Shown: in pieces, positions 1 to 40,738 of the stretch
Numbering within the stretch: position 1 is the first letter of the stretch
How the letters are laid out: each line of letters begins with the position of its first letter
DNA from: Vampirovibrionia bacterium
Lineage (GTDB): Bacteria; Cyanobacteriota; Vampirovibrionia; LMEP-6097
Length of the DNA stretch: 40,738 nucleotides
NCBI GenBank assembly: GCA_049314535.1
Contig: JBMOEX010000002.1
Span: 1 to 40,738, forward strand
Direction: 5' to 3'
The notes under the pieces: model-generated
Database searches by the model: none
Told to the model about the DNA's origin: nothing
What the model saw: the letters and a program-made list of their open reading frames with translations, nothing else
Position numbers and translations under genes: made by a program

Positions 1-551
1 TATTCATACTTGATGATGCTCAGCAACATTTAAAATTAGAAAAAGACTTTAAAATTATTCTAATTAATATAAATGAAAGTGGTTACTACAGAGAATTTCC
101 AGCTATTCTTAAAAATGCAGACTGCCTTATCTACTCTAAAGTAGATAATCACTGGTTATTACAGGAAGAGAATAAGAATAAAATAGCAATAGTCTACAAC
201 ATTAAACTTTCTCAGGAAATAGATAAAACTAAATCAGTAACTGCCTTTGCAGGATTGGCTGATACTGATTACTTTTTTAAACTTTTAGAAGATACTTTAA
301 AGAATCATTACTTTTATAAAGATTTTAATACAATAAAATTCCCAGACCATCATGGTTATTCAATAGATGAAATAGAAGCATTAGTTAGCCTCGAAGAAAA
401 CCTTATCTGTACAGCAAAAGACTTAGTTAAAATTCCACATGAATATCAAAAATTCTTTATAGTAGCGAAACTTGAACTGAAAATTATCAATGAAGATATT
501 TTACTTAATAGAATGCAGAAAATGGGGTTGCGCAGCGGTCTTGATAATTAA
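1..551 (+). CDS. lpxK: tetraacyldisaccharide 4'-kinase (LpxK), C-terminal part; the 5' end lies outside the window
   Basis: Frame 3 is open from nt 3, well upstream of the TTG listed at 255. FILDDAQQHLKLEKDF fits the LDDGxQH box. FAGLADTDYFF and FPDHHGYS...CTAKDLVK fit the C-terminal LpxK motifs (F-x-DHH, T-x-KD-x-VK). Confidence 0.7.
   Translation, partial: FILDDAQQHLKLEKDFKIILININESGYYREFPAILKNADCLIYSKVDNHWLLQEENKNKIAIVYNIKLSQEIDKTKSVTAFAGLADTDYFFKLLEDTLKNHYFYKDFNTIKFPDHHGYSIDEIEALVSLEENLICTAKDLVKIPHEYQKFFIVAKLELKIINEDILLNRMQKMGLRSGLDN
527..544 (+). repeat. short dispersed motif GTTGYGCAGCGGTCTTGA (copy 1 of 3)
   Basis: This is the reverse complement of the 18-mers at 20392-20409 and 22629-22646, with 1-2 mismatches. 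Similarity to copy 2 extends to about 32 nt. Confidence 0.5.
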
Positions 552-1084
552 AAACGATATTCTGAGCTTAAATAAAAAAGTCCACAAATAGTCTTAGCAT
601 CAAGAATATGACCAGTCTTAACCATCTCAAAAGCCTTAGCAATCTTCATGATTTCTATTTCCAAAATTTCACCTTCATCAGGGTTATCAGTCCCCGAAGC
701 TAGATCCTCAGCCTGATATAAATAAAGTTTCTCAGTACAATAACCAGGACTAGGATATATAAAGCCTCTGTCCAGCCATGTTTTAGCAGTAAAACCAGTT
801 TCTTCTTTAAGTTCACGTACTGCTGTTTCTAAAGGCGCCTCACCTTTATCACGCTTACCTGCTGGAAATTCATAAATAACCTCTCCAACTGGTGTTCTAA
901 ATTGACGCACCATGACTATATAATCTTTATCAAGTATAGGGATAACACAAACACCGCCAGGATGACTAAAATACTGTCTTGGAGCCACGATACCGCCAGA
1001 ATTTTCTATCTCCACCTGATCTTCAATAAAATCCAAAAAGCGACCCTTATGTAAAATTTTAGAAGAGAGCTGTTTTTCTATCAT
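548..1084 (-). CDS. Nudix hydrolase (ADP-ribose pyrophosphatase-like)
   Basis: Nudix box GKRDKGEAPLETAVRELKEETG. The 178-aa size is typical of NudF-type enzymes. Confidence 0.8.
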   Translation of the reverse strand: MIEKQLSSKILHKGRFLDFIEDQVEIENSGGIVAPRQYFSHPGGVCVIPILDKDYIVMVRQFRTPVGEVIYEFPAGKRDKGEAPLETAVRELKEETGFTAKTWLDRGFIYPSPGYCTEKLYLYQAEDLASGTDNPDEGEILEIEIMKIAKAFEMVKTGHILDAKTICGLFYLSSEYRF

Positions 1085-1129
1085 CTCTTAAATTCTACCC
1101 TTGAAAGCATGTTGCGATTTTATCCATTT

Positions 1130-1810
1130 TTAGAATATATCGTAAGAATCAAAATCTAAGTATTTACCTTCAGAACTAATACTTTTTAAGCTGAATGGCT
1201 CTTCTACACCGATAACTACACCATCCACAAGACCTTTAGTACCACCAGTAAATAGACCACTTACAGCTCCACCAATAAAACCAACTGGTGCACCTACCGC
1301 AGTTCCCCAGACACCACCACCTAAAGCATCATATAAATCTTTAGAATGATCCACCGATTTAGAAGCAGTACCACGCACAGCGCCTAAAACTAGACCTACT
1401 GGTGCAGTGAAAAATGGACCAATAAACTCTTCTAATTCAACATGATCTTTTTTCTCATTTTCAGCAATTAAGCCTACTACCTTAGTATTTAAAGAATTAA
1501 CATCAGATTGGATAGTAGTATTTTGAGCCTTAAGGCCTTCAAGACTTTGCTTTAATGCAGCAATCTGCCTTTCTAAATCTTGTCTTAAAGAAGCAGATTC
1601 GCTAGAAGTAGCTTTTAATCTTGCATCTAAATCATCAATTTGAGCTTGCAAGTCAGTGATACTAGTATCACTAACAGAACTAACATTATTTAAAGTCGTG
1701 TATGAACGCTGAGCTGGCTTAAGAGCAGGGTAGTAAGCATCTGCTAAAACTTCTGTAGCATTCATAATAGAAGCTGCAAGTAAACTAGAAACTAAAATTT
1801 TTCTGATCAT
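1130..1810 (-). CDS. secreted coiled-coil / glycine-zipper protein (paralogue of 17259..18011)
   Basis: N-terminal signal-like hydrophobic segment, a heptad-like Q/L/K-rich middle, and a Gly-rich C-terminal part with GAVRGTASK. It shares this architecture and motifs with the 250-aa ORF at 17259..18011. Confidence 0.6.
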   Translation of the reverse strand: MIRKILVSSLLAASIMNATEVLADAYYPALKPAQRSYTTLNNVSSVSDTSITDLQAQIDDLDARLKATSSESASLRQDLERQIAALKQSLEGLKAQNTTIQSDVNSLNTKVVGLIAENEKKDHVELEEFIGPFFTAPVGLVLGAVRGTASKSVDHSKDLYDALGGGVWGTAVGAPVGFIGGAVSGLFTGGTKGLVDGVVIGVEEPFSLKSISSEGKYLDFDSYDIF

Positions 1811-2120
1811 AAATATATTTATAACATGGAAAGTAAATGCTCAGCTGTTATGAAAATTAAAAACCTAATATGACAATATGTATTATAATATTTATTACCA
1901 ACTAACTTATTAGCCCTAAATAACTTAAAAGCATAAAGCCAAATGACTGCAAGCTTAATCGCAACAAGTATAAATAATCCCCCACGTTTAGAAGATACTA
2001 GCAGCTCTAAGGACTGTCCCTGTTCAAGAAACAGAAGACCACACATCTAAATCCGAGCAAGAGAATCTCCTAAATCAAACTCAAAAATCTCAACAATATG
2101 TAGAGGCTCGCAAACTTGCG

Positions 2121-3032
2121 ATGCCAAGTAAAATAAGTGAATATTTCAATAGGGTTGCCAATAATCGAGATTCAGATATCTTGCCGAAAGTCAATGCAGC
2201 AGTTATTTTTGGATATTTATTAACTCCTTTTTTAGAAGGCGTACCTCACATAAATAAAATTATTAATCAAACACCAAGACTTGGCTTAATCTCCAAAGCA
2301 TTTGAAAAAATAATAAAATCTATTCAAAGAAAAGATTCTTTGCGAATTGCTGCTGCAGTTAAAGATATTTTCAACTCTTCAACTAAGCCAATTGAGGAGC
2401 TGTATTTAAATAGGAATATTGTAGTAGCTGCAACTAACACAGCTGAAGCAATCGAAGAAACACTACAGTTAAAAGATGGAACTTATGAAAACTTAATGGA
2501 TGGTCCTAAACACGCTCTTAAAATGTTTCAAAAAGTCTTTAATAATCTTAAAAACCTTCAGAAAGAGAATTTAAGCATAGAGTATCTTCGAAAAAATGGT
2601 GTTTTTACCGTCGGCACCGTTTTGGCTGGTGGGATTTCATATATTGGAACCTTAATAAAAAACAATCCTCTAGCGATTACTGGACGATTTTTTCAAAACT
2701 ATCTCTCTGATTTCGATAAATTTATTAGCAATAACGCTGATAGAAACTATTCTGGCTTCGGCTTCTTTTTAGAGAGTATTTTTGATCCAATTATTAGGCT
2801 AACTAAAAATAAAATTCCTCAATCCATGACTAAAATTTTATTAGCGGCTCAATACGCCGTTAACTGGGCAAGTGTTAGCCTTGCAAATAGATCGCAAGCA
2901 GCTGAACACGATGGTCAATTAAATAAAATTTACAAGAAACCTTTAAATTACATCAAAGACGCTTCGCTTAGACTTCTTGAAGCTTTAAATCCTTATGCAA
3001 TATTGGAAAAAGCTAATATTATTCATGCTTAA
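2121..3032 (+). CDS. hypothetical protein
   Basis: A 303-aa ORF with no competing ORF. I recognise no motif. Confidence 0.5.
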   Translation: MPSKISEYFNRVANNRDSDILPKVNAAVIFGYLLTPFLEGVPHINKIINQTPRLGLISKAFEKIIKSIQRKDSLRIAAAVKDIFNSSTKPIEELYLNRNIVVAATNTAEAIEETLQLKDGTYENLMDGPKHALKMFQKVFNNLKNLQKENLSIEYLRKNGVFTVGTVLAGGISYIGTLIKNNPLAITGRFFQNYLSDFDKFISNNADRNYSGFGFFLESIFDPIIRLTKNKIPQSMTKILLAAQYAVNWASVSLANRSQAAEHDGQLNKIYKKPLNYIKDASLRLLEALNPYAILEKANIIHA

Positions 3033-3078
3033 ACAATGCTATTTTAGACAATTCCAGTAAATGTTAAAATAAATCCCT

Positions 3079-4023
3079 ATGCTTAAAAAGCTTTTAACCC
3101 AAATCAAAAAGAAAATCCGTTTCGGTGGTGACAATAATGTATTTTTACAGGGCTCATTAAAAAAAGCCTTTAAGGTTAACTCAAAATCAGAAAAATTAAA
3201 CTATCTATGGATAGTCTATGATTCATGCAGATATGACACCCTGGAAGCAGCTCAGACACCTGTTCTAGATTCATATGCAAAAATCTACAGTGCTTGGGCT
3301 CCAGCTACTTACACCCTCCCATCACATATTTCTTTTTTTGCAGGCATTCTGCCACTTGTTTATGAGCCAATACCTTACTTGAATAGATTTCATACTCAGC
3401 TAATCACCATGAAAAAAGCAGGTGAAGCGAGAGCTGAAGCTATTAACGATTTAACCGTGATTTTACCCCAAAGTGATAAAGATATAATTCATGGTTTTAA
3501 TGAGCTTGAATACTACACAGTCGGCTCTGGAGCAGCTTCTTGGTTCGCCAAAGAAGTGCTGGTGAAAAATTTCCAAGATTTTCAGTTTAAACGTGCTCAA
3601 TCTTTCACTGAGCAAATTAGCTACATTACAGAAAAGCTTTCACAGAAAGCTACAGATAAACCATTTTTCGCATTTATGAATTTAATCGAAACACATTCAC
3701 CATATATGCACTACGGTGATGATAGAGAGGAATACGGCATAAAAGCCCGAGGCGAAATGAATTTTCCACCTCAAGAAAATTCTGATGAACTTAATAACAG
3801 AGGGAAGAAATTACATAAAGCACAAATAGAAGCAGCGGAATACTGTGACAGTAAGCTTCCTGAGCTTTTTGATAATTTACCCGAGAACACTTTAGTCATT
3901 TTAACCGCAGATCACGGAGAAGCCTTTGGTGAAGATGGTTTCTGGGGCCATGGCATATATCATCCTAAGGTTATGAATGTGCCGATGGCTTGTTTTAGAT
4001 TAGATAAACAGAAAACTATTTAG
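3079..4023 (+). CDS. sulfatase-like / alkaline-phosphatase-superfamily hydrolase or transferase
   Basis: N-terminal VYDSCRYD and C-terminal LTADHGEAFGEDGFWGHG resemble the metal- and nucleophile-binding motifs of the sulfatase family. Confidence 0.55.
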   Translation: MLKKLLTQIKKKIRFGGDNNVFLQGSLKKAFKVNSKSEKLNYLWIVYDSCRYDTLEAAQTPVLDSYAKIYSAWAPATYTLPSHISFFAGILPLVYEPIPYLNRFHTQLITMKKAGEARAEAINDLTVILPQSDKDIIHGFNELEYYTVGSGAASWFAKEVLVKNFQDFQFKRAQSFTEQISYITEKLSQKATDKPFFAFMNLIETHSPYMHYGDDREEYGIKARGEMNFPPQENSDELNNRGKKLHKAQIEAAEYCDSKLPELFDNLPENTLVILTADHGEAFGEDGFWGHGIYHPKVMNVPMACFRLDKQKTI

Positions 4024-4158
4024 ATTCATTAGTAACAGATATATCTTCAATAGATTCAGAAATCGAACATCTTCGCAGTCAGATTGAAGGTTAAAAATTT
4101 TCAGCTCAATAGCGAAATATGAGATAGAATTAATTTTAATATTATCTGAATAAGCTAA

Positions 4159-5037
4159 ATGAGCAGATCGCCTGTCAAAATCGCAATAACCTGTGACACC
4201 CAAAGATTGGGTTGTAAATTATTAGTTAATTTACTTAAAATTAATGGTGCAGAGCCAGTCGTTATACCAACGCTACTAGAAGCTGAAGATGGCTTTTTTA
4301 AATTCAATACGCCATGTGAAGAGCTTAAAAAAAGACATTTAGAAAAAGTCGCCGAGCTAATGAAAAACGTAGACGCTCTTATACTTCCAGGTAATAAATA
4401 TGACCTTCACCCTAGTTACTACAAAGATGATTCTCTGCACCCTAAAACCTTACTCTGTGACAATCCTTGTAATCTCAGATTTGATTCTGAATTTATCATG
4501 GCTCGCTATGCACTTTTCGAAAGACCCATGCCAATACTCGCCATATGCGGTGGAATGCAATTACTTAATGTTATTCTTGGCGGGTCTTTAGTTCAAGATT
4601 TAACAGATGACCGTCGCACTCAAGAATCTGGCACTCAACACTGTGACCCAAATTTCATTCACAAGCCCGATATAATTCAAGAGACCCTGAAAGAAAGATT
4701 TTTTAGAATGCTTGAGAATGGCGAAAACGCAAATATCTTTGATGCTACTCATGGTATGGAAATAGTCAGAGACTCTGAACTAGCTAGGCTTTATAGAAAA
4801 TACGCGCCAGAACTTGATCTTTCAGATATAGATGAACTAAGTATCCATCACCAAGGTCTGTTTAAAGAGAATCTCAGTAAAGAATTAAAAGCCGTAGCTT
4901 ATGCACCAGATGGATTAATAGAAGCAGCAGAAATGCCATCTCACCCTAATTTCAATATCCTCACGCAATTTCATGTGGAATATAATGTAAGCAGACTTGC
5001 TAATCCTATCGTGCAAGAGTTAATTAAATCTGTTTAA
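4159..5037 (+). CDS. class I glutamine amidotransferase-like, peptidase C26 / gamma-glutamyl-GABA hydrolase family
   Basis: Nucleophile-elbow motif ILAICGGMQLLNVILGGSLVQDL and a downstream HHQ, as in PuuD-type proteins. Confidence 0.7.
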   Translation: MSRSPVKIAITCDTQRLGCKLLVNLLKINGAEPVVIPTLLEAEDGFFKFNTPCEELKKRHLEKVAELMKNVDALILPGNKYDLHPSYYKDDSLHPKTLLCDNPCNLRFDSEFIMARYALFERPMPILAICGGMQLLNVILGGSLVQDLTDDRRTQESGTQHCDPNFIHKPDIIQETLKERFFRMLENGENANIFDATHGMEIVRDSELARLYRKYAPELDLSDIDELSIHHQGLFKENLSKELKAVAYAPDGLIEAAEMPSHPNFNILTQFHVEYNVSRLANPIVQELIKSV

Positions 5038-5040
5038 ATT

Positions 5041-7950
5041 ATGGCTTATTTCAATTCTTCTCAAATTTACATCTCTCAAATGCTGAGCGAGATCGGAGTC
5101 TCATCCATAGATGATCTATTCAGAGATATTCCAGCAGAACTTCTCTTAAAGCATGATCTGAAATTAGATTCAGCATTAGCGGAATGGGAAGTGAAAGAGT
5201 ATTTTCACAAACTGAGTTTAAAGAATAATTACAGAACTAATAATTTCAAAGGAGCTGGAGCTTACCAGCATTATGTTCCAGCTTTAGTAAGACATCTCAG
5301 TTCTAGAGGTGAATTCTTAACATCCTATACACCATACCAACCAGAAGTCAGTCAGGGAACGCTTAGAGCTATTTATATGTTTCAATCTTTCATGGCTGAT
5401 ATCTGTGGCATGGATTTAGCTAATGCTTCCATGTATGATGGAGCAACAGCTCTAGCAGAGTCTCTCTGCATGGCTCATCGCATCCATAAAAAAAGGAAAA
5501 TTTACTTATCTAAATCTACCCATCCTGAATATATAGAAGTAGCAGAAAATTACCTAGAAGCTTTAGGCTTAGAAATTATTTTTTTTGAAGATTTAAGTCA
5601 AGTAGATAATTCTTCGATAGTCAGTATCTCTAATCCAAATTTCTACGGTGAATTACTGAGTCACAGCGAAAGACTCAGACTAAGTGAAGAAATAAAGAGC
5701 AGAGATTTATTCTTAATCGTCTCCACCAGTGAGCCTTTCGCTCTATTCATGGATAAAAAGCTAAAAGATTTAGGTGCAGAAATAGTCTGCGGTTCAGCAC
5801 AGTCCTTTGGCAATCCAGTATTTTACGGTGGAGCTCAAGTCGGGTTTATTTCAAGCAAGTTAGAACACGTTAGACAAATGCCAGGTAGGCTGGTAGGCAA
5901 GACTACAGATCGCAAAGGCAATACTGGCTATGCTTTAACCTTCCAAGCAAGAGAACAGCACATTAAAAGAGATAGGGCTAGCTCTAATATCTGCACTAAT
6001 CAATCCATCCATGCTCTCTGTGTAGCTATCTATTTAAGTATGCTGGGGATATCTGGAGTAGAAAAAATAATTCAAGACTGTTATTTAAAATCTCAGCTCA
6101 TAAAAAACACACTTGAAAAATTCCCTGAGATTAAAGTGTTTTCAGAAAATACTTTTAATGAATTTATGCTACAAGCTAATTTTAATGCTGTAGAAAAGAG
6201 ATTAGGCTTAGAAGCAGCAAATCAGCTCCAGGAATACTTAAATAGCTACTTAGTTAGTTTAAGTAAATTTAAGACACTAACTGGTCGCAACTTAATTCCT
6301 GAAAGGCTTTTAAAAAATTTTAAACAAAGTGAAATTACTAAGCCGTGCGAAGATCTAAGTAACAGTTATTTACTTGCCATAACGGAAATTAATTCGATAG
6401 AACACCTAAAAATATTTATTAGAGGTTTAAATCAAATACTCGCGAGCTCAATCGAGATCAGCTTTTCAGAAGAATTATATATTAAGGAAGCAAGCGATAC
6501 GCATTATCAGTATTCAGAAAATGGAATAACAGAAACTGTAAAATATTTACCAAAAATCGACCCTAAAAACTACAAATTCGAATCTAAGACCGAGCTAGAT
6601 GTCTGTAGATATTTCACAAGACTCTCTCAGAAGAATTTCTCCATAGACACTAATTTCTATCCACTCGGTTCTTGTACTATGAAGTACAACCCTAAAGTTA
6701 ATGATGATATAGCGAGTCAGGCTTCTTGGACTGGGGTTCATCCTTATGAAGATGAAAAAAATATTCAGGGCGTACTAAAAGTTTATGAAGAACTAAATCA
6801 ATCACTCTGTGAAATCACTGGCTTTGATAGTTTCAGCTTACAGTCAGCAGCTGGAGCTCAAGGAGAGTTTTCTGCACTATTAATGGCAAAAAAATATTTT
6901 AACGATAAAGGAACTCCAGAAAGAAACATAGTCCTAGTACCAGATTCAGCTCATGGTACTAATCCTGCTAGTGCTGTTATGGCTGGCTTTAAAGTGATTT
7001 CAGTAAGGTCAGCAGCAGATGGTGACGTCAATTTAGAACATTTAAATGAACTCTGCACCATTCATTCTAAAAGCATCGGAGTCTTTATGTTAACCAATCC
7101 TAATACCCTAGGGATTTTCAGTAAACGCATTCAAATCATTACTAAAACAATTCACGAGCATGGTGGAATAATGTACTATGATGGAGCCAATCTTAATGCC
7201 ATAGTCGGCACAAGTCGCCCTGGTGATATGGGCTTCGATTTAATACATCTAAATGTTCATAAAACATTCTCAACTCCACATGGAGGTGGTGGTCCGGGAG
7301 CTGGTCCTGTGGGCGCTAAAGGTGAACTCGTGAAATATTTACCAAGTCCTTATTTAGTTAAAGATACTGGTGGTAATTTAAAATGGGATAAAACGAAAAA
7401 TGAATCCATCGGCAGAATCAGATCTTTTCACGGAAATTTTAATGTACTAATTCGTGCACTTACCTATATCAAATCCAATGGCAAAGAAGGTATCTCTCAA
7501 ATCGGTCAGATAGCGACTCTTAACGCTAATTATCTACAAGAGAAAATTAGAAAAAGTCCTATACTCTCTGAAGAAGGTCTTTTCAGCCCTTACTTCAATG
7601 AAGTCTGCAAACATGAATTTATTATTAGTGCAAGTAAACTTAAAGAAAAATATGGCATTAGTGCTTTAGATATAGCTAAAAACCTTTTAGATAAAGGCAT
7701 TCATGCTCCCACTATCTACTTCCCCACCAACATTAACGAATGTATCATGATAGAACCTACTGAAACTGAGTCTAGAGAAAGTTTAGATGCGTTAGTTTTA
7801 GCACTAGAAGAAATTATTACTTTAGCGAAGACCGAGTCTGGCAGAGAGCTGATTAAAACGGCACCACATACTACAGAATTTTCACGCTTCGATGAAGTGA
7901 AGGCTGTTAAGGAGCCTGTTTTGAGCTGGATGATGGAAGCTTTAAAGTAA
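5041..7950 (+). CDS. gcvP: glycine dehydrogenase (decarboxylating), single polypeptide (GcvPA-like half plus GcvPB-like half)
   Basis: The N-terminal half has YTPYQPEVSQGTL and NASMYDGATA. The C-terminal half has FYPLGSCTMKYNP, SLQSAAGAQGE and NVHKTFSTPHGGGGPG, which contains the PLP lysine motif. Confidence 0.9.
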   Translation: MAYFNSSQIYISQMLSEIGVSSIDDLFRDIPAELLLKHDLKLDSALAEWEVKEYFHKLSLKNNYRTNNFKGAGAYQHYVPALVRHLSSRGEFLTSYTPYQPEVSQGTLRAIYMFQSFMADICGMDLANASMYDGATALAESLCMAHRIHKKRKIYLSKSTHPEYIEVAENYLEALGLEIIFFEDLSQVDNSSIVSISNPNFYGELLSHSERLRLSEEIKSRDLFLIVSTSEPFALFMDKKLKDLGAEIVCGSAQSFGNPVFYGGAQVGFISSKLEHVRQMPGRLVGKTTDRKGNTGYALTFQAREQHIKRDRASSNICTNQSIHALCVAIYLSMLGISGVEKIIQDCYLKSQLIKNTLEKFPEIKVFSENTFNEFMLQANFNAVEKRLGLEAANQLQEYLNSYLVSLSKFKTLTGRNLIPERLLKNFKQSEITKPCEDLSNSYLLAITEINSIEHLKIFIRGLNQILASSIEISFSEELYIKEASDTHYQYSENGITETVKYLPKIDPKNYKFESKTELDVCRYFTRLSQKNFSIDTNFYPLGSCTMKYNPKVNDDIASQASWTGVHPYEDEKNIQGVLKVYEELNQSLCEITGFDSFSLQSAAGAQGEFSALLMAKKYFNDKGTPERNIVLVPDSAHGTNPASAVMAGFKVISVRSAADGDVNLEHLNELCTIHSKSIGVFMLTNPNTLGIFSKRIQIITKTIHEHGGIMYYDGANLNAIVGTSRPGDMGFDLIHLNVHKTFSTPHGGGGPGAGPVGAKGELVKYLPSPYLVKDTGGNLKWDKTKNESIGRIRSFHGNFNVLIRALTYIKSNGKEGISQIGQIATLNANYLQEKIRKSPILSEEGLFSPYFNEVCKHEFIISASKLKEKYGISALDIAKNLLDKGIHAPTIYFPTNINECIMIEPTETESRESLDALVLALEEIITLAKTESGRELIKTAPHTTEFSRFDEVKAVKEPVLSWMMEALK

Positions 7951-7986
7951 ACGAATCTGCACTTTTCTTTGGCGCATATCTTATTT

Positions 7987-8820
7987 TTAATCAAAGAACT
8001 TGAAGTTGCTGAGGTGGTTGATGGTCTCACGGAAGTTGAGTTTCTCTTTAGTCAATGGAGTATTGTTAACCGATTGTTCTTTATTTAAGTCTGCCCTCCA
8101 AGCCTGAGCACTTTTTAAGTATATATCAACGTTATGTTGGTTGAGTCGAGCTAACTCTCGATCACCCAATCTCTGAACTAATAATGGGTCTGCTGCACGT
8201 CCATGATGAAATGAATCACCTTCATAACCAGGCTCTAATTTAAATTGTCGAACGAGAGAATAATTAACTTTAGCTGATGCACCTAGTGGAACTCCTTGCG
8301 CAACACTTTTTAAAACTCGTATTAAGTTATCGCATTGAGCAGTCTCTCCCTGAGTAGCTAATCGTTCAAGAACTTTCTTAGCACCAGTAGCAATTATTCC
8401 CAATCTTATTTCTTCTGTCAATCGTGCATACGGCTGTTTATCTGTAGAGTTGGTTCCTGTCAAATGCAATTTACTTAATTGATCAAACAAAGAATGAATA
8501 TCATCTATTCCATTGTTACGACAAGTGTCTTTAATTTGCTCTACAGTAGCTAGAAAGTTCTCCTGGCCTACAGGATTAGAGGAATTTTCACTTAAAATAG
8601 TTTGAAGTGTTTTATCATGGTAAGGATTTATTACTATCTCAGCTTGGCTGTTTTCACGGGGAGTGGAAATGGCTTTAACCATTGTCCTACTAGCTTCTAC
8701 TGTCGTCTTCTCAAAAGTTTTTAATGCTTCAAGTGGAGTCCTTAGAGTTTCCAAAAATTCTTGTACATCAAATGATTGCATTGAATTACTTGGGCCTGAT
8801 GAATTAATAGTGCTTGACAT
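7987..8820 (-). CDS. hypothetical protein
   Basis: A 277-aa ORF with no signal peptide and no recognised motif. Confidence 0.5.
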   Translation of the reverse strand: MSSTINSSGPSNSMQSFDVQEFLETLRTPLEALKTFEKTTVEASRTMVKAISTPRENSQAEIVINPYHDKTLQTILSENSSNPVGQENFLATVEQIKDTCRNNGIDDIHSLFDQLSKLHLTGTNSTDKQPYARLTEEIRLGIIATGAKKVLERLATQGETAQCDNLIRVLKSVAQGVPLGASAKVNYSLVRQFKLEPGYEGDSFHHGRAADPLLVQRLGDRELARLNQHNVDIYLKSAQAWRADLNKEQSVNNTPLTKEKLNFRETINHLSNFKFFD

Positions 8821-8892
8821 GATGCCTTTTATCTTAAATCATCATGTCTTATTTTGACAAGTTGTATTTTAAAAATTAATCAACAGGATTTC

Positions 8893-9960
8893 TCACTTCG
8901 CACCAAAACTAGTAGCTAGTCCCATAAATAACCTGAAATCATAACCAGCCTGCTCTCCCTCATAGACCTCAACTACAGGGAATCCTGCACTGATGTTATA
9001 AACCACCCTGTCATTTAAAGTCATTCTCACTCCAGGACTTAAAAATACTGTGACCCCACCATGATTAGGAACCCTACGATTATCTATCTCAGGCACACCC
9101 TGAGCTAAAGTATTTACCTCGAAAATTAAATCCCAAGCTATATGCTGCCCTAAGATATGCTCTGGCAAAAACTTTTCAAAGATATTACATTTATGTTCTT
9201 CATGATCATGACTGTGCTGAAAAGGGTCTTTATGCGTATGATGCACTGGATAACTAACTGCCACATTATAAGTAGCCACATCACCCACATCAGTAGAGGC
9301 TTTCCCCTCGTTACTTAACTTATAAAGAAAATTAGCATCTAAATTTACTTTATTAGAAAAAGTCTTAGAAACAGCTAAACCGAACATCGGATCAGTAGAT
9401 CCAGAACTCGGCTGATTTACAGTCTCGAAAGTCTCTCCATTATCAGCTTTCACTGAACTATTACCTGTAGGCAGTTTCACACCAGCTAAAAAAGCTGACT
9501 GAAATTTATGTTTCTCTGAGTTTAAGAACCTATACTGACTAAGTAGAGTAAGTCCACCAAAGCCAATCGAATTACCAAGCTGCTCCAATTCACCATCATG
9601 CAGTTCACGAAAGGCAAAACCATTACTAAAAGGCATACTAGCAGAGATGCTCAAATCATCAGTAATACCATAAGCCATATTTAAACTAGAAGTGAGATTA
9701 GAATTTAAATCGTCAGCGTGTTGTTTTTTACTAATTAAACTGGTGATCTGAGACTGAGAGAATCTCCCAGAATTTAAATAACTCGCCCCCGCACTAACGC
9801 TAAGCACGCCTTTAGGCAGAGTATATGCTGGTAATGTGATGATAGGGCCAGCAAGACCACCAGCTTGGATACCAGCTGAACAGCCACAAGCACCACCGTG
9901 AGCGGAAACTGAATTAAAAGTTAATACTAAAGCTAATAAAAAGTAAAAATATAAAAACAT
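8893..9960 (-). CDS. putative outer-membrane beta-barrel protein with a His-rich loop
   Basis: N-terminal signal peptide (FLLALVLTFNSVSAHG) and alternating amphipathic beta-strand-like segments throughout. It carries the loop HHTHKDPFQHSHDHEEHK. Family assignment is uncertain; it is reminiscent of MetA-pathway-type OM transporters. Confidence 0.5.
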   Translation of the reverse strand: MFLYFYFLLALVLTFNSVSAHGGACGCSAGIQAGGLAGPIITLPAYTLPKGVLSVSAGASYLNSGRFSQSQITSLISKKQHADDLNSNLTSSLNMAYGITDDLSISASMPFSNGFAFRELHDGELEQLGNSIGFGGLTLLSQYRFLNSEKHKFQSAFLAGVKLPTGNSSVKADNGETFETVNQPSSGSTDPMFGLAVSKTFSNKVNLDANFLYKLSNEGKASTDVGDVATYNVAVSYPVHHTHKDPFQHSHDHEEHKCNIFEKFLPEHILGQHIAWDLIFEVNTLAQGVPEIDNRRVPNHGGVTVFLSPGVRMTLNDRVVYNISAGFPVVEVYEGEQAGYDFRLFMGLATSFGAK

Positions 9961-10077
9961 GCAAAAGACTATTCTAATACTAAAATAAAACAGAAGGGGG
10001 AAAATCGATAATCGAAGATAGTACTCATTTTAAAAAAGCCGCAGGACGCCTGTCAGAGAATATTTTAGAATAAAAAT

Positions 10078-11514
10078 TTAATTAAGCCCTGCACCAAAAA
10101 CCGAAATCTTAGTGTTTAAAAGCTTCTTTATAACTTCATCCTTCAAATCCTCACCAATAAAGCCTTCCGCCTCTAAATCTTTTATCATCTTTAAAAATTT
10201 CTTACTGGTTTTTTTAGTAAGACTACTATCTATCAGAGTATTTTTTATCATCTCGATAGAACCTAGATCTATCGAATTAATTCCAGGTACAGCAGTACGA
10301 GTAACACTCAGCTTCTGCTTTTCACATATTTCTCTTAAAAATTTTACTTCAAGAGGAGTTACCACTGAAAAAGCATAACCCGACTTACCAGCTCTAGCAG
10401 TCCTACCAATACGATGCACATAATCCTCAGAATCCCGTGGCAGATTATAGTTTATAACAGCTTCTATATCATCTACATCTATACCTCGTGCTGCTATATC
10501 AGTAGCGATAAGAATCTGAGCCTCACCTTCTCTAAATTTACGCATTACAGCATCACGTTTATTCTGCTTTAAGTCACCATGTAAATTCGCTACACTGAAG
10601 CCCTCATCTTTAAGCGTATAGTAAAGTTTATCTACTTGCACCCTAGTATTACAAAAAATCATCACAGAACGCAGTCTGTATGAGAATAGTAAACGCTTAA
10701 TCAGTTCTATCTTTTGCTCAGCCTTAGTCTCGAAATATTTCTGATCTATTTTAATCTCTGTGACCTTCTTCTTAACTAAATTTAAAAATTCAGGTTTTTT
10801 CTGATGCTTATGAGCAAGCCTAACTATCTCCTGTGGCATAGTCGCAGAGAAGAGAGCTGTCTGTTCACGATTCTTAGTCGCATGTAAAATCGCTTCGATA
10901 TCATCTTTAAAACCCATTTCCAGCATCTTATCTGCTTCATCTAGAATCAAGGTTCTAACTGCTCTTAACTTTACAGTTCCTTGCTTAATATGATCTAATA
11001 GACGCCCAGGTGTAGCTACGATAATACGTGGCTGAGTTTTTAAAGTCTTAAGCTGTGCGTTCATACTCTGACCACCATATATAGCCATGCAAGAAACATC
11101 TTCACGGGACTGCTTGCAACCTTCAATTTCTGCGTTTTCGTCGTCCTCATGATCCTCATGTACCTTCAGTACACTGCGGTCATTCGTCCTTCTCAGCCTT
11201 GAACTTGTAAGTTTGCGAGCAGTCCTATGATATTTAAGCAGTAAATTAAAATGCTCGGCTACTTGAATAGTAAGCTCACGGGTAGGACATAGTACTAAAG
11301 CTTGAATATCTACTGTCTCTTTAATTATTCTCTCTATAACAGGTATCGCAAAAGCGGCTGTCTTACCAGTTCCAGTCTCAGCTTGAACTGTAATATCCTT
11401 CATTTTAAGCATTAATGGAATAGCTTTCTCTTGAACTGGTGTCATAGACTGGAACCCCATATCCCTTAATCCATTTAATGTAAGCTCAGAAAGATTTATT
11501 GCCTTGAAGTTCAT
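10078..11514 (-). CDS. DEAD-box ATP-dependent RNA helicase carrying an in-frame repeat-element insert
   Basis: Q-motif region, AETGTGKT (motif I), PTRELT (Ia), TPGRL (Ib), DEAD (II), SAT (III) and HRIGRTARAG (VI). About 40 extra residues lie between Ia and the GG doublet and are encoded by the repeat at 11107-11225. Confidence 0.9.
   Translation of the reverse strand: MNFKAINLSELTLNGLRDMGFQSMTPVQEKAIPLMLKMKDITVQAETGTGKTAAFAIPVIERIIKETVDIQALVLCPTRELTIQVAEHFNLLLKYHRTARKLTSSRLRRTNDRSVLKVHEDHEDDENAEIEGCKQSREDVSCMAIYGGQSMNAQLKTLKTQPRIIVATPGRLLDHIKQGTVKLRAVRTLILDEADKMLEMGFKDDIEAILHATKNREQTALFSATMPQEIVRLAHKHQKKPEFLNLVKKKVTEIKIDQKYFETKAEQKIELIKRLLFSYRLRSVMIFCNTRVQVDKLYYTLKDEGFSVANLHGDLKQNKRDAVMRKFREGEAQILIATDIAARGIDVDDIEAVINYNLPRDSEDYVHRIGRTARAGKSGYAFSVVTPLEVKFLREICEKQKLSVTRTAVPGINSIDLGSIEMIKNTLIDSSLTKKTSKKFLKMIKDLEAEGFIGEDLKDEVIKKLLNTKISVFGAGLN
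11107..11225 (-). repeat. full L+R palindromic repeat element (short form), in-frame inside the helicase CDS
   Basis: The core differs from the ribH copy at about 3-4 of about 87 positions by hand alignment. Arms are GGACTGCTTGCAA / TTTGCGAGCAGTCC. It encodes TARKLTSSRLRRTNDRSVLKVHEDHEDDENAEIEGCKQS. Confidence 0.85.
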
Positions 11515-11589
11515 TTAAACTATCATAGCTTGTTCTTTGCTTGGAGAAAAATAGAGCCCTGCTGTATCTCTATGTTAAAATCCTAAATG

Positions 11590-11680
11590 TTACTGGGGTG
11601 TTGAGAAATAACTTGACTGAGATCGTAGTAGGCTACGGGACCCTTATAACCTGATCTGGATAATGCCAGCGGAGGGAAAA
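11590..11680 (+). ncRNA. TPP (THI-box) riboswitch
   Basis: ACTGGGGTG...GACTGAGATCG...ACCCTTATAACCTGATCTGGATAATGCCAGCGGAGGGAA carries the conserved CUGAGA and ACCUGAUCUGGAUAAUGCCAGCG cores. It ends at the GGAGGG Shine-Dalgarno, 7 nt before the ATG at 11683. Confidence 0.85.
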
Positions 11681-11682
11681 TA

Positions 11683-12051
11683 ATGCTTGGACGAATTCTT
11701 AGTTTCTTGTCGCCGACTGTAAACTCGGCTCAACTTAATAAATTTGATGATCAACATGTTAATGCTGATATATGCTTGACTCCTATGGGTTCTTCGAATA
11801 CTTCAACTAGAGCCGAGATAAGAAAAGCTGTGGAAATAATGTCAAGAGCTGGTTTTGATGAAGTCAAACCACATGCTTTTGGAACTAATGTTTCAGGAAA
11901 ATGGTCTACTTTAGTAAGGTCTATAGAAAAAATTTCAGAGCAACTACTCCCTGAATGCCAAAGGCTACATTTTGATCTTAGAATTTCAGTAAGAGAGGAT
12001 AAACCTAAACATAGACAGACTATTGGACATACGATAGCAGCTGTGGCGTAA
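11683..12051 (+). CDS. YkoF/MTH1187-family (thiamine-binding, DUF77-like) protein
   Basis: It sits immediately downstream of the TPP riboswitch. The small protein has an ICLTPMG...AVEIMSRAGF...HAFGTNVSGKW pattern, like the V-x-P-x-G...G-T-x-x-E-G layout of the family. The assignment is partly by context. Confidence 0.55.
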   Translation: MLGRILSFLSPTVNSAQLNKFDDQHVNADICLTPMGSSNTSTRAEIRKAVEIMSRAGFDEVKPHAFGTNVSGKWSTLVRSIEKISEQLLPECQRLHFDLRISVREDKPKHRQTIGHTIAAVA

Positions 12052-12101
12052 CAGTCATTCATCCTCCTCAGCCTTGAACTTGCACCCTCGGCAACAGTGC
12101 C
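12052..12101 (-). repeat. solo R module of the repeat family, intergenic, starting 1 nt after the ykoF-like stop codon
   Basis: ACAGTCATTCATCCTCCTCAGCCTTGAACTTGCACCCTCGGCAACAGTGCC compared with canonical GCGGTCATTCGTCCTCCTCAGCCTTGAACTTGCACGTTCGCAAGCAGTGCC. Confidence 0.8.
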
Positions 12102-12142
12102 TTGAACAGTAGTTTCCAAGAAAGTAATATAATAAAGGCTGA

Positions 12143-12817
12143 ATGCTAAATTTAAAAAATAAATTAATCTATATCTTAGCTTTTAGCCTTTTTCTAGCTC
12201 TAAACACTACAGCAGCAGAGACTGTCACAGAGAAACTTTCAGCCACAGCCTCAAAAACCATTGATATCGCAGCAGAGCAGAAAAGAATACAGAATATGTT
12301 TAATGCTTTTATAACGACTATCGGTAAGTCACCTAAAGACTACACTATAGAAGTAGTCGAATCAAAAGATATAAATGCTTTCGCCACTTTAGGACGGCGC
12401 ATAGTGGTTAATACTGAATTAATTAAAACTGTAAATAGTGAATCAGCTTTAGCTATGGTTCTTGCCCATGAATTAGGTCACCTCGAAAGAAAACATTTAG
12501 TAAAAAGCCTTATAAGCCAGAACACTTCAGCCTTAATCAAGCACTATGTCTTTAAAGATAATCGTATCGTGAGTGCGATAAGCTATGCTGGTGGTCTGCA
12601 TTACAGCAGGGAGACAGAAAAAGACGCAGATATGTTCGGCATAAACTTAGTAAACAAGCTCTACTGTAATGTTCCAGGTAAGTTAGAGTTTTTTGAAAAG
12701 ATGTCTAAATTAGAGAATGCTGGGAAACTGCAAGAGTACTTTAGTACGCATCCGCTTTCTAGCAGTCGTATGGAATATCTTACTGCTGAGATTAAGGCTA
12801 AGGGGTGTCTTCTATAA
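12143..12817 (+). CDS. M48-family zinc metallopeptidase (exported)
   Basis: Signal-like N-terminus. HELGHLERKH is an HExxH motif, and a downstream EKDAD fits the third ligand region. Confidence 0.75.
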   Translation: MLNLKNKLIYILAFSLFLALNTTAAETVTEKLSATASKTIDIAAEQKRIQNMFNAFITTIGKSPKDYTIEVVESKDINAFATLGRRIVVNTELIKTVNSESALAMVLAHELGHLERKHLVKSLISQNTSALIKHYVFKDNRIVSAISYAGGLHYSRETEKDADMFGINLVNKLYCNVPGKLEFFEKMSKLENAGKLQEYFSTHPLSSSRMEYLTAEIKAKGCLL

Positions 12818-13462
12818 CCCCAAAACCTGCAAACAAGACAAAGCAAGCTCTTTACCCTTATCATCCTGAGTAACACTCGCTCTTGATAAAGCCTGCTCTT
12901 CAGTATTTACTGTAAGAACCCCATTAATAATCGGTTTCGAGTAATCTAACATCACGTCCATAATGCCTCTTGCTGACTCATTCGCCACTATCTCAAAATG
13001 ATAAGTTTCACCACGAATAATAGTTGCAAAGCAAATTATTGCATGATAACCAGTAAAACTATCATGAGACTGTTTCCAAACTACAATTTCTGCGTTTTCG
13101 TCGTCCTCATGATCCTCATGTACCTTCAGTACACTGCGGTCATTCGTCCTCCTCAGCCTTGAACTTGCACGCTTGGAAACAGTCTCATCATCTATATCAA
13201 GAATCTCATCCTCTAAATCCTTCTCAAAGAGCTTCTGGCAGGCATAAGGCATCTCAAAAGCACCAGGAGTGTAATAACTATCTATATTTTCAGCTCTAAT
13301 ACCAAATTTAATTAAAGTCTCTTTAGCTGAATCTGCCATTTCCTGGTTATAGCCTATATTCCAGTTAGCGATAACTAGAGCTATCCTGATATTCTCAAGA
13401 TAAAGGTTTTCAAGTATTTCTTCTAATTTAAATTCTGGTCTTGAGTGTCGCATATGATGCAT
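12812..13462 (-). CDS. ribH: 6,7-dimethyl-8-ribityllumazine synthase carrying an in-frame repeat-element insert
   Basis: IALVIANWN, PGAFEMPYA, IIRGETYHFEIVANE and NGVLTV match RibH. At 216 aa it is longer than the usual 155 or so, and the excess maps to the repeat at 13064-13188. Confidence 0.85.
   Translation of the reverse strand: MHHMRHSRPEFKLEEILENLYLENIRIALVIANWNIGYNQEMADSAKETLIKFGIRAENIDSYYTPGAFEMPYACQKLFEKDLEDEILDIDDETVSKRASSRLRRTNDRSVLKVHEDHEDDENAEIVVWKQSHDSFTGYHAIICFATIIRGETYHFEIVANESARGIMDVMLDYSKPIINGVLTVNTEEQALSRASVTQDDKGKELALSCLQVLGL
13064..13188 (-). repeat. full L+R palindromic repeat element (short form), in-frame inside ribH
   Basis: Perfect 16-nt inverted arms ATGAGACTGTTTCCAA / TTGGAAACAGTCTCAT flank the conserved core. 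It encodes ETVSKRASSRLRRTNDRSVLKVHEDHEDDENAEIVVWKQSH. Confidence 0.9.
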
Positions 13463-13468
13463 CCTAGC

Positions 13469-14860
13469 CTAAACGAACTCTCCACGCAAGGCCCAAGGAT
13501 TAGTCTTAGTAATCCTCACATCAGCAAAAGCTCCAATATATTTATCATGCAAAGCTGGATCACACTCTATGTTCACAGTTTTATTATTAAAAATTCTGCC
13601 CGTTAGCCTATCTGGGTTACGCACTGATTTACCCTCGACTAAGACTTTCTCTATCTTACCTACATACCTTAAAGCCTGTTTCTCAGCGACTTCCGTGCAA
13701 ATCGCATTTAAAAGTCTGATTCTTTCCTGCTTTTCAGCATGGGTAATATTATCTTCCCATTCAGCAGCTGGTGTAAATGGACGTTTAGAATAGATAGCAG
13801 TATTGCAGGCATCATAGCCCACTTCCTGAACGACTTTCACCGAATCCATAAACTGCTCATGAGTCTCACCAGGGAAGCCTACGATAATATCACCAGTAAT
13901 AGAAGCCTCTGGCATTAACTTACGAATATAATTCACTAGCTCCATATACCTAGCTACAGTATATCTACGAGCCATACGCTTAAGAACCTCATCATTACCA
14001 GCTTGTATCGGCACATGAAAATATTTAGAAACCTTAGGCAGCTCTGCTACTGTCTCTATAAGCTCATAGGTCATATCACAGGGGTGTGATGTTAAAAATT
14101 TAATTCGCTCAATACCATCTACCGTGTGAACTTCTCGCAGTAAGGCTGCTAGATTAGTCCCTATATCTAGGCCATAACCATCAACATTCTGCCCTAATAA
14201 TATAATCTCCTTAAAACCTTCAGCAGCTAAAGTCTGCACTTCAGATACTATATCGGCTGTAGATCTAGAACGCTGATCACCACGAGTTTTAGGCACTATA
14301 CAATAAGTACAGCGATAATTACAGCCATAGATAACATTCACCCAAGCGTAATATTTAGTTTTTCTAAAGATAGGAGTCTCTGGAATGTCGTCCGGCAACT
14401 CTTCCCAGATTTCAGCTACCTGAGGGCGGCTCGCATAGACACCTTTATTCTTAATAGCTGGCTCTACCCCATTTAAAAGATTAATCTGGTGCTTCGCTTC
14501 TGCCTCTAAAACTAAGTCTGGAAGACGATGTAAATTATGAGTACCGATAACTATATCAGCTGTTCTTACATCAGCAGCAAGTTTAGTCCCTTCCTGCTGT
14601 GGTACACAGCCGGCTAAAGCTATCATACTACCAGGCTTACGAGTTTTATCCCACTTGCCCATATAGCTTCGCATCTTATCTACAGCGTGTTCTCTGATAC
14701 TACAAGTATTTAGAATGGAAAGATCAGCTTCCATTCTATCTTCAGTTTGAACATAATCGATTTCATCTAAAAGCCCTAACATTCTTTCCGTGTCAGCGAC
14801 GTTCATTTGACAGCCTAGAGTCTCTATAAAAACTTTCTTTTTGGTTTTAGTAATCGACAT
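13469..14860 (-). CDS. miaB: tRNA-2-methylthio-N6-dimethylallyladenosine synthase
   Basis: N-terminal UPF0004 cysteines (GCQMN...C...GC), the radical-SAM box CNYRCTYCIVP and a C-terminal TRAM-like domain. Confidence 0.9.
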   Translation of the reverse strand: MSITKTKKKVFIETLGCQMNVADTERMLGLLDEIDYVQTEDRMEADLSILNTCSIREHAVDKMRSYMGKWDKTRKPGSMIALAGCVPQQEGTKLAADVRTADIVIGTHNLHRLPDLVLEAEAKHQINLLNGVEPAIKNKGVYASRPQVAEIWEELPDDIPETPIFRKTKYYAWVNVIYGCNYRCTYCIVPKTRGDQRSRSTADIVSEVQTLAAEGFKEIILLGQNVDGYGLDIGTNLAALLREVHTVDGIERIKFLTSHPCDMTYELIETVAELPKVSKYFHVPIQAGNDEVLKRMARRYTVARYMELVNYIRKLMPEASITGDIIVGFPGETHEQFMDSVKVVQEVGYDACNTAIYSKRPFTPAAEWEDNITHAEKQERIRLLNAICTEVAEKQALRYVGKIEKVLVEGKSVRNPDRLTGRIFNNKTVNIECDPALHDKYIGAFADVRITKTNPWALRGEFV

Positions 14861-14867
14861 TATTTAT

Positions 14868-17168
14868 TTAGACGAAAGTAGGTTCAAGAACTGGCTCTTT
14901 TTCAATCAACTGTACAGCTTGAATCGCAAGCTCCGTAATCTTTCTATCAAGACTACTAAGTTTAGATACCTGCTTGCACATATCAACAGTACGTCTCAGA
15001 GCTTTCAGAGCATCGCCATCATCTGCCCTATTAGAAGACATAAGCTCTTCCCAGCTTTGAGATTCCATCCACTTAGTAACTACAGCAGATACATCCATGT
15101 TTATATCAACAGGCTTCATTACTCTAAAATCACGCTGAACCTTCACTACACTTCTTGCGATATTTTTTAAATTCTCAAAAACCTCATAATTATCTGCCTG
15201 AGCCTTAAGACCGAAACTATCTCTAGAAGATCTTGATTCCACGACCACCGCAGATAGCAAACAAGCAAACTGAGTAACATCTAAATTTTTCACAAAATCT
15301 TTAGTTAAAACTTCAGTAATATATAAAGAGTTCTCAGAGCGAATCGCAGCACAGATTTTACCAAGTTCTGTAGGCTTATAATTACTATCTAAATATGCTT
15401 TCTCTTTTAAAAGCTCTGTAATATCTTGGAAATTCTGCCAGTAAGTCTCTTCTTTAGCCTTAAGAATCTGATTTAATTCTCTTATCTTTTTACGATAACG
15501 TCTTAAAGTAGAAAACTGCTTAGAACATGGCTTCTGTTTAGGACAGCCATTACAAGGGTAATTCTGAGCCTCTAGAGTTAATATCTCTAGAAGTTCCTCC
15601 ATCGCAGTAACATCTGGCGACATCTCTTCTTCTAGTTTTTTCTTACTCTTTCTCGTCTCATCAAGTTTATCTTGCATCGATCTATAATGCTGAAGATCCC
15701 CAATTTCACCTGGACACAGTGGTGTCTGCAAATCAAACTGCTTATTTTCAAGTAAACTCTTCTCAGCTAGTATCGGCTTAAGATCTCTTAGAATTAAAGA
15801 ATGACCAAAGCTTTTAAATATAAGTGCTTTTACCTCATCAAGAGAATGATTAGTGAGTAAGTTAAGAACCATCTCATAACTTGGTCTGAAATTACTTTCT
15901 ATGTCCTCAGCCTTAGAAACCGCTAAAGAAGCAGCATCCCCTGCTGTCTGATTACTGTTCTTAACAGTAATTACATAACCAACATCGTCCATACCTCTTC
16001 TACCAGCACGTCCAGACATTTGAAGAAACTCAGAAGCTTTCAGAGACCTGAATCCATGATCACCCATCTTCTCAAGACTACTAATAATAGTGGTTCTCGC
16101 TGGCATATTAATACCTGCTGCTAGTGTTTCAGTAGAGAAGACTATTTTAATAAGCCCTTTCGTAAATAAATCTTCGATTAATACTTTTAAAGCTGGTAAT
16201 AGACCTGAATGATGCGAAGCCACGCCTTTACGAATAAGATTTAAATGTGGGTAATTCGCTATAAAACTACTAGATTTAATCTGTTCATCTATGATTTTAT
16301 TTAATTCATCAGATTCTTTTTCAGTAAGTAACTTAAGCTCCTCACACTGCTTAGCGTAATTATCACAGCCTTTTCTACTAAAGACAAAATAAATAGCAGG
16401 TAGCATGCTCTTTTTAGCTAATTCTTCTACTACTAAATCTGGGGAAACTGGCTTACCAAAACCACCACCACGATGAGAGAATTTATGCTTAGAGCCAGAG
16501 CGATTATCATTCCTTTCTTTAAGCTTCGGATTTAACTTACCATTAGGGGTAATTAAAGGAAGAAGCTGCTCATCTTTAAAATAAAAATGATGCAGTGGCA
16601 CTGGTCTAAAATCAGTCTTAACTAGAGCGCACTCTCCATGCACATTAGAGATCCAGTCTCTAAGTTCTTCAGGATTATTAATAGTCGCAGATAAAGCAAT
16701 TAATTTAACTGATTTAGGGCTATATATTACACTTTCTTCCCAAACAGTTCCTCTTGACTCATCACCAATATAATGAAATTCATCAAAAATAACAAACTTT
16801 AAATCTTCAAGATAAGGATCTAAAGATCCAAATGTGGTGCCATAAAGCATATTACGGTAAATTTCATTCGTAAGAACCATAATCTGAGCATCTCTATTTT
16901 TAGAGGTATCGCCAGTAAGTATGCCAACCTTCTCAATTCCGTAATCTCTTTGAAATTCTAAAAATTTCTGATTAATTAAAGCCTTTAGAGGAGCTGTATA
17001 AAATACTTTTTTACCTTCCGCTATAGCCATCGCAATAGCCTCTGAGGCTATCGCTGTTTTACCTGCACCAGTAGGTGCACTAACGATTAAATTTTTTGAG
17101 TCCTTAATAAAAGCTATCGACTCTTCTTGAAAAGCATCAAGCTTGAACTTCGTCTTAGTTATTACCAT
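14868..17168 (-). CDS. Ski2-like DExH-box helicase (HelY-type)
   Basis: APTGAGKT, DEFHYIGDESRGTVWEE, SAT, and QMSGRAGRRGMDDVGY. Confidence 0.8.
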   Translation of the reverse strand: MVITKTKFKLDAFQEESIAFIKDSKNLIVSAPTGAGKTAIASEAIAMAIAEGKKVFYTAPLKALINQKFLEFQRDYGIEKVGILTGDTSKNRDAQIMVLTNEIYRNMLYGTTFGSLDPYLEDLKFVIFDEFHYIGDESRGTVWEESVIYSPKSVKLIALSATINNPEELRDWISNVHGECALVKTDFRPVPLHHFYFKDEQLLPLITPNGKLNPKLKERNDNRSGSKHKFSHRGGGFGKPVSPDLVVEELAKKSMLPAIYFVFSRKGCDNYAKQCEELKLLTEKESDELNKIIDEQIKSSSFIANYPHLNLIRKGVASHHSGLLPALKVLIEDLFTKGLIKIVFSTETLAAGINMPARTTIISSLEKMGDHGFRSLKASEFLQMSGRAGRRGMDDVGYVITVKNSNQTAGDAASLAVSKAEDIESNFRPSYEMVLNLLTNHSLDEVKALIFKSFGHSLILRDLKPILAEKSLLENKQFDLQTPLCPGEIGDLQHYRSMQDKLDETRKSKKKLEEEMSPDVTAMEELLEILTLEAQNYPCNGCPKQKPCSKQFSTLRRYRKKIRELNQILKAKEETYWQNFQDITELLKEKAYLDSNYKPTELGKICAAIRSENSLYITEVLTKDFVKNLDVTQFACLLSAVVVESRSSRDSFGLKAQADNYEVFENLKNIARSVVKVQRDFRVMKPVDINMDVSAVVTKWMESQSWEELMSSNRADDGDALKALRRTVDMCKQVSKLSSLDRKITELAIQAVQLIEKEPVLEPTFV

Positions 17169-17258
17169 TTAGCAAATCCAAATTCCTTGTATAAACACTA
17201 TTATTCATGTTTATTTTTAGCATGGATAATGAAAAAGAACTAACTAGTCAAGCTTTTT

Positions 17259-18011
17259 TTAAGTATTAGATTTTTTTAAATCACTAAAATCGTAAGGATT
17301 ATAGCCATTAATAAAACCACCATTTAGACTCACGCTACGAGCGCTAAAAGGGCATAAATATCCGTATTTAACACCAGTAGTAAAACCTTTCGCAGCACCG
17401 CTCAAAGCCCCAGCAACAGCTCCTACACCAAGACCGCTTACATTTCCAGCAGCCTCACCTAAAAGCCCAGGACCCATATACTCAGAGAAACCATCTGCAT
17501 AAACTATCGCCTTCGACAGGCTGCCTCTAACAGCTCCGATAGGTGTACCAGCAGCTATGCCGACAGGAACCCCCACTAAAGTACCGAAAACTCTGTGAAA
17601 AATACTAGTATCTTCATCAGCCTTCGCAACTTCAGGCTTAAGCTCAACTTTCGGAGCGACTGGTGGTGTTATCGCAAGCAAATCAGCCTTCGCCTTATAT
17701 TCACCAACTTTTCTATTTAATTCTTGATTCTCGCCTCTTAAACTAATAAGAGATCCATCTAACTGAGCCTTATCACGATAACAATCATTACATTTTTGGT
17801 TAGCAGAATCTAAATCCGTCCTTAATTTTCTGGCTTCAGCCTGCTGATCAAGATAAAGATTTTTATACTCATCAGCATTAAGCCTTGCGCGCTCAAGTTC
17901 ATTTCTCAAATCTGAACTTAAATCCGTCATCGGTCTCGGTAAACCACCAGCAAAAGCTGAGTGCTGAGACCCCAATGCCAAAAATACTAAACATAATATT
18001 ATTTTTTTCAT
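17259..18011 (-). CDS. secreted coiled-coil / glycine-zipper protein (paralogue of 1130..1810)
   Basis: Signal peptide (LVFLALGSQHSAFA), a coiled-coil-like middle, then VGVPVGIAAGTPIGAVRGSLSK and further Gly-zipper runs. The tail PFSARSVSLNGG...YDF parallels PFSLKSISSEG...FDSYD of the other copy. Confidence 0.6.
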   Translation of the reverse strand: MKKIILCLVFLALGSQHSAFAGGLPRPMTDLSSDLRNELERARLNADEYKNLYLDQQAEARKLRTDLDSANQKCNDCYRDKAQLDGSLISLRGENQELNRKVGEYKAKADLLAITPPVAPKVELKPEVAKADEDTSIFHRVFGTLVGVPVGIAAGTPIGAVRGSLSKAIVYADGFSEYMGPGLLGEAAGNVSGLGVGAVAGALSGAAKGFTTGVKYGYLCPFSARSVSLNGGFINGYNPYDFSDLKKSNT

Positions 18012-18095
18012 ATAAACACAATTATCTTACCATGTCAAAATGGTGCTAATTTCTTATACCCATAGAGACTGAAAATGACAGCAAAGGTTCCCAAT

Positions 18096-19424
18096 CTAAA
18101 AAAGGAGAGAAAAGGGATTCTTCACGTTCAAGAGAAGTTTTGGTTTTACAACTGGAGTATGACTAAAAGTTATAGCTTTTAAAAACTCTGCTGCCACAAG
18201 ATTTAAATCAAGCTCAGCTTGGTTTGAAAATACAGTAAATATGGTATCTCCAGCTTTTACTTCATCTCCCACTTTAGCTGAAAAAGTTACACCAGCTTTA
18301 TAATCGATACCATTATTTTTTGATTTATTAAGACCAAAAGCCAGTTCATTAGCTAGGCGGCCGACTTCCTCACAGGAAATATCTTTTATAAAAGCTTTTT
18401 CAGAAGCTTTAACAGCATATTCATACTTAGCCCTATAAGTATCTTTAAAAGCCTTTAAATCGCCACCCTGTGCAGAAATCCATTCATCAAATTTCACATA
18501 GGCTTTACCAGAGGCAATCGCAGAAATAACTTCAGCCCTATCTACTAAAAGGCTAGCCAGATCAATTACTAATTCATAAGTATCATTTTTTAAAGTACCC
18601 TCAAGAATTTCTATAGCTTCCATAATTTCAAGTGAATTACCAACAGCATAACCCAATGGCTGATCCATATTAGTAATCAGGACTTTAACATCCAATTTAA
18701 GTTCACGTGCAATAGATAAAATCTCATCCTTAAGAGCTTTAGCAGAATTTAGATCTTTCATAAAAGCTCCACTGCCGCATTTGAGATCGATTAGAATGAC
18801 ATCAGCTCCACCAGCTATTTTTTTCGACATAACGCTAGAAGCGATAAGTGGTATGGAATCTACAGTAGAAGTAAGATCTCTAAGAGCATAAAGTTTTTTA
18901 TCAGCAGGCGCAAAGTCAGTGGTTTGTCCAGAGATAGCGATACCAACTTCGGCTATCTGCTTTTCAAAAGCCTGAATATCAATATCTATCTTAAACCCTG
19001 GTATAGAAAGGAGTTTATCTACAGTTCCCCCCGTATGACCAAGAGCTCCACCTGAAAATTTAGATACCTTAAACCCTAAAGCTGCAAGCAAGGGAGAAAG
19101 AACAATAGTCACTTTATCACCAACCCCGCCAGTACTGTGCTTATCAACAAAGCCTCGTGTGCTAGCCTCTCTTTCACCACTAATGTCGCAGCCTTGATCG
19201 TGCCTTTTTAATGTGAGCACATGACCACTGTAAGCCATAGCTCTTGTCAGTTCAGCCGTTTCACGATGGTTTAAACCATTTAATCTCACCGCCATTAACC
19301 AAGCACTCAACTGAAAATCAGGGATAGAAGAAATATTATTAATCAGCCAATTAATCTCATCTAGACTGTGTTCCAGTCCATTCTTTTTCTTATTAATAAT
19401 TTCCACTACACTATATTTAGACAT
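18096..19424 (-). CDS. thymidine / pyrimidine-nucleoside phosphorylase
   Basis: DKHSTGGVGDK, the SGGALGHTGGT-type motif, and a C-terminal PYNP domain pattern. Confidence 0.9.
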   Translation of the reverse strand: MSKYSVVEIINKKKNGLEHSLDEINWLINNISSIPDFQLSAWLMAVRLNGLNHRETAELTRAMAYSGHVLTLKRHDQGCDISGEREASTRGFVDKHSTGGVGDKVTIVLSPLLAALGFKVSKFSGGALGHTGGTVDKLLSIPGFKIDIDIQAFEKQIAEVGIAISGQTTDFAPADKKLYALRDLTSTVDSIPLIASSVMSKKIAGGADVILIDLKCGSGAFMKDLNSAKALKDEILSIARELKLDVKVLITNMDQPLGYAVGNSLEIMEAIEILEGTLKNDTYELVIDLASLLVDRAEVISAIASGKAYVKFDEWISAQGGDLKAFKDTYRAKYEYAVKASEKAFIKDISCEEVGRLANELAFGLNKSKNNGIDYKAGVTFSAKVGDEVKAGDTIFTVFSNQAELDLNLVAAEFLKAITFSHTPVVKPKLLLNVKNPFSLLF

Positions 19425-19474
19425 TAAGAACCAACGAAAGAAGTTAGATAATTAAAACTCTGAAGCTCTTAATA

Positions 19475-20368
19475 TCAAGCTAAAGCAGCAGAGCCACCTA
19501 CGATCTCTGATATTTCCTGAGTAATAGCTGACTGACGAGCCTTATTATAAGAAAGGAGCAGCTTCTTAATAACTGCATCAGCATTATTACTAGCATTATT
19601 CATCGCGGTCATTCTTGAAGCTAGCTCACTAGTAGTGGCATCAAGAATATCCGTATAAACGGTGTTATTTAAATACATCGGAGTTAGAGTATCAATTAAA
19701 GCTCTAGCATTAGGTTCTAGAATCACATCACTAGACTGAACAGAATTAGCTGAGCTCTGCGGCTTTTCTACTGGAAGAAAGTTTTTAATTTCAGCCACAC
19801 TATTAACCATACTAATAAAGCGTGTAGAAATTACTTCTACTTTCTGAACTTCATTTGAAGTAAATTTCTCAGCAGCAAATGTACTAATTTCTTCCACTAA
19901 CTCTAAACTAGGTTTAGTTTGTAAGTTTATATATGATCGAAGAACCTCTACTCCTTGTTCTTTATACATGATCTTAGAGAAGGCATCAGTAGCTTTTCTG
20001 CCGATAGTAAGCAGAGATATTTTCAATCCCTCTGACTGTAAATCTTTAATTCTTTTTCTAGCAAGCTTAAGAATATTAGCATTATACGGGCCACACAGAC
20101 CTATATCCGAAGAAATTACAATCAATAAAACACTTTCAACCTTAGTAATTTTTTTCAGCAAAGGATTCTGGTCCAGCTCTTCCTGATCTAAACATCCCTG
20201 AAGTTGAGTGTAAAGCTGTTTAACACCATTTGCATAAGGTCTAGCAGCCTTAATTAACTTTTGCATTTTATTTACCTTCGCCGCAGCGACAAGTTTCATC
20301 GCAGCCGTAATCTTCTTGGTTTTTTTAGTGCTATTAATTTTAAGTTTAATTTCTTTAAGACTAGCCAT
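19475..20368 (-). CDS. atpG: F-type ATP synthase gamma subunit
   Basis: N-terminal MASLKEIKLKINSTKKTKKITAAMKLVAAAK and C-terminal LLLSYNKARQSAITQEISEIVGGSAA are the canonical gamma-subunit ends. Confidence 0.85.
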   Translation of the reverse strand: MASLKEIKLKINSTKKTKKITAAMKLVAAAKVNKMQKLIKAARPYANGVKQLYTQLQGCLDQEELDQNPLLKKITKVESVLLIVISSDIGLCGPYNANILKLARKRIKDLQSEGLKISLLTIGRKATDAFSKIMYKEQGVEVLRSYINLQTKPSLELVEEISTFAAEKFTSNEVQKVEVISTRFISMVNSVAEIKNFLPVEKPQSSANSVQSSDVILEPNARALIDTLTPMYLNNTVYTDILDATTSELASRMTAMNNASNNADAVIKKLLLSYNKARQSAITQEISEIVGGSAALA

Positions 20369-20391
20369 ACAGTCTAACTATTTTAGCTTAA

Positions 20392-20409
20392 TCAAGACCG
20401 ATGCACAAC
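20392..20409 (-). repeat. short dispersed motif (copy 2 of 3), 23 nt upstream of the atpG start codon
   Basis: TCAAGACCGATGCACAAC on the plus strand, which is GTTGTGCATCGGTCTTGA in the sense of the minus-strand genes. Confidence 0.5.
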
Positions 20410-20473
20410 TCCATGTTCTCTTCAACATTAAAACCGCAAACTCAAGATTAAGTCTCCATAAACTAAAATTAAG

Positions 20474-21394
20474 CTATGCTAACGCCCTTGATAAATAATT
20501 TTGATTAATCTTTAATAAATCAGTAGCAGACTCAAAATCTAATCCTTTCTTAAGATAAAGAACAGCCTGTTTAACTCTATTATTAGATAAAGCTAAAGCC
20601 TGCTCAGCTAAAGGCTTATCACAGTCCGTAATTAAGCTTACTAATCTAATAGCTCTCTCCTTGAGCTTTTTATTACTCACCTTAACATCTATCATTAGGT
20701 TACCAAAGGTTTTACCTAACTTAACCATAACTGAAGTACTTATAATATTAAGTACCATCTTCTGCGAGGTTCCAGCTTTAAGCCTAGTACTACCTGAAAG
20801 TATCTCAGGACCAGTATCTAAAAAAATAGAATAATCCGCATATTTAATAATCTCAGCTCCATGATTATTGGTCAGTACCGCTGTCTTAGCACCATATTCT
20901 CTCGCTGCTTTTAAAGCTCCTATAACATAAGCTGCTCCACCGCTAGCCGAAATACCGATAACCACATCATGGCACTGCTCACGAACTCCAATTTCTGCGT
21001 TTTCGCTACTCTTTAAATTCATCTTCGCTAAAACATCAGCATAACCAGCAGCTTCATCATCTTCGGCTCCTTCTACTGCATACTGGATGGCTCTTTCACC
21101 ACCAGCGATAATAGCTTTCACTAAATCTGGCTCAGTAGAAAAAGTAGGCGGACATTCTACTGCATCTAAAACACCAAGACGCCCACTAGTACCAGCTCCC
21201 ACATAAATCAATGATCCACCCTGTCTTAAAGATTCACTAACAACTTCGATGACCATTCCGATATCTTCTTTAACATCAGCAATGGCTTTTAAAATCTGTT
21301 GGTGATCATCCACAAAGAGCTGAACTAAATCAGAGGAGTTTAACTGATCTAAATTTTCAGAAAGTGGGTTTACCGATTCTGTTATGGGCAGCAT
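20474..21394 (-). CDS. murQ: N-acetylmuramic acid 6-phosphate etherase carrying a partial repeat insert
   Basis: SIS-domain motifs YVGAGTSGRLGVLDA, ECPPTF, VIGISASG and LSGSTRLKAGTSQK. About 12 extra residues (ENAEIGVREQCH) lie directly before DVVIGISASG. Confidence 0.85.
   Translation of the reverse strand: MLPITESVNPLSENLDQLNSSDLVQLFVDDHQQILKAIADVKEDIGMVIEVVSESLRQGGSLIYVGAGTSGRLGVLDAVECPPTFSTEPDLVKAIIAGGERAIQYAVEGAEDDEAAGYADVLAKMNLKSSENAEIGVREQCHDVVIGISASGGAAYVIGALKAAREYGAKTAVLTNNHGAEIIKYADYSIFLDTGPEILSGSTRLKAGTSQKMVLNIISTSVMVKLGKTFGNLMIDVKVSNKKLKERAIRLVSLITDCDKPLAEQALALSNNRVKQAVLYLKKGLDFESATDLLKINQNYLSRALA
20971..21005 (-). repeat. truncated L module of the repeat family, in-frame inside murQ
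   Basis: GGCACTGCTCACGAACTCCAATTTCTGCGTTTTCG matches the first 35 nt of the L module in the ABC ATPase gene with 1 mismatch. Confidence 0.8.
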
Positions 21395-22608
21395 TATTTA
21401 CACTCTCCTTGATACAGCAGACAAGACACCTTATGGCACTGCTCGCGAACTCCAATTTCTGCGTTTTCGTCGTCCTCATGATCCTCATGTAAGCTTGATA
21501 AATCAAGCTTGTATTTCTGCTTGCTCGGATATGAGCCACTTACATGGCTCGCATCCTCGGCATCGCTAGAAATTACCCGTACACTGCGGTCATTCGTCCT
21601 CCTCAGCCTTGAACTTGCACGTTCGCAAGCAGTGCCATTTTGGGGCTGCTCACGAGCTTCAATTTCTGCGTTTTCGTCGTCCTCATGATCCTCTAAAAGT
21701 GGATCATTGATCTCACAAGCCTCAAAGCATTCAGGACATCTAGTGCGGAAAGCACAACCACTCGGTATTTTAGTTGCACTGGGTATTTCACCATACAAAA
21801 AAGTACGCTCCCTATCACGCTTAGTCGGGTCTGGGAGTGGGGCTGAGCTTAAAAGAGCTTTAGTGTAAGGATGCAAAGGATTACGAAAGAGATCATCTTT
21901 AGCTGCTATTTCAACTATTTTTCCTAGATACATAACAGCTACTCTATCTGCGATAAACTTAGCCACGGCTAAATCATGAGTAATAAAAAGAAAACTAATA
22001 CCCAGCTCCCGCTTAAGCTTCAGCATTAAATTCAATATAGTCCACTGAATCGATACATCTAAAGCACTCACAGCTTCATCTGCAATAATCAATTTAGGAT
22101 TACAAGCTATCGCTCTAGCTATACAGACTCGCTGATTTTGTCCACCTGAACACTGATGTGGATATTTAGAAGCAAGCTCAGCATCAAGTTCAACAAGCTG
22201 CATAAGCTCAAATACTCTTTCTTTAATATTCTTTTCTTTATTTATTCTCAAGGGTTCAGCAATAGAATCAAAAATTTTAAAGCGAGGATCTAAGCTACTA
22301 AAAGGATTCTGGAAAATCATCTGTAAACTTTTTCTTTTATCTAAAAGCTTAGATCCATGAAGATGTAAAAAATCTTCACCTTCAAAATTAATCTCACCAG
22401 AGTCTGGCTCAGTGAGACGAGTTATAAGTCTTGCTAAAGTGGATTTACCGCAGCCAGATTCGCCTACCAAAACTAATATCTCAGCTTTATCAATAGATAA
22501 ATCCACTCCCCTCACGACTTGAAGAAGCTCTTTAGTCGCTAAGCCCCATCCCCCATCTTTTGAGATAGAAAAAGATTTAGATAAATTTTTAACCTCTAAT
22601 AAAGCCAC
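21394..22608 (-). CDS. ABC transporter ATP-binding protein, oligopeptide/dipeptide (OppF/DppF) type, with a composite repeat insert of about 85 aa near the C-terminus
   Basis: Walker A GESGCGKST, signature SGGQNQR, Walker B IIADEA, and the Opp-type C-terminal Cys motif CAFRTRCPECFEAC. The family-typical end H-x-V-x-C (HKVSCLLY) reappears after the insert. GTG start. The stop codon overlaps the murQ ATG (TAATG). Confidence 0.85.
   Translation of the reverse strand: MALLEVKNLSKSFSISKDGGWGLATKELLQVVRGVDLSIDKAEILVLVGESGCGKSTLARLITRLTEPDSGEINFEGEDFLHLHGSKLLDKRKSLQMIFQNPFSSLDPRFKIFDSIAEPLRINKEKNIKERVFELMQLVELDAELASKYPHQCSGGQNQRVCIARAIACNPKLIIADEAVSALDVSIQWTILNLMLKLKRELGISFLFITHDLAVAKFIADRVAVMYLGKIVEIAAKDDLFRNPLHPYTKALLSSAPLPDPTKRDRERTFLYGEIPSATKIPSGCAFRTRCPECFEACEINDPLLEDHEDDENAEIEAREQPQNGTACERASSRLRRTNDRSVRVISSDAEDASHVSGSYPSKQKYKLDLSSLHEDHEDDENAEIGVREQCHKVSCLLYQGECK
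21435..21636 (-). repeat. full L+R repeat element, long form (88-nt internal segment replaces the 7-nt joint)
   Basis: Arms GGCACTGCTCGCGAAC / GTTCGCAAGCAGTGCC (15/16). The ACTG...CAGT anchor span is 196 nt, against 115 nt in both short copies, a difference of 81 nt or 27 codons. Confidence 0.85.
21642..21693 (-). repeat. solo L module, 5 nt from the long element, in-frame in the same CDS
   Basis: GGGGCTGCTCACGAGCTTCAATTTCTGCGTTTTCGTCGTCCTCATGATCCTC. It encodes DHEDDENAEIEAREQP. Confidence 0.85.
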
Positions 22609-22628
22609 TATTTAAGAACATAACATAT

Positions 22629-22646
22629 TCAAGACCGCTGCACAAC
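22629..22646 (-). repeat. short dispersed motif (copy 3 of 3), 20 nt upstream of the ABC ATPase start codon
   Basis: TCAAGACCGCTGCACAAC on the plus strand. Confidence 0.5.
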
Positions 22647-22715
22647 GTGCGTTTTCAAGACTAGGAAGAACGATCAAAAATTAGAAGAAAGTTTTTTACA
22701 GATTAAAATGGTATT

Positions 22716-23633
22716 TTGGTATTAGTGGGAAAAAATATTTTAAATCTCTCAATAATCGGTGCTGGAGCTATGGGTTCAGCGATAGCCTCTGGTGTTCATT
22801 TAGCTCAAAAAAAATTATTAGCTAACCAAGAAATTAAAGTTCCCGAGCGATACGAAAACACAGAAGTTAAACTGAGTATCTGCAATCGCAGTCAAGAAAA
22901 ATTAAATGAGTTAAGTCAAAAGATAGACTTCACCGCTTACGAAAAAATCGAGAAGATGCTTAGTGTAGAGAAACCAAACCTACTGATCATCGCAGTTAAG
23001 CCAAAAGATATTTCTGAAATCCTAAATTCTTTAAAAAGCATAAGCAGTGAATGTATTATCGTCTCCGTCCTCGCTGGAATAAATATAAAAACGATAGAAG
23101 ATAGATTTCCATTTAATCCAATTTTCAGAGCCATGCCTAACACACCAGCTCAAATCGGCTCTGGGATTACGGCTCTAACCTACAATAAGCACTGTAATGA
23201 TGAACATAGAAACTTAGTACAAGAAATTTTTCATGCTGTAGGTGACGTTATCTTCATAGATGATGAAAATAAAATGCATGCGATTACAGCTCTCTCTGGA
23301 TCTGGTCCAGCCTATTTTTTCTTTCTTGCAGAAGCTTTAATTCAGGCTGGAATCAATCAAGGACTTAGCTTAGAGGAAGCCAGTATTTTAGTAAATAAAA
23401 CCTTTCTTGGTTCAGGACTATTACTAAATTCCTGCAACGAGGGAGCTATTAACGAATCTGTGAATTCAAGATCGAGCAATCCAAGCCCAGAAACACTTAG
23501 GAAGGCAGTCACCAGCCCAAATGGCACTACCCATGCTGCTATTAGCAGTTTAGAAAATAATAGATTTTTAGAAATAATTAATCAAGCAATTCAAGCAGCA
23601 AGTCAAAGATCCAAAGAATTAGCTGTAAATTAA
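22716..23633 (+). CDS. proC: pyrroline-5-carboxylate reductase
   Basis: NADP fold IIGAGAMGSAIA, AVKPKD, MPNTPAQIGSG, SGSGPAYFFF and VTSPNGTT. The start is uncertain: TTG at 22716, or GTG at 22725. Confidence 0.85.
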   Translation: MVLVGKNILNLSIIGAGAMGSAIASGVHLAQKKLLANQEIKVPERYENTEVKLSICNRSQEKLNELSQKIDFTAYEKIEKMLSVEKPNLLIIAVKPKDISEILNSLKSISSECIIVSVLAGINIKTIEDRFPFNPIFRAMPNTPAQIGSGITALTYNKHCNDEHRNLVQEIFHAVGDVIFIDDENKMHAITALSGSGPAYFFFLAEALIQAGINQGLSLEEASILVNKTFLGSGLLLNSCNEGAINESVNSRSSNPSPETLRKAVTSPNGTTHAAISSLENNRFLEIINQAIQAASQRSKELAVN

Positions 23634-23655
23634 AAGATTACTAGCTTAAATCTGC

Positions 23656-25014
23656 TTAAATTAAACCTTTAGCCCACTTAGCATTTGTCATGTAAATAAA
23701 ACACGGTATGAATAAAACAATCCAATAGAGCCATTCACTAGCCCAAGCCCAGATTAACGATAGATGAAGCTGCTCTAAAACTATATAGTTATATACGGAG
23801 TATATAATTACGGCTAAAAGCTCAGCTAGTAAAGCAGTTTTAGTATGACCAGTACCAACCACCGCATTCATCCATATAGTCGAAAATGAAGTAATAAAGA
23901 GTCCAACTAGAACCACTTTCAAAACTGGAGCAGCTGCTGTAATAAAACCCTCACCCTGACCATAAATACCCAGCCAGAAATTTAAATTCATCAGAACTAA
24001 AACACATGAAATCAAAGCGAAAATTGCCGACAATCGCGATATCTTCCAAACCAAGTCCAGCACAGCATCTCGCTTACCCTGCCCAATTAAATTACTTACC
24101 ATCGTGTTAGTAGTCGCAGAAAAAGCCCAAGTAAAACAGCCGAATAAACCTAGAATATTTCTCATAGTATTAGAAATAGCTAGTTCGAGTGAACCATAAT
24201 GCTCCACTAAAATGTAAAAATACTCCCAACTGAGTATACTGATAGCGTACTGAAGGATTAAAGGTGATGACTGCTTTAGGATAATCTTACAGACAGAGAA
24301 ATCTAAACTTCTGGGTTTAAATAATTTAAAAGTATTTTTAATACCACTGATATTTAAAACTAAATAAATAACCAGAAGTCCTGAAAATTCAGCTATTAAT
24401 GAAGCATAAGCTGCACCATTAAAACCTAATTCAGGAAAACCAAATTTACCATAAATTAAAACATAATCAAAGAATATATTTACAAGCGTTTCAATAAAAG
24501 TACCAATAATCAAAAGACGTGAATTATTAGTACCGACTAAAAGCGTGTTGCCAAGCTGATATAAATAAAGAAAAAACAAACCCCAAATTCGAATTTTAAG
24601 AAAACTAAAGGCAGCTACAAAGTTACTAAAATCTTTTAAAGAAGAGGCTAGTATTGGAGCAGCAAAAATATATGTGAAAAGCAATCCCAATAAGGCTATT
24701 AAAAAACTTAAAATGACTCCTTGATAAAAAAGCTTACCTATCTCATCTGGATTATTCTCTCCAGCTCGCCTGGCGATAAGGACTCTGACACCATTACTAA
24801 AGCCCATACCAACCACAGCAAAGATTAGGTAATAAATACCAGTTAAACCAGCCAGCCCTAGAGCTTTCTCACCAAGCGTACCAAGAAAAATATTATTAAT
24901 AACGAAATTAAACTGTGGCACCACAATAGCAGCAGCTATAGGCAGGGCAATACCCAAAATCTCTCGATTAGAAGATTTCACTTGAAGATTTTTACTACTG
25001 TTGGTACTGAGCAT
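23656..25014 (-). CDS. MATE family efflux transporter
   Basis: 452 aa with about 12 predicted TM helices and an N-terminal ILGIALPIAAAIVVPQFNFVINNIFLG pattern typical of MatE. Confidence 0.8.
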   Translation of the reverse strand: MLSTNSSKNLQVKSSNREILGIALPIAAAIVVPQFNFVINNIFLGTLGEKALGLAGLTGIYYLIFAVVGMGFSNGVRVLIARRAGENNPDEIGKLFYQGVILSFLIALLGLLFTYIFAAPILASSLKDFSNFVAAFSFLKIRIWGLFFLYLYQLGNTLLVGTNNSRLLIIGTFIETLVNIFFDYVLIYGKFGFPELGFNGAAYASLIAEFSGLLVIYLVLNISGIKNTFKLFKPRSLDFSVCKIILKQSSPLILQYAISILSWEYFYILVEHYGSLELAISNTMRNILGLFGCFTWAFSATTNTMVSNLIGQGKRDAVLDLVWKISRLSAIFALISCVLVLMNLNFWLGIYGQGEGFITAAAPVLKVVLVGLFITSFSTIWMNAVVGTGHTKTALLAELLAVIIYSVYNYIVLEQLHLSLIWAWASEWLYWIVLFIPCFIYMTNAKWAKGLI

Positions 25015-25480
25015 TTACCTGAGCCATATTTAATATCTCATCCCATTCTTCTTTAGCGACTGGCTGCACTGATAGGCGAGAACCTTTCTGTACTAGCTTC
25101 ATATCTTTCAGTTTAGGATTAGCCTTTATCGCTTCAAGAGAAATAAAAGGTAAATCCTGAATGTGTTTTACATCTACTAACCACCAACGTGGATTATTTA
25201 TATCGCTCTGTGGATCATAATATTTAGATTTTTTATCAAACTGCGTAGGATCTGGATATGCTTCTTTAGTAACGACTTCCACTATGCCAATAACACCAGG
25301 TGGCTTAGCGTTACTGTGATAAAAAAATGCTTTATCGCCAGTCTTCATCTCCTTCATCATAATATTTCTAGCTTGATAGTTTCTAACACCATCCCACATA
25401 TCAGTTTTATTCGGGAGAGACTTTAAATCATCTATAGAAAAAGATGACGGTTCTGATTTTATAAGCCAGTAATTACTCAT
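24995..25480 (-). CDS. EVE domain protein
   Basis: YWLIKSEP...W.GVRNYQARN...GD.AFFYHS and a GVIGIVEVV core are characteristic of the EVE / PUA-like fold. Confidence 0.8.
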   Translation of the reverse strand: MSNYWLIKSEPSSFSIDDLKSLPNKTDMWDGVRNYQARNIMMKEMKTGDKAFFYHSNAKPPGVIGIVEVVTKEAYPDPTQFDKKSKYYDPQSDINNPRWWLVDVKHIQDLPFISLEAIKANPKLKDMKLVQKGSRLSVQPVAKEEWDEILNMAQVNAQYQQ

Positions 25481-25581
25481 AAATTAAATCTTAGCGAAAA
25501 GTGAAGAAATGCTTTTAAATTTTACAACTAAATCGTTTAAGGGCTTACAAAATAGACATAATTTACGCTAGTATATTATCC

Positions 25582-26640
25582 ATGCGTATTGGTGTACTTA
25601 CTGGCGGTGGTGATTGTCCGGGTTTAAATTCCGTGATAAGAGCTTTAGTTTTTAAATCTGTTAAAGAATATGGATCAGAGGTGATCGGTATTAAATATGG
25701 CTGGAAAGGTGCAGTGGAGAACATTACCACTGAACTTAGCTTAGATAAGACAGAAGATATAATCAGAGAAGGTGGAACTATCCTTAAATCTTCAAGAACT
25801 AATCCTTTCAAGATAGAAGGTGGTCCTGAAGCAGTAATTAAGACCATGAAGGATAATAAATTAGACGCTCTAGTAGCCATAGGCGGCGAAGATACTTGTG
25901 GCGTAGCTTCTAAACTTTATAATCAATATAAAATAAATGTTATCGGCGTACCGAAGACTATAGATAATGACTTATCTGGTACTGATGTAACTTTTGGCTT
26001 TGATACTTGTATCAATATCGTTACAGATGCTATAGATTCTCTGCACACTACAGCTTGCTCTCATGAACGCGTTCTAGTCTGTGAAGTTATGGGCAGGCAC
26101 GCTGGCTGGATAGCTTCTTTCTCTGGTATTTCAGGGAATGCTGATTATATATTAGTTCCAGAAGAGGAAGTGGACACGAAAGAACTCTGTGAAACTATTA
26201 AAAAAGTTTATGCGAAAAAATCCTACGCAATAATCGTCGCAGCAGAGGGAGCTAAACTTTCTAATCAAGACGTAACAAAAGACACTGAGTTAGATGCTTT
26301 CGGCCACGTTAAGCTAGGTGGTATCGGTGAAAAGATCGCTAAAATTATTGAAAAAGAAACTGGTATAGAAACTAGATCTACGACTTTAGGACACATCCAA
26401 AGAGGCGGTAGACCATCGGCTTTCGATAGAGTATTAGGTACTAGACTTGGCTGGAAAGCTGCTGAGATGGTGCAGAATGGCGAATGGGGTAAAATGTCTG
26501 CGATAGTAGGCAATAAGACTGAAGCGGTATCTCTTAATGAAGCTGTTGGTTCATTAAAGACTCTAGAACTGTCTATCCATGAAGACTCTAAATTATTCTT
26601 TGGTACAGAGACTGATAAACAGTTAGCTAAATCTCATTAG
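25582..26640 (+). CDS. pfp: 6-phosphofructokinase, predicted pyrophosphate-dependent
   Basis: GVLTGGGDCPGLN, IGGEDT (Asp where E. coli PfkA has Gly104), PKTIDND (Lys where PfkA has Gly124), and MGRHAGW. Confidence 0.8.
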   Translation: MRIGVLTGGGDCPGLNSVIRALVFKSVKEYGSEVIGIKYGWKGAVENITTELSLDKTEDIIREGGTILKSSRTNPFKIEGGPEAVIKTMKDNKLDALVAIGGEDTCGVASKLYNQYKINVIGVPKTIDNDLSGTDVTFGFDTCINIVTDAIDSLHTTACSHERVLVCEVMGRHAGWIASFSGISGNADYILVPEEEVDTKELCETIKKVYAKKSYAIIVAAEGAKLSNQDVTKDTELDAFGHVKLGGIGEKIAKIIEKETGIETRSTTLGHIQRGGRPSAFDRVLGTRLGWKAAEMVQNGEWGKMSAIVGNKTEAVSLNEAVGSLKTLELSIHEDSKLFFGTETDKQLAKSH

Positions 26641-26685
26641 TTAAAAGATATTAGATCGGATTAAAGTTTCAAGAGAGATACTAAA

Positions 26686-27939
26686 GTGCTTAAAGATAAA
26701 ACTACGGTTCTTAAATTCGGGGGGAGTTCTGTTGCTAACGCAGACTGTATTAAAAAAGTCTGTGAGATAGCTATTCGCGAGAGTGAAAACGCGAATCTGG
26801 TCATAGTCGTCTCTGCCATGGGCAAAGCTACTGATTCCTTAGTTAAATTAGCGAAAGAATTTAATCCTCTACCAGAAGGGCGAGAGCTTGATATGCTTCT
26901 GTCGACCGGTGAGCAGGTCACTGTTTCCTTAGTCGCGATGTGCTTACATCAAATGGGCTTTAAGGCTATATCACTAGTAGCTTCACAGGCTGGCTTCATC
27001 ACAGAAAGAGCACATAATCGTGCAAGAATCGCTCAGATTAAGACAGATAGAATAGAGAAGCATTTAAATCTTGGAGAAATCGTTATAGTAGCTGGTTTTC
27101 AAGGTATCACAGAAGATGGTGAAATAACTACTCTTGGTAGAGGCGGCTCAGATACATCTGCTGTAGCGATAGCTGCTGCTTTGAAAGCTGAAAGATGTGA
27201 TATCTACACGGACGTAGAAGGCGTTTACACTACTGACCCTCGTATAATTCCAGAAGCCAGAAGATTAGATCTTATAAGCTATGAAGAGATGCTAGAACTT
27301 GCTAGCCTTGGAGCTAAAGTCTTACACCCGCGTTCGGTAGAATTAGCTAAAAAATATAATATAAATCTAAGAGTAAGAAGTACTTTCAAGCCAGATGACT
27401 TAGGTACTAGAGTAGTTAAATTAAGTGAGGTAAGAAATATGGAATTAACCCAAGCTGTGACTGGAGTTGCGATAGATGATAAACAAGCTAAATTAGGTTT
27501 TATGGGGGTACCAGATGAACCAGGTATAGCCTGTAAGATCTTCGATAGACTAGCGAAAGAGAATGTGAGCATAGATGTTATTCTCCAATCCATTCCTAGA
27601 GACGGAGTTATAGATATAGCTTTCACCGTGCAACAAGATTATTTACAAAAAGCTGTAAGGATCGCAGAAGAGCTAGCAGTAGAAGTCGGAGCAGATAAAA
27701 TAGTTTTCGATGAAAATATCGCAAAGGTATCTATAGTCGGAGCGGGAATGCTTAATAAGCCTGGTATAGCAGCTGAAATGTTCTCATCTCTATATAATGC
27801 TGGTATTAATATACAGATGATTACTACTAGTGAAATTAAGATCAGTTGTATTATCAGAATCGAAGAAAGTCAGAAAGCTGTTAAAGCGATACATGATCAG
27901 TTTAATCTAGCTTATTCTAAAGAAGAAATTATTGTATAG
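26686..27939 (+). CDS. lysC: aspartate kinase
   Basis: VLKFGGSSV, GRGGSDTSAVAIAAAL, VYTTDPR, and C-terminal tandem ACT regions. GTG start. Confidence 0.9.
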   Translation: MLKDKTTVLKFGGSSVANADCIKKVCEIAIRESENANLVIVVSAMGKATDSLVKLAKEFNPLPEGRELDMLLSTGEQVTVSLVAMCLHQMGFKAISLVASQAGFITERAHNRARIAQIKTDRIEKHLNLGEIVIVAGFQGITEDGEITTLGRGGSDTSAVAIAAALKAERCDIYTDVEGVYTTDPRIIPEARRLDLISYEEMLELASLGAKVLHPRSVELAKKYNINLRVRSTFKPDDLGTRVVKLSEVRNMELTQAVTGVAIDDKQAKLGFMGVPDEPGIACKIFDRLAKENVSIDVILQSIPRDGVIDIAFTVQQDYLQKAVRIAEELAVEVGADKIVFDENIAKVSIVGAGMLNKPGIAAEMFSSLYNAGINIQMITTSEIKISCIIRIEESQKAVKAIHDQFNLAYSKEEIIV

Positions 27940-27996
27940 TTTTAAAATCCCTATTAATAAAATCCTTCAAGAAATTAATAAGAAGAAAGAGAGAAT

Positions 27997-28476
27997 ATGA
28001 GCACAATCGAATCAAGCACTGAAAATCAAGTTATCAAGATGGATATACAGGATATATTCAATACATTACCCCATAAATATCCTTTCTTAATGGTGGATAG
28101 AGTCACTGAGTGCTTAGCTGGCGAATACGCTAAAGGTTATAAGAATATTTCTGTAAATGAACCTCAATTTCAAGGACACTTTCCAGATGTGTCTATTATG
28201 CCAGGAGTATTACAGCTCGAAGCATTAGCTCAAATGTGCTGCATATGCATGCTTCACGTGAAAGATTATTCCGTCGGTTATAAAGGAATATTTACTGGAC
28301 TAGATCAGATTAGATTTAGAAAAATCGTAGTTCCAGGAGATAGATTAGATATAGAAGTAAAGAAAATAAAGTTTAGATTTCCTTTCGGGAAATTTGAAGT
28401 AAAAGCGACAGTAGATGGTGAAGAAAGCTGCTCTGGAGTACTTTCTTTTGCCATGATAAAAAATACTGAGCTATAA
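27997..28476 (+). CDS. fabZ: 3-hydroxyacyl-ACP dehydratase
   Basis: LPHKYPFLMVDRV, FQGHFPD.SIMPGVLQLEALAQ and a hotdog-fold C-terminus. Confidence 0.9.
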   Translation: MSTIESSTENQVIKMDIQDIFNTLPHKYPFLMVDRVTECLAGEYAKGYKNISVNEPQFQGHFPDVSIMPGVLQLEALAQMCCICMLHVKDYSVGYKGIFTGLDQIRFRKIVVPGDRLDIEVKKIKFRFPFGKFEVKATVDGEESCSGVLSFAMIKNTEL

Positions 28477-28486
28477 ATCCGATTAT

Positions 28487-29932
28487 ATGAATTCAAGTTA
28501 TAATGTTAAGGCAATGAATTCTAAAGCAGTTGACCTAAATTTACTATCTACTTTCCATCCTAGAGAGACTTTTGCACAAAGATCAGCATTAGTTCAGGCT
28601 TTCAAGTTTTTTATTCTAGCTGTAGTTTGGTTATCGATTATCTTCGTCGTAGCAGCTGGTGCTGGACTAACTTTCGCATGGAAAGCACCTTTCGTATTTA
28701 ACGAACTGATGCCGACTTGGTTTCCTGCTATAGATAAACAGATATTTAAAAACCTAGCTGATATTCACGCATATCTAGCTCCTACTGTGGTAGTAGCGAC
28801 TATTATTCCCGTAAATGCACTGTTCATGGTGCTTTGTGAAAGGAAATTCCTATCTTTACTCACTGTAAGAATCGGACCAGATGCCGTTGGACCAAATGGT
28901 GGACTGCAAACACTAGCTGATGCTTTAAAGCTTCTTTTTAAAGAAGATACTGTACCTAAGAATTCAGATCCTATTCTGTTCTTCTTAGCTCCAGCATTAT
29001 TCTTCGCCCCTTCCATGGTGGTTTTCTTACCTTTACTAGCTGTAGCAGCCAATCGCCTAGGCGGTTTCATCTATGCCGATCTTGATATTAGCTTGATATT
29101 CATATTAGGTTTTCTATCACTTGGCACTATGTCACTAGTTATGGCTGGCTGGGCATCTAATAATAAATATTCACTCATGGGTGGTCTAAGAGCCGCTTCT
29201 CAAGCTATTAGCTATGAAATCCCATTAGTACTCGCCATTATCTCTGTCATTATGCTCTCTGGCTCAGTGAATCTTTTCGAAATATCTGAAGCTCAAGCTG
29301 GTGGAATACTTAACTGGAACCTTCTGGGTAACGGGGAACTACCAAGAATCTTAAATCTGTTTGCTAGCACTAATGGTAATTTCTTTGATGGTTTCGTGAC
29401 TTTAGTTTACATAACACTGTGCGTTAGCTTATTTTTAATCTTCATTACCGCTTCCACGGCAGAGGTTAACAGAATTCCTTTCGACATCCCAGAAGCTGAG
29501 TCAGAGTTGGTTTCAGGGTTTAACACTGAGTTTAGCGGCATGAAATTCGCATTATTTTTCTTAGCTGAATATACTAATCTGTTTATCGCTTCAGCTATAG
29601 CTTCTATATTATTTCTTGGTGGTTCACATCTACCGATTAGCATAGAAGCAGAACAGGCGCTTTACTCAGCTCTTACGAATCTAAATATTAGCCTCCCTGT
29701 TATTGGCACCTTTAATGGTATGTTCGAAGGCTTAAATTTCGTCTGGGTAATAACATCAGTAACTCTCTTAGTGAAGATCTATCTTATGTTCCTTGTCGCT
29801 ATCTGGGTTAGAGCTACTCTACCAAGACTGAGACAGGATCAATTAATGGAGTTTGGTTGGAAATACCTTATTCCTCTTACGCTTGCCATTCTGTTCCTTA
29901 TGGCTATAATTTTGGAGTATATTAAATCATGA
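28487..29932 (+). CDS. nuoH: NADH-quinone oxidoreductase subunit H (NuoH/NdhA) with an N-terminal extension of about 90 aa
   Basis: ERKFLSLLTVRIGPDAVGPNGGLQTLADALKLLFKED, SNNKYSLMGGLRAASQAISYEIP, and RIPFDIPEAESELVSGFNTEFSG. The start may lie further downstream. Confidence 0.85.
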   Translation: MNSSYNVKAMNSKAVDLNLLSTFHPRETFAQRSALVQAFKFFILAVVWLSIIFVVAAGAGLTFAWKAPFVFNELMPTWFPAIDKQIFKNLADIHAYLAPTVVVATIIPVNALFMVLCERKFLSLLTVRIGPDAVGPNGGLQTLADALKLLFKEDTVPKNSDPILFFLAPALFFAPSMVVFLPLLAVAANRLGGFIYADLDISLIFILGFLSLGTMSLVMAGWASNNKYSLMGGLRAASQAISYEIPLVLAIISVIMLSGSVNLFEISEAQAGGILNWNLLGNGELPRILNLFASTNGNFFDGFVTLVYITLCVSLFLIFITASTAEVNRIPFDIPEAESELVSGFNTEFSGMKFALFFLAEYTNLFIASAIASILFLGGSHLPISIEAEQALYSALTNLNISLPVIGTFNGMFEGLNFVWVITSVTLLVKIYLMFLVAIWVRATLPRLRQDQLMEFGWKYLIPLTLAILFLMAIILEYIKS

Positions 29933-30435
29933 ATTTCATAAGTACCTTAAAATCATTCACTAAATTCCCTCTTGGAATCTATAACATTCTTCTAGGTATG
30001 TTTACAGTAGTGAAACACACTACTAGAGATCCGATTACCTCTGACTATCCTAATAAGATGCCAGAACTCTATCCTAGATCAAGACACAGGCTAGCTTTAA
30101 ACGTAGACCCCATTACAGGTGAGCATCTATGTATCGCCTGCAAGCAATGCGAAAGAGTCTGCCCTGATGCTTGTATTTCAGTTATCCCGCATACCGAGGT
30201 GAAAGCGAAATCTACACAGTTTTATATAGATCACGGTCTATGTATGTTCTGTGGTCTATGTACAGAAGTCTGTCCTACTGACTGTATTATTAACACCGTA
30301 GATTTTGAGATGTCAACAGAAACAAGAGAAGATCTAATCTATGATATTAAAAAATTAACCCTCACTCAAGAGCAGTCTAGAGAATACTTTAAGATGAAAG
30401 GGTATACACCTAAACCTAAGAAAGCTGCTGCTTAA
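29929..30435 (+). CDS. nuoI: NADH-quinone oxidoreductase subunit I (2x[4Fe-4S])
   Basis: Two ferredoxin motifs, CIACKQCERVCP and CMFCGLCTEVCP. There is a 4-nt overlap with nuoH. Confidence 0.85.
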   Translation: MNFISTLKSFTKFPLGIYNILLGMFTVVKHTTRDPITSDYPNKMPELYPRSRHRLALNVDPITGEHLCIACKQCERVCPDACISVIPHTEVKAKSTQFYIDHGLCMFCGLCTEVCPTDCIINTVDFEMSTETREDLIYDIKKLTLTQEQSREYFKMKGYTPKPKKAAA

Positions 30436-30436
30436 G

Positions 30437-30481
30437 GGGACACGACGAAAACGCAGAAATTCGAGCTTGTGAGCAGTCCCC
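30437..30481 (+). repeat. solo L module of the repeat family in inverted orientation, filling the gap between two convergent stop codons
   Basis: The reverse complement GGGGACTGCTCACAAGCTCGAATTTCTGCGTTTTCGTCGT matches the L module. The flanks GCTTAAGGGGAC / GTCCCCTAAGC are complementary (one bulge) and include both stop codons. Confidence 0.8.
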
Positions 30482-31596
30482 TAAGCGAAACTGTACGTTA
30501 GGCTGTTGTGTTTAATCTTCCCAGCTTGGTATAATTCTTGCCTTAATGTATCGTAAAGATTACTTGGGGTGGGGCTTTGAGAGATTTCTTGTAATTTAGA
30601 TTTAACTAAATGAAAAGCATTATCTAATTTTACTTTCGATGCAAGTAAATGAGAAACTAAATCACTGCATACCACTTTAGCTGGTATTTTTTCTTTTACT
30701 TTATTATGCTTCAGCTGAGTTTCATTTGTAGCTATAGCTTTTAAATTATTCTCAGAGTTATTGAAAGGTGAAGAAAAAGCAGGAAGCCTAATATTTAAAA
30801 GACTGTTACGTAAACTATCTAAGTGCTGCTTTGGCAACTTATCTGTTAAATTACGTAAATAGCTTTCTATGGATGGTCCTAATTTTTCATTTCCTAAAAT
30901 TTGCACAGCTCTTGAAAAGAGCGTAGGGACATAATAATGAAGATCCTTGTTTTCTTTTAATTCAGTTAAAAAACTTGTCGTATTTTCGACATGCCCAACT
31001 TTAAAAAACTCAAAATCAGTATGGTAAGCAACAGCTCGTTTACTTGCTTTCTGAATATCCTCTATCTTCAGTTCACCATTAAATGGACTTAAATTTTCTT
31101 TACTCGGCTTCTGTGAGCGAAGATCTATGTGAATAAATAATAATCCCTCTGGATTATCTGAAGTAGGGGTGATTCTCACAACTAAACCTGTATGAGTAGG
31201 GCTCAATGCCATACTTAAATACTCCTCAACATTTAAACCCTGCTTTTGAAATTGTGCCTTTAACTCATCTGGTAAAGGATTAGATCTAAGAGCTTTTTGG
31301 ATAGCATTAGGTATCATGTATGGTCCAGCCTGGTGAGGATCTGAAAAAAATACAGCAGTATCCCCCACTTTAGGTAACAGCTGATTTAATTTATTAGATA
31401 AAGCCTTAGCATGCTCAGAGGCACTGACATCTGCATGTAAACTTTTCAGCATCTCCGGAGAGGCTTTTCTCGTCGTAATACCTAGAAAAAAATTCTGAGC
31501 AGGGGCTGGTAATACCTGATAAATTTTAGCGAGACTCGACTTCGCTAAATTCATAACAGGATCAAAAAATTTATTAACAGTTAAGCTAATAGACAT
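30481..31596 (-). CDS. hypothetical protein
   Basis: A 371-aa ORF with no signal peptide or recognised motif. A perfect TATAAT (minus sense, plus-strand coordinates 31629-31634) lies upstream. Confidence 0.5.
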   Translation of the reverse strand: MSISLTVNKFFDPVMNLAKSSLAKIYQVLPAPAQNFFLGITTRKASPEMLKSLHADVSASEHAKALSNKLNQLLPKVGDTAVFFSDPHQAGPYMIPNAIQKALRSNPLPDELKAQFQKQGLNVEEYLSMALSPTHTGLVVRITPTSDNPEGLLFIHIDLRSQKPSKENLSPFNGELKIEDIQKASKRAVAYHTDFEFFKVGHVENTTSFLTELKENKDLHYYVPTLFSRAVQILGNEKLGPSIESYLRNLTDKLPKQHLDSLRNSLLNIRLPAFSSPFNNSENNLKAIATNETQLKHNKVKEKIPAKVVCSDLVSHLLASKVKLDNAFHLVKSKLQEISQSPTPSNLYDTLRQELYQAGKIKHNSLTYSFA

Positions 31597-31697
31597 TAAG
31601 ACACTCTAACGCCCTAATACGTATTTATATTATACCCTAAATTTAGCTACAATATCTAGTAAATAGGAGTTACACGAAGCGACGAGGGGGGCGTAAT

Positions 31698-34430
31698 TCA
31701 CGCTCTATTCGCGTACGTCTCTAAGGTCTTGTTTAGAAAATCGCGTATTGTTTGATTATTAGCAGCCTGCAGCGCAGTGCCAAAATAAGAACTCCCCTGG
31801 TTCACAAATTCTACAACTTTATCAGATGGAAGATTCTCAATTATCAGCTCTACGGCTCTAATATTATCGTTATTAGCAGCTTGCATAAGCAGCGTAGAAT
31901 TATTTACAAATGTCCCTGTCAAAGCTTTTACTAATTCATTAGGTAACAGATTCTTAATTATCAGCTCCAGTACTTCGGTATGACCTTTCTGAATATCATA
32001 GATCAGCGCCGTATAACCAAGATCATTCTTCTCAGTCAAAGCGTTTACTAATTTATCGGCTGGAAGATTTTTAATTATCTGCTTTATTACTCCTCCCCTA
32101 GCAGCAATCATCAGCACCGTATCATTATGACGAAGACTATTCTTCTCAGTCACAAGCTCTACTACTTGAGCTGCTGGAAGATTTTTAATTAGCTGATCCA
32201 TTAATTCAGTAATACTTTTTCTAGCAGCAATCATGAGTACAGTATAACCATCAACATCCTTCTCCTTCAAAAATTCTACTAATTTACTGGGTGGAAGCTT
32301 TTCAATTAGCGGCTTTATGAATCCACTATAATTTTTCTGAACAAGAATATATAAGAGGTCACTGAGATAATTCCTATTCTTAGCCAAAACTTCTACTAAT
32401 TTATCAGGTGAAAGATCAATTAGCTGCTTTATTACTTTAAAATGACTTTTGTTATAAGCAATGTTCGGGACGGTAGAATGATAAATACTCTTCTCTGTAA
32501 AAGCTTCTACTAATTTATCAGGTGGAAGATTCTCAATTAGCTGATCCATTAATTCAATATGACCTTCGCTAAGAGCAAAGATGAAGATATTTTCACCTTC
32601 TGGTCTCATCCTTAAATTAGATTTATCTCCATCTCTATCTCTAAAGATTTGAGCCTCCAAGCGACTGAGGCTAGACTTTAACTCACTTTCTTTATATGCA
32701 TCTCCAAATATCTGAGTGAGATCTTTTTCGCGGTCTCGTGTTTTTAGTATTTTTTCTATTCTTGGATCTCCATTTCGACCAAAGTTCTTAATTCCTTTCA
32801 CAATTTCATAGATAAAGAATAAATCGTCCTCTGTAAAGTCTATATTCTTTTGAAATTTACCATAGAGTCTCTCTAGAGCCTTAGTATCTTTATCTGCTCT
32901 TAGCCATTTTTCAAGATTCGGGAATACAGGCTTACCATCTGCATCTCTGCTTTGAAGTTTTTCTTGTAAAATACTGATCCCATTATCGCCTGTAGCATTA
33001 GCAATAAATCCATCTAGATTTTGCCTTGCAGCGATACCACGAATTTCTGATATTTCATCACCATTCATCGCAATAGCTAATCTTGGTAAGACAGGGTTTT
33101 TATTTTTATCTTGAGAGAAGTAAATATAGATATCACCTTGTTTTAAATAACGATCTGCAGTGTCTAAACCCTGCAAGCACCATCCAGTATCCCAATACTT
33201 AATACTATCCCTAAGTTCCTTTGGTTCACTGTCTTTAGGAAACTTTCGCCATTCTCCATCAGTAGTACTTAAATCTATCTTGCTTGTTGTTTGATTCTGC
33301 AAGAATTTATACAGACTACTAAAATGCAGCGTGACAGTACCATTACCTTTAGTAATGTCAATATTATCTTTTAAAAACTTATACAGATTAGGATTTTCTT
33401 GCTCATATTTTTTTTGAATTTCACCCATGATTTTGGTATGAGAATGAATTTCACAGAGTTTTACGATATCATTAATTTCGCCGACTAGAGCTGGATTAAG
33501 GACTGGGAAATCTTTAATTGAATTTGGTGATGATCTATTTTGAAAATTAACTTTAGTGTTTCTTGGATCATTTAATATTAGTGAATAGAGAATAACTTTA
33601 TCTAATTGACCATCAGAGAAGAGCATATTGAGCTTATCTTTAAAGTCATCATCTAGCTCAGGGTTCCTTTGAGTAGTTTGGATAATTTCAGCTTTAATTT
33701 CATCTGGAGCTATCTCACTACGAGCATGTCTACTGATAATGTCTTGAAATTTTTCAAAAGAAGCTGTATCTATATCGGTGTGTGATGCTAGAGAATCTGG
33801 TTTTTCTAATATTCCTTCAAGAACAGATAAGTTCGGCTTATTATCTAGTATTCGTACTTCTAGATCAGCTACTGCATTAAATATCCAGTGTCTCGTCTTA
33901 TTATTTAAGTAAGTAACCCCACCATCTGGATCGTTTAAATAATTAAACCAGTCTGTTAACGAAGCTCTTAGATCAGCTTTTTTATTTTCAAACACTTTTA
34001 GCCTGTCTAGAGTGGCTCCTGGATTGATGTCTCGAGCCAGTTCTTGAAGATGATTAAAATCTGAATCTGTGAGTTCTTGTGGTAAAAAACGCTCTATATA
34101 CTCTATCTTCTTCTCTGCTGAAGAATCTGTAAAGAATTCAGGAGCCTTAGCCAGAATGAATTCTTGAGCTAATTCTAATTTTTTAGAATATTTCGCATTA
34201 GTGATTAAAGATATCCAATCAACAGTGCTTCCATTATTAGTAAAGTCCTTTTCCTCTTCATTTTCTACTATGAGGCGAGTCAAATAGCCTAAAAGTGAAC
34301 TAGAGTCAGGCTGAGATTCAGCAGGGGTGCTAATTTGCTGTACTAGGGCAGTAGCTAAACCTTTGACTCGTGTTTGAATAGGCCTCGGTAATTGAAGCTG
34401 TAAGGTCGAAGGCTTATCTTGAATGACCAC
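31698..34430 (-). CDS. large repeat protein: unknown N-terminal region plus about 8 C-terminal ankyrin-like repeats of about 37 aa
   Basis: 910 aa with a GTG start. The C-terminal third repeats the pattern G-x-T-x-LM-x-AA...(I/L)I(K/E)NLP-x-DKLVE-x-L-x-EKN. The central motif WDTGWCLQGL...GDIYIYFS...EISEIRGIAARQN is unassigned. Confidence 0.65.
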   Translation of the reverse strand: MVIQDKPSTLQLQLPRPIQTRVKGLATALVQQISTPAESQPDSSSLLGYLTRLIVENEEEKDFTNNGSTVDWISLITNAKYSKKLELAQEFILAKAPEFFTDSSAEKKIEYIERFLPQELTDSDFNHLQELARDINPGATLDRLKVFENKKADLRASLTDWFNYLNDPDGGVTYLNNKTRHWIFNAVADLEVRILDNKPNLSVLEGILEKPDSLASHTDIDTASFEKFQDIISRHARSEIAPDEIKAEIIQTTQRNPELDDDFKDKLNMLFSDGQLDKVILYSLILNDPRNTKVNFQNRSSPNSIKDFPVLNPALVGEINDIVKLCEIHSHTKIMGEIQKKYEQENPNLYKFLKDNIDITKGNGTVTLHFSSLYKFLQNQTTSKIDLSTTDGEWRKFPKDSEPKELRDSIKYWDTGWCLQGLDTADRYLKQGDIYIYFSQDKNKNPVLPRLAIAMNGDEISEIRGIAARQNLDGFIANATGDNGISILQEKLQSRDADGKPVFPNLEKWLRADKDTKALERLYGKFQKNIDFTEDDLFFIYEIVKGIKNFGRNGDPRIEKILKTRDREKDLTQIFGDAYKESELKSSLSRLEAQIFRDRDGDKSNLRMRPEGENIFIFALSEGHIELMDQLIENLPPDKLVEAFTEKSIYHSTVPNIAYNKSHFKVIKQLIDLSPDKLVEVLAKNRNYLSDLLYILVQKNYSGFIKPLIEKLPPSKLVEFLKEKDVDGYTVLMIAARKSITELMDQLIKNLPAAQVVELVTEKNSLRHNDTVLMIAARGGVIKQIIKNLPADKLVNALTEKNDLGYTALIYDIQKGHTEVLELIIKNLLPNELVKALTGTFVNNSTLLMQAANNDNIRAVELIIENLPSDKVVEFVNQGSSYFGTALQAANNQTIRDFLNKTLETYANRA
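31718..32590 (-). repeat. intragenic tandem coding repeats (period about 110 nt)
   Basis: For example, GGTGGAAGATTCTCAATTAGCTGATCCATTAATTCA at 32521 and GCTGGAAGATTTTTAATTAGCTGATCCATTAATTCA at 32171. NLP-x-DKLVE units recur about 8 times in the protein. Confidence 0.6.
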
Positions 34431-34759
34431 GACAATAATAAGTATATCTAGATTTTCGACTAAATAACAAAAGTACCTATTTTTTTCATTTTATCGGGCT
34501 GAGGGAATTGAGTTTAAAGTCTGTTTAAGATCAAACGATCATAACGCTCTTTCAGAGCTTGACTTAACTAAAATAGCACAAATAATTCCGCCAAGCGAAG
34601 GATATCAAAAGAAAGCTGGTGGACATCCACGTGCCTCTGGTGCAAATATTATTGCAGAAGACCTAGACAGTGTTATAAGCCGAATCATAATGATCCTAAA
34701 CCAAGAAACACAACGCATGAAAGAAGCTCATTCTAAATTAGCTCGACAAAAAAAATAAA

Positions 34760-35713
34760 TTAAGACAGCTGCCTAAGCTCATCTAATCTCTGAATATTTT
34801 TACGAACTGACTCGGCTGAAGATTTAAGTGCAGCTAACTCAGACTCAGTAAGCTTAAGCTCTAAAATCTGCTCAATCCCTTTACTAGATAGCTTAGTAGG
34901 CACTCCAACGAAAACACCAGAAATACCATATTCACCTTCTAAATAACAAGAGCAAGGTAGTATCTGTTTTTTATTTAATAAAATAGCGTCTATCATTTCA
35001 ACAGCAGAGCTAGCTGGCGCGTAGAAAGCTGATCCAGTCTGTAAAAGATTAACTATCTCTATGCCACCTTTCTGTGTTCTTTCAATAATCGCATTAATTT
35101 TTTCTTCTGAAAGCAGCTCCGTAAGTGGAACTCCAGCTACAGTAGTATATCTTGCTACTGGTACCATATCATCCCCATGACCACCAAGCACACAAGGCTG
35201 AATATTTTTAACAGAAACATCTAAAGCCTCTGCGATAAAGAAAGCCATACGAGAACTATCTAGAACGCCCGCCATGCCTATAATTTTATTCTTAGCGACA
35301 CCTTTCGCTGAAAGTATCTGATGCGTGAGCTGCGTCATCGCATCTACTGGATTAGAAACTACGATAAATATCGCATCTGGAGAATATTTATGGGCGTTTT
35401 CAATACAAGCAGTAACTATATCTGCGTTTATCTTTAAAAGATCATCACGACTCATCCCTGGTTTTCTTGCTAGCCCAGCTGTCATTAAAACCACATCAGA
35501 ACCTTCAGAAAGCGCATAATCAGAGCTACCTATGATATATCTATCCTCAAGCTCTACAGGTCTAGCTTCCATAAGATCTAGAGCCTTACCTTTAGCGATG
35601 CCCTCTGCGACATCAATTAAAACTACATTCGCTATATTCTTCTCTGCTAGTCTTTGAGCTGCCGTAGCTCCGACATTACCAGCACCGATAACTGTTACTT
35701 TGGATTGTTTCAT
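34760..35713 (-). CDS. mdh: malate dehydrogenase (LDH-like family)
   Basis: VTVIGAGNVG, and GLARKPGMSRDDLL, which has Arg at the substrate-discriminating position (Gln in LDHs). Also VSNPVD and GGHGD. Confidence 0.9.
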   Translation of the reverse strand: MKQSKVTVIGAGNVGATAAQRLAEKNIANVVLIDVAEGIAKGKALDLMEARPVELEDRYIIGSSDYALSEGSDVVLMTAGLARKPGMSRDDLLKINADIVTACIENAHKYSPDAIFIVVSNPVDAMTQLTHQILSAKGVAKNKIIGMAGVLDSSRMAFFIAEALDVSVKNIQPCVLGGHGDDMVPVARYTTVAGVPLTELLSEEKINAIIERTQKGGIEIVNLLQTGSAFYAPASSAVEMIDAILLNKKQILPCSCYLEGEYGISGVFVGVPTKLSSKGIEQILELKLTESELAALKSSAESVRKNIQRLDELRQLS

Positions 35714-35722
35714 AAATTCATT

Positions 35723-36934
35723 TTACCCAGGTATGCTCAGATTGCCAAATTTTAAATCAATCCCCTCAATTAATTCACTTAAAGAACTCTTATCAGTAGC
35801 CGAAATGAAGATAGGGAAAAAAGCTGCAAACTCTGATCTCAGCCTCATGATTAATGTATCTTTCTCTTCTAAAGTCATTTCGCCTTCAGCGACCGCCTCA
35901 TCTAATTTATCTAACTTATTAAATATATAATATTTTTCCTTATCTTTATCTACATGCAGCTGCCTAAGCACATCTTCAACTACACGAATTTTCAGAAAAA
36001 GACTTTTATCAGAAATATCTATCAAATGAAAAATAATATCAGCCTCAACTATTTCTGCTAATGTGGATTTAAAAGCATCAATTAAATCTGGGGGCAGGTC
36101 TTGGATAAATCCAATAGTATCTGCGATCATCACCTTCTGCTGAGAGATGGGTAAATAAAGCTCTCCTACAGTAGAATCCAAGGTAGCAAAAAGCTCGTCT
36201 GCCACATAAGTATTCTGTTTTTTAGTCAGTGCACGCTTTAACGTACTTTTACCAGCATTGGTATAGCCCGCGAGGGCGATGGTTTTAAAATTTTTATTGC
36301 GGCGTGAATCACGGTGACGGCGTTGTACATCACCATACTGTTCTATCTTTCCCTCTATAAGTTTTTCACGTTTCTGTAAGTGCCGTTTCATCATCTGCGT
36401 ATTCGATTCACCAGCACCGATAGTACCGATACCACCAGCCTGACGAGAGAGCTCTAAACCCATACCAAATATTCGTGGTCCCATATGCTTAATACTCGCA
36501 AGCTCAATCTGTAACTTAGCTTCAACAGTAGTCGCATGCTTATCAAAAATCTTTAAAATTAAATCAACCCTGTCCCAGACTTTAATTTTCTTAGGATTTT
36601 CCCAGCGTAAGCTTTCCTCATCCTCTTTCTTCTTTTCAATCTGGTAATTAATGCAAAATTCTTCTAAATTATATATCTGCCTCGGCTTAAGAATATTATT
36701 AATAATGATTACATCTAAATCATCAAAATTTTCAAAACGATCTAAAAGCTCAGTAAGCTTACCCTCGCCGACATAAGTCTTGTAATTAGGACTACTGCGT
36801 TTCTGTACTATATATTCAGAACTCACGCCACCATAGGTTTTAACTAAGCTGTTCAGCTCCTCAAGCCTAAGCTCTGATTCCCTTTTAGTAATATCTGAAC
36901 TAATTATGTCAATTAAGACTGCTTTTTCTTTCAT
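35723..36934 (-). CDS. hflX: GTPase HflX
   Basis: An HflX N-terminal domain, then LAGYTNAGKST (G1), DTIGF (G3) and NKLD (G4). Confidence 0.85.
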   Translation of the reverse strand: MKEKAVLIDIISSDITKRESELRLEELNSLVKTYGGVSSEYIVQKRSSPNYKTYVGEGKLTELLDRFENFDDLDVIIINNILKPRQIYNLEEFCINYQIEKKKEDEESLRWENPKKIKVWDRVDLILKIFDKHATTVEAKLQIELASIKHMGPRIFGMGLELSRQAGGIGTIGAGESNTQMMKRHLQKREKLIEGKIEQYGDVQRRHRDSRRNKNFKTIALAGYTNAGKSTLKRALTKKQNTYVADELFATLDSTVGELYLPISQQKVMIADTIGFIQDLPPDLIDAFKSTLAEIVEADIIFHLIDISDKSLFLKIRVVEDVLRQLHVDKDKEKYYIFNKLDKLDEAVAEGEMTLEEKDTLIMRLRSEFAAFFPIFISATDKSSLSELIEGIDLKFGNLSIPG

Positions 36935-36991
36935 CTCAAACTACTTACTATCAAAGATAGCACTTGATGGCAGGGCAAGAACACAAGTTAA

Positions 36992-38305
36992 TTAATGGAC
37001 TTTTCCAAGAATCTTTGAAGTATGCTCGGTAATTTTATCTGCGACTAAATCTAAAAGCTCTTCCCTTAAGCCACAAATAGGCACGCGGATGAACTGCTCA
37101 CAAAGAACTGGAATGTAAACACTGCTTGATATAAAGCTTTCAGAAAGCCTTTTCGCAAAATCTGGAAAACGCTCTAGAATTTCATTCCTCAGCCTAAAAG
37201 ATAAGAAGAAACCACCATCTGGGCTTATCATCTCTAATTCTTCGGGTAAAATTGGGGTGATTTTATTTATAAAATGTTCACGACGCTTATTAATCATCGC
37301 GACAGTATTACGCTGAAATTCATGAATAGAAGCCAGTCTTGATGAATCCGACAGTACTTTTAAAGCTATTTCTTGACTGGTTCGAGAAAGATTACTTAAA
37401 GTACCTCTAAGTATTCCACCAGCTATATCTTTCCACTCAGAGACATTTTCATATTCTGGCGAAAATAGCGTCGCCGCCCCGACTCTAGCACCATACATCG
37501 CAAAGCTCTTAGATAAAGTAGAAGCGACTATTACACTTAAATGCTCTAAACCAGCCTTCTTAAAGAAATCACTGACAAAAGATAACTTCGTATAGTCCTT
37601 AGCAGTAGGTCCAAAGTCTATATAAGCTATATCTAAAATCACTAAGAATTTTTGGTTCTTATAAGTGCCTAGCAAATTAGCTATTTCCATTAAATCAGTA
37701 TGGCTAATTTCTTTCCCTAGAGGATTATCAAAAGGAGTATTTAGAATAAGAGTAATCTTACTGGTAGAGTCCAATGGTAGTGATTTAACAGCGAAATTTA
37801 AAGCCTTAGCCAAACTATCAAGGTTAAATTTTAAATCTTTATCTAAAAGCTCAAAGTTAATAAGATTACTGCGTCCTATACCTAAAGCCACGCTGTCATA
37901 GCCCGCCCAATGTGGTCTCTGGACGATTATAGGGTCATTAGACTTAGTACAGGTCATCAAGGAAAGAGAAATAGCATTAGTGCCACCACCAGTAACCACT
38001 TCAGCACGGCGAATATTTTCAGAGTAAAGCTTCTGTAAATTATCCTTACCGACGAACTCCTCAGTAATTAAAGGAGCTAAATCCTTCAAACCACCGCTCG
38101 GAGCATATTCCATGTTCAGCCCTTGCTGAACTATCTCTAAAGCAGCCTGATTCACCACATCTGGAACTATTAACTTTCCAGCATCATCCATCGCCGAACC
38201 AACTATAGCAAGAAGCTTCTGTGAATTAGTATCCTCACTAGCTTTTTGTACAAGACCTACTATAGGGTCTAGTGAAATTTTAGCCTTTGTTTCAAAAAAA
38301 ACCAT
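36992..38305 (-). CDS. aspartate/aromatic amino acid aminotransferase (class I, AspC/TyrB-like)
   Basis: SLSKSFAMYGARVG parallels SYSKNFGLYNERVG, which contains the PLP lysine. Also GGTNA, and ILNTPFDNPLG parallels H-x-C-x-HNPTG. Confidence 0.75.
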   Translation of the reverse strand: MVFFETKAKISLDPIVGLVQKASEDTNSQKLLAIVGSAMDDAGKLIVPDVVNQAALEIVQQGLNMEYAPSGGLKDLAPLITEEFVGKDNLQKLYSENIRRAEVVTGGGTNAISLSLMTCTKSNDPIIVQRPHWAGYDSVALGIGRSNLINFELLDKDLKFNLDSLAKALNFAVKSLPLDSTSKITLILNTPFDNPLGKEISHTDLMEIANLLGTYKNQKFLVILDIAYIDFGPTAKDYTKLSFVSDFFKKAGLEHLSVIVASTLSKSFAMYGARVGAATLFSPEYENVSEWKDIAGGILRGTLSNLSRTSQEIALKVLSDSSRLASIHEFQRNTVAMINKRREHFINKITPILPEELEMISPDGGFFLSFRLRNEILERFPDFAKRLSESFISSSVYIPVLCEQFIRVPICGLREELLDLVADKITEHTSKILGKVH

Positions 38306-38349
38306 TTTATAATAAGCTATGATAGCAAGACTTAAGGCTTTCTTTCTCT

Positions 38350-38994
38350 ATGAATGAAACTAAACAAAAATTTGAATTAAAAAATTTTTACGGCTCTACC
38401 TTAAGCCACATTTCTCAGTTAATAGGAGTTTTTTTTCTTTCCTTCTATTTTAATTTCTTATATAAGGTAGAAGTGGAGTTTACTGGAGAAAAATTTGATC
38501 AAAATAAAAATTATATCTTCGCAGCTAACCATCGTTCTTTAAATGATCCACCTTTATTAGGACTATTTATTAGACCACCTATTAGCTTTCTAGCTAAGCG
38601 CGAACTGTTTTCCAATTCCATGCTTGGCTACCTTATTAGCCTTTTATCCGCTGTTCCAGTAGACAGAGATAATACTGGTAGCTCAACCCTAAAATTAGTA
38701 AAAAAAATTCTTAATAAAGAAGCCTGGAAATTAGTAATCTTCATAGAAGGTACACGCTCTAAAACAGAATTTCTTGGAACACCTAATAACGGTGCGGTAT
38801 TTATGTCGAGATTAACTAAAACTCCCATAGTTCCTACTGGTATCAGCTACAGAGCAGATGGTAAAGTGCTAATTAAGTTTGGTGAACCTTATATGCCAGA
38901 GATGAAAACCCCTATTGAAAGTGAATCTAATAGATGCCTTGAGCTTATTTCTAAACTTTGTGACTATGAAATAGAATCTAGTAAAAAGGTCTAG
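38350..38994 (+). CDS. plsC: 1-acyl-sn-glycerol-3-phosphate acyltransferase
   Basis: HX4D motif NHRSLNDP, FIEGTRS, and an N-terminal TM segment. Confidence 0.8.
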   Translation: MNETKQKFELKNFYGSTLSHISQLIGVFFLSFYFNFLYKVEVEFTGEKFDQNKNYIFAANHRSLNDPPLLGLFIRPPISFLAKRELFSNSMLGYLISLLSAVPVDRDNTGSSTLKLVKKILNKEAWKLVIFIEGTRSKTEFLGTPNNGAVFMSRLTKTPIVPTGISYRADGKVLIKFGEPYMPEMKTPIESESNRCLELISKLCDYEIESSKKV

Positions 38995-39172
38995 TCCTAA
39001 GTAATATTTATGACACTTATAACTTAGCTCTAACCCTTCTTAATTAAGTATTTCCAAAAGCATACTTAAATTAAATTAAATTAGATACTATAGAATCATC
39101 TTCCTAGATTAACTTTTAAGCACTAGCCTTTAAAGCTAAAAATTACTTAAAACTTCAAGCATTCCCCCGACC

Positions 39173-39198
39173 TAGGTTTCTCCACTGTTACCGATTTA
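39173..39198 (+). promoter_or_regulatory. possible sigma-28 (FliA)-type promoter for flagellin
   Basis: TAGGTTTC-N11-CCGATTTA compared with the consensus TAAAGTTT-N11-GCCGATAA. It lies about 70 nt upstream of the ATG. The GGAGG Shine-Dalgarno is at 39261-39265. The match is imperfect. Confidence 0.3.
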
Positions 39199-39270
39199 TA
39201 TACTTGTAAGCAACGCACAAGTTTACAAAACATACAAAACAAAACAACAAAGTCAATTTGGAGGAGAACA

Positions 39271-40554
39271 ATGGGACTAGTAATTAACACAAACAGGCTA
39301 AGCCTTGACGCACAGGCAGCTTTAAGAACGAATAATAGAGAATTAGAAGTCATTTCTAAAAGATTATCAACTGGTAAAAGAGTTAATAACGCCGGTGATG
39401 ATGCAGCTGGTATGACTATAGCTCAGAGAATAACTTCTGATGTTAGAGCATACCGAAAAACTATCCAGAATCAGATGGATGGCATAAGTTTAATTCAAGT
39501 AACAGAAGGTCAGCTCCAAGCGATGCAAGATGATTTGCAAAGAATAAGAGAACTGATGATCCAAGCAGCCAACGGTACCAATGGTGCCGATGAAAGAAAT
39601 GCTTTACAGCGAGAAATTAACGAACGCGTAAAAAACGTCGAAGATCTCTCAAATACGACAAGATTTAACAGCGTAGGGCTACTTAAAGGTCCTAGTACTG
39701 ACAGAACTAATCAAACCGATAGAACTATTCAAAGTGGCATTACGTTTAGTGAAACTACCAACTTGCAACTTGGTCCAGCTTATATTGATAATACAGTAGT
39801 GGCAACGCCCGTTCTCATCTCTGAAAGAGGAATAAATATAGATGCTAACTATTCTTATACCCCGCTGACCGCAACTCAAGATTCAGCAGCAGCAGAAGTT
39901 CTAGCTGGAACAGCGAGCTTCGATTATGTAACCAAGGTAATAGGTGACATCCAAGGAGAGATAAGTAGTCAAATTGGTGGTGGTACAGCTACTACTATTA
40001 ATACTTGGCTAGGCACATTTTTAAACACATTCGCTAACCAAGCAGTCACTATGCAAACTTTATTCGATGATGCTTACAAAAGCTATCAAAGTTTAGGTGG
40101 TACAGTCAGTGCTGGCGCTCCAGCAAATGGAGTGGTAAATCAAAAAGCTCTTGACATCATCAAATATTTTCTGCACGATGGCGGACAGTTAGTAGAAAAT
40201 TCTAGCACTCCAGGTTTCACTTTAAGTCGCCTCAGAGTAACTGGAGCTACTATCAACTCCTATGCAAATACTCCACAATCACATGGCAATTTAGATGACA
40301 TAACTAGAATGATCGACAATCTTTCCCGCATGAGATCACATCTTGGTGCTCTTCAGGGAAGCATGGAGAGTAAAATCGGTTCTCAAGACACATCAATCGT
40401 CAATCTTGAAGCCTCTAGATCAAGAATCATTGACGCCGATATGGCATTAGAGAGCAGTTCTCTAGTTAAACAACAAATACTGCAAAGGTCTGGAGTAGCA
40501 ATGCTTTCACAAGCTAACGCTCAACCACAACAGCTACTAGATTTACTACCATAG
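39271..40554 (+). CDS. fliC: flagellin
   Basis: N-terminal LVINTNRLSLDAQAAL...RLSTGKRVNNAGDDAAGMTIAQR, C-terminal SRIIDADMALESSSLVKQQILQRSGVAMLSQANAQPQQLLDLL, and a variable central domain. Confidence 0.9.
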   Translation: MGLVINTNRLSLDAQAALRTNNRELEVISKRLSTGKRVNNAGDDAAGMTIAQRITSDVRAYRKTIQNQMDGISLIQVTEGQLQAMQDDLQRIRELMIQAANGTNGADERNALQREINERVKNVEDLSNTTRFNSVGLLKGPSTDRTNQTDRTIQSGITFSETTNLQLGPAYIDNTVVATPVLISERGINIDANYSYTPLTATQDSAAAEVLAGTASFDYVTKVIGDIQGEISSQIGGGTATTINTWLGTFLNTFANQAVTMQTLFDDAYKSYQSLGGTVSAGAPANGVVNQKALDIIKYFLHDGGQLVENSSTPGFTLSRLRVTGATINSYANTPQSHGNLDDITRMIDNLSRMRSHLGALQGSMESKIGSQDTSIVNLEASRSRIIDADMALESSSLVKQQILQRSGVAMLSQANAQPQQLLDLLP

Positions 40555-40634
40555 ATTAAGATCCACATTTAGTTTTCGTAACGTAACACAACTGTAACTA
40601 ACTTAACTGTAACTAATCAAACTAGGTCACTAAG

Positions 40635-40670
40635 TGCCCGAATGTATTCGGGCATCAATTTTATAAATTT
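40635..40670 (+). terminator. hairpin plus T-rich tract, a candidate terminator after flagellin
   Basis: TGCCCGAA-TGTA-TTCGGGCA followed by TCAATTTTATAAATTTT. Confidence 0.45.
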
Positions 40671-40700
40671 TGCATCGTACTAGTCGTATGCAATGTGCGT

Positions 40701-40738
40701 TAGCCCTGCTGTCTCCTCAGCGGGGCTATTTTATTTTT
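40701..40738 (+). terminator. rho-independent terminator
   Basis: TAGCCCTGCTG-TCTCCT-CAGCGGGGCTA (one mismatch in the stem) followed directly by TTTTATTTTT. Confidence 0.7.

Follow-up and report, generated by a model that had tools for sequence, protein, structure and literature searches.

A probable MITE family of Melainabacteria that lies in frame inside housekeeping genes

The palindromic repeats described here are very probably copies and remnants of one non-autonomous DNA transposon family (a MITE), which is mobile, is probably read through in frame inside genes and decays in place. We regard it as a new MITE family that behaves like the Rickettsia palindromic elements, in a phylum for which such behavior is new. 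With nhmmer, 233 copies and fragments were matched in roughly 0.77 Mb, made up of the window, i.e., the whole stretch of 40,738 nucleotides analyzed, and 103 related loci (731 kb) of five Melainabacteria MAGs. A 20-mer of the L arm served to pick these loci, which biases the L:R fragment ratio and the copy densities in them. Melainabacteria are non-photosynthetic cyanobacteria, and the carriers, five species-level MAGs and metagenomes, belong to a clade of freshwater Caenarcaniphilales (Melainabacteria/Vampirovibrionia). Outside Melainabacteria/Caenarcaniphilales MAGs, the 20-mer gave one match, in Oceanobacillus, which is due to chance. Host genes of the family include RadA, FtsQ, PyrK, IspA and PepA.

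In the window, an earlier note had listed copies at six loci. All of them were found again, with nhmmer E-values from 1e-46 to 1e-5, and one degenerate R fragment that the note had overlooked was added (Table 1). The local density is nine modules in 40.7 kb, and the host gene identities are supported by Pfam. Copies in unrelated genes and in intergenic DNA have a core with 94% nucleotide identity, in agreement with the claim that this is duplicated DNA and not protein homology. Between the two short full copies, about 4 differences were counted in the core. The earlier observation is confirmed, and its interpretation is supported with the refinements given below.

Table 1. Copies and remnants of the repeat in the window.
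Feature	Position	Strand	Location and remarks
Full short-form element, 121 nt	11106..11226	-	Inside DEAD-box helicase ORF 10078-11514 (minus strand); in-frame reading RTARKLTSSRLRRTNDRSVLKVHEDHEDDENAEIEGCKQSR
R-half remnant with outer stem arm	12052..12105	-	Intergenic, right behind stop codon of thiamine-binding-protein gene
Full short-form element with duplications	13061..13191	-	Element proper 13066-13186; lumazine synthase (ribH) ORF 12812-13462, minus strand
L-half remnant (outer stem arm and L-arm end)	20971..21005	-	In frame in SIS/MurQ-like gene, ..ENAEIGVREQCH..
Long-form element	21435..21636	-	L arm, module M, R arm; C-terminus of ABC/oligopeptide ATPase ORF 21394-22608
L-half fragment	21642..21693	-	ABC/oligopeptide ATPase ORF C-terminus; directly upstream (coding sense) of long-form copy
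Degenerate R-half fragment, subfamily D stem arm (AGACCGCTGCACAAC)	22631..22673	+	Intergenic, upstream of ABC ATPase gene; E=0.03
Internally deleted copy	30436..30481	+	Stem tip GGGGAC fused with ..ACGACGAAAACGCAGAAATT.. and 3' stem arm; between convergent nuoI-like gene and ORF 30481-31596

A complete short copy is an imperfect palindrome of 121 nt (GGG...CCC) without a transposase gene. Its outer inverted repeat of ~16 bp has a conserved tip (GGSACYG) and a variable but complementary middle, followed by an inner conserved pair, CAAGTTC/GAAATTG. The L' and R' arms are purine-rich and nearly invariant and, as already seen earlier, form a pair of related direct repeats. The complete copy also contains a short central hairpin, and at the same site the long form (~200 nt) adds a structured module M of 85 nt. 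In the long-form copy of the window, module M measures 93 nt, lies at about 21490-21581 and has two hairpins of its own, while a 16-bp outer stem closes the element. The 86-nt stretch of the ABC ATPase gene that had been taken for unique is this third conserved module. Across 76 distinct copies, pairing in the 16-bp outer stem reaches 92%, with changes on both sides in 15 of its 16 pairs. For outer and central stem together, 94% of cells pair, and 229 double-change cells stand against 59 in shuffles; 0/500 shuffles reach the observed values. Covariation extends over three separate stems, i.e., the outer stem, the central stem and the stems within module M, and the four stem subfamilies have central hairpin variants in common. 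Pairwise identity amounts to 94% in the interior versus 65% in the inverted-repeat stems, and an interior better conserved than the inverted repeats is odd for a MITE.

Full copies are flanked by short direct repeats. These match at 5/5 positions in 17 of 78 full copies (permutation mean 1.0, maximum 4) and at ≥4/5 positions in 35 of 78, versus 6.6 expected. The duplicated pentamers are diverse and A/T-rich, e.g., ATGAT, AATTA, ATTTA and AAGAT, and the ribH copy of the window has a perfect duplication, ATCAT, at 13061-13065 and 13187-13191 (+ strand). A direct comparison of filled with empty sites, made for ribH and for the related loci L098/L101, confirms the duplication length of 5 bp. A 5-bp target duplication suggests that a DDE-type transposase acts in trans. 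No transposase ORF was found in the window, as noted before, nor in about 0.8 Mb of related loci. In the window, the 103 loci and the indels between close relatives, the search also gave no autonomous element and no transposase whose ends match, such as the IS with the same termini that had been proposed as a search target. The element would be mobilized in trans.

Among close relatives (~90% identical in DNA), an orthologous site may be filled or empty, may hold a full copy or a remnant, or may carry the short or the long form. The insert in the DEAD-box helicase is absent from L074 and L105 (89% amino acid identity), L106 (75%) and L107 (54%). These empty sites give the polarity of the event, an insertion, and mark the insert as lineage-specific. 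Its target-site duplication is degraded, and the net gain is +123 nt, not +126. At ribH, whose neighbor is a MiaB-like radical SAM enzyme gene, some orthologues have a full copy, some an L' remnant, and some are empty at this site. Aligning host genes with their orthologues, a check suggested earlier, returned empty, filled and remnant sites.

Within genes, nearly all copies follow one rule of reading. By a stop-to-stop heuristic rather than gene calls, 102 of 106 ORF-embedded copies have one orientation and one frame, so that the in-frame behavior likened in the note to Rickettsia palindromic elements holds for the family at large. The four in-CDS loci of the window share this frame by translation, ..SSRLRRTNDRSV..HEDHEDDENAEI.., and their reading frames are open across all junctions. 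Only two of six frames are usually open, and the sole open frame of the element is that of the predicted read-through peptide of 40 residues. In intergenic DNA, the orientation census that the note had called for (window and 103 loci) gave 17 copies in the direction of the neighboring gene and 17 opposite to it. Stop codons occur in 1/33 intragenic and 9/30 intergenic copies. Since intergenic copies take either orientation and have stops in 9/30 cases, the frame rule reflects a selection filter and not targeting. Element and duplication add up to 121+5=126 nt (42 codons), and an insertion therefore leaves the frame of the host gene intact. From this length plus selection the one-frame rule follows, without any insertion specificity.

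We may thus picture the life of a copy as follows. A DDE-type transposase acting in trans, its type suggested by the duplication, would insert the element and duplicate a 5-bp A/T-rich target. One of the six frames is free of stops and encodes a peptide rich in charged residues, ..SSRLRRTNDRSV..HEDHEDDENAEI.., and insertions in that frame and in surface loops of proteins would survive, probably translated as a flexible extra loop, whereas intragenic insertions in other orientations or frames would be removed by selection. In an AlphaFold model of RibH, the insert forms a low-confidence loop (pLDDT <50) between helix 68-80 and strand 141-149, with the host fold at >90.

Copies then decay through in-frame microhomology deletions that leave 'L' and 'R' halves. 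At orthologous sites with full versus L-only copies, the deletions measure 99 and 90 nt and coincide with ACGA/GA microhomologies, and the ribH sites form a series of full copy, remnant and empty site. The halves, previously described as modules, are hence not independent but deletion remnants of full copies. The R-half remnant at 12052..12105 has an orthologous remnant in L074 and diverges like its flanks (13/84 vs 38/370); the L-half remnant at 20971..21005 has an orthologous remnant in L103. Copies also build tandem arrays, and the two copies at the C-terminus of the ABC ATPase ORF stand in an order that is common in such tandems, [L' fragment][full copy]. Furthermore, copies are probably overwritten or homogenized by recombination with other copies, presumably gene conversion. 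At the ABC ATPase site, the orthologue in L103 is a short form, i.e., short and long form have been swapped, and its stems differ yet remain complementary, with new compensated pairs. Full-copy cores at orthologous sites, intergenic ones included, are about 10 times more conserved than flanks (7/648 vs about 10–14%); orthologous intergenic copies alone have 0–2 core differences in 72 nt versus 6–22% in flanks. Such slow change of the core is not predicted by neutral decay of selfish copies and needs gene conversion or function.

A function is the point of departure for a reading in which the repeat is a structured nucleic acid, RNA or ssDNA, with a role of its own, for example as an RNA that guides or accompanies a transposase, as a rod to which proteins bind, as a terminator or as an mRNA-stabilizing hairpin. 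Selection would then keep the arms locus by locus, and mobility would be secondary. A nearly invariant core beside covarying outer, central and module M stems is consistent with this, as is the conservation of orthologous intergenic cores. The purine-rich strand is predicted to fold into a continuous rod in which G-C pairs bracket four tandem G.A/A.G pairs, and it folds much better than its shuffles (z=-8.5, vs -4.5 for the other strand). A long-form copy from one lake population stands in place of the bidirectional terminator hairpin of the alternative haplotype, and intergenic copies lie more often at convergent than at divergent gene ends (23 vs 11). However, G.U and A.C counts in the stems (53 vs 34) give no clear strand signal, intergenic copies take either orientation relative to transcription, and no Rfam family matched even at E<=10. 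In addition, a host function poorly explains hundreds of copies in unrelated coding sequences, and mosaic central hairpins and whole-copy replacement argue that recombination can homogenize cores without selection. We consider this reading unlikely.

The overall hairpin shape, stems that only need to pair, conserved unpaired parts, a high copy number and the lack of a linked transposase would suit an element moving as ssDNA by a Y1/HUH transposase, like REP/REPIN-RAYT or IS200/IS605-derived palindromes with TnpA. The IS200/IS605 and REP/RAYT families are not known to duplicate their target, and they insert beside a specific tetra- or pentanucleotide. The fixed 5-bp duplication, its diverse, A/T-rich pentamers and the absence of a conserved REP head of the GTAG/CGTC type render this mode of movement very unlikely here. 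Alternatively, the single frame and orientation, the conserved peptide and the avoidance of stop codons in genes only could mean that a 41-residue peptide domain was spread by selection for a shared function (a tag, a binding motif or a charged hairpin), with DNA identity as a by-product. This is largely refuted by the many intergenic copies, which occur in both orientations and with stop codons, and by the flanking target duplications. The 94% nucleotide identity of the core extends to synonymous sites, inserts break down into remnants of various lengths, the RibH model predicts a disordered peptide, and no Pfam or NCBIfam domain matches it, so that a spreading protein module is extremely improbable. 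Finally, all sequences come from metagenomes, and since repeats can mislead assemblers, chimeric junctions might arise during assembly or binning. Yet the same insertions with their flanks recur in independent assemblies: window and related copies belong to the same family and occupy partly orthologous positions in five independent MAGs and several metagenome assemblies, contrary to the artefact that the note had named as a refutation. Frames are open across every junction, and orthologous full, remnant and empty sites form a coherent series. An artefact has hardly any probability left.

The transposon reading has its closest parallel in the Rickettsia palindromic elements (RPE) of ~100–150 bp, which lie in frame in unrelated housekeeping genes and also in intergenic DNA (Ogata et al. 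2000, summarised in PMC10969869). Like these, our repeat is short and palindromic, lacks a transposase gene, has many in-frame insertions in unrelated housekeeping genes as well as intergenic copies, and encodes in each copy a conserved peptide that fits the host fold. The analogy drawn in the note therefore holds for the behavior and not for the host, which is a melainabacterium and not a member of the Rickettsiales. A peptide search of NCBIfam and Pfam showed no sequence similarity to the families RPE-1 to RPE-10, a weak test that presupposes RPE models in those libraries. Compared with RPE, the melainabacterial repeat has a clear 5-bp duplication and a frame-neutral length, an invariant interior, covarying stems, a nested central module and a higher local density. 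No named family was recognized, as anticipated: at gathering thresholds, Rfam 15 matched only a TPP riboswitch in the window, two copies scanned against Rfam at E<=10 gave chance matches only, the peptide had no match in Pfam and NCBIfam at E<=10, and the literature searched held no such family. PARCEL (palindromic amphipathic repeat coding elements), in which amphipathic repeats of 25 residues follow one another within ORFs whose function is unknown, was rejected, as our units are dispersed, charged, 42 codons long and placed in known enzymes.

With bacterial MITEs such as Correia, ERIC, BOX, Nezha and the cyanobacterial MITEs (reviewed in PMC10969869, PMC11602168), the repeat shares small size, terminal inverted repeats, which the note had already described, a target-site duplication, the lack of transposase coding capacity, many copies, insertion polymorphism and occasional in-frame fusions. 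In typical MITEs, the inverted repeats are best conserved and the core is variable, the reverse of what we find; moreover, a far higher share of our copies lies inside ORFs, and a cognate IS was not found in the window, the 103 loci and the indels. Tn3-derived miniature elements (TIMEs) have 5-bp A/T-rich direct repeats (AAATT, AATAT, AACAT), conserved Tn3-type inverted repeats of ~38–40 bp and a poorly conserved core (PMC4133298). Our repeat resembles them in its direct repeats and G-rich termini (GGG/GGGG). In contrast, its inverted repeat measures ~16–27 bp with a middle only 65% identical, and its core is invariant. Compared with the inverted repeats of Tn3 and Tn21, it presumably lacks a Tn3-type inner end, and no Tn3-family transposase came to light in the window and the related loci. 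REP/REPIN and IS200/IS605-derived elements likewise form hairpins of ~100 nt at very high copy number, are mobilized in trans, as our repeat probably is, and persist long with the host lineage; they are extragenic and lack a duplication, whereas the melainabacterial repeat is largely intragenic with a duplication of 5 bp. What emerges is a small, non-coding mobile DNA that would have spread among melainabacterial genomes, often inside essential genes, where it may be carried as an extra loop of 42 residues.

A search profile made from the window's two best copies re-detected the repeat at every locus listed in the earlier note (E = 1e-46 to 1e-5), and the same search added a further weak module, the ninth (marked in the Table). 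The element is a short imperfect palindrome of 121 nt, or of about 200 nt in a long form with a central module M. As had been noticed from the DNA alone, the four host ORFs continue across the repeat in a single shared frame, as ..SSRLRRTNDRSV(L/S)..HEDHEDDENAEI..; in lumazine synthase (RibH), for example, a peptide spanning the host–insert junction would read ..IDDETVSKRASSRLRR.. Pfam identifies the hosts as a DEAD-box helicase, lumazine synthase, a protein of SIS/MurQ-like type and an ABC ATPase of oligopeptide type, and in the first two the insert splits the domain match in two. The initial interpretation is essentially right, and the finding is real.

Table. Copies and fragments of the palindromic element in the window
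Feature	Position	Remark
Full 121-nt copy	11106-11226	
Full 121-nt copy	13066-13186	
Long-form copy	21435-21636	
Fragment	12052-12105	
Fragment	20971-21005	
Fragment	21642-21693	
Fragment	22631-22673	weak module, the ninth
Fragment	30436-30481	

The same stretch holds a TPP riboswitch (RF00059, 67.9 bits) at 11584-11696 (+), directly 5' of a thiamine-binding-protein gene (YkoF-like, PF01910; 11683-12051) whose stop codon is followed by an R-half remnant. A 910-aa ORF at 31698-34430 (-) contains tandem repeats of about 117 nt (39 codons) with about 60-80% identity at 31778-32600 and ankyrin repeats (PF12796) at its C-terminus; the 39-residue unit has no Pfam name.

Family-wide, the 5 nt before GGG equal the 5 nt after CCC in 17 of 78 copies (permutation mean 1.0, maximum 4), and at least four of the five flanking bases match in 35 of 78, with 6.6 expected. 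The duplicated pentamers are A/T-rich (ATGAT, AATTA, ATTAT, ATTTA, TTGAA, AAGAT, CTAAA and others). At the ribH site, the window reads ATCAT-[121 nt]-ATCAT and its relative L074 has an uninterrupted ATCATCAT; L098 reads ATTAT-[element]-ATTAT, and L101 has one ATCAT. Duplications of 2 bp (AT) or 4 bp (TCAT), considered for two window insertions, were superseded by the 5 bp of the family-wide test. The DEAD-box insert is missing from orthologues of 89%, 75% and 54% amino-acid identity and was therefore gained in the window's lineage. A fixed staggered target duplication is a signature of DDE-type transposition, and Y1/HUH single-strand and rolling-circle elements make no target duplication. The 5-bp duplication hence speaks against a Y1/HUH single-strand, rolling-circle or retro-element origin.

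Together, element and duplication amount to 121 + 5 = 126 nt, or 42 codons, and insertion therefore never shifts the frame. Only two of the six frames are free of stops, the 'coding' frame (open in 63/76 copies) and one antisense frame (52/76), and 102 of the 106 ORF-embedded copies, defined as lying at least 90 nt inside a long ORF on both sides, use the coding frame. Between co-directional genes, intergenic copies point in the same direction in 17 cases and in the opposite direction in 17, and coding-frame stop codons were seen in 9/30 intergenic versus 1/33 intragenic copies. Insertion itself is therefore orientation-blind. Selection retains only those intragenic insertions that add the charged peptide, and we infer that the Cys/Pro/hydrophobic antisense peptide is evidently rejected by selection as well. 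When RibH of the window is modelled with AlphaFold, pLDDT is >90 for the host fold on either side of the insert, which forms a low-confidence loop (residues 86-134) leading from helix 68-80 to strand 141-149. Related genomes carry the element in, among others, RadA, FtsQ, PyrK, a periplasmic binding protein, a polyprenyl synthase and an M17 aminopeptidase; two or three copies are present in some hosts.

Six genomes supplied 76 distinct full copies, whose alignment revealed the anatomy of the element. In coding orientation, a 16-nt 5' stem arm is followed by the R' arm (CAAGTTCAAGGCTGAGGAGGACGAATGACCGCAGTG), a central stem of 5 bp and its loop (about 5 nt), the L' arm (CATGAGGATCATGAGGACGACGAAAACGCAGAAATTGGAG) and the 3' stem arm. 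Pairwise identity of full copies is 94% in the arms, 75% in the centre and 65% in the stems. Cells are paired in 94% over both stems and in 92% for the outer stem alone, with changes on both sides in 17/21 stem pairs; double-change cells numbered 229 versus 59 in column shuffles, and 0/500 shuffles attained the observed values. There are four stem subfamilies (GGGACTGCTCRCAA, GGCACTGTTGCCGAAC, GGGCGTGTAGCCAAAC and GAGACCGCTGCACAAC), each in most species, and central hairpin variants are common to several of them, which gives a mosaic pattern. In the long form, the central hairpin contains module M, which is conserved, measures about 85 nt and has covarying stems of its own; 25/25 copies of M found sit within an L/R context. 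One copy, at 219-455 of the related locus L001, has another palindromic sequence (about 160 nt; GGATCCGCTGAAAAATGCTG...GGGGAGCGGATCC) inserted in its central hairpin, which suggests that other small elements use the central loop as a landing site.

The hairpin folds on both strands, better on the purine-rich coding strand (z = -8.5 vs -4.5 on the other) because the two arms can pair in register, with G-C alternating with tandem G.A/A.G pairs. Counts of stem G.U versus A.C (53 vs 34) indicated no clear strand for a putative RNA. Rfam searches for a ribozyme or known ncRNA at gathering thresholds, and at E<=10 for two copies, gave nothing meaningful, and a likeness to the hammerhead core seen by eye was unsupported.

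Resident selfish copies should decay neutrally. Orthologous full copies, however, differ at only 7/648 arm positions (1.1%), with 4.5% difference in the outer stems, 15% in the central hairpin (mostly wholesale swaps) and about 10-14% in the flanks; fragments diverge at flank-like rates. Such arm identity reflects either frequent gene conversion among many copies or selection on the arms at each locus. Homogenisation of the arms by gene conversion is supported by the mosaics and swaps. Conservation is seen in the tip, the inner repeat and the interior, and variation in the mid-part of the inverted repeat provided that pairing is kept. This reversed pattern, with an invariant core and covarying repeats, and the lack of a transposase in the searches suggest either intense gene conversion or a new recognition mode. 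We consider gene conversion combined with cis-requirements for transposition to be most likely.

Near-invariant arms, three independently covarying stems and the conservation of resident intergenic copies would also be in agreement with a functional folded nucleic acid instead of a plain MITE (miniature inverted-repeat transposable element), a reading that we regard as rather improbable. As such, the element may be a cis-acting partner, or an RNA or single-stranded-DNA cofactor, of an undescribed transposition system that may recognise a rod with tandem G.A pairs. Alternatively, it may be a host-co-opted hairpin that replaces terminators and gives many proteins a common charged loop.

At orthologous sites in relatives about 90% identical, we found full copies versus empty sites, full versus L-only copies and short versus long forms. 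L-only fragments are in-place deletions of 99 and 90 nt at ACGA/GA microhomologies with the frame kept, and ribH orthologues have the full insert, remnants (ENAEIGVW(K/E)QSH) or nothing. The 'L' and 'R' halves, which the earlier note had treated as modules, are therefore decay products and not autonomous modules. For those 5'-truncated L fragments that were examined, comparison with full copies at the orthologous sites shows deletions made in situ at microhomologies, and a retro-type origin was rejected for them on that ground. Roughly 40% of full copies are directly preceded by the 3' portion of a further copy that belongs to their own stem subfamily; such pairs are tandem arrays shaped by unequal recombination. 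The ABC ATPase copy, short in the relative L103 and long in the window, with stems that differ yet are complementary and with conserved flanks, is a whole-copy replacement.

At 2246-2753 of the related locus L040 (QueE-like ORF 2357-3154), 414 nt of ordinary host coding sequence separate two remnants, one R-like (..GTSSRRRRTNEQSF..) and one L-like (..GENAENVLSQRSS..); they could be two independent remnants or one split copy. In one lake population (GROS21 samples; L185 15409-15466 vs L186 15393-15623, contigs 99.7% identical), the space between convergent rplT and dnaG contains, by haplotype, a bidirectional intrinsic-terminator hairpin (A9-GACCAGC..GCTGGTC-T9) or a long-form copy. Considered as a within-population insertion, this pair was found to be an allele replacement and not a clean insertion.

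Transposase genes were looked for without success in the window, across 731 kb of related loci and in the larger indels that separate close relatives. In the search for an autonomous element, clustering of all ORFs of at least 120 aa from the 731 kb of loci yielded AAA-ATPase families only, and matching stem pairs 0.26-5 kb apart were just separate copies bracketing housekeeping genes. The indels of 1-1.8 kb that distinguish the window from its relative L105 contained no transposase-like ORF when their translations were judged by eye. Gene-content differences between these two (about 90% identity), none resembling a transposase, comprise a 277-aa ORF of the window (7987-8820; difference at 7942-8903) that is not in L105, and an extra 588-aa and an extra 258-aa ORF in L105 (at 1113-1118 and 14860-14862 of the window); the 588-aa ORF may be a PLP-decarboxylase. 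Two multi-copy families of ATPase genes recur among the loci (L013, L038, L041, L051, L086 and others), with products of about 390-420 aa and about 537 aa that by eye resemble DUF4143-type AAA ATPases and an AAA-ATPase-like/PD-(D/E)XK type; some of these genes harbour the element themselves.

The 20-mer AATTTCTGCGTTTTCGTCGT, scanned across one genome per species, matched more than 103 eight-kb blocks. Among the matches listed were five MAGs (metagenome-assembled genomes) labelled Melainabacteria, Caenarcaniphilales or Cyanobacteria and one labelled 'Proteobacteria'; the sole match elsewhere among those listed, in Oceanobacillus, was taken as chance. Five carrier MAGs are DUDT01, JBJTTW01, JAGWWP01, CANHDW01 and RFQS01. 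The window is collinear with L074, L103 and L105 at about 90% DNA identity, and this synteny together with the MAG labels therefore identifies the host as a freshwater non-photosynthetic cyanobacterial lineage, not Rickettsiales. G+C content is 51.6% in the element versus 36.8% in the window. MAG WB4_1_1465 (RFQS01; e.g. L013, L015, L063) is labelled 'Proteobacteria bacterium', yet shows about 90-96% identity and synteny to Caenarcaniphilales MAGs; the label is probably wrong.

Locus L104 (IMGVR_UViG_3300042866_002883), filed as viral, has three element fragments and is collinear with the MAG locus L082 over 7.7 kb at 88-94% identity; it represents a prophage region or, alternatively, bacterial DNA that was misclassified. 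Phage carriage was dismissed, with only one IMG/VR match that is syntenic to a MAG contig. The 41-aa peptide, used as query for a proteome-wide census, matched only small ORFs called on intergenic copies. Public MAG annotations list such copies as 'hypothetical proteins' of 42-71 aa (P0001-P0048), calls that are a systematic annotation artefact in this clade.

According to the summary in PMC10969869, Rickettsia palindromic elements (RPEs) are palindromes carried in frame by unrelated genes. The RPE-like behaviour proposed early on was borne out, with palindromic repeats lying in frame within unrelated genes here too. Unlike RPEs, the element resides in another taxon, Melainabacteria, and its peptide has no sequence link to them in NCBIfam or Pfam. 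It has all defining features of a MITE except for a known parent element. The 5-bp A/T-rich duplication resembles that of Tn3-family elements and Tn3-derived miniature elements (TIMEs; PMC4133298), which, in contrast to our repeat, have conserved 38-bp repeats; the conservation pattern is opposite to that of TIMEs (PMC4133298) and typical MITEs. No Rfam, Pfam or NCBIfam model matches, in line with the first impression that this is no named family, and no account of comparable repeats from Melainabacteria came up in literature searches. In a prokaryote-wide MITE survey of 2024, Melainabacteria are not mentioned and the highest density, that of Wolbachia, is 123 per Mb; the window has 3 full copies and 9 modules per 40.7 kb, a comparison that is only rough as definitions differ. 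The element is a new family of MITEs, which share the in-frame behaviour of RPEs and occupy a phylum new for such elements.

In practice, these repeats split Pfam domain matches and produce spurious small 'hypothetical proteins' in MAG annotations, and their copies can be used as strain markers for lake time series. For protein biology, the family provides a natural experiment in tolerance, with insertions of about 42 residues at every stage of decay in RadA, FtsQ, RibH, DEAD-box helicases, PyrK, IspA, PepA and others. The mechanistic rule is simple: element plus duplication make whole codons, a single frame is both open and hydrophilic, and the rest is left to selection. In the literature searched, Rickettsia is essentially the only described case in which a selfish repeat has colonised housekeeping genes in frame on such a scale. 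An independent case in another phylum, with free-living or predatory relatives, suggests that the phenomenon is general.

Follow-up and report, generated by a model that had tools for sequence, protein, structure and literature searches.

A DEAD-box RNA helicase gene of a freshwater Melainabacteria genus carries a probable in-frame copy of a palindromic MITE

A DEAD-box RNA helicase gene in the window (the whole stretch of 40,738 nucleotides analysed here) contains 41 codons that its closest orthologues lack. Very probably, these codons are an in-frame copy of a non-autonomous palindromic MITE, abundant in one freshwater Melainabacteria genus, which is tolerated as a disordered loop in a working helicase. 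A preliminary description, made from the sequence alone, had noticed the segment and gave no cause for it; the peptide results from reading through a mobile palindromic repeat that is dispersed in the genome, and is not a feature of helicases. Coordinates of the features are collected in Table 1.

Table 1. Positions in the window of the helicase gene, its insert and the copies of the repeat
Feature	Position	Strand	Evidence or context
DEAD-box RNA helicase gene	10078..11514	-	ORF, Pfam DEAD and Helicase_C, Foldseek, orthologues
Atypical second junction of the helicase copy	11094..11105	+	2 nt of the expected 5-bp duplicate left
Inserted 123 nt (41 codons, R97-R137)	11104..11226	-	Codon-level DNA alignment; split protein matches
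121-nt element in the helicase gene, model orientation	11106..11226	+	nhmmer model and end extrapolation
Retained 5-bp target copy (ATGAT on the + strand, ATCAT in gene orientation)	11227..11231	+	Flank listing
Partial copy, right half, intergenic	12044..12103	+	Overlaps last codons and stop of the thiamine-binding-protein ORF (11683-12051)
Second full copy (element 13066-13186) with ATCAT/ATCAT duplication	13061..13191	+	Repeat finding, flanks, Pfam
Short left-end remnant, in frame	20944..21022	+	Inside MurQ-like SIS-domain gene 20474-21394 (-)
Composite of ~1.5 copies, in frame	21408..21693	+	Near C-terminus of oligopeptide-type ABC ATPase 21394-22608 (-)
Left-end remnant	30442..30485	-	Short spacer between two convergent genes

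Results

The helicase gene and its empty site

By its domains, motifs and fold, the host gene is a DEAD-box RNA helicase. Its product has 478 residues, versus 437 for insert-free orthologues, and is matched well over the cut-offs by the Pfam families DEAD (2.2e-46, 158 bits) and Helicase_C (1.5e-32, 113 bits), with the DEAD match broken into two stretches. The best Foldseek matches of the structural model are CshA, DbpA and Hera (E-values 1e-41 to 1e-33, identity 34-40%). Residues of motifs Q, I, Ia, GG, Ib, II (DEAD), III (SAT) and VI are invariant in an alignment of 63 sequences. The window helicase thus resembles CshA, DbpA, Hera and DeaD in having all core motifs and two RecA-like domains, but it differs from the 62 aligned homologues (99% down to 42% identity): in none of these is there a segment at the turn from helix to strand that separates motif Ia from the GG doublet. 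It is here, between PTRELT (motif Ia) and AIYGGQS (GG doublet), that the insert lies. About 30 close orthologue clusters contain 436-437 residues, and one cluster (P0001, 478 residues) carries the insert.

At the DNA level, three genomes of the same genus (G001, G002 and G004) have an uninterrupted helicase site, with flanks of 93-96% nucleotide identity. Their orthologues match residues 1-97 and 138-478 of the window protein, and the corresponding DNA coordinates abut, in an open frame of 437 residues. When the DNA is aligned with these three orthologues, the insert comes out at exactly 123 nt, or 41 codons, with a placement ambiguity of 1 nt. The empty site reads AAATATCA followed by TGAGAAT, and the window has the same sequence plus exactly 123 bases. 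The target pentamer is present once at the empty site. Of the second target copy expected in the filled gene, 2 nt remain, and hence this insertion adds 123 nt rather than 126.

A 22-nt piece of the insert occurs four times in the window and never in 100 shuffles, which places this segment far outside chance. The peptide is basic in its first half (8 K+R) and acidic in its second (8 D+E). An assembly artefact can be discounted, as the insert-bearing gene is present in two public assemblies that are independent of each other (L122 from JGI and L123 from ENA). In addition, two DNA runs belonging to separate studies gave contigs that continue from the helicase flank into the element at both sides; one matches the window allele exactly (the sample of run X1 contains this exact allele) and the other is ~4% diverged. 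Parts of the helicase locus are present in many metagenomes (20 listed matches from 15 studies). Metatranscriptome contigs from two runs match only other copies of the element, with unlike flanks, or a conserved helicase motif of another organism.

The preliminary description had reported an insert of about 40 residues in RecA1, and such an insert is real, although its limits are R97-R137 (41 residues, 11104-11226) and not 11107-11225 (39 residues). Its statements that the canonical helicase motifs are kept and that the peptide is basic and then acidic both agree with the data above, and no orthologue outside the lineage was found to have a homologous segment.

A family of 121-nt palindromic repeats

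The inserted segment is a member of a repeat family. A profile made from two full copies gave 228 matches in the window's own genome (G000; 2.12 Mb, 188 contigs, 35.8% GC), and a refined model of the 121-nt core gave 250 nhmmer matches there, 59 of them full length. The consensus is 121 nt, and 52 copies have exactly this length. Repeat finding recovered six full or partial copies in the window. Across the genome, 136 matches comprise the left half only and 51 the right half only, compared to the 59 that are full. Contig ends lie at most 150 nt from a copy in 26 of 376 cases, and for this reason the repeat probably breaks up the assembly. No Rfam family covers the element.

In the helicase copy, inverted arms of ~14 nt occupy 11106-11119 and 11213-11226. 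This copy belongs to a sub-family whose arms start with GGGACTGCTCGCAA, and it folds end to end, with −45.8 kcal/mol and a z of −5.4 for the sense RNA and a z of −3.5 for single-stranded DNA. Many copies are bordered by direct 5-bp target repeats, for example ATCAT on both sides of the copy in RibH and CTGAG on both sides of another. Since 121 + 5 = 126 nt, or 42 codons, a standard insertion leaves the reading frame unshifted.

The outer 14 nt of the arms show 58% identity between copies, versus 89% for the core, and yet an average of 12.6 of the 14 positions pair within a copy, compared to 8.0 of 14 between copies. The pattern suggests that, at the ends, sequence is less important than pairing. 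Such variable arms are unusual for the ends recognised by a sequence-specific DDE transposase. As many as 39 distinct left arms are seen among 52 copies (e.g. C21, C22, C24), all still self-complementary, and the core is nearly invariant.

By structure, the family has the hallmarks of a MITE: terminal inverted repeats (complementary to the extent just given), target-site duplications (with the helicase copy retaining one pentamer plus 2 nt of the other), small size, many copies, no transposase, and polymorphism with empty sites at both the helicase and RibH loci. A cognate autonomous IS with the same ends was not found in these genomes, although draft MAGs may simply miss it.

Search for a mobilising enzyme

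Judging from its inverted ends, its constant length and the 5-bp duplications, the element would move by cut-or-copy transposition, with an enzyme supplied in trans. The search for a partner considered left-end and right-end matches lying 150-9000 nt apart in the window's genome. Seven end pairs were found, one of them with matching arms. That pair encloses ORFs that, judged from their sequence, appear to be HAD-like and RNase H-like, with no sign of a transposase, and it was not taken for an autonomous element.

Neither PF01526 (Tn3) nor PF01797 (Y1/RAYT) was found in five genomes of the genus. Transposases of PF01609 and PF00665 are present in congeners, where the PF01609 IS is of the IS4/IS5 type. 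One IS of 1272 bp, which has 20-bp inverted ends and encodes a DDE_Tnp_1 transposase of 410 aa, was seen in congeners G002 and G006 (L144, 7-1278; L145, 1102-2373), and was not found in the assembly of the window's genome. It was dismissed as a partner, its ends starting with AGGGCTGTCTCATTC and being unrelated to the element beyond a GGG.CTG start, and the element model has no match at those loci. A GIY-YIG enzyme was also considered and rejected; the sole match is one ORF of 640-680 aa per genome, probably UvrC.

Copies inside protein-coding genes

The consensus has one stop-free frame per strand, one encoding a charged peptide and the other a more hydrophobic peptide with Cys and Pro. We scored a copy as genic when the open frame extended at least 40 codons on both sides. 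By this measure, 33 of the 59 full copies (56%) lie inside long ORFs, and 31 of these 33 use one orientation and the charged, hydrophilic frame (binomial P about 7e-8). Stop-containing readings of the element are absent from ORFs. Together, the 31:2 frame bias and the finding that no ORFs are interrupted argue indirectly for translation of the elements and for purging of insertions that were unsuitable.

Pfam families were recognised in 19 of 20 sampled host ORFs, with several of the domain matches split in two. Hosts include GltX, CoaBC, LpxB, PdxA, ArgJ, RibH, an EF-Tu-type GTPase, a tRNA methyltransferase, permeases and others. A near-identical peptide (SSRLRRTNDRSVLKVHEDHEDDENAEI) is found in a lumazine synthase of 216 residues encoded 2 kb from the helicase; in this case the copy adds 42 codons to the RibH gene (12812-13462, minus strand) and the target duplication is perfect. 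In public metagenomes, searched among proteins of 262-837 residues, the 44-residue insert region has counterparts in at least 404 protein clusters, which represent dozens of unrelated families. Among the 120 clusters listed, the sole DEAD-box helicase is the window helicase's own cluster.

Host range of the element

The window's genome is a 2.1-Mb Melainabacteria/Caenarcaniphilales MAG, the order being taken from the labels of sister MAGs, and the run labels indicate a freshwater habitat. Of 40 relatives searched, all six genomes of the same genus contain the element. One further genus of the family has it at about 80% identity, a third genus shows one isolated weak match (E 2e-4), and the remaining 32 relatives lack it.

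An exact 28-nt core pattern was found in MAGs assigned to Candidatus Caenarcaniphilales, Candidatus Melainabacteria and Cyanobacteria bacterium REEB446, as well as in one unclassified 'bacterium' and one 'Proteobacteria bacterium' MAG. The last of these labels is probably wrong and the MAG a misclassified Melainabacteria bin, since a protein labelled 'Proteobacteria bacterium' (437 aa, empty site) is among the closest helicase orthologues. The element lies on many contigs of the MAG 'Proteobacteria bacterium WB4_1_1465' (L006 and other RFQS01 loci).

History of the filled and empty alleles

The insert-bearing protein P0001 is encoded on both L122 and L123 and has the same insert, and the same odd junction, as the window gene. 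These two filled alleles differ at 77 of 1437 bases (5.4%), with 71 synonymous and 4 non-synonymous codon differences. Rough site counts place the ratio near 0.02, which points to strong purifying selection on a gene that already bore the insert and accords with the earlier judgement that the gene does not look like a pseudogene. Codon changes number 2 of 41 in the insert versus 73 of 437 elsewhere, a difference that is marginal (Poisson P about 0.05).

Four substitutions at most 9 nt from the insertion point (within 11094-11103) change ENIA to EDVS and are common only to insert-bearing alleles. Repair may have been imprecise when the element inserted, or the changes may be compensatory. In a helicase tree calculated without the insert columns, the filled allele of the window groups with the empty allele of G004 (support 0.91) and not with the second filled allele. 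The two filled alleles have five derived sites in common, four of which are the ones at most 9 nt from the insertion point, whereas the eight derived sites common to the window allele and G004 are scattered, with one located 55 nt upstream of the insertion point. This difference in distribution suggests a single insertion event, with the junction changes arriving at the same time or soon after, followed by recombination between lineages or by loss of the insert from a G004-like allele through recombination with an empty one. The genealogy of the helicase gene, compared here with L103 and L122, is in this sense mosaic and suggests that lineages of the genus have recombined.

Close lineages differ in which of two neighbouring genes are filled: the window has both the helicase and the RibH copy, L122 only the former, and G001, G002 and G004 are without the helicase copy. 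The corresponding RibH loop of L122 has a longer acidic run (DEDLDE).

Other differences are evident in the same neighbourhood. A TPP riboswitch at 11584-11696 (67.9 bits) precedes the 122-aa thiamine-binding-protein ORF (PF01910) in the window. The cassette formed by the two (11577-12122, ~547 nt), whose far end carries the partial repeat copy at 12044-12103, is absent in L122, and there the helicase gene directly adjoins that of the M48 peptidase. Conversely, in L122 (580-2123, 4442-5893) two additional genes separate the M48 peptidase gene from RibH, and a 248-aa gene and a TetR regulator lie beside the helicase; the window has none of these. These differences indicate fast turnover of gene content at about 91-95% DNA identity. 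Elsewhere in the window, 31778-32600 holds a tandem array of at least six units of ~117 nt (39 codons), 60-80% identical to one another.

Predicted structure of the filled protein

AlphaFold2, run with a 63-row alignment, predicts a confident and intact DEAD-box core (mean pLDDT 83.6, most blocks near 90). In the model, residues 99-137 form a coil with pLDDT values of 25-43, between helix 79-96 and strand 142-145 of RecA1, consistent with the surface loop that the preliminary description had proposed. One caveat here is that only one row of the alignment contains the segment, which may account in part for the low pLDDT. Motif Ia sits at the start of the helix and the GG doublet at the end of the strand, with the insert at the opposite end of both. 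Given this alpha/beta topology, the insert is probably remote from the RNA- and ATP-binding face.

Discussion

On the reading we favour, a 121-nt element together with its usual 5-bp target duplication adds 42 codons and never shifts the frame. One of the six possible readings gives a stop-free, highly charged and hydrophilic peptide, and copies would persist when they happen to lie in that reading at a loop-tolerant position of a protein. For the helicase, the landing place would be the turn between the helix after motif Ia and the strand leading to the GG doublet. This turn lies at the helix end opposite motif Ia, so that the RNA and ATP sites are probably remote. The helicase would then be translated through the element and keep working, the 41 residues forming a disordered surface loop with a near-neutral effect. 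Points against this reading are the failure to find an autonomous partner in the genomes searched, the variable arms and, for the helicase copy, the absence of an intact second target duplicate.

An alternative is exaptation, in which the loop has gained a function in the helicase, for example in binding RNA or a partner as a charged arm, or in tuning activity, and is kept by selection. The filled allele has retained an intact frame in two lineages that are 5.4% apart in DNA, four junction substitutions travel with the insert, and the division of the peptide into basic and acidic halves would suit such an arm. The insert has also changed less than the rest of the gene, but this marginal difference is equally compatible with constraint on the hairpin, gene conversion between copies, or recombination. 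Moreover, the same peptide occurs in hundreds of unrelated proteins, the ~30 close orthologue clusters and three congeners do without it, and the AlphaFold2 model shows it as unstructured. We therefore regard a selected function as unlikely.

Two other explanations deny the loop any place in a working enzyme. The segment could be removed before the protein acts, in the manner of an intron or an intein, leaving a canonical mature helicase. Although the sense RNA can form a strong hairpin (−45.8 kcal/mol, z −5.4), Rfam gave no intron or ribozyme match and Pfam no domain over residues 97-137, and at 41 residues the segment is far under the size of any Hint/intein domain. Inteins need Cys, Ser or Thr as the residue after them, whereas the residue following this insert is Glu. 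Were the element excised before translation, neither the 31:2 frame bias nor the lack of stop-containing readings in ORFs would be expected, and we give removal very little credence. It could also be that the insertion disabled the helicase, which is now turning into a pseudogene while a paralogue covers its role. A second DEAD-box gene, 43% identical, is indeed present in this genome and in each congener. Such decay is nonetheless extremely improbable in view of the 71 synonymous versus 4 non-synonymous differences, which imply purifying selection over the whole gene (ratio near 0.02), and of the retention of every invariant motif residue. The data as a whole fit best with a tolerated MITE copy.

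The closest known parallel is provided by the Rickettsia palindromic elements, RPE-1 to RPE-10 (Ogata et al. 2000 Science, 2002 Genome Res; via PMC10969869, PMC3184786). Like the family described here, RPEs are short (about 105-150 bp) palindromic dispersed repeats (PMC3184786), about half of whose copies lie in frame in unrelated housekeeping genes and encode a conserved peptide (PMC10969869). In both cases, the positions occupied are apparently compatible with the protein fold, and presence or absence varies between close relatives. With 33 of 59 full copies in genes, the 121-nt family conforms to the RPE pattern of a ~100-150-bp palindromic repeat having many in-frame genic copies. There are differences as well. 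The RPE host is an obligate intracellular alphaproteobacterium, whereas the 121-nt element inhabits another phylum, in fresh water. The 121-nt family has clear 5-bp target duplications and a fixed length, and is hence frame-neutral (126 = 42 x 3), and its outer arms, though different from copy to copy, still pair within each copy. We would thus call the family RPE-like in behaviour and a MITE by structure, and do not assign it to the RPE families.

QMITE1/2 of Coxiella burnetii (PMC5896051) and intragenic ERIC/BOX elements (PMC10969869) are likewise non-autonomous and multi-copy, with inverted ends, target duplications and occasional read-through. In those families, however, in-frame genic copies are exceptional and are mostly confined to gene ends or hypothetical genes, in contrast to the 121-nt family, where 56% of full copies are internal to conserved enzymes and the frame bias is 31:2. 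The literature that we searched contains no description of such elements in Melainabacteria.

It is conceivable, though on balance doubtful, that the family is an independently evolved 'protein-compatible' selfish element, for which the 126-nt rule and the hydrophilic, disorder-prone frame would be adaptations, and whose ends may be recognised by shape. If the ends are indeed recognised in this way, the mobilising enzyme would be unlike the usual sequence-specific DDE transposases. The junction substitutions and the mosaic genealogy would, in turn, record the accommodation of the insert and its spread through the population by recombination.

For annotation, inserts of this kind split domain matches and can pass for lineage-specific features of proteins. 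The helicase copy itself represents a clean natural experiment, in that filled and empty alleles with 93-96% identical DNA coexist in nature. Since the filled allele is clearly under purifying selection, the cost or benefit of 41 disordered residues should be directly measurable. Invasion of housekeeping proteins by in-frame palindromic repeats has so far been treated as a peculiarity of Rickettsia. Here, a phenomenon of similar intensity is seen in a freshwater, non-photosynthetic cyanobacterial lineage, with features that are missing or unclear for RPEs: exact empty sites, 5-bp duplications and a length rule that spares the reading frame.

Follow-up and report, generated by a model that had tools for sequence, protein, structure and literature searches.

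A 121-bp non-autonomous transposon family of Caenarcaniphilales/Melainabacteria with covarying inverted ends and in-frame gene insertions

Copies of the repeat in the window and identity of the element

The window analysed here, the whole stretch of 40,738 nucleotides from a Vampirovibrionia bacterium, carries full copies, fragments and short remnants of one repeat, both within genes and between them (Table 1). The insert cuts Pfam domains in two, as in ribH, whose minus-strand open reading frame (ORF; 12812-13462) encodes 6,7-dimethyl-8-ribityllumazine synthase with its domain split into two stretches; an exact look-up of this ribH protein returned no match. The initial annotation described the repeat from the copies in the helicase, ribH and ABC ATPase genes, and the arms that it quoted are present in all three, those of ribH (ATGAGACTGTTTCCAA / TTGGAAACAGTCTCAT) being paired at 16 of 16 positions. 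Its boundaries needed correction, as the outer AT counted into the ribH arms is part of the ATCAT target-site duplication, and the arms of the element proper are 16 nt long. An interior of about 87 nt does not describe the ABC copy, which has 81 extra nt in the middle of the element, in place of the central hairpin loop, and the extra G seen in both ABC arms is an alignment artefact, the ungapped register giving a matched A-to-G change at arm position 13.

Table 1. Copies, fragments and remnants of the element in the window
Feature	Positions	Strand	Context and remarks
Full 121-bp copy, ribH / DMRL-synthase gene	13066..13186	+	In-frame insert; site empty in contig L074
Arms of the ribH copy	13066-13081 and 13171-13186		GAGACTGTTTCCAAAC and GCTTGGAAACAGTCTC; GAGACTG...CAGTCTC
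ribH target-site duplication ATCAT, left copy	13061..13065		
ribH target-site duplication ATCAT, right copy	13187..13191		
Full 121-bp copy, DEAD-box helicase gene	11106..11226	+	Host ORF 10078-11514, minus strand; arms GGGACTGCTTGCAACC / GTTTGCGAGCAGTCCT
202-bp long variant, oligopeptide-type ABC ATPase gene, C-terminal part	21435..21636	+	ORF 21394-22608, minus strand; arms GGCACTGCTCGCGAAC / GTTCGCAAGCAGTGCC
Left-end fragment (arm and left core)	21642..21693	+	5 nt past the right end of the ABC copy ("stacked")
Left-end fragment in MurQ-like SIS-domain gene	20971..21005	+	ORF 20474-21394, minus strand, in frame; kept as a fragment in the ortholog L103
Right-end fragment (right core and arm CCTCGGCAACAGTGCC)	12052..12101	+	Just past a small ORF that follows a TPP riboswitch
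44-nt internally deleted copy	30437..30480	-	Intergenic; left end and last 5 nt of right end; flanked by TTAAG / CTAAG
Short left-end remnant, type IV arm	512..542	-	AAGACCGCTGCGCAAC + CCCATTTTCTGCATT
Short left-end remnant, type IV arm	20394..20419	+	Intergenic
Right-end remnant, type IV arm	22631..22673	-	Intergenic

Related loci were gathered with a 20-mer from the left core, which hit more than 103 stretches in the genome collection, and nhmmer was run on 731 kb of these loci together with the window. More than 230 copies and fragments were found (280 nhmmer matches, about 90 full-length and 190 partial), and the excess of left-end fragments among them, which this retrieval inflates, is not taken as biology because the scan pattern sits in the left core. 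The carriers are the window and five MAGs, DUDT01, JBJTTW01, RFQS01, CANHDW01 and JAGWWP01, with the labels Melainabacteria, Caenarcaniphilales or Cyanobacteria, RFQS01 being labelled Proteobacteria. A match of the 20-mer in Oceanobacillus (L047) was set aside as chance, nhmmer detecting no element there. The full copies represent 79 distinct insertion sites, and two of the window copies vary in presence: contig L074, which is 88-93% identical to positions 4616-13065 of the window, lacks both the helicase and the ribH copy. The empty ribH site of L074 reads ...AAAACTATCAT|CATCTATT..., and the helicase copy, whose duplication is no longer recognisable, adds a net 123 nt compared with its empty site.

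The 5-bp target-site duplication is perfect in 22 of 86 full copies and has at most one mismatch in 43, with a mean of 1.80 mismatches versus 3.21 after permutation; in the same 86 copies, duplication lengths of 2-4 and 6-9 nt gave no signal. The duplicated sequences vary between sites (AACAG, TAATT, AGAGG, ATAAC and others) and are A/T-rich pentanucleotides with the consensus A-T-C/T-A/T-T. The standard copy measures 121 bp and the long variant about 190-202 bp (189-202 bp seen), and perfect 5-bp duplications also surround the long form. The insert is small, contains only read-through frames and has no Pfam match within it. Its terminal inverted repeats are 16 bp each, with 91.3% of arm cells paired in 75 copies, and the inverted symmetry is strong for these 16 nt only.

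The mobile repeat is a non-autonomous DNA transposon family, that is, a miniature inverted-repeat element (MITE), of Caenarcaniphilales/Melainabacteria. With the hallmarks of MITEs, it is an addition to an already known class of element and no wholly new type. The view that it is the reverse of a classical MITE is not supported, since with inverted ends, 5-bp duplications, empty sites and about four end types the family is otherwise classical. An integron attC-like reading, suggested by the AAC...GTT that is invariant where the arms end on the inner side, was rejected because the stem extends outward and the 5-bp duplications are variable. The variable duplications likewise rule out membership of the IS200/IS605-type and REP elements (no duplication, fixed tetra- or pentanucleotide), and a Tn3-derived miniature element was discounted on the basis of the 16-bp ends, which begin with GGG, GGC or GAG and lack TAAG.

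No autonomous partner with matching ends was found in the window and the 731 kb of related loci, in a search that covered all 14-nt inverted pairs spaced 60-5000 bp apart and flanked by a 5-bp duplication, as well as proteins that are multicopy within one genome. The element had no match in Rfam 15 at the gathering threshold or at E-values of up to 1, and none by blastn against plasmids and phages. The sole Rfam match in the window is the TPP riboswitch, which lies outside the element.

Insertion into genes and the reading frame

Element and duplication together add 126 bp (121 + 5), or 42 codons, and therefore the downstream frame is always kept. Frame 0 is the only stop-free frame on either strand (plus strand, 58 of 79 copies; minus strand, 68 of 79), and because one antisense frame is open, gene insertions in the right orientation and phase are read through. 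The intragenic copies in the window are all read through in frame as ...SSRLRRTNDRSVLKVHEDHEDDENAEI.... The antisense frame 0 lies within long open stretches in 38 of 90 full copies and the sense frame in 1 of 90; the antisense peptide is strongly hydrophilic, with a GRAVY of -1.34 versus -0.43 for the sense peptide. The 46 sequences that a peptide search yielded are small "hypothetical proteins" without annotation, which belong to the same clade or stem from metagenomes, and as the search gave small ORFs only, it is uninformative on the range of host proteins.

The occurrence of the peptide in frame in several proteins and, at some loci, of tandem arrays with a period of 123-128 nt could point to a repeated protein-coding domain instead of mobile DNA. 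Such a domain would not account for the 51 of 90 full copies that are intergenic or in short open stretches (not within an open stretch of at least 600 nt), for a core that is conserved at all codon positions or for the 5-bp duplications. Related to this is the suggestion that the arms derive from the target, for which the initial annotation had proposed a comparison with the flanks: at the empty sites the arms are missing along with the rest of the element, and the mutual information between arm and flank is at chance level. Empty sites and duplications refute both of these readings, to which we attach practically no credence.

Covariation of the arms and uniformity of the core

In an alignment of 75 ungapped copies (A2), each of the 16 arm pairs has changed on both sides. 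For A2 the covariation score is 0.274, compared with 0.097 after shuffling (0 of 500 shuffles reach the observed score) and at most 0.077 with slid partners, and 86 full copies have a mean of 2.19 arm mismatches per 16 positions, which rises to 5.92 when right arms are permuted (lowest of 2000 permutations, 5.14); because the sequences are related, these and the other shuffle tests overstate significance. The claim that the arms covary between copies is thus borne out, and the pattern persists within the four arm types into which the copies fall. The left arms of these types are GGGACTGCTCGCAAAC (type I), GGCACTGTTGCCGAAC (type II), GGGCGTGTAGCGAAAC (type III) and GAGACCGCTGCACAAC (type IV). 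All five MAGs have types I to III, and three of them also have type IV.

The initial annotation had named subfamilies with fixed ends as a possible refutation of covariation, and in such a scheme each arm type would be bound by its own transposase variant, with the shared core arising from recombination among elements. In favour of this are the four main types themselves, which occur in most genomes and agree between left and right arm in 73 of 79 copies, and the differences in apparent age between them: perfect duplications surround 13 of 24 copies of type III, 6 of 29 of type II, 3 of 24 of type I and 0 of 9 of type IV, and by duplication integrity type III is the youngest type. Type IV arms also enclose a different core in an unrelated 107-bp element (L001 3652-3758). 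On the other hand, covariation is seen within every type. Permutation of right arms within the four types raises the mean number of mismatches from 1.70 to 2.65 (0 of 5000 permutations as low), and within types there are 46 matched departures, which comprise 27 distinct states, many of them seen once or twice, next to 106 single changes. This within-type covariation shows that the pattern exceeds four fixed subfamilies, and 27 matched states are far too many to be set by a few transposases. The 76 ungapped copies have 67 arm haplotypes between them, and a spanning tree of the haplotypes contains 32 compensated doubles versus 3.3 expected for independent left and right changes, as well as 120 single-sided changes. 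Only G1, G7 and AAC14-16 are near-constant, and 11 of the 16 arm positions vary; duplication length and target preference are common to all four types; and no transposase gene was seen in the window and 731 kb of related loci. We therefore judge ordinary subfamilies to be an unlikely explanation.

Selection for a hairpin at each locus, in mRNA or DNA, was one of the two explanations first offered, and it might take the form of a signal for mRNA stability or translation, of a terminator or of a cruciform to which protein binds. Folded as a single strand, the element forms a rod (z-scores, -4 to -7), and the gene-sense strand as RNA is very stable (-49.7 kcal/mol, z = -7.0; the other strand, -33.1). 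Orthologous cores are also more conserved than their flanks, and the compensatory changes of bcr1 elements are read at the RNA level in the description given in PMC3184786. The behaviour of the arms in situ argues against such selection. In five orthologous pairs, 8 of 160 arm positions differ and none of the changes is compensated; the non-Watson-Crick arm cells show no wobble bias on either strand (G.T cells: 36 for the plus and 49 for the minus strand; cells of transversion type: 57); and mean arm mismatches are equal inside and outside genes (2.24 and 2.16, respectively). In addition, the copies occupy very different contexts, being found inside enzymes, after tRNA genes and between genes. 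Selection by the host at each locus is weakened by these data to the point where we regard it as highly improbable.

The second explanation first offered, that propagation regenerates paired ends, is at odds with mismatches that are themselves copied. A G.G mismatch at arm position 12 of type III is carried at 12 insertion sites, each with its own duplication, and a G.T mismatch at arm position 11 of type I is carried at 7 insertion sites; both ends are therefore inherited faithfully and not regenerated. Together with the uncompensated differences between orthologs, this places the origin of the covariation in lineages of the element and not in situ. Occasional copying of one arm to the other is a rival explanation, in which quasi-palindrome template switching or hairpin mismatch repair, in place or at a junction of abutted ends, would make matched doubles without any selection for pairing and would predict much the same pattern. 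The ratio of matched doubles to single changes is indeed high (32 to 120 in the tree, 46 to 106 inside the types), an indel in L065 has its counterpart in the other arm, and junctions of right end, 5 nt and left end are present in the genomes. Going by quasi-palindrome mutagenesis in E. coli, template switching should be more efficient where the loop is short. In line with this, the short-loop central hairpin is 99.6% paired and its doubles occur almost without intermediates, compared with the 91.3% pairing of the far-apart arms. The hairpin takes the forms GTAC/GTAC, GCAC/GTGC and GTAT/ATAC, and it covaries at pair 56-66 (UA in 62 copies, CG in 13) and pair 58-64 (CG in 66, UA in 8, with one unpaired cell). 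Against arm copying, the same mismatches survive at least 12 and at least 7 transposition events, none of the 8 ortholog arm changes is matched, and arm mismatches neither fall nor rise with duplication decay (Spearman -0.15 between duplication and arm mismatches). Arm copying also leaves the conservation of the core unexplained, and we consider it rather unlikely. The use of duplication decay as a proxy for age was dropped, as it is probably disturbed by stacking and rearrangement.

The core had been called invariant, and it is nearly so, with one qualification. Nucleotide diversity is 0.34-0.38 in the arms (0.365 and 0.340) and 0.03-0.07 in the core (0.042 and 0.072), where retrieval with the left-core 20-mer inflates conservation; the contrast between arms and core holds in 18 copies that were not found via the scan pattern. 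The 5-nt central loop (0.458) and positions 102-103 are as variable as the arms. Between the five orthologous pairs, the core differs at 6 of 380 positions (1.6%), the flanks at 135 of 1219 (11%) and the 13-nt central hairpin at 11 of 65 (17%). Most of the hairpin differences are whole swaps to alleles that are common elsewhere, and hairpin alleles are shared across arm types, GCACACCTAGTGC occurring 7 of 9 times in one genome. These swaps and the sharing of alleles point to patch gene conversion among copies.

Copies also accumulate next to one another. Of the 126 right ends, 36 lead into a left end that lies in direct orientation, never inverted, and the spacer between the abutted ends is exactly 5 nt in 20 of the 36 junctions. 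At six junctions the two ends are of different arm types, the upstream one being the newer in every case, and wherever type III takes part in a stack it is the newest member. Most downstream copies have been cut short, in many cases through a deletion between short direct repeats, and stacking in progress can be seen at the orthologous sites L002/L033 and L001/L027.

A possible mode of mobilisation and relation to known elements

We slightly favour a model in which the conserved subterminal core is recognised at mobilisation and pairing is required of the outer termini, with conversion and turnover homogenising the core further. For a putative transposase acting in trans, sequence would matter only at G1, G7 and AAC14-16 and in the conserved subterminal core, and the other roughly 11 outer positions would need just complementarity between both ends. 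The two ends would meet as base-paired DNA at mobilisation, by fold-back of the whole rod-like element or, alternatively, as a tight palindrome of abutted right and left ends across the 5-nt spacer, in a circle or tandem junction. Because the outer positions would need complementarity alone, active lineages could drift in arm sequence and stay matched, and after insertion the arms would decay without compensation. The core, in turn, may be uniform for several reasons: it would be needed in cis, it would be homogenised in place by patch gene conversion among copies, which may reach the middle of the element and not its edges, and loci would turn over as new copies insert exactly at the left boundary of a resident copy, the older copy then being truncated. 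Lineages with mismatches nevertheless transpose well: type III, in which a G.G mismatch is fixed, leads the other types in perfect duplications (13 of 24), and pairing can thus be at most a quantitative requirement. Transposases known to make fixed duplications, moreover, act on double-stranded ends and are not known to need end-to-end pairing.

A stricter version, which we offer tentatively and hold to be possible at best, is that the outer approximately 13 nt of each end are specified by structure and not by sequence, that movement takes place only if the termini base-pair and that the enzyme reads the subterminal core. Structure-read ends are, to our knowledge, undescribed for duplication-making bacterial transposons. 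If true, pairing of the termini would explain how very short elements bring their ends together at all. The 67 arm haplotypes and the inherited mismatches are a natural mutagenesis series in which end positions read as sequence might be told from those read as structure.

Several known repeats resemble the element by description. Rickettsia palindromic elements (RPEs; Ogata et al. 2000) are described as palindromic dispersed repeats of about 105-150 bp, often in frame in unrelated housekeeping genes, with a conserved peptide and without a transposase of their own (PMC10969869, PMC3184786). The element described here shares with them the short palindromic repeat and the in-frame insertion into genes with read-through, but differs in its host phylum, being found in Melainabacteria MAGs only and not in Rickettsia, and in its strict 5-bp duplication, empty sites, explicit arithmetic of 121 + 5 = 126 and orientation bias of 38 to 1. 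It behaves like an RPE and is not filed as one, the comparison being by description only. The bcr1 repeat of the Bacillus cereus group (Okstad 2004; Klevan 2007) is described as MITE-like, about 155 bp long with 5-bp direct repeats, variable between strains, intergenic and transcribed, with compensatory changes that keep a folded, cruciform-like structure and are read as acting at the RNA level (PMC3184786). By description, the 5-bp repeats, variable presence and compensatory changes are shared with our element, whereas 38 of 90 full copies here are intragenic and the in-situ evidence speaks against selection at the RNA level.

The ERIC and Correia/NEMIS repeats of enterobacteria and Neisseria are likewise imperfect palindromes of about 100-160 bp with inverted ends and long transcribed hairpins, and they are occasionally intragenic; however, their duplication is the dinucleotide TA and not 5 bp, and the end variants of Correia elements combine freely, unlike the concordant left and right ends found here. 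Insertion sequences that move by copy-out-paste-in (IS3/IS911, IS30, IS21 and IS256) form junctions of abutted ends and insert beside resident inverted repeats. The direct order of right end, duplication-length spacer and left end and the landing exactly beside a resident end are reminiscent of these families, but their duplications are 2-4 or 8-9 bp and their termini are different (TG...CA in IS3). Tn3-derived TIMEs have the 5-bp duplication, A/T-rich targets and G-rich ends starting with GGG in common with our element. Tn3-family ends are, however, about 38 bp long, begin with GGGG, end with TAAG and confer target immunity, whereas the ends here are shorter, lack TAAG and seem to draw new copies to resident ends instead of excluding them.

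After the RPEs, the family is a second case, independent and much cleaner, of selfish DNA inserted in frame, here adding a fixed 42 residues to housekeeping proteins. It comes from a poorly studied phylum, and arithmetic, duplication, empty sites and orientation bias can all be seen in it. On a practical note, the element breaks metagenome assemblies and yields dozens of spurious small "hypothetical proteins" in annotations of Melainabacteria.

Junctions between neighbouring copies

In the window and in several related loci, a new copy of the element had inserted exactly at the left edge of one already resident, in the same orientation and with a 5-nt spacer between the two. The spacer was exactly 5 nt long at 20 of the 36 right-end/left-end junctions, and at six junctions different arm types were joined. 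Truncation of the resident copy was usual after insertion of the new one. Abutted copies of the same orientation look like the products of end-targeted insertion or abutted-end junctions.

Variants with other interiors

A long variant of the element, 189 to 202 bp in length, carries an extra structured module that replaces the central loop. The module has its own hairpins, in which compensatory variation was seen. Since perfect 5-bp duplications were present around the long variant, it is also mobile. It is of note that type IV arms (GAGACCGCTGCACAAT ... GTTTTGCAGCAGTCTC), one of the main classes of terminal sequence, enclose an unrelated core in a 107-bp element at positions 3652-3758 of the related locus L001. 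This element is bordered by TTATT and ATATT and was found as a single copy among the sequences compared. Its structure is a hint that other cargo can make use of the arms.

Coordinates of features in the window and in related loci (L-handles)
Feature	Sequence	Position	Strand	Remark
Abutted-copy junction	window	21636-21642
Further abutted-copy junctions	L046; L033; L091; L049; L002; L027	2345; 2602; 1865; 1274; 4204; 4470
Region of extra module in long variant	window	21491-21578		81 nt in window copy
Long variant	L041; L071; L096; L081	7283-7471; 6414-6615; 5131-5320; 4713-4912
GAGGAGG/ATG	element	about 75-95, e.g., window 13140-13160	-
TPP riboswitch	window	11584-11696	+	Rfam RF00059, 67.9 bits
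Tandem coding repeat	window	31778-32600	-	within ORF 31698-34430

Annotation and assembly

On the gene-sense strand of the element, GAGGAGG is followed 4 nt later by an ATG, which by sequence resembles a ribosome binding site and start codon; this ATG is out of frame and opens an ORF of only 5 codons. In public records, intergenic copies are annotated as "hypothetical proteins" of 42 to 70 residues (P0001 to P0046), which are likely spurious gene calls due to the open frame of the element. A public assembly containing the radical-SAM gene of the window (L104, Logan SRR30676221 contig, 8,343 bp) terminates within ribH, near the insertion, which fits with the element breaking short-read assemblies. 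RFQS01 contigs (e.g., L013, L048, and L063) have the element and orthologous insertion sites in common with Caenarcaniphilales MAGs, and at the site shared by L063 and the related locus L004, the flanks are about 94% identical. The label of the RFQS01 MAG, "Proteobacteria bacterium WB4_1_1465," is probably wrong.

Other features of the window

Downstream of the TPP riboswitch lies a small ORF (11683-12051), directly followed by a right-end fragment of the element. The tandem coding repeat comprises six or more copies of a 114- to 117-nt unit (38 to 39 residues) with 60 to 82% identity, and the product of the surrounding ORF is a repeat protein with no relation to the element.

Follow-up and report, generated by a model that had tools for sequence, protein, structure and literature searches.

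A probable palindromic mobile element carried in frame within an OppF-type ABC ATPase gene of a Vampirovibrionia bacterium

The insert in the OppF-type ATPase gene

The window analyzed here, a 40,738-nt stretch of Vampirovibrionia DNA, contains an OppF/DppF-type ABC ATPase gene on the minus strand (21394..22608; ORF list, Pfam and NCBIfam) that encodes 404 amino acids and carries an internal stretch of repeat DNA. Its product matches ABC_tran (PF00005) at residues 33-180 and then oligo_HPY (PF08352) at residues 232-298 in Pfam, and the top NCBIfam models are OppF and DppF, aligned over residues 2-316. The ATG of murQ (20474..21394, minus strand) at 21392-21394 shares one base with the OppF stop codon (TAA, 21394-21396), forming the TAATG overlap pointed out in the earlier note. 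murQ follows the OppF-type gene in every case examined (the window and loci L104, L105 and L107 of relatives), proC, murQ and atpG are neighbors of the gene in all four, and no permease gene was found within ~10 kb in any of them. The domain order and four-cysteine pattern of the 404-aa protein are those of Opp/Dpp ABC ATPases with a C-terminal [4Fe-4S] domain, as in E. coli DppBCDF/OppBCDF (8z1v/8z21), M. tuberculosis OppABCD (8j5q) and the T. tengcongensis protein (4fwi) (PMC12136057), but unlike in those systems the gene here has no permease or binding-protein genes nearby. The host gene is under purifying selection, with a dN/dS of 0.05-0.08 at dS 0.25-0.40, and its exact 404-aa product, with either start residue, is not on record.

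The repeat DNA spans 259 nt (21435-21693) and is in frame: it encodes residues 306-391, or ~86 extra amino acids, and contributes one base to the codon of H392. The translation reads ...CEINDPLLE-DHEDDENAEIEAREQPQ-NGTACERASSRLRRTNDRSVRV-ISSDAEDASHVSGSYPSKQKYKLDLSSL-HEDHEDDENAEIGVREQC-HKVSCLLYQGECK*. The earlier note had described a repeat composite at this position inside the ABC ATPase, ordered as a solo L module, a 5-nt spacer and a long-form full element, and we located the modules in exactly this order in the reading direction (minus strand), L2 being a truncated second copy and the full element a long-form copy (L1, +81 nt, R). On the plus strand, L1 (21435..21486) consists of a 21-nt arm, GGCACTGCTCGCGAACTCCAA (21435-21455), and a 31-nt L core (21456-21486) with 0 mismatches to the family consensus, and on the minus strand it encodes HEDHEDDENAEIGVREQC. 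The long-form center (21487..21582, plus strand) measures 96 nt, 81 nt more than the 15 nt of the short form owing to the X module; it contains two small hairpins and encodes ISSDAEDASHVSGSYPSKQKYKLDLSSL. The R module (21583..21636, plus strand), which encodes NGTACERASSRLRRTNDRSV, comprises a 32-nt R core (21583-21614) and a 22-nt arm ending in GTTCGCAAGCAGTGCC (21615-21636) that is complementary to the L1 arm, and the predicted fold of 21420-21705 pairs these two arms (-103.4 kcal/mol, z -5.9). L2 (21642..21693, plus strand; arm 21642-21662, core 21663-21693) has a degenerate outer arm, an inner arm that is present and a full L core, ends in GATCCTC and encodes EDHEDDENAEIEAREQPQ. Other peptide stretches in the predicted translation of the insert are TNDRSVR, VISSDAEDASHVSGSYPSK and QCHKVSCLLYQGECK. 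By the family-wide geometry of the target site duplication (TSD), CTTAT (21430..21434, plus strand) is the left 5-bp copy belonging to the L1..R element, and the right copy is expected where the spacer ATTTT (21637..21641, plus strand) separates the R arm from L2; the pair is decayed, with 2/5 positions matching. The insert peptides had no family match in Pfam or NCBIfam at E<=10, Rfam gave no match over the OppF locus even at E<=1 (the sole match at the gathering threshold being an unrelated TPP riboswitch), and plasmid and phage collections gave none.

Beyond the insert, the protein ends in HKVSCLLYQGECK (21397..21435, minus strand). In an orthologue alignment (A1), H392, V394, C396, L397 and L398 are invariant across 11 relatives, including insert-free 330-aa proteins ending in ...PILKDLGDEAKVHCVSCLLYK, and E. 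coli OppF ends in ...RHSVSCL at the position aligned to HKVSC, so that HKVSC is the native tail, in agreement with the earlier note. Its expectation that PLLE and HKVSC would be contiguous elsewhere did not hold, as an 8-residue linker (DLGDEAKV) separates PxLK from HxVSC in the empty-site orthologues. C396 aligns with ligand C323 of E. coli DppF and with the OppF ...HSVSC tail and is the predicted fourth [4Fe-4S] ligand. The first three predicted ligands, C285, C291 and C298 (GCAFRTRCPECFEAC; codons at 21715..21756, minus strand), are invariant or nearly so in alignments A1 and A3, and their C-x5-C-x6-C spacing matches that of C293, C299 and C306 in DppF, where these three residues and C323 are the cluster ligands (PMC12136057). 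Within the C-terminal [4Fe-4S] domain, the insert falls between the third and fourth predicted cysteine ligands, which are 98 residues apart here, compared with 17 in E. coli DppF and 21 in empty-site relatives. In the AlphaFold model, which superposes best on E. coli OppF (8z21_D; TM 0.90, rmsd 1.5 Å), the insert is predicted to be disordered, with pLDDT <50 over residues 320-387, and the tail to be repacked, with a mean pLDDT of 93 over residues 391-400. As modeled, the insert would occupy a surface loop between ligands three and four, so that the tail could fold back and complete the predicted cluster site, which would account for the tolerance of the protein toward the insert, and a cluster may still assemble in the 404-aa protein.

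A dispersed element family in Caenarcaniphilales and Melainabacteria

A 20-mer from the L core matches more than 103 loci, all of them, apart from one chance match, in five related Caenarcaniphilales/Melainabacteria MAGs, and nhmmer detected 236 element copies in 770 kb; the family DNA examined consisted of 8-kb stretches around element copies. The source group is made up of non-photosynthetic relatives of the cyanobacteria. Because loci were picked by an exact match to the L core, the L counts and the apparent conservation of that core are inflated. Module positions come from a Hamming scan, in which shuffled cores gave 0 matches; a fuzzy-regex scan missed copies.

The short element measures 121 nt (n=83 copies of that length), and long forms measure ~190-205 nt, mostly 190, 199 or 202 with 202 the commonest, each a multiple of three once the TSD is added. 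An almost invariant core of ~85 nt, with two direct CTGCG..TTCGTC..CCTC motifs in its interior, is flanked by mutually complementary terminal arms of ~16-22 nt that differ between subfamilies, and the element ends are G-rich (GGG/GGC...CCC/GCC). The terminal helix of 16 pairs is 91% paired over 75 copies; 93% of cells are paired, compared with 78% in shuffles and 27-39% with a slid partner, and all 16 pairs change on both sides, giving 240 double-change cells versus 68 ± 8.5 in shuffles. The TSD is exactly 5 bp: read with fixed element geometry, it was perfect in 26/106 copies and matched at 4/5 positions in a further 23/106 (expected 0.9% and 5.8%), with no signal for 4, 6 or 7 bp in the same 106 copies. 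Automatic boundary calls blurred it because A/T flanks extend the hairpin. The 5-bp duplication and the 121-nt element thus add 126 nt (42 codons) per insertion, and the long form adds 207 nt (69 codons). The element has no transposase gene of its own, its sole open frame being a 40-aa peptide without a family match. Dispersed copies show filled versus empty sites among relatives, at the DEAD-box helicase gene (L074) and at OppF (L105). On this sequence-level evidence, it is highly probable that the 259 nt represent one and a half copies of a non-autonomous palindromic mobile element (MITE) native to Caenarcaniphilales/Melainabacteria.

Three other ideas about the element were rejected. The empty DEAD-box site shows that the arms arrive with the element, which rules out their derivation from target DNA, and the copy in L104, with 8/94 mismatches, rules out strict nucleotide constraint on the cores. 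An integron attC-like identity was also considered, as the inner GAAC/GTTC resembles core sites, though only loosely; attC sites make no TSD, which counts against it.

About half of the 236 matches lie inside long ORFs, and the host genes include those encoding RecJ, GuaA, RadA, an M17 aminopeptidase, a cytochrome c assembly protein, a second ABC ATPase, RibH, a DEAD-box helicase and MurQ. Five of the six element frames contain stops and one is open, and 106/112 of the in-ORF copies use that one open frame. Because this is the single frame of six without stops, a copy landing in the open orientation and phase would be translated as an extra peptide, with a basic SSRLRRTNDRSV followed by an acidic HEDHEDDENAEI, and the frame bias suggests that the OppF insert is translated in this way. 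Core mismatches per 63 nt are similar in genic and non-genic copies (1.0 vs 1.1) and are not concentrated at third codon positions.

The window holds further copies of the family. Canonical short elements (L+R, plus strand) lie in frame at 11106..11226 in the DEAD-box helicase gene (10078..11514, minus strand), a site that is empty in L074, and at 13066..13186 in ribH (12812..13462, minus strand), where L104 has a solo L alone with the same arm. murQ bears a 14-aa solo-L remnant (20965-21010), at which site L107 has a full L-R-L composite and L105 has none; reduction to a solo L is thus seen from L-R-L in murQ and from L-R in ribH. There is also an R-only fragment at the 3′ end of a thiamine-binding-protein ORF (12044..12103, plus strand) and, between convergent genes, an internally deleted copy (30437..30486, minus strand) with TTAAG/CTAAG flanks, in which the L core and the outer ends of both arms remain.

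OppF alleles and the origin of the composite

OppF alleles among the relatives and the window measure 330 (empty), 351 (decayed), 371, 378 and 404 aa, with the 371-aa allele present in two independent samples, so that the empty alleles for which the earlier note had proposed a search do exist in relatives, alongside decayed and shorter ones. Its reading of the frame as unbroken was likewise upheld, with no relative frameshifted and the six closest alleles all intact. By core sequence P0003 is the closest relative; its copy is decayed and half deleted, and in P0002 L2 is truncated. The orthologous OppF copies in L103 and L104 lack the X module, which is missing from all four related alleles; the exact X-containing allele is found in this window only. 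The right boundary of L2, GATCCTC/TAAAAG (the slash marks the boundary), is identical in the window, L103 and L104, and the arm types of the full copy differ, being GGCACTGCTCGCGAAC in the window, GGCACGGCTGCCGAAC in L103 and GGGCGTGTAGCGGAAC in L104. With three arm types at the orthologous site, simple vertical descent of one insertion is insufficient. The cores of the window and L103 show 0/94 differences from consensus, while the host gene differs by 7.8%.

Composites of this kind recur across the family. We found L-R-L and L-X-R-L layouts at 18 sites (14 L-R-L and 4 L-X-R-L) and 5 longer arrays besides, never of mixed orientation and with varying truncation points of the second L. Over 25 adjacent L pairs, the second L matches its own first L at 6.8/9 arm positions, versus 5.2/9 for unrelated pairs (permutation p<0.0002). 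Arm variants are usually shared between a second L and its own first L, so that composites probably arise most often by local partial duplication with subsequent truncation, which gives a more specific form to the earlier note's suggestion of a hotspot or local amplification. In the OppF-type gene, one copy would have entered the linker that connects the CxxxxxCxxxxxxC motif to the HxVxC tail. Partial tandem duplication, or the arrival of another copy beside it, would have followed, and deletion of the far half of the second copy would then have left L2. The window lineage has the X-bearing long form as its complete copy.

In a minority of composites the arms come from different subfamilies, meaning that adjacent independent insertion took place in those cases, and it is possible, if less than probable, that the OppF composite arose in the same way, from two independent insertions at a hotspot in which an old element left L2 and L1-X-R later landed beside it without any local duplication. 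First and second L arms belong to different subfamilies in L002, L033, L042 and L049, and at the OppF site itself L104 combines L1/R arms of GGGCGTGTAGC type with an L2 of GGCACTGCTCGC type. That the window, L103 and L104 differ in the arm type of the full copy while sharing L2 and both outer boundaries is also in keeping with this account, and the consensus-perfect cores in the window and L103, set against the divergence of their host genes, would fit renewal after the split. On the other hand, the inner-arm sharing over the 25 adjacent L pairs is far above chance, and L1 and L2 of the window are of the same arm type and match at 7/9 inner positions. The left boundary, CACCTTAT/GG, is moreover identical in three lineages, so that independent insertion would need repeated hits on the same nucleotide.

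A bolder and rather doubtful reading is that the family represents a distinct kind of mobile element built for life in coding sequence, with whole-codon lengths (126 and 207 nt), one stop-free frame, ends recognized as a hairpin, an invariant interior whose two direct motifs serve a mobilizing enzyme and ongoing replacement at occupied sites. The free covariation of the arms would point to recognition of the ends by hairpin structure and not by sequence, and, were this reading true, the consensus-perfect cores and swapped arm types at OppF would reflect such ongoing replacement.

The X module (21487-21582) might instead be an assembly artifact, with a short L-R-L as the true allele and an assembler that walked through a long-form copy elsewhere, but we consider this unlikely. 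The cores on both sides are identical to dozens of copies, and copies in L071 and L042, at unrelated sites, match 21487-21578 with 100% identity (at other unrelated sites, L024 matches over 90 nt and L090 and L016 are 97% identical). The unrecorded 404-aa allele and the lack of X in all four related OppF alleles also speak for an artifact, as does the failure of metagenome pattern scans to find either the OppF junction with X or the L2/OppF junction. L-X-R-L composites nevertheless occur at three unrelated sites in other assemblies (L013, L042 and L071). The X-flanking arms are complementary and the frame is kept, which is weak evidence, as a chimera would show both too.

It is more improbable still that the insert peptide has been recruited, for example as a charged, histidine-rich regulatory or metal-binding loop by the Fe-S cluster, and is kept by selection. 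The insert adjoins the predicted cluster ligands, is strongly charged (HEDHEDDE, RLRRTNDR) and persists across lineages differing by dS 0.25-0.40, but the same peptide is found in many unrelated enzymes, has no fold in the AlphaFold model and matches no Pfam or NCBIfam family. Core conservation is alike in genic and non-genic copies, and the OppF copies of P0003 and P0002 are decayed or truncated. Removal of the insert before or during translation, as an intron-like, intein-like or bypassed element that would leave a native protein, can be set aside despite the very stable hairpin: there is no Rfam family (E<=1) and no intein or other protein-family match, and a removed element would need neither stop-free sequence nor phase, so the frame bias and the multiple-of-three lengths favor read-through.

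Relation to known elements and implications

Of the known systems, Rickettsia palindromic elements (RPEs; Ogata et al. 2000, summarized in PMC2229807 and PMC10969869) come closest to the mobile element proposed here, and the present family offers a clean further example of what they do, not a new principle. RPEs are ~105-150 bp long, with a long stem-loop, terminal inverted repeats and one conserved open frame; many copies lie in frame inside conserved housekeeping genes and others are intergenic, and the host proteins remain functional, as expected of selfish DNA tolerated at surface positions (PMC2229807, PMC10969869). The two show no sequence relationship, as compared through Pfam, NCBIfam and Rfam matches only, and all true matches of the present element are in Caenarcaniphilales/Melainabacteria MAGs, not Rickettsiales. 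The present element further differs in its exact 5-bp TSD, which is unknown for RPE in the Delihas table, in measuring exactly 42 codons with its TSD, in its covarying arms and invariant interior, and in the frequency of partial tandem composites (L-R-L) and of the 81-nt long-form module.

ERIC, the 107-bp Correia element, YPAL/RU-2 and Anabaena MITEs resemble the present element in being small, in having terminal inverted repeats, TSDs and stable hairpin transcripts, and in their occasional in-frame fusion to host ORFs (PMC2229807, PMC10969869). They are, however, mainly intergenic and typically have TA termini, whereas here about half of the copies lie in long ORFs and the termini are G-rich. 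Tn3-derived miniature elements (TIMEs) combine a 5-bp TSD with conserved ~38-bp GGGG...TAAG inverted repeats. The present element has a 5-bp TSD and its ends start with GGG/GGC, but only ~16-22 nt are complementary and these vary between subfamilies. The combination of variable termini with a conserved interior is the reverse of that in ordinary transposase-mobilized MITEs, an observation that counts against a MITE reading. We found no literature on MITEs in Melainabacteria beyond a general IS survey.

For work on these MAGs, the element has practical consequences: proteins will look split or oversized to gene callers and domain models, and the invariant cores can lead assemblers into wrong joins. 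The OppF allele also offers a natural experiment on the Fe-S domain, with ~77 extra residues between the third and fourth predicted ligands of a cluster that keeps the Dpp transporter of E. coli assembled. More broadly, the family would extend the Rickettsia phenomenon, in which selfish palindromes are translated within housekeeping proteins, to free-standing relatives of the cyanobacteria, where its anatomy is cleaner than in Rickettsia, with an exact 5-bp duplication and a whole-codon length.

The composite insert in the OppF/DppF-type ATPase gene

The open reading frame at 21394..22608 (minus strand) encodes a 404-residue protein in which an ABC_tran domain (residues 33–180) is followed by an oligo_HPY C-terminal region (232–298), and its best NCBIfam models, OppF and DppF, align to residues 2–316. 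After CAFRTRCPECFEACEINDPLLE, 86 residues continue in frame outside the coverage of the domain models, and the protein then ends in HKVSCLLYQGECK. Read directly on the plus strand, the 259-nt insert consists of an L1 arm (21435–21455) and core (21456–21486), a 96-nt centre (21487–21582), an R core (21583–21614) and arm (21615–21636), the pentamer ATTTT (21637–21641), and an L2 arm (21642–21662) and core (21663–21693), where L and R are the half-modules of a palindromic element, L1/R is a complete copy and L2 a truncated second one. An earlier note had described a solo L, a 5-nt spacer and a long-form full element here, with some 255–260 nt of repeat carried in frame and the stop codon overlapping the start of murQ (20474..21394); its coordinates, module order and open frame are correct, the stop codon and the murQ ATG have one base in common, and the reading is essentially right and the finding real. 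murQ, encoding MurNAc-6-P etherase, directly follows the ATPase gene in every relative (loci L104, L105 and L107), and no permease or binding-protein gene lies near it there or in the window, which hints that the ATPase serves in cell-wall recycling and not as part of a classical Opp operon.

Close OppF relatives found by protein search form a graded series. Proteins of 330 aa (P0047, P0079 and P0088, labelled Candidatus Caenarcaniphilales) have no insert and read ...PILKDLGDEAKVHCVSCLLYK, and two of 336–337 aa (P0056, P0040) also have none; those of 349 aa (P0004, P0005) have a longer linker; P0003 (351 aa), the closest in core at 94% identity, has a decayed remnant, PISVSLLHNDAVFDDRESGLIEQN; P0002 (371 aa), an allele seen in two independent samples, has a shortened L2; and P0001 (378 aa) carries L2'-R'-L1' without the extra 27 residues. 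Related strains, which the note had advised checking for empty or single-copy alleles, thus do hold empty and shorter ones. The note had also asked whether PLLE and HKVSC are contiguous elsewhere: in the empty alleles they lie near each other but are not contiguous, with an 8-residue linker between PxLK and HxVSC. HKVSC is indeed the native tail, with H392, V394, C396, L397 and L398 invariant in 11 of 11 aligned sequences and RHSVSCL at the aligned C-terminal position of E. coli OppF.

At the DNA level, the genes in L103 (a JBJTTW MAG; 92% identical to the window) and L104 (the JGI contig of P0001; 94%) share their outer boundaries and L1-R-L2 order with the window and lack the 81 extra nucleotides in the centre, which we call the X module. 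We found no other database record of the exact 404-aa allele, and the X-bearing form is known from this single assembly, where X lies between sequences that recur in related genomes; these features would be compatible with a chimeric assembly join, an explanation we consider improbable.

Anatomy, distribution and hosts of the element

The L-core 20-mer AATTTCTGCGTTTTCGTCGT matched more than 103 stretches in a species-representative genome collection, and all those listed, except one chance match in Oceanobacillus, lie in five MAGs: Candidatus Caenarcaniphilales RE-15aug16-7, Candidatus Melainabacteria LMEP_6097, Cyanobacteria bacterium REEB446, samp_4445_VAMB_679 and one labelled Proteobacteria. 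A profile search of 731 kb of matched stretches plus the window gave at least 236 copies; all copy numbers are lower bounds, and collecting loci by exact matching to the L core biases both the L counts and the apparent conservation of that core upward. Neither the element nor its peptide had a match in Rfam, Pfam, NCBIfam, the plasmid set or the phage set. The Proteobacteria-labelled MAG WB4_1_1465 (RFQS01; for example loci L010, L013, L024 and L042) has the same repeat family as four Melainabacteria/Caenarcaniphilales MAGs, with 100%-identical X modules, and its label is probably wrong.

In an alignment of 75 short-form copies, the interior is nearly invariant (pairwise identity averages 96.7%, although the search itself partly selected for the L half), and the terminal 16–22 nt at each end have a mean identity of just 66%. 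These ends are complementary within each copy: changes occur on both sides in 16 of 16 terminal-helix pairs, 93% of cells are paired vs 78% in column shuffles and 27–39% with a slid partner, and double changes fill 240 cells vs 68 ± 8.5 in shuffles. The central 5-bp hairpin covaries too, and the arms form at least four subfamilies (GGGCGTGTAGC, GGCACTGTTGC, GGGACTGCTCGC and GAGACCGCTGCAC). In all aligned copies, the L and R cores (21456–21486 and 21583–21614 in the window) have in common a motif in direct rather than inverted orientation, CTGCG-N4-6-TTCGTC-N0-3-CCTC; internal duplication may have given rise to the element, or it may bear two like-oriented binding sites.

When the boundaries are placed at fixed distances from the cores, the flanking 5-mers are identical in 26 of 106 listed copies (expected 0.9%) and match at four of five in 23 more (expected 5.8%); since the same copies gave no signal for duplications of 4, 6 or 7 bases, the target-site duplication is exactly 5 bp. 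The element is 121 nt long in at least 83 copies, so that each such insertion adds 126 nt, or 42 codons, and the commonest long form, of 202 nt, adds 207 nt, or 69 codons. Five of the six element frames contain stop codons and the sixth reads RTARKLTSSRLRRTNDRSVLKVHEDHEDDENAEIEGCKQS; 106 of 112 listed copies within long open frames (mechanically defined as exceeding the element by at least 450 nt) have the orientation and phase of this stop-free frame. The hosts are ordinary housekeeping genes, among them RecJ, GMP synthase, RadA, an M17 aminopeptidase, a cytochrome c assembly protein and another ABC ATPase, joined within the window by a DEAD-box helicase (whose site is empty in L074), RibH and MurQ.

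The window holds further repeat fragments. A TPP riboswitch (RF00059, 67.9 bits; 11584–11696, plus strand) lies directly upstream of a thiamine-binding-protein ORF (11683..12051) and overlaps its start, and an R-only fragment (12044–12103) spans the stop codon of this ORF; in this sense orientation the element contains stops, so the fragment may supply the present C-terminus and stop of the gene. A 45-nt internally deleted copy (30437–30486), which keeps just the outer arm ends and the L core and is flanked by TTAAG/CTAAG, lies between convergent genes after the Fer4 ORF 29929..30435 and forms a short hairpin at the expected terminator position. Separately, the 910-aa ORF 31698..34430 (minus strand) includes at least seven tandem units of 114–117 nt (~39 aa), 60–80% identical, at 31778–32600.

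Long form, composites and turnover

The X module takes the place of the central-hairpin loop. Over the segment 21487–21578, L071 and L042 carry 100% identical copies at unrelated sites, L024 matches across 90 nt, and L090 and L016 show 97% identity; judged by these matches, X is a recurrent variant of the element and not peculiar to OppF. A Hamming scan for three cores, for which shuffled cores gave 0 hits, found L-R (at least 70), solo L (at least 47), L-R-L (at least 14), solo R (at least 12), L-X-R (at least 8), L-X-R-L (at least 4: OppF of the window, L013, L042 and L071) and longer arrays (at least 5), with no mixed-orientation arrays among these architectures.

Each R arm in the composites is followed by the 5-bp duplicate, directly behind which the second L starts. 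The inner arm of this second L matches its own first L at 6.8 of 9 positions vs 5.2 for unrelated pairs (a value reached in 0 of 5000 permutations), its outer seven bases resemble those of the first L no more than expected by chance, and its far end is cut at differing points among composites. The earlier note had left the choice between independent and duplicative insertion: the most economical reading is that the element was duplicated in tandem, after which loss of the second copy's distal half would give L2, and the outer arm of L2 would have become scrambled because a perfect palindrome of R and L arms around a 5-nt loop is unstable. In a minority of composites the arms come from different subfamilies, and thus adjacent independent insertion happens too.

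MurQ of the window retains just SSENAEIGVREQCH, a 14-aa solo-L remnant (20965–21010), whereas in L107 (3616–4662) a full L'-R'-L' composite occupies this position and in L105 (6011–6892) there is nothing. The first two states suggest that L-R-L collapses to solo L by recombination between its two L copies. RibH has a full 42-aa L-R element in the window (13066–13186) and in L104 (19227–19796) just a solo L of 16 aa, whose arm is the same, and the deletion end-points have in common the microhomology GAT(G/C)ATGAG.

The self-complementary arms of the full copy at the OppF site are GGCACTGCTCGCGAAC in the window (21435–21636), GGCACGGCTGCCGAAC in L103 (5587–5718) and GGGCGTGTAGCGGAAC in L104 (~10900–11110), yet all three have L2 and both outer junctions in common. 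Across the three cores, the window and L103 both match the consensus exactly, at 0 of 94 differences, yet their host gene differs by 7.8%, and L104 has 8 of 94 mismatches. Taken together, these observations suggest that the resident copy has been replaced in some lineages, by re-insertion or by conversion from other copies. Simple vertical descent does not fit three arm types and consensus-perfect cores despite such host divergence, and strict constraint on the cores does not fit the L104 mismatches.

Effect on the protein and relation to known elements

The C-terminal [4Fe-4S] cluster of E. coli DppF is held by C293, C299, C306 and C323, and oxidation or Cys-to-Ser changes lead to transporter disassembly (PMC12136057). 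Alignment predicts C285, C291, C298 and C396 as the ligands in the window protein, which places the insert between predicted ligands 3 and 4 and extends the loop between them from 17–21 to 98 residues; we infer that the insert is translated and that the insert-bearing OppF binds a cluster. An AlphaFold model, with a 37-sequence alignment as input, reaches a pLDDT of at least 90 along most of the chain, falls below 50 over residues 320–387 and averages 93 over the block 391–400, which holds the HKVSCLLY tail, and it superposes on E. coli OppF (8z21_D) with a target-normalised TM of 0.90 and an rmsd of 1.5 Å. Between insert-bearing lineages the host gene has a dN/dS of 0.05–0.08 (dS 0.25–0.40); purifying selection acts on it, and it is not the pseudogene that the earlier note had considered. 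The inserted peptide shows no sign of selection, since core conservation is equal in genic and non-genic copies and is not concentrated at third codon positions, and the P0003 copy has decayed.

Rickettsia palindromic elements, of 105–146 bp with a long stem-loop and one open frame, are inserted in frame in many conserved genes, and for at least one product bearing such an element both translation and activity have been demonstrated (PMC2229807, PMC10969869). Our element resembles them in behaviour (stem-loop, single open frame, in-frame copies in conserved genes) but is not a member by sequence or by host, and unlike them it has a demonstrable 5-bp duplication, a whole-codon length, variable ends that covary around an invariant interior, and a long form, and it often occurs as one-and-a-half-copy composites. 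Presumably moved by a mobilising enzyme, it falls within the generic bacterial MITE definition as judged by its small size, terminal inverted repeats, fixed-length target duplication and dispersed copies; in the literature on MITEs in Melainabacteria we found nothing beyond a general IS survey. The insertion site in OppF is itself of interest, and the element is a well-behaved addition to the known class of coding palindromic MITEs.
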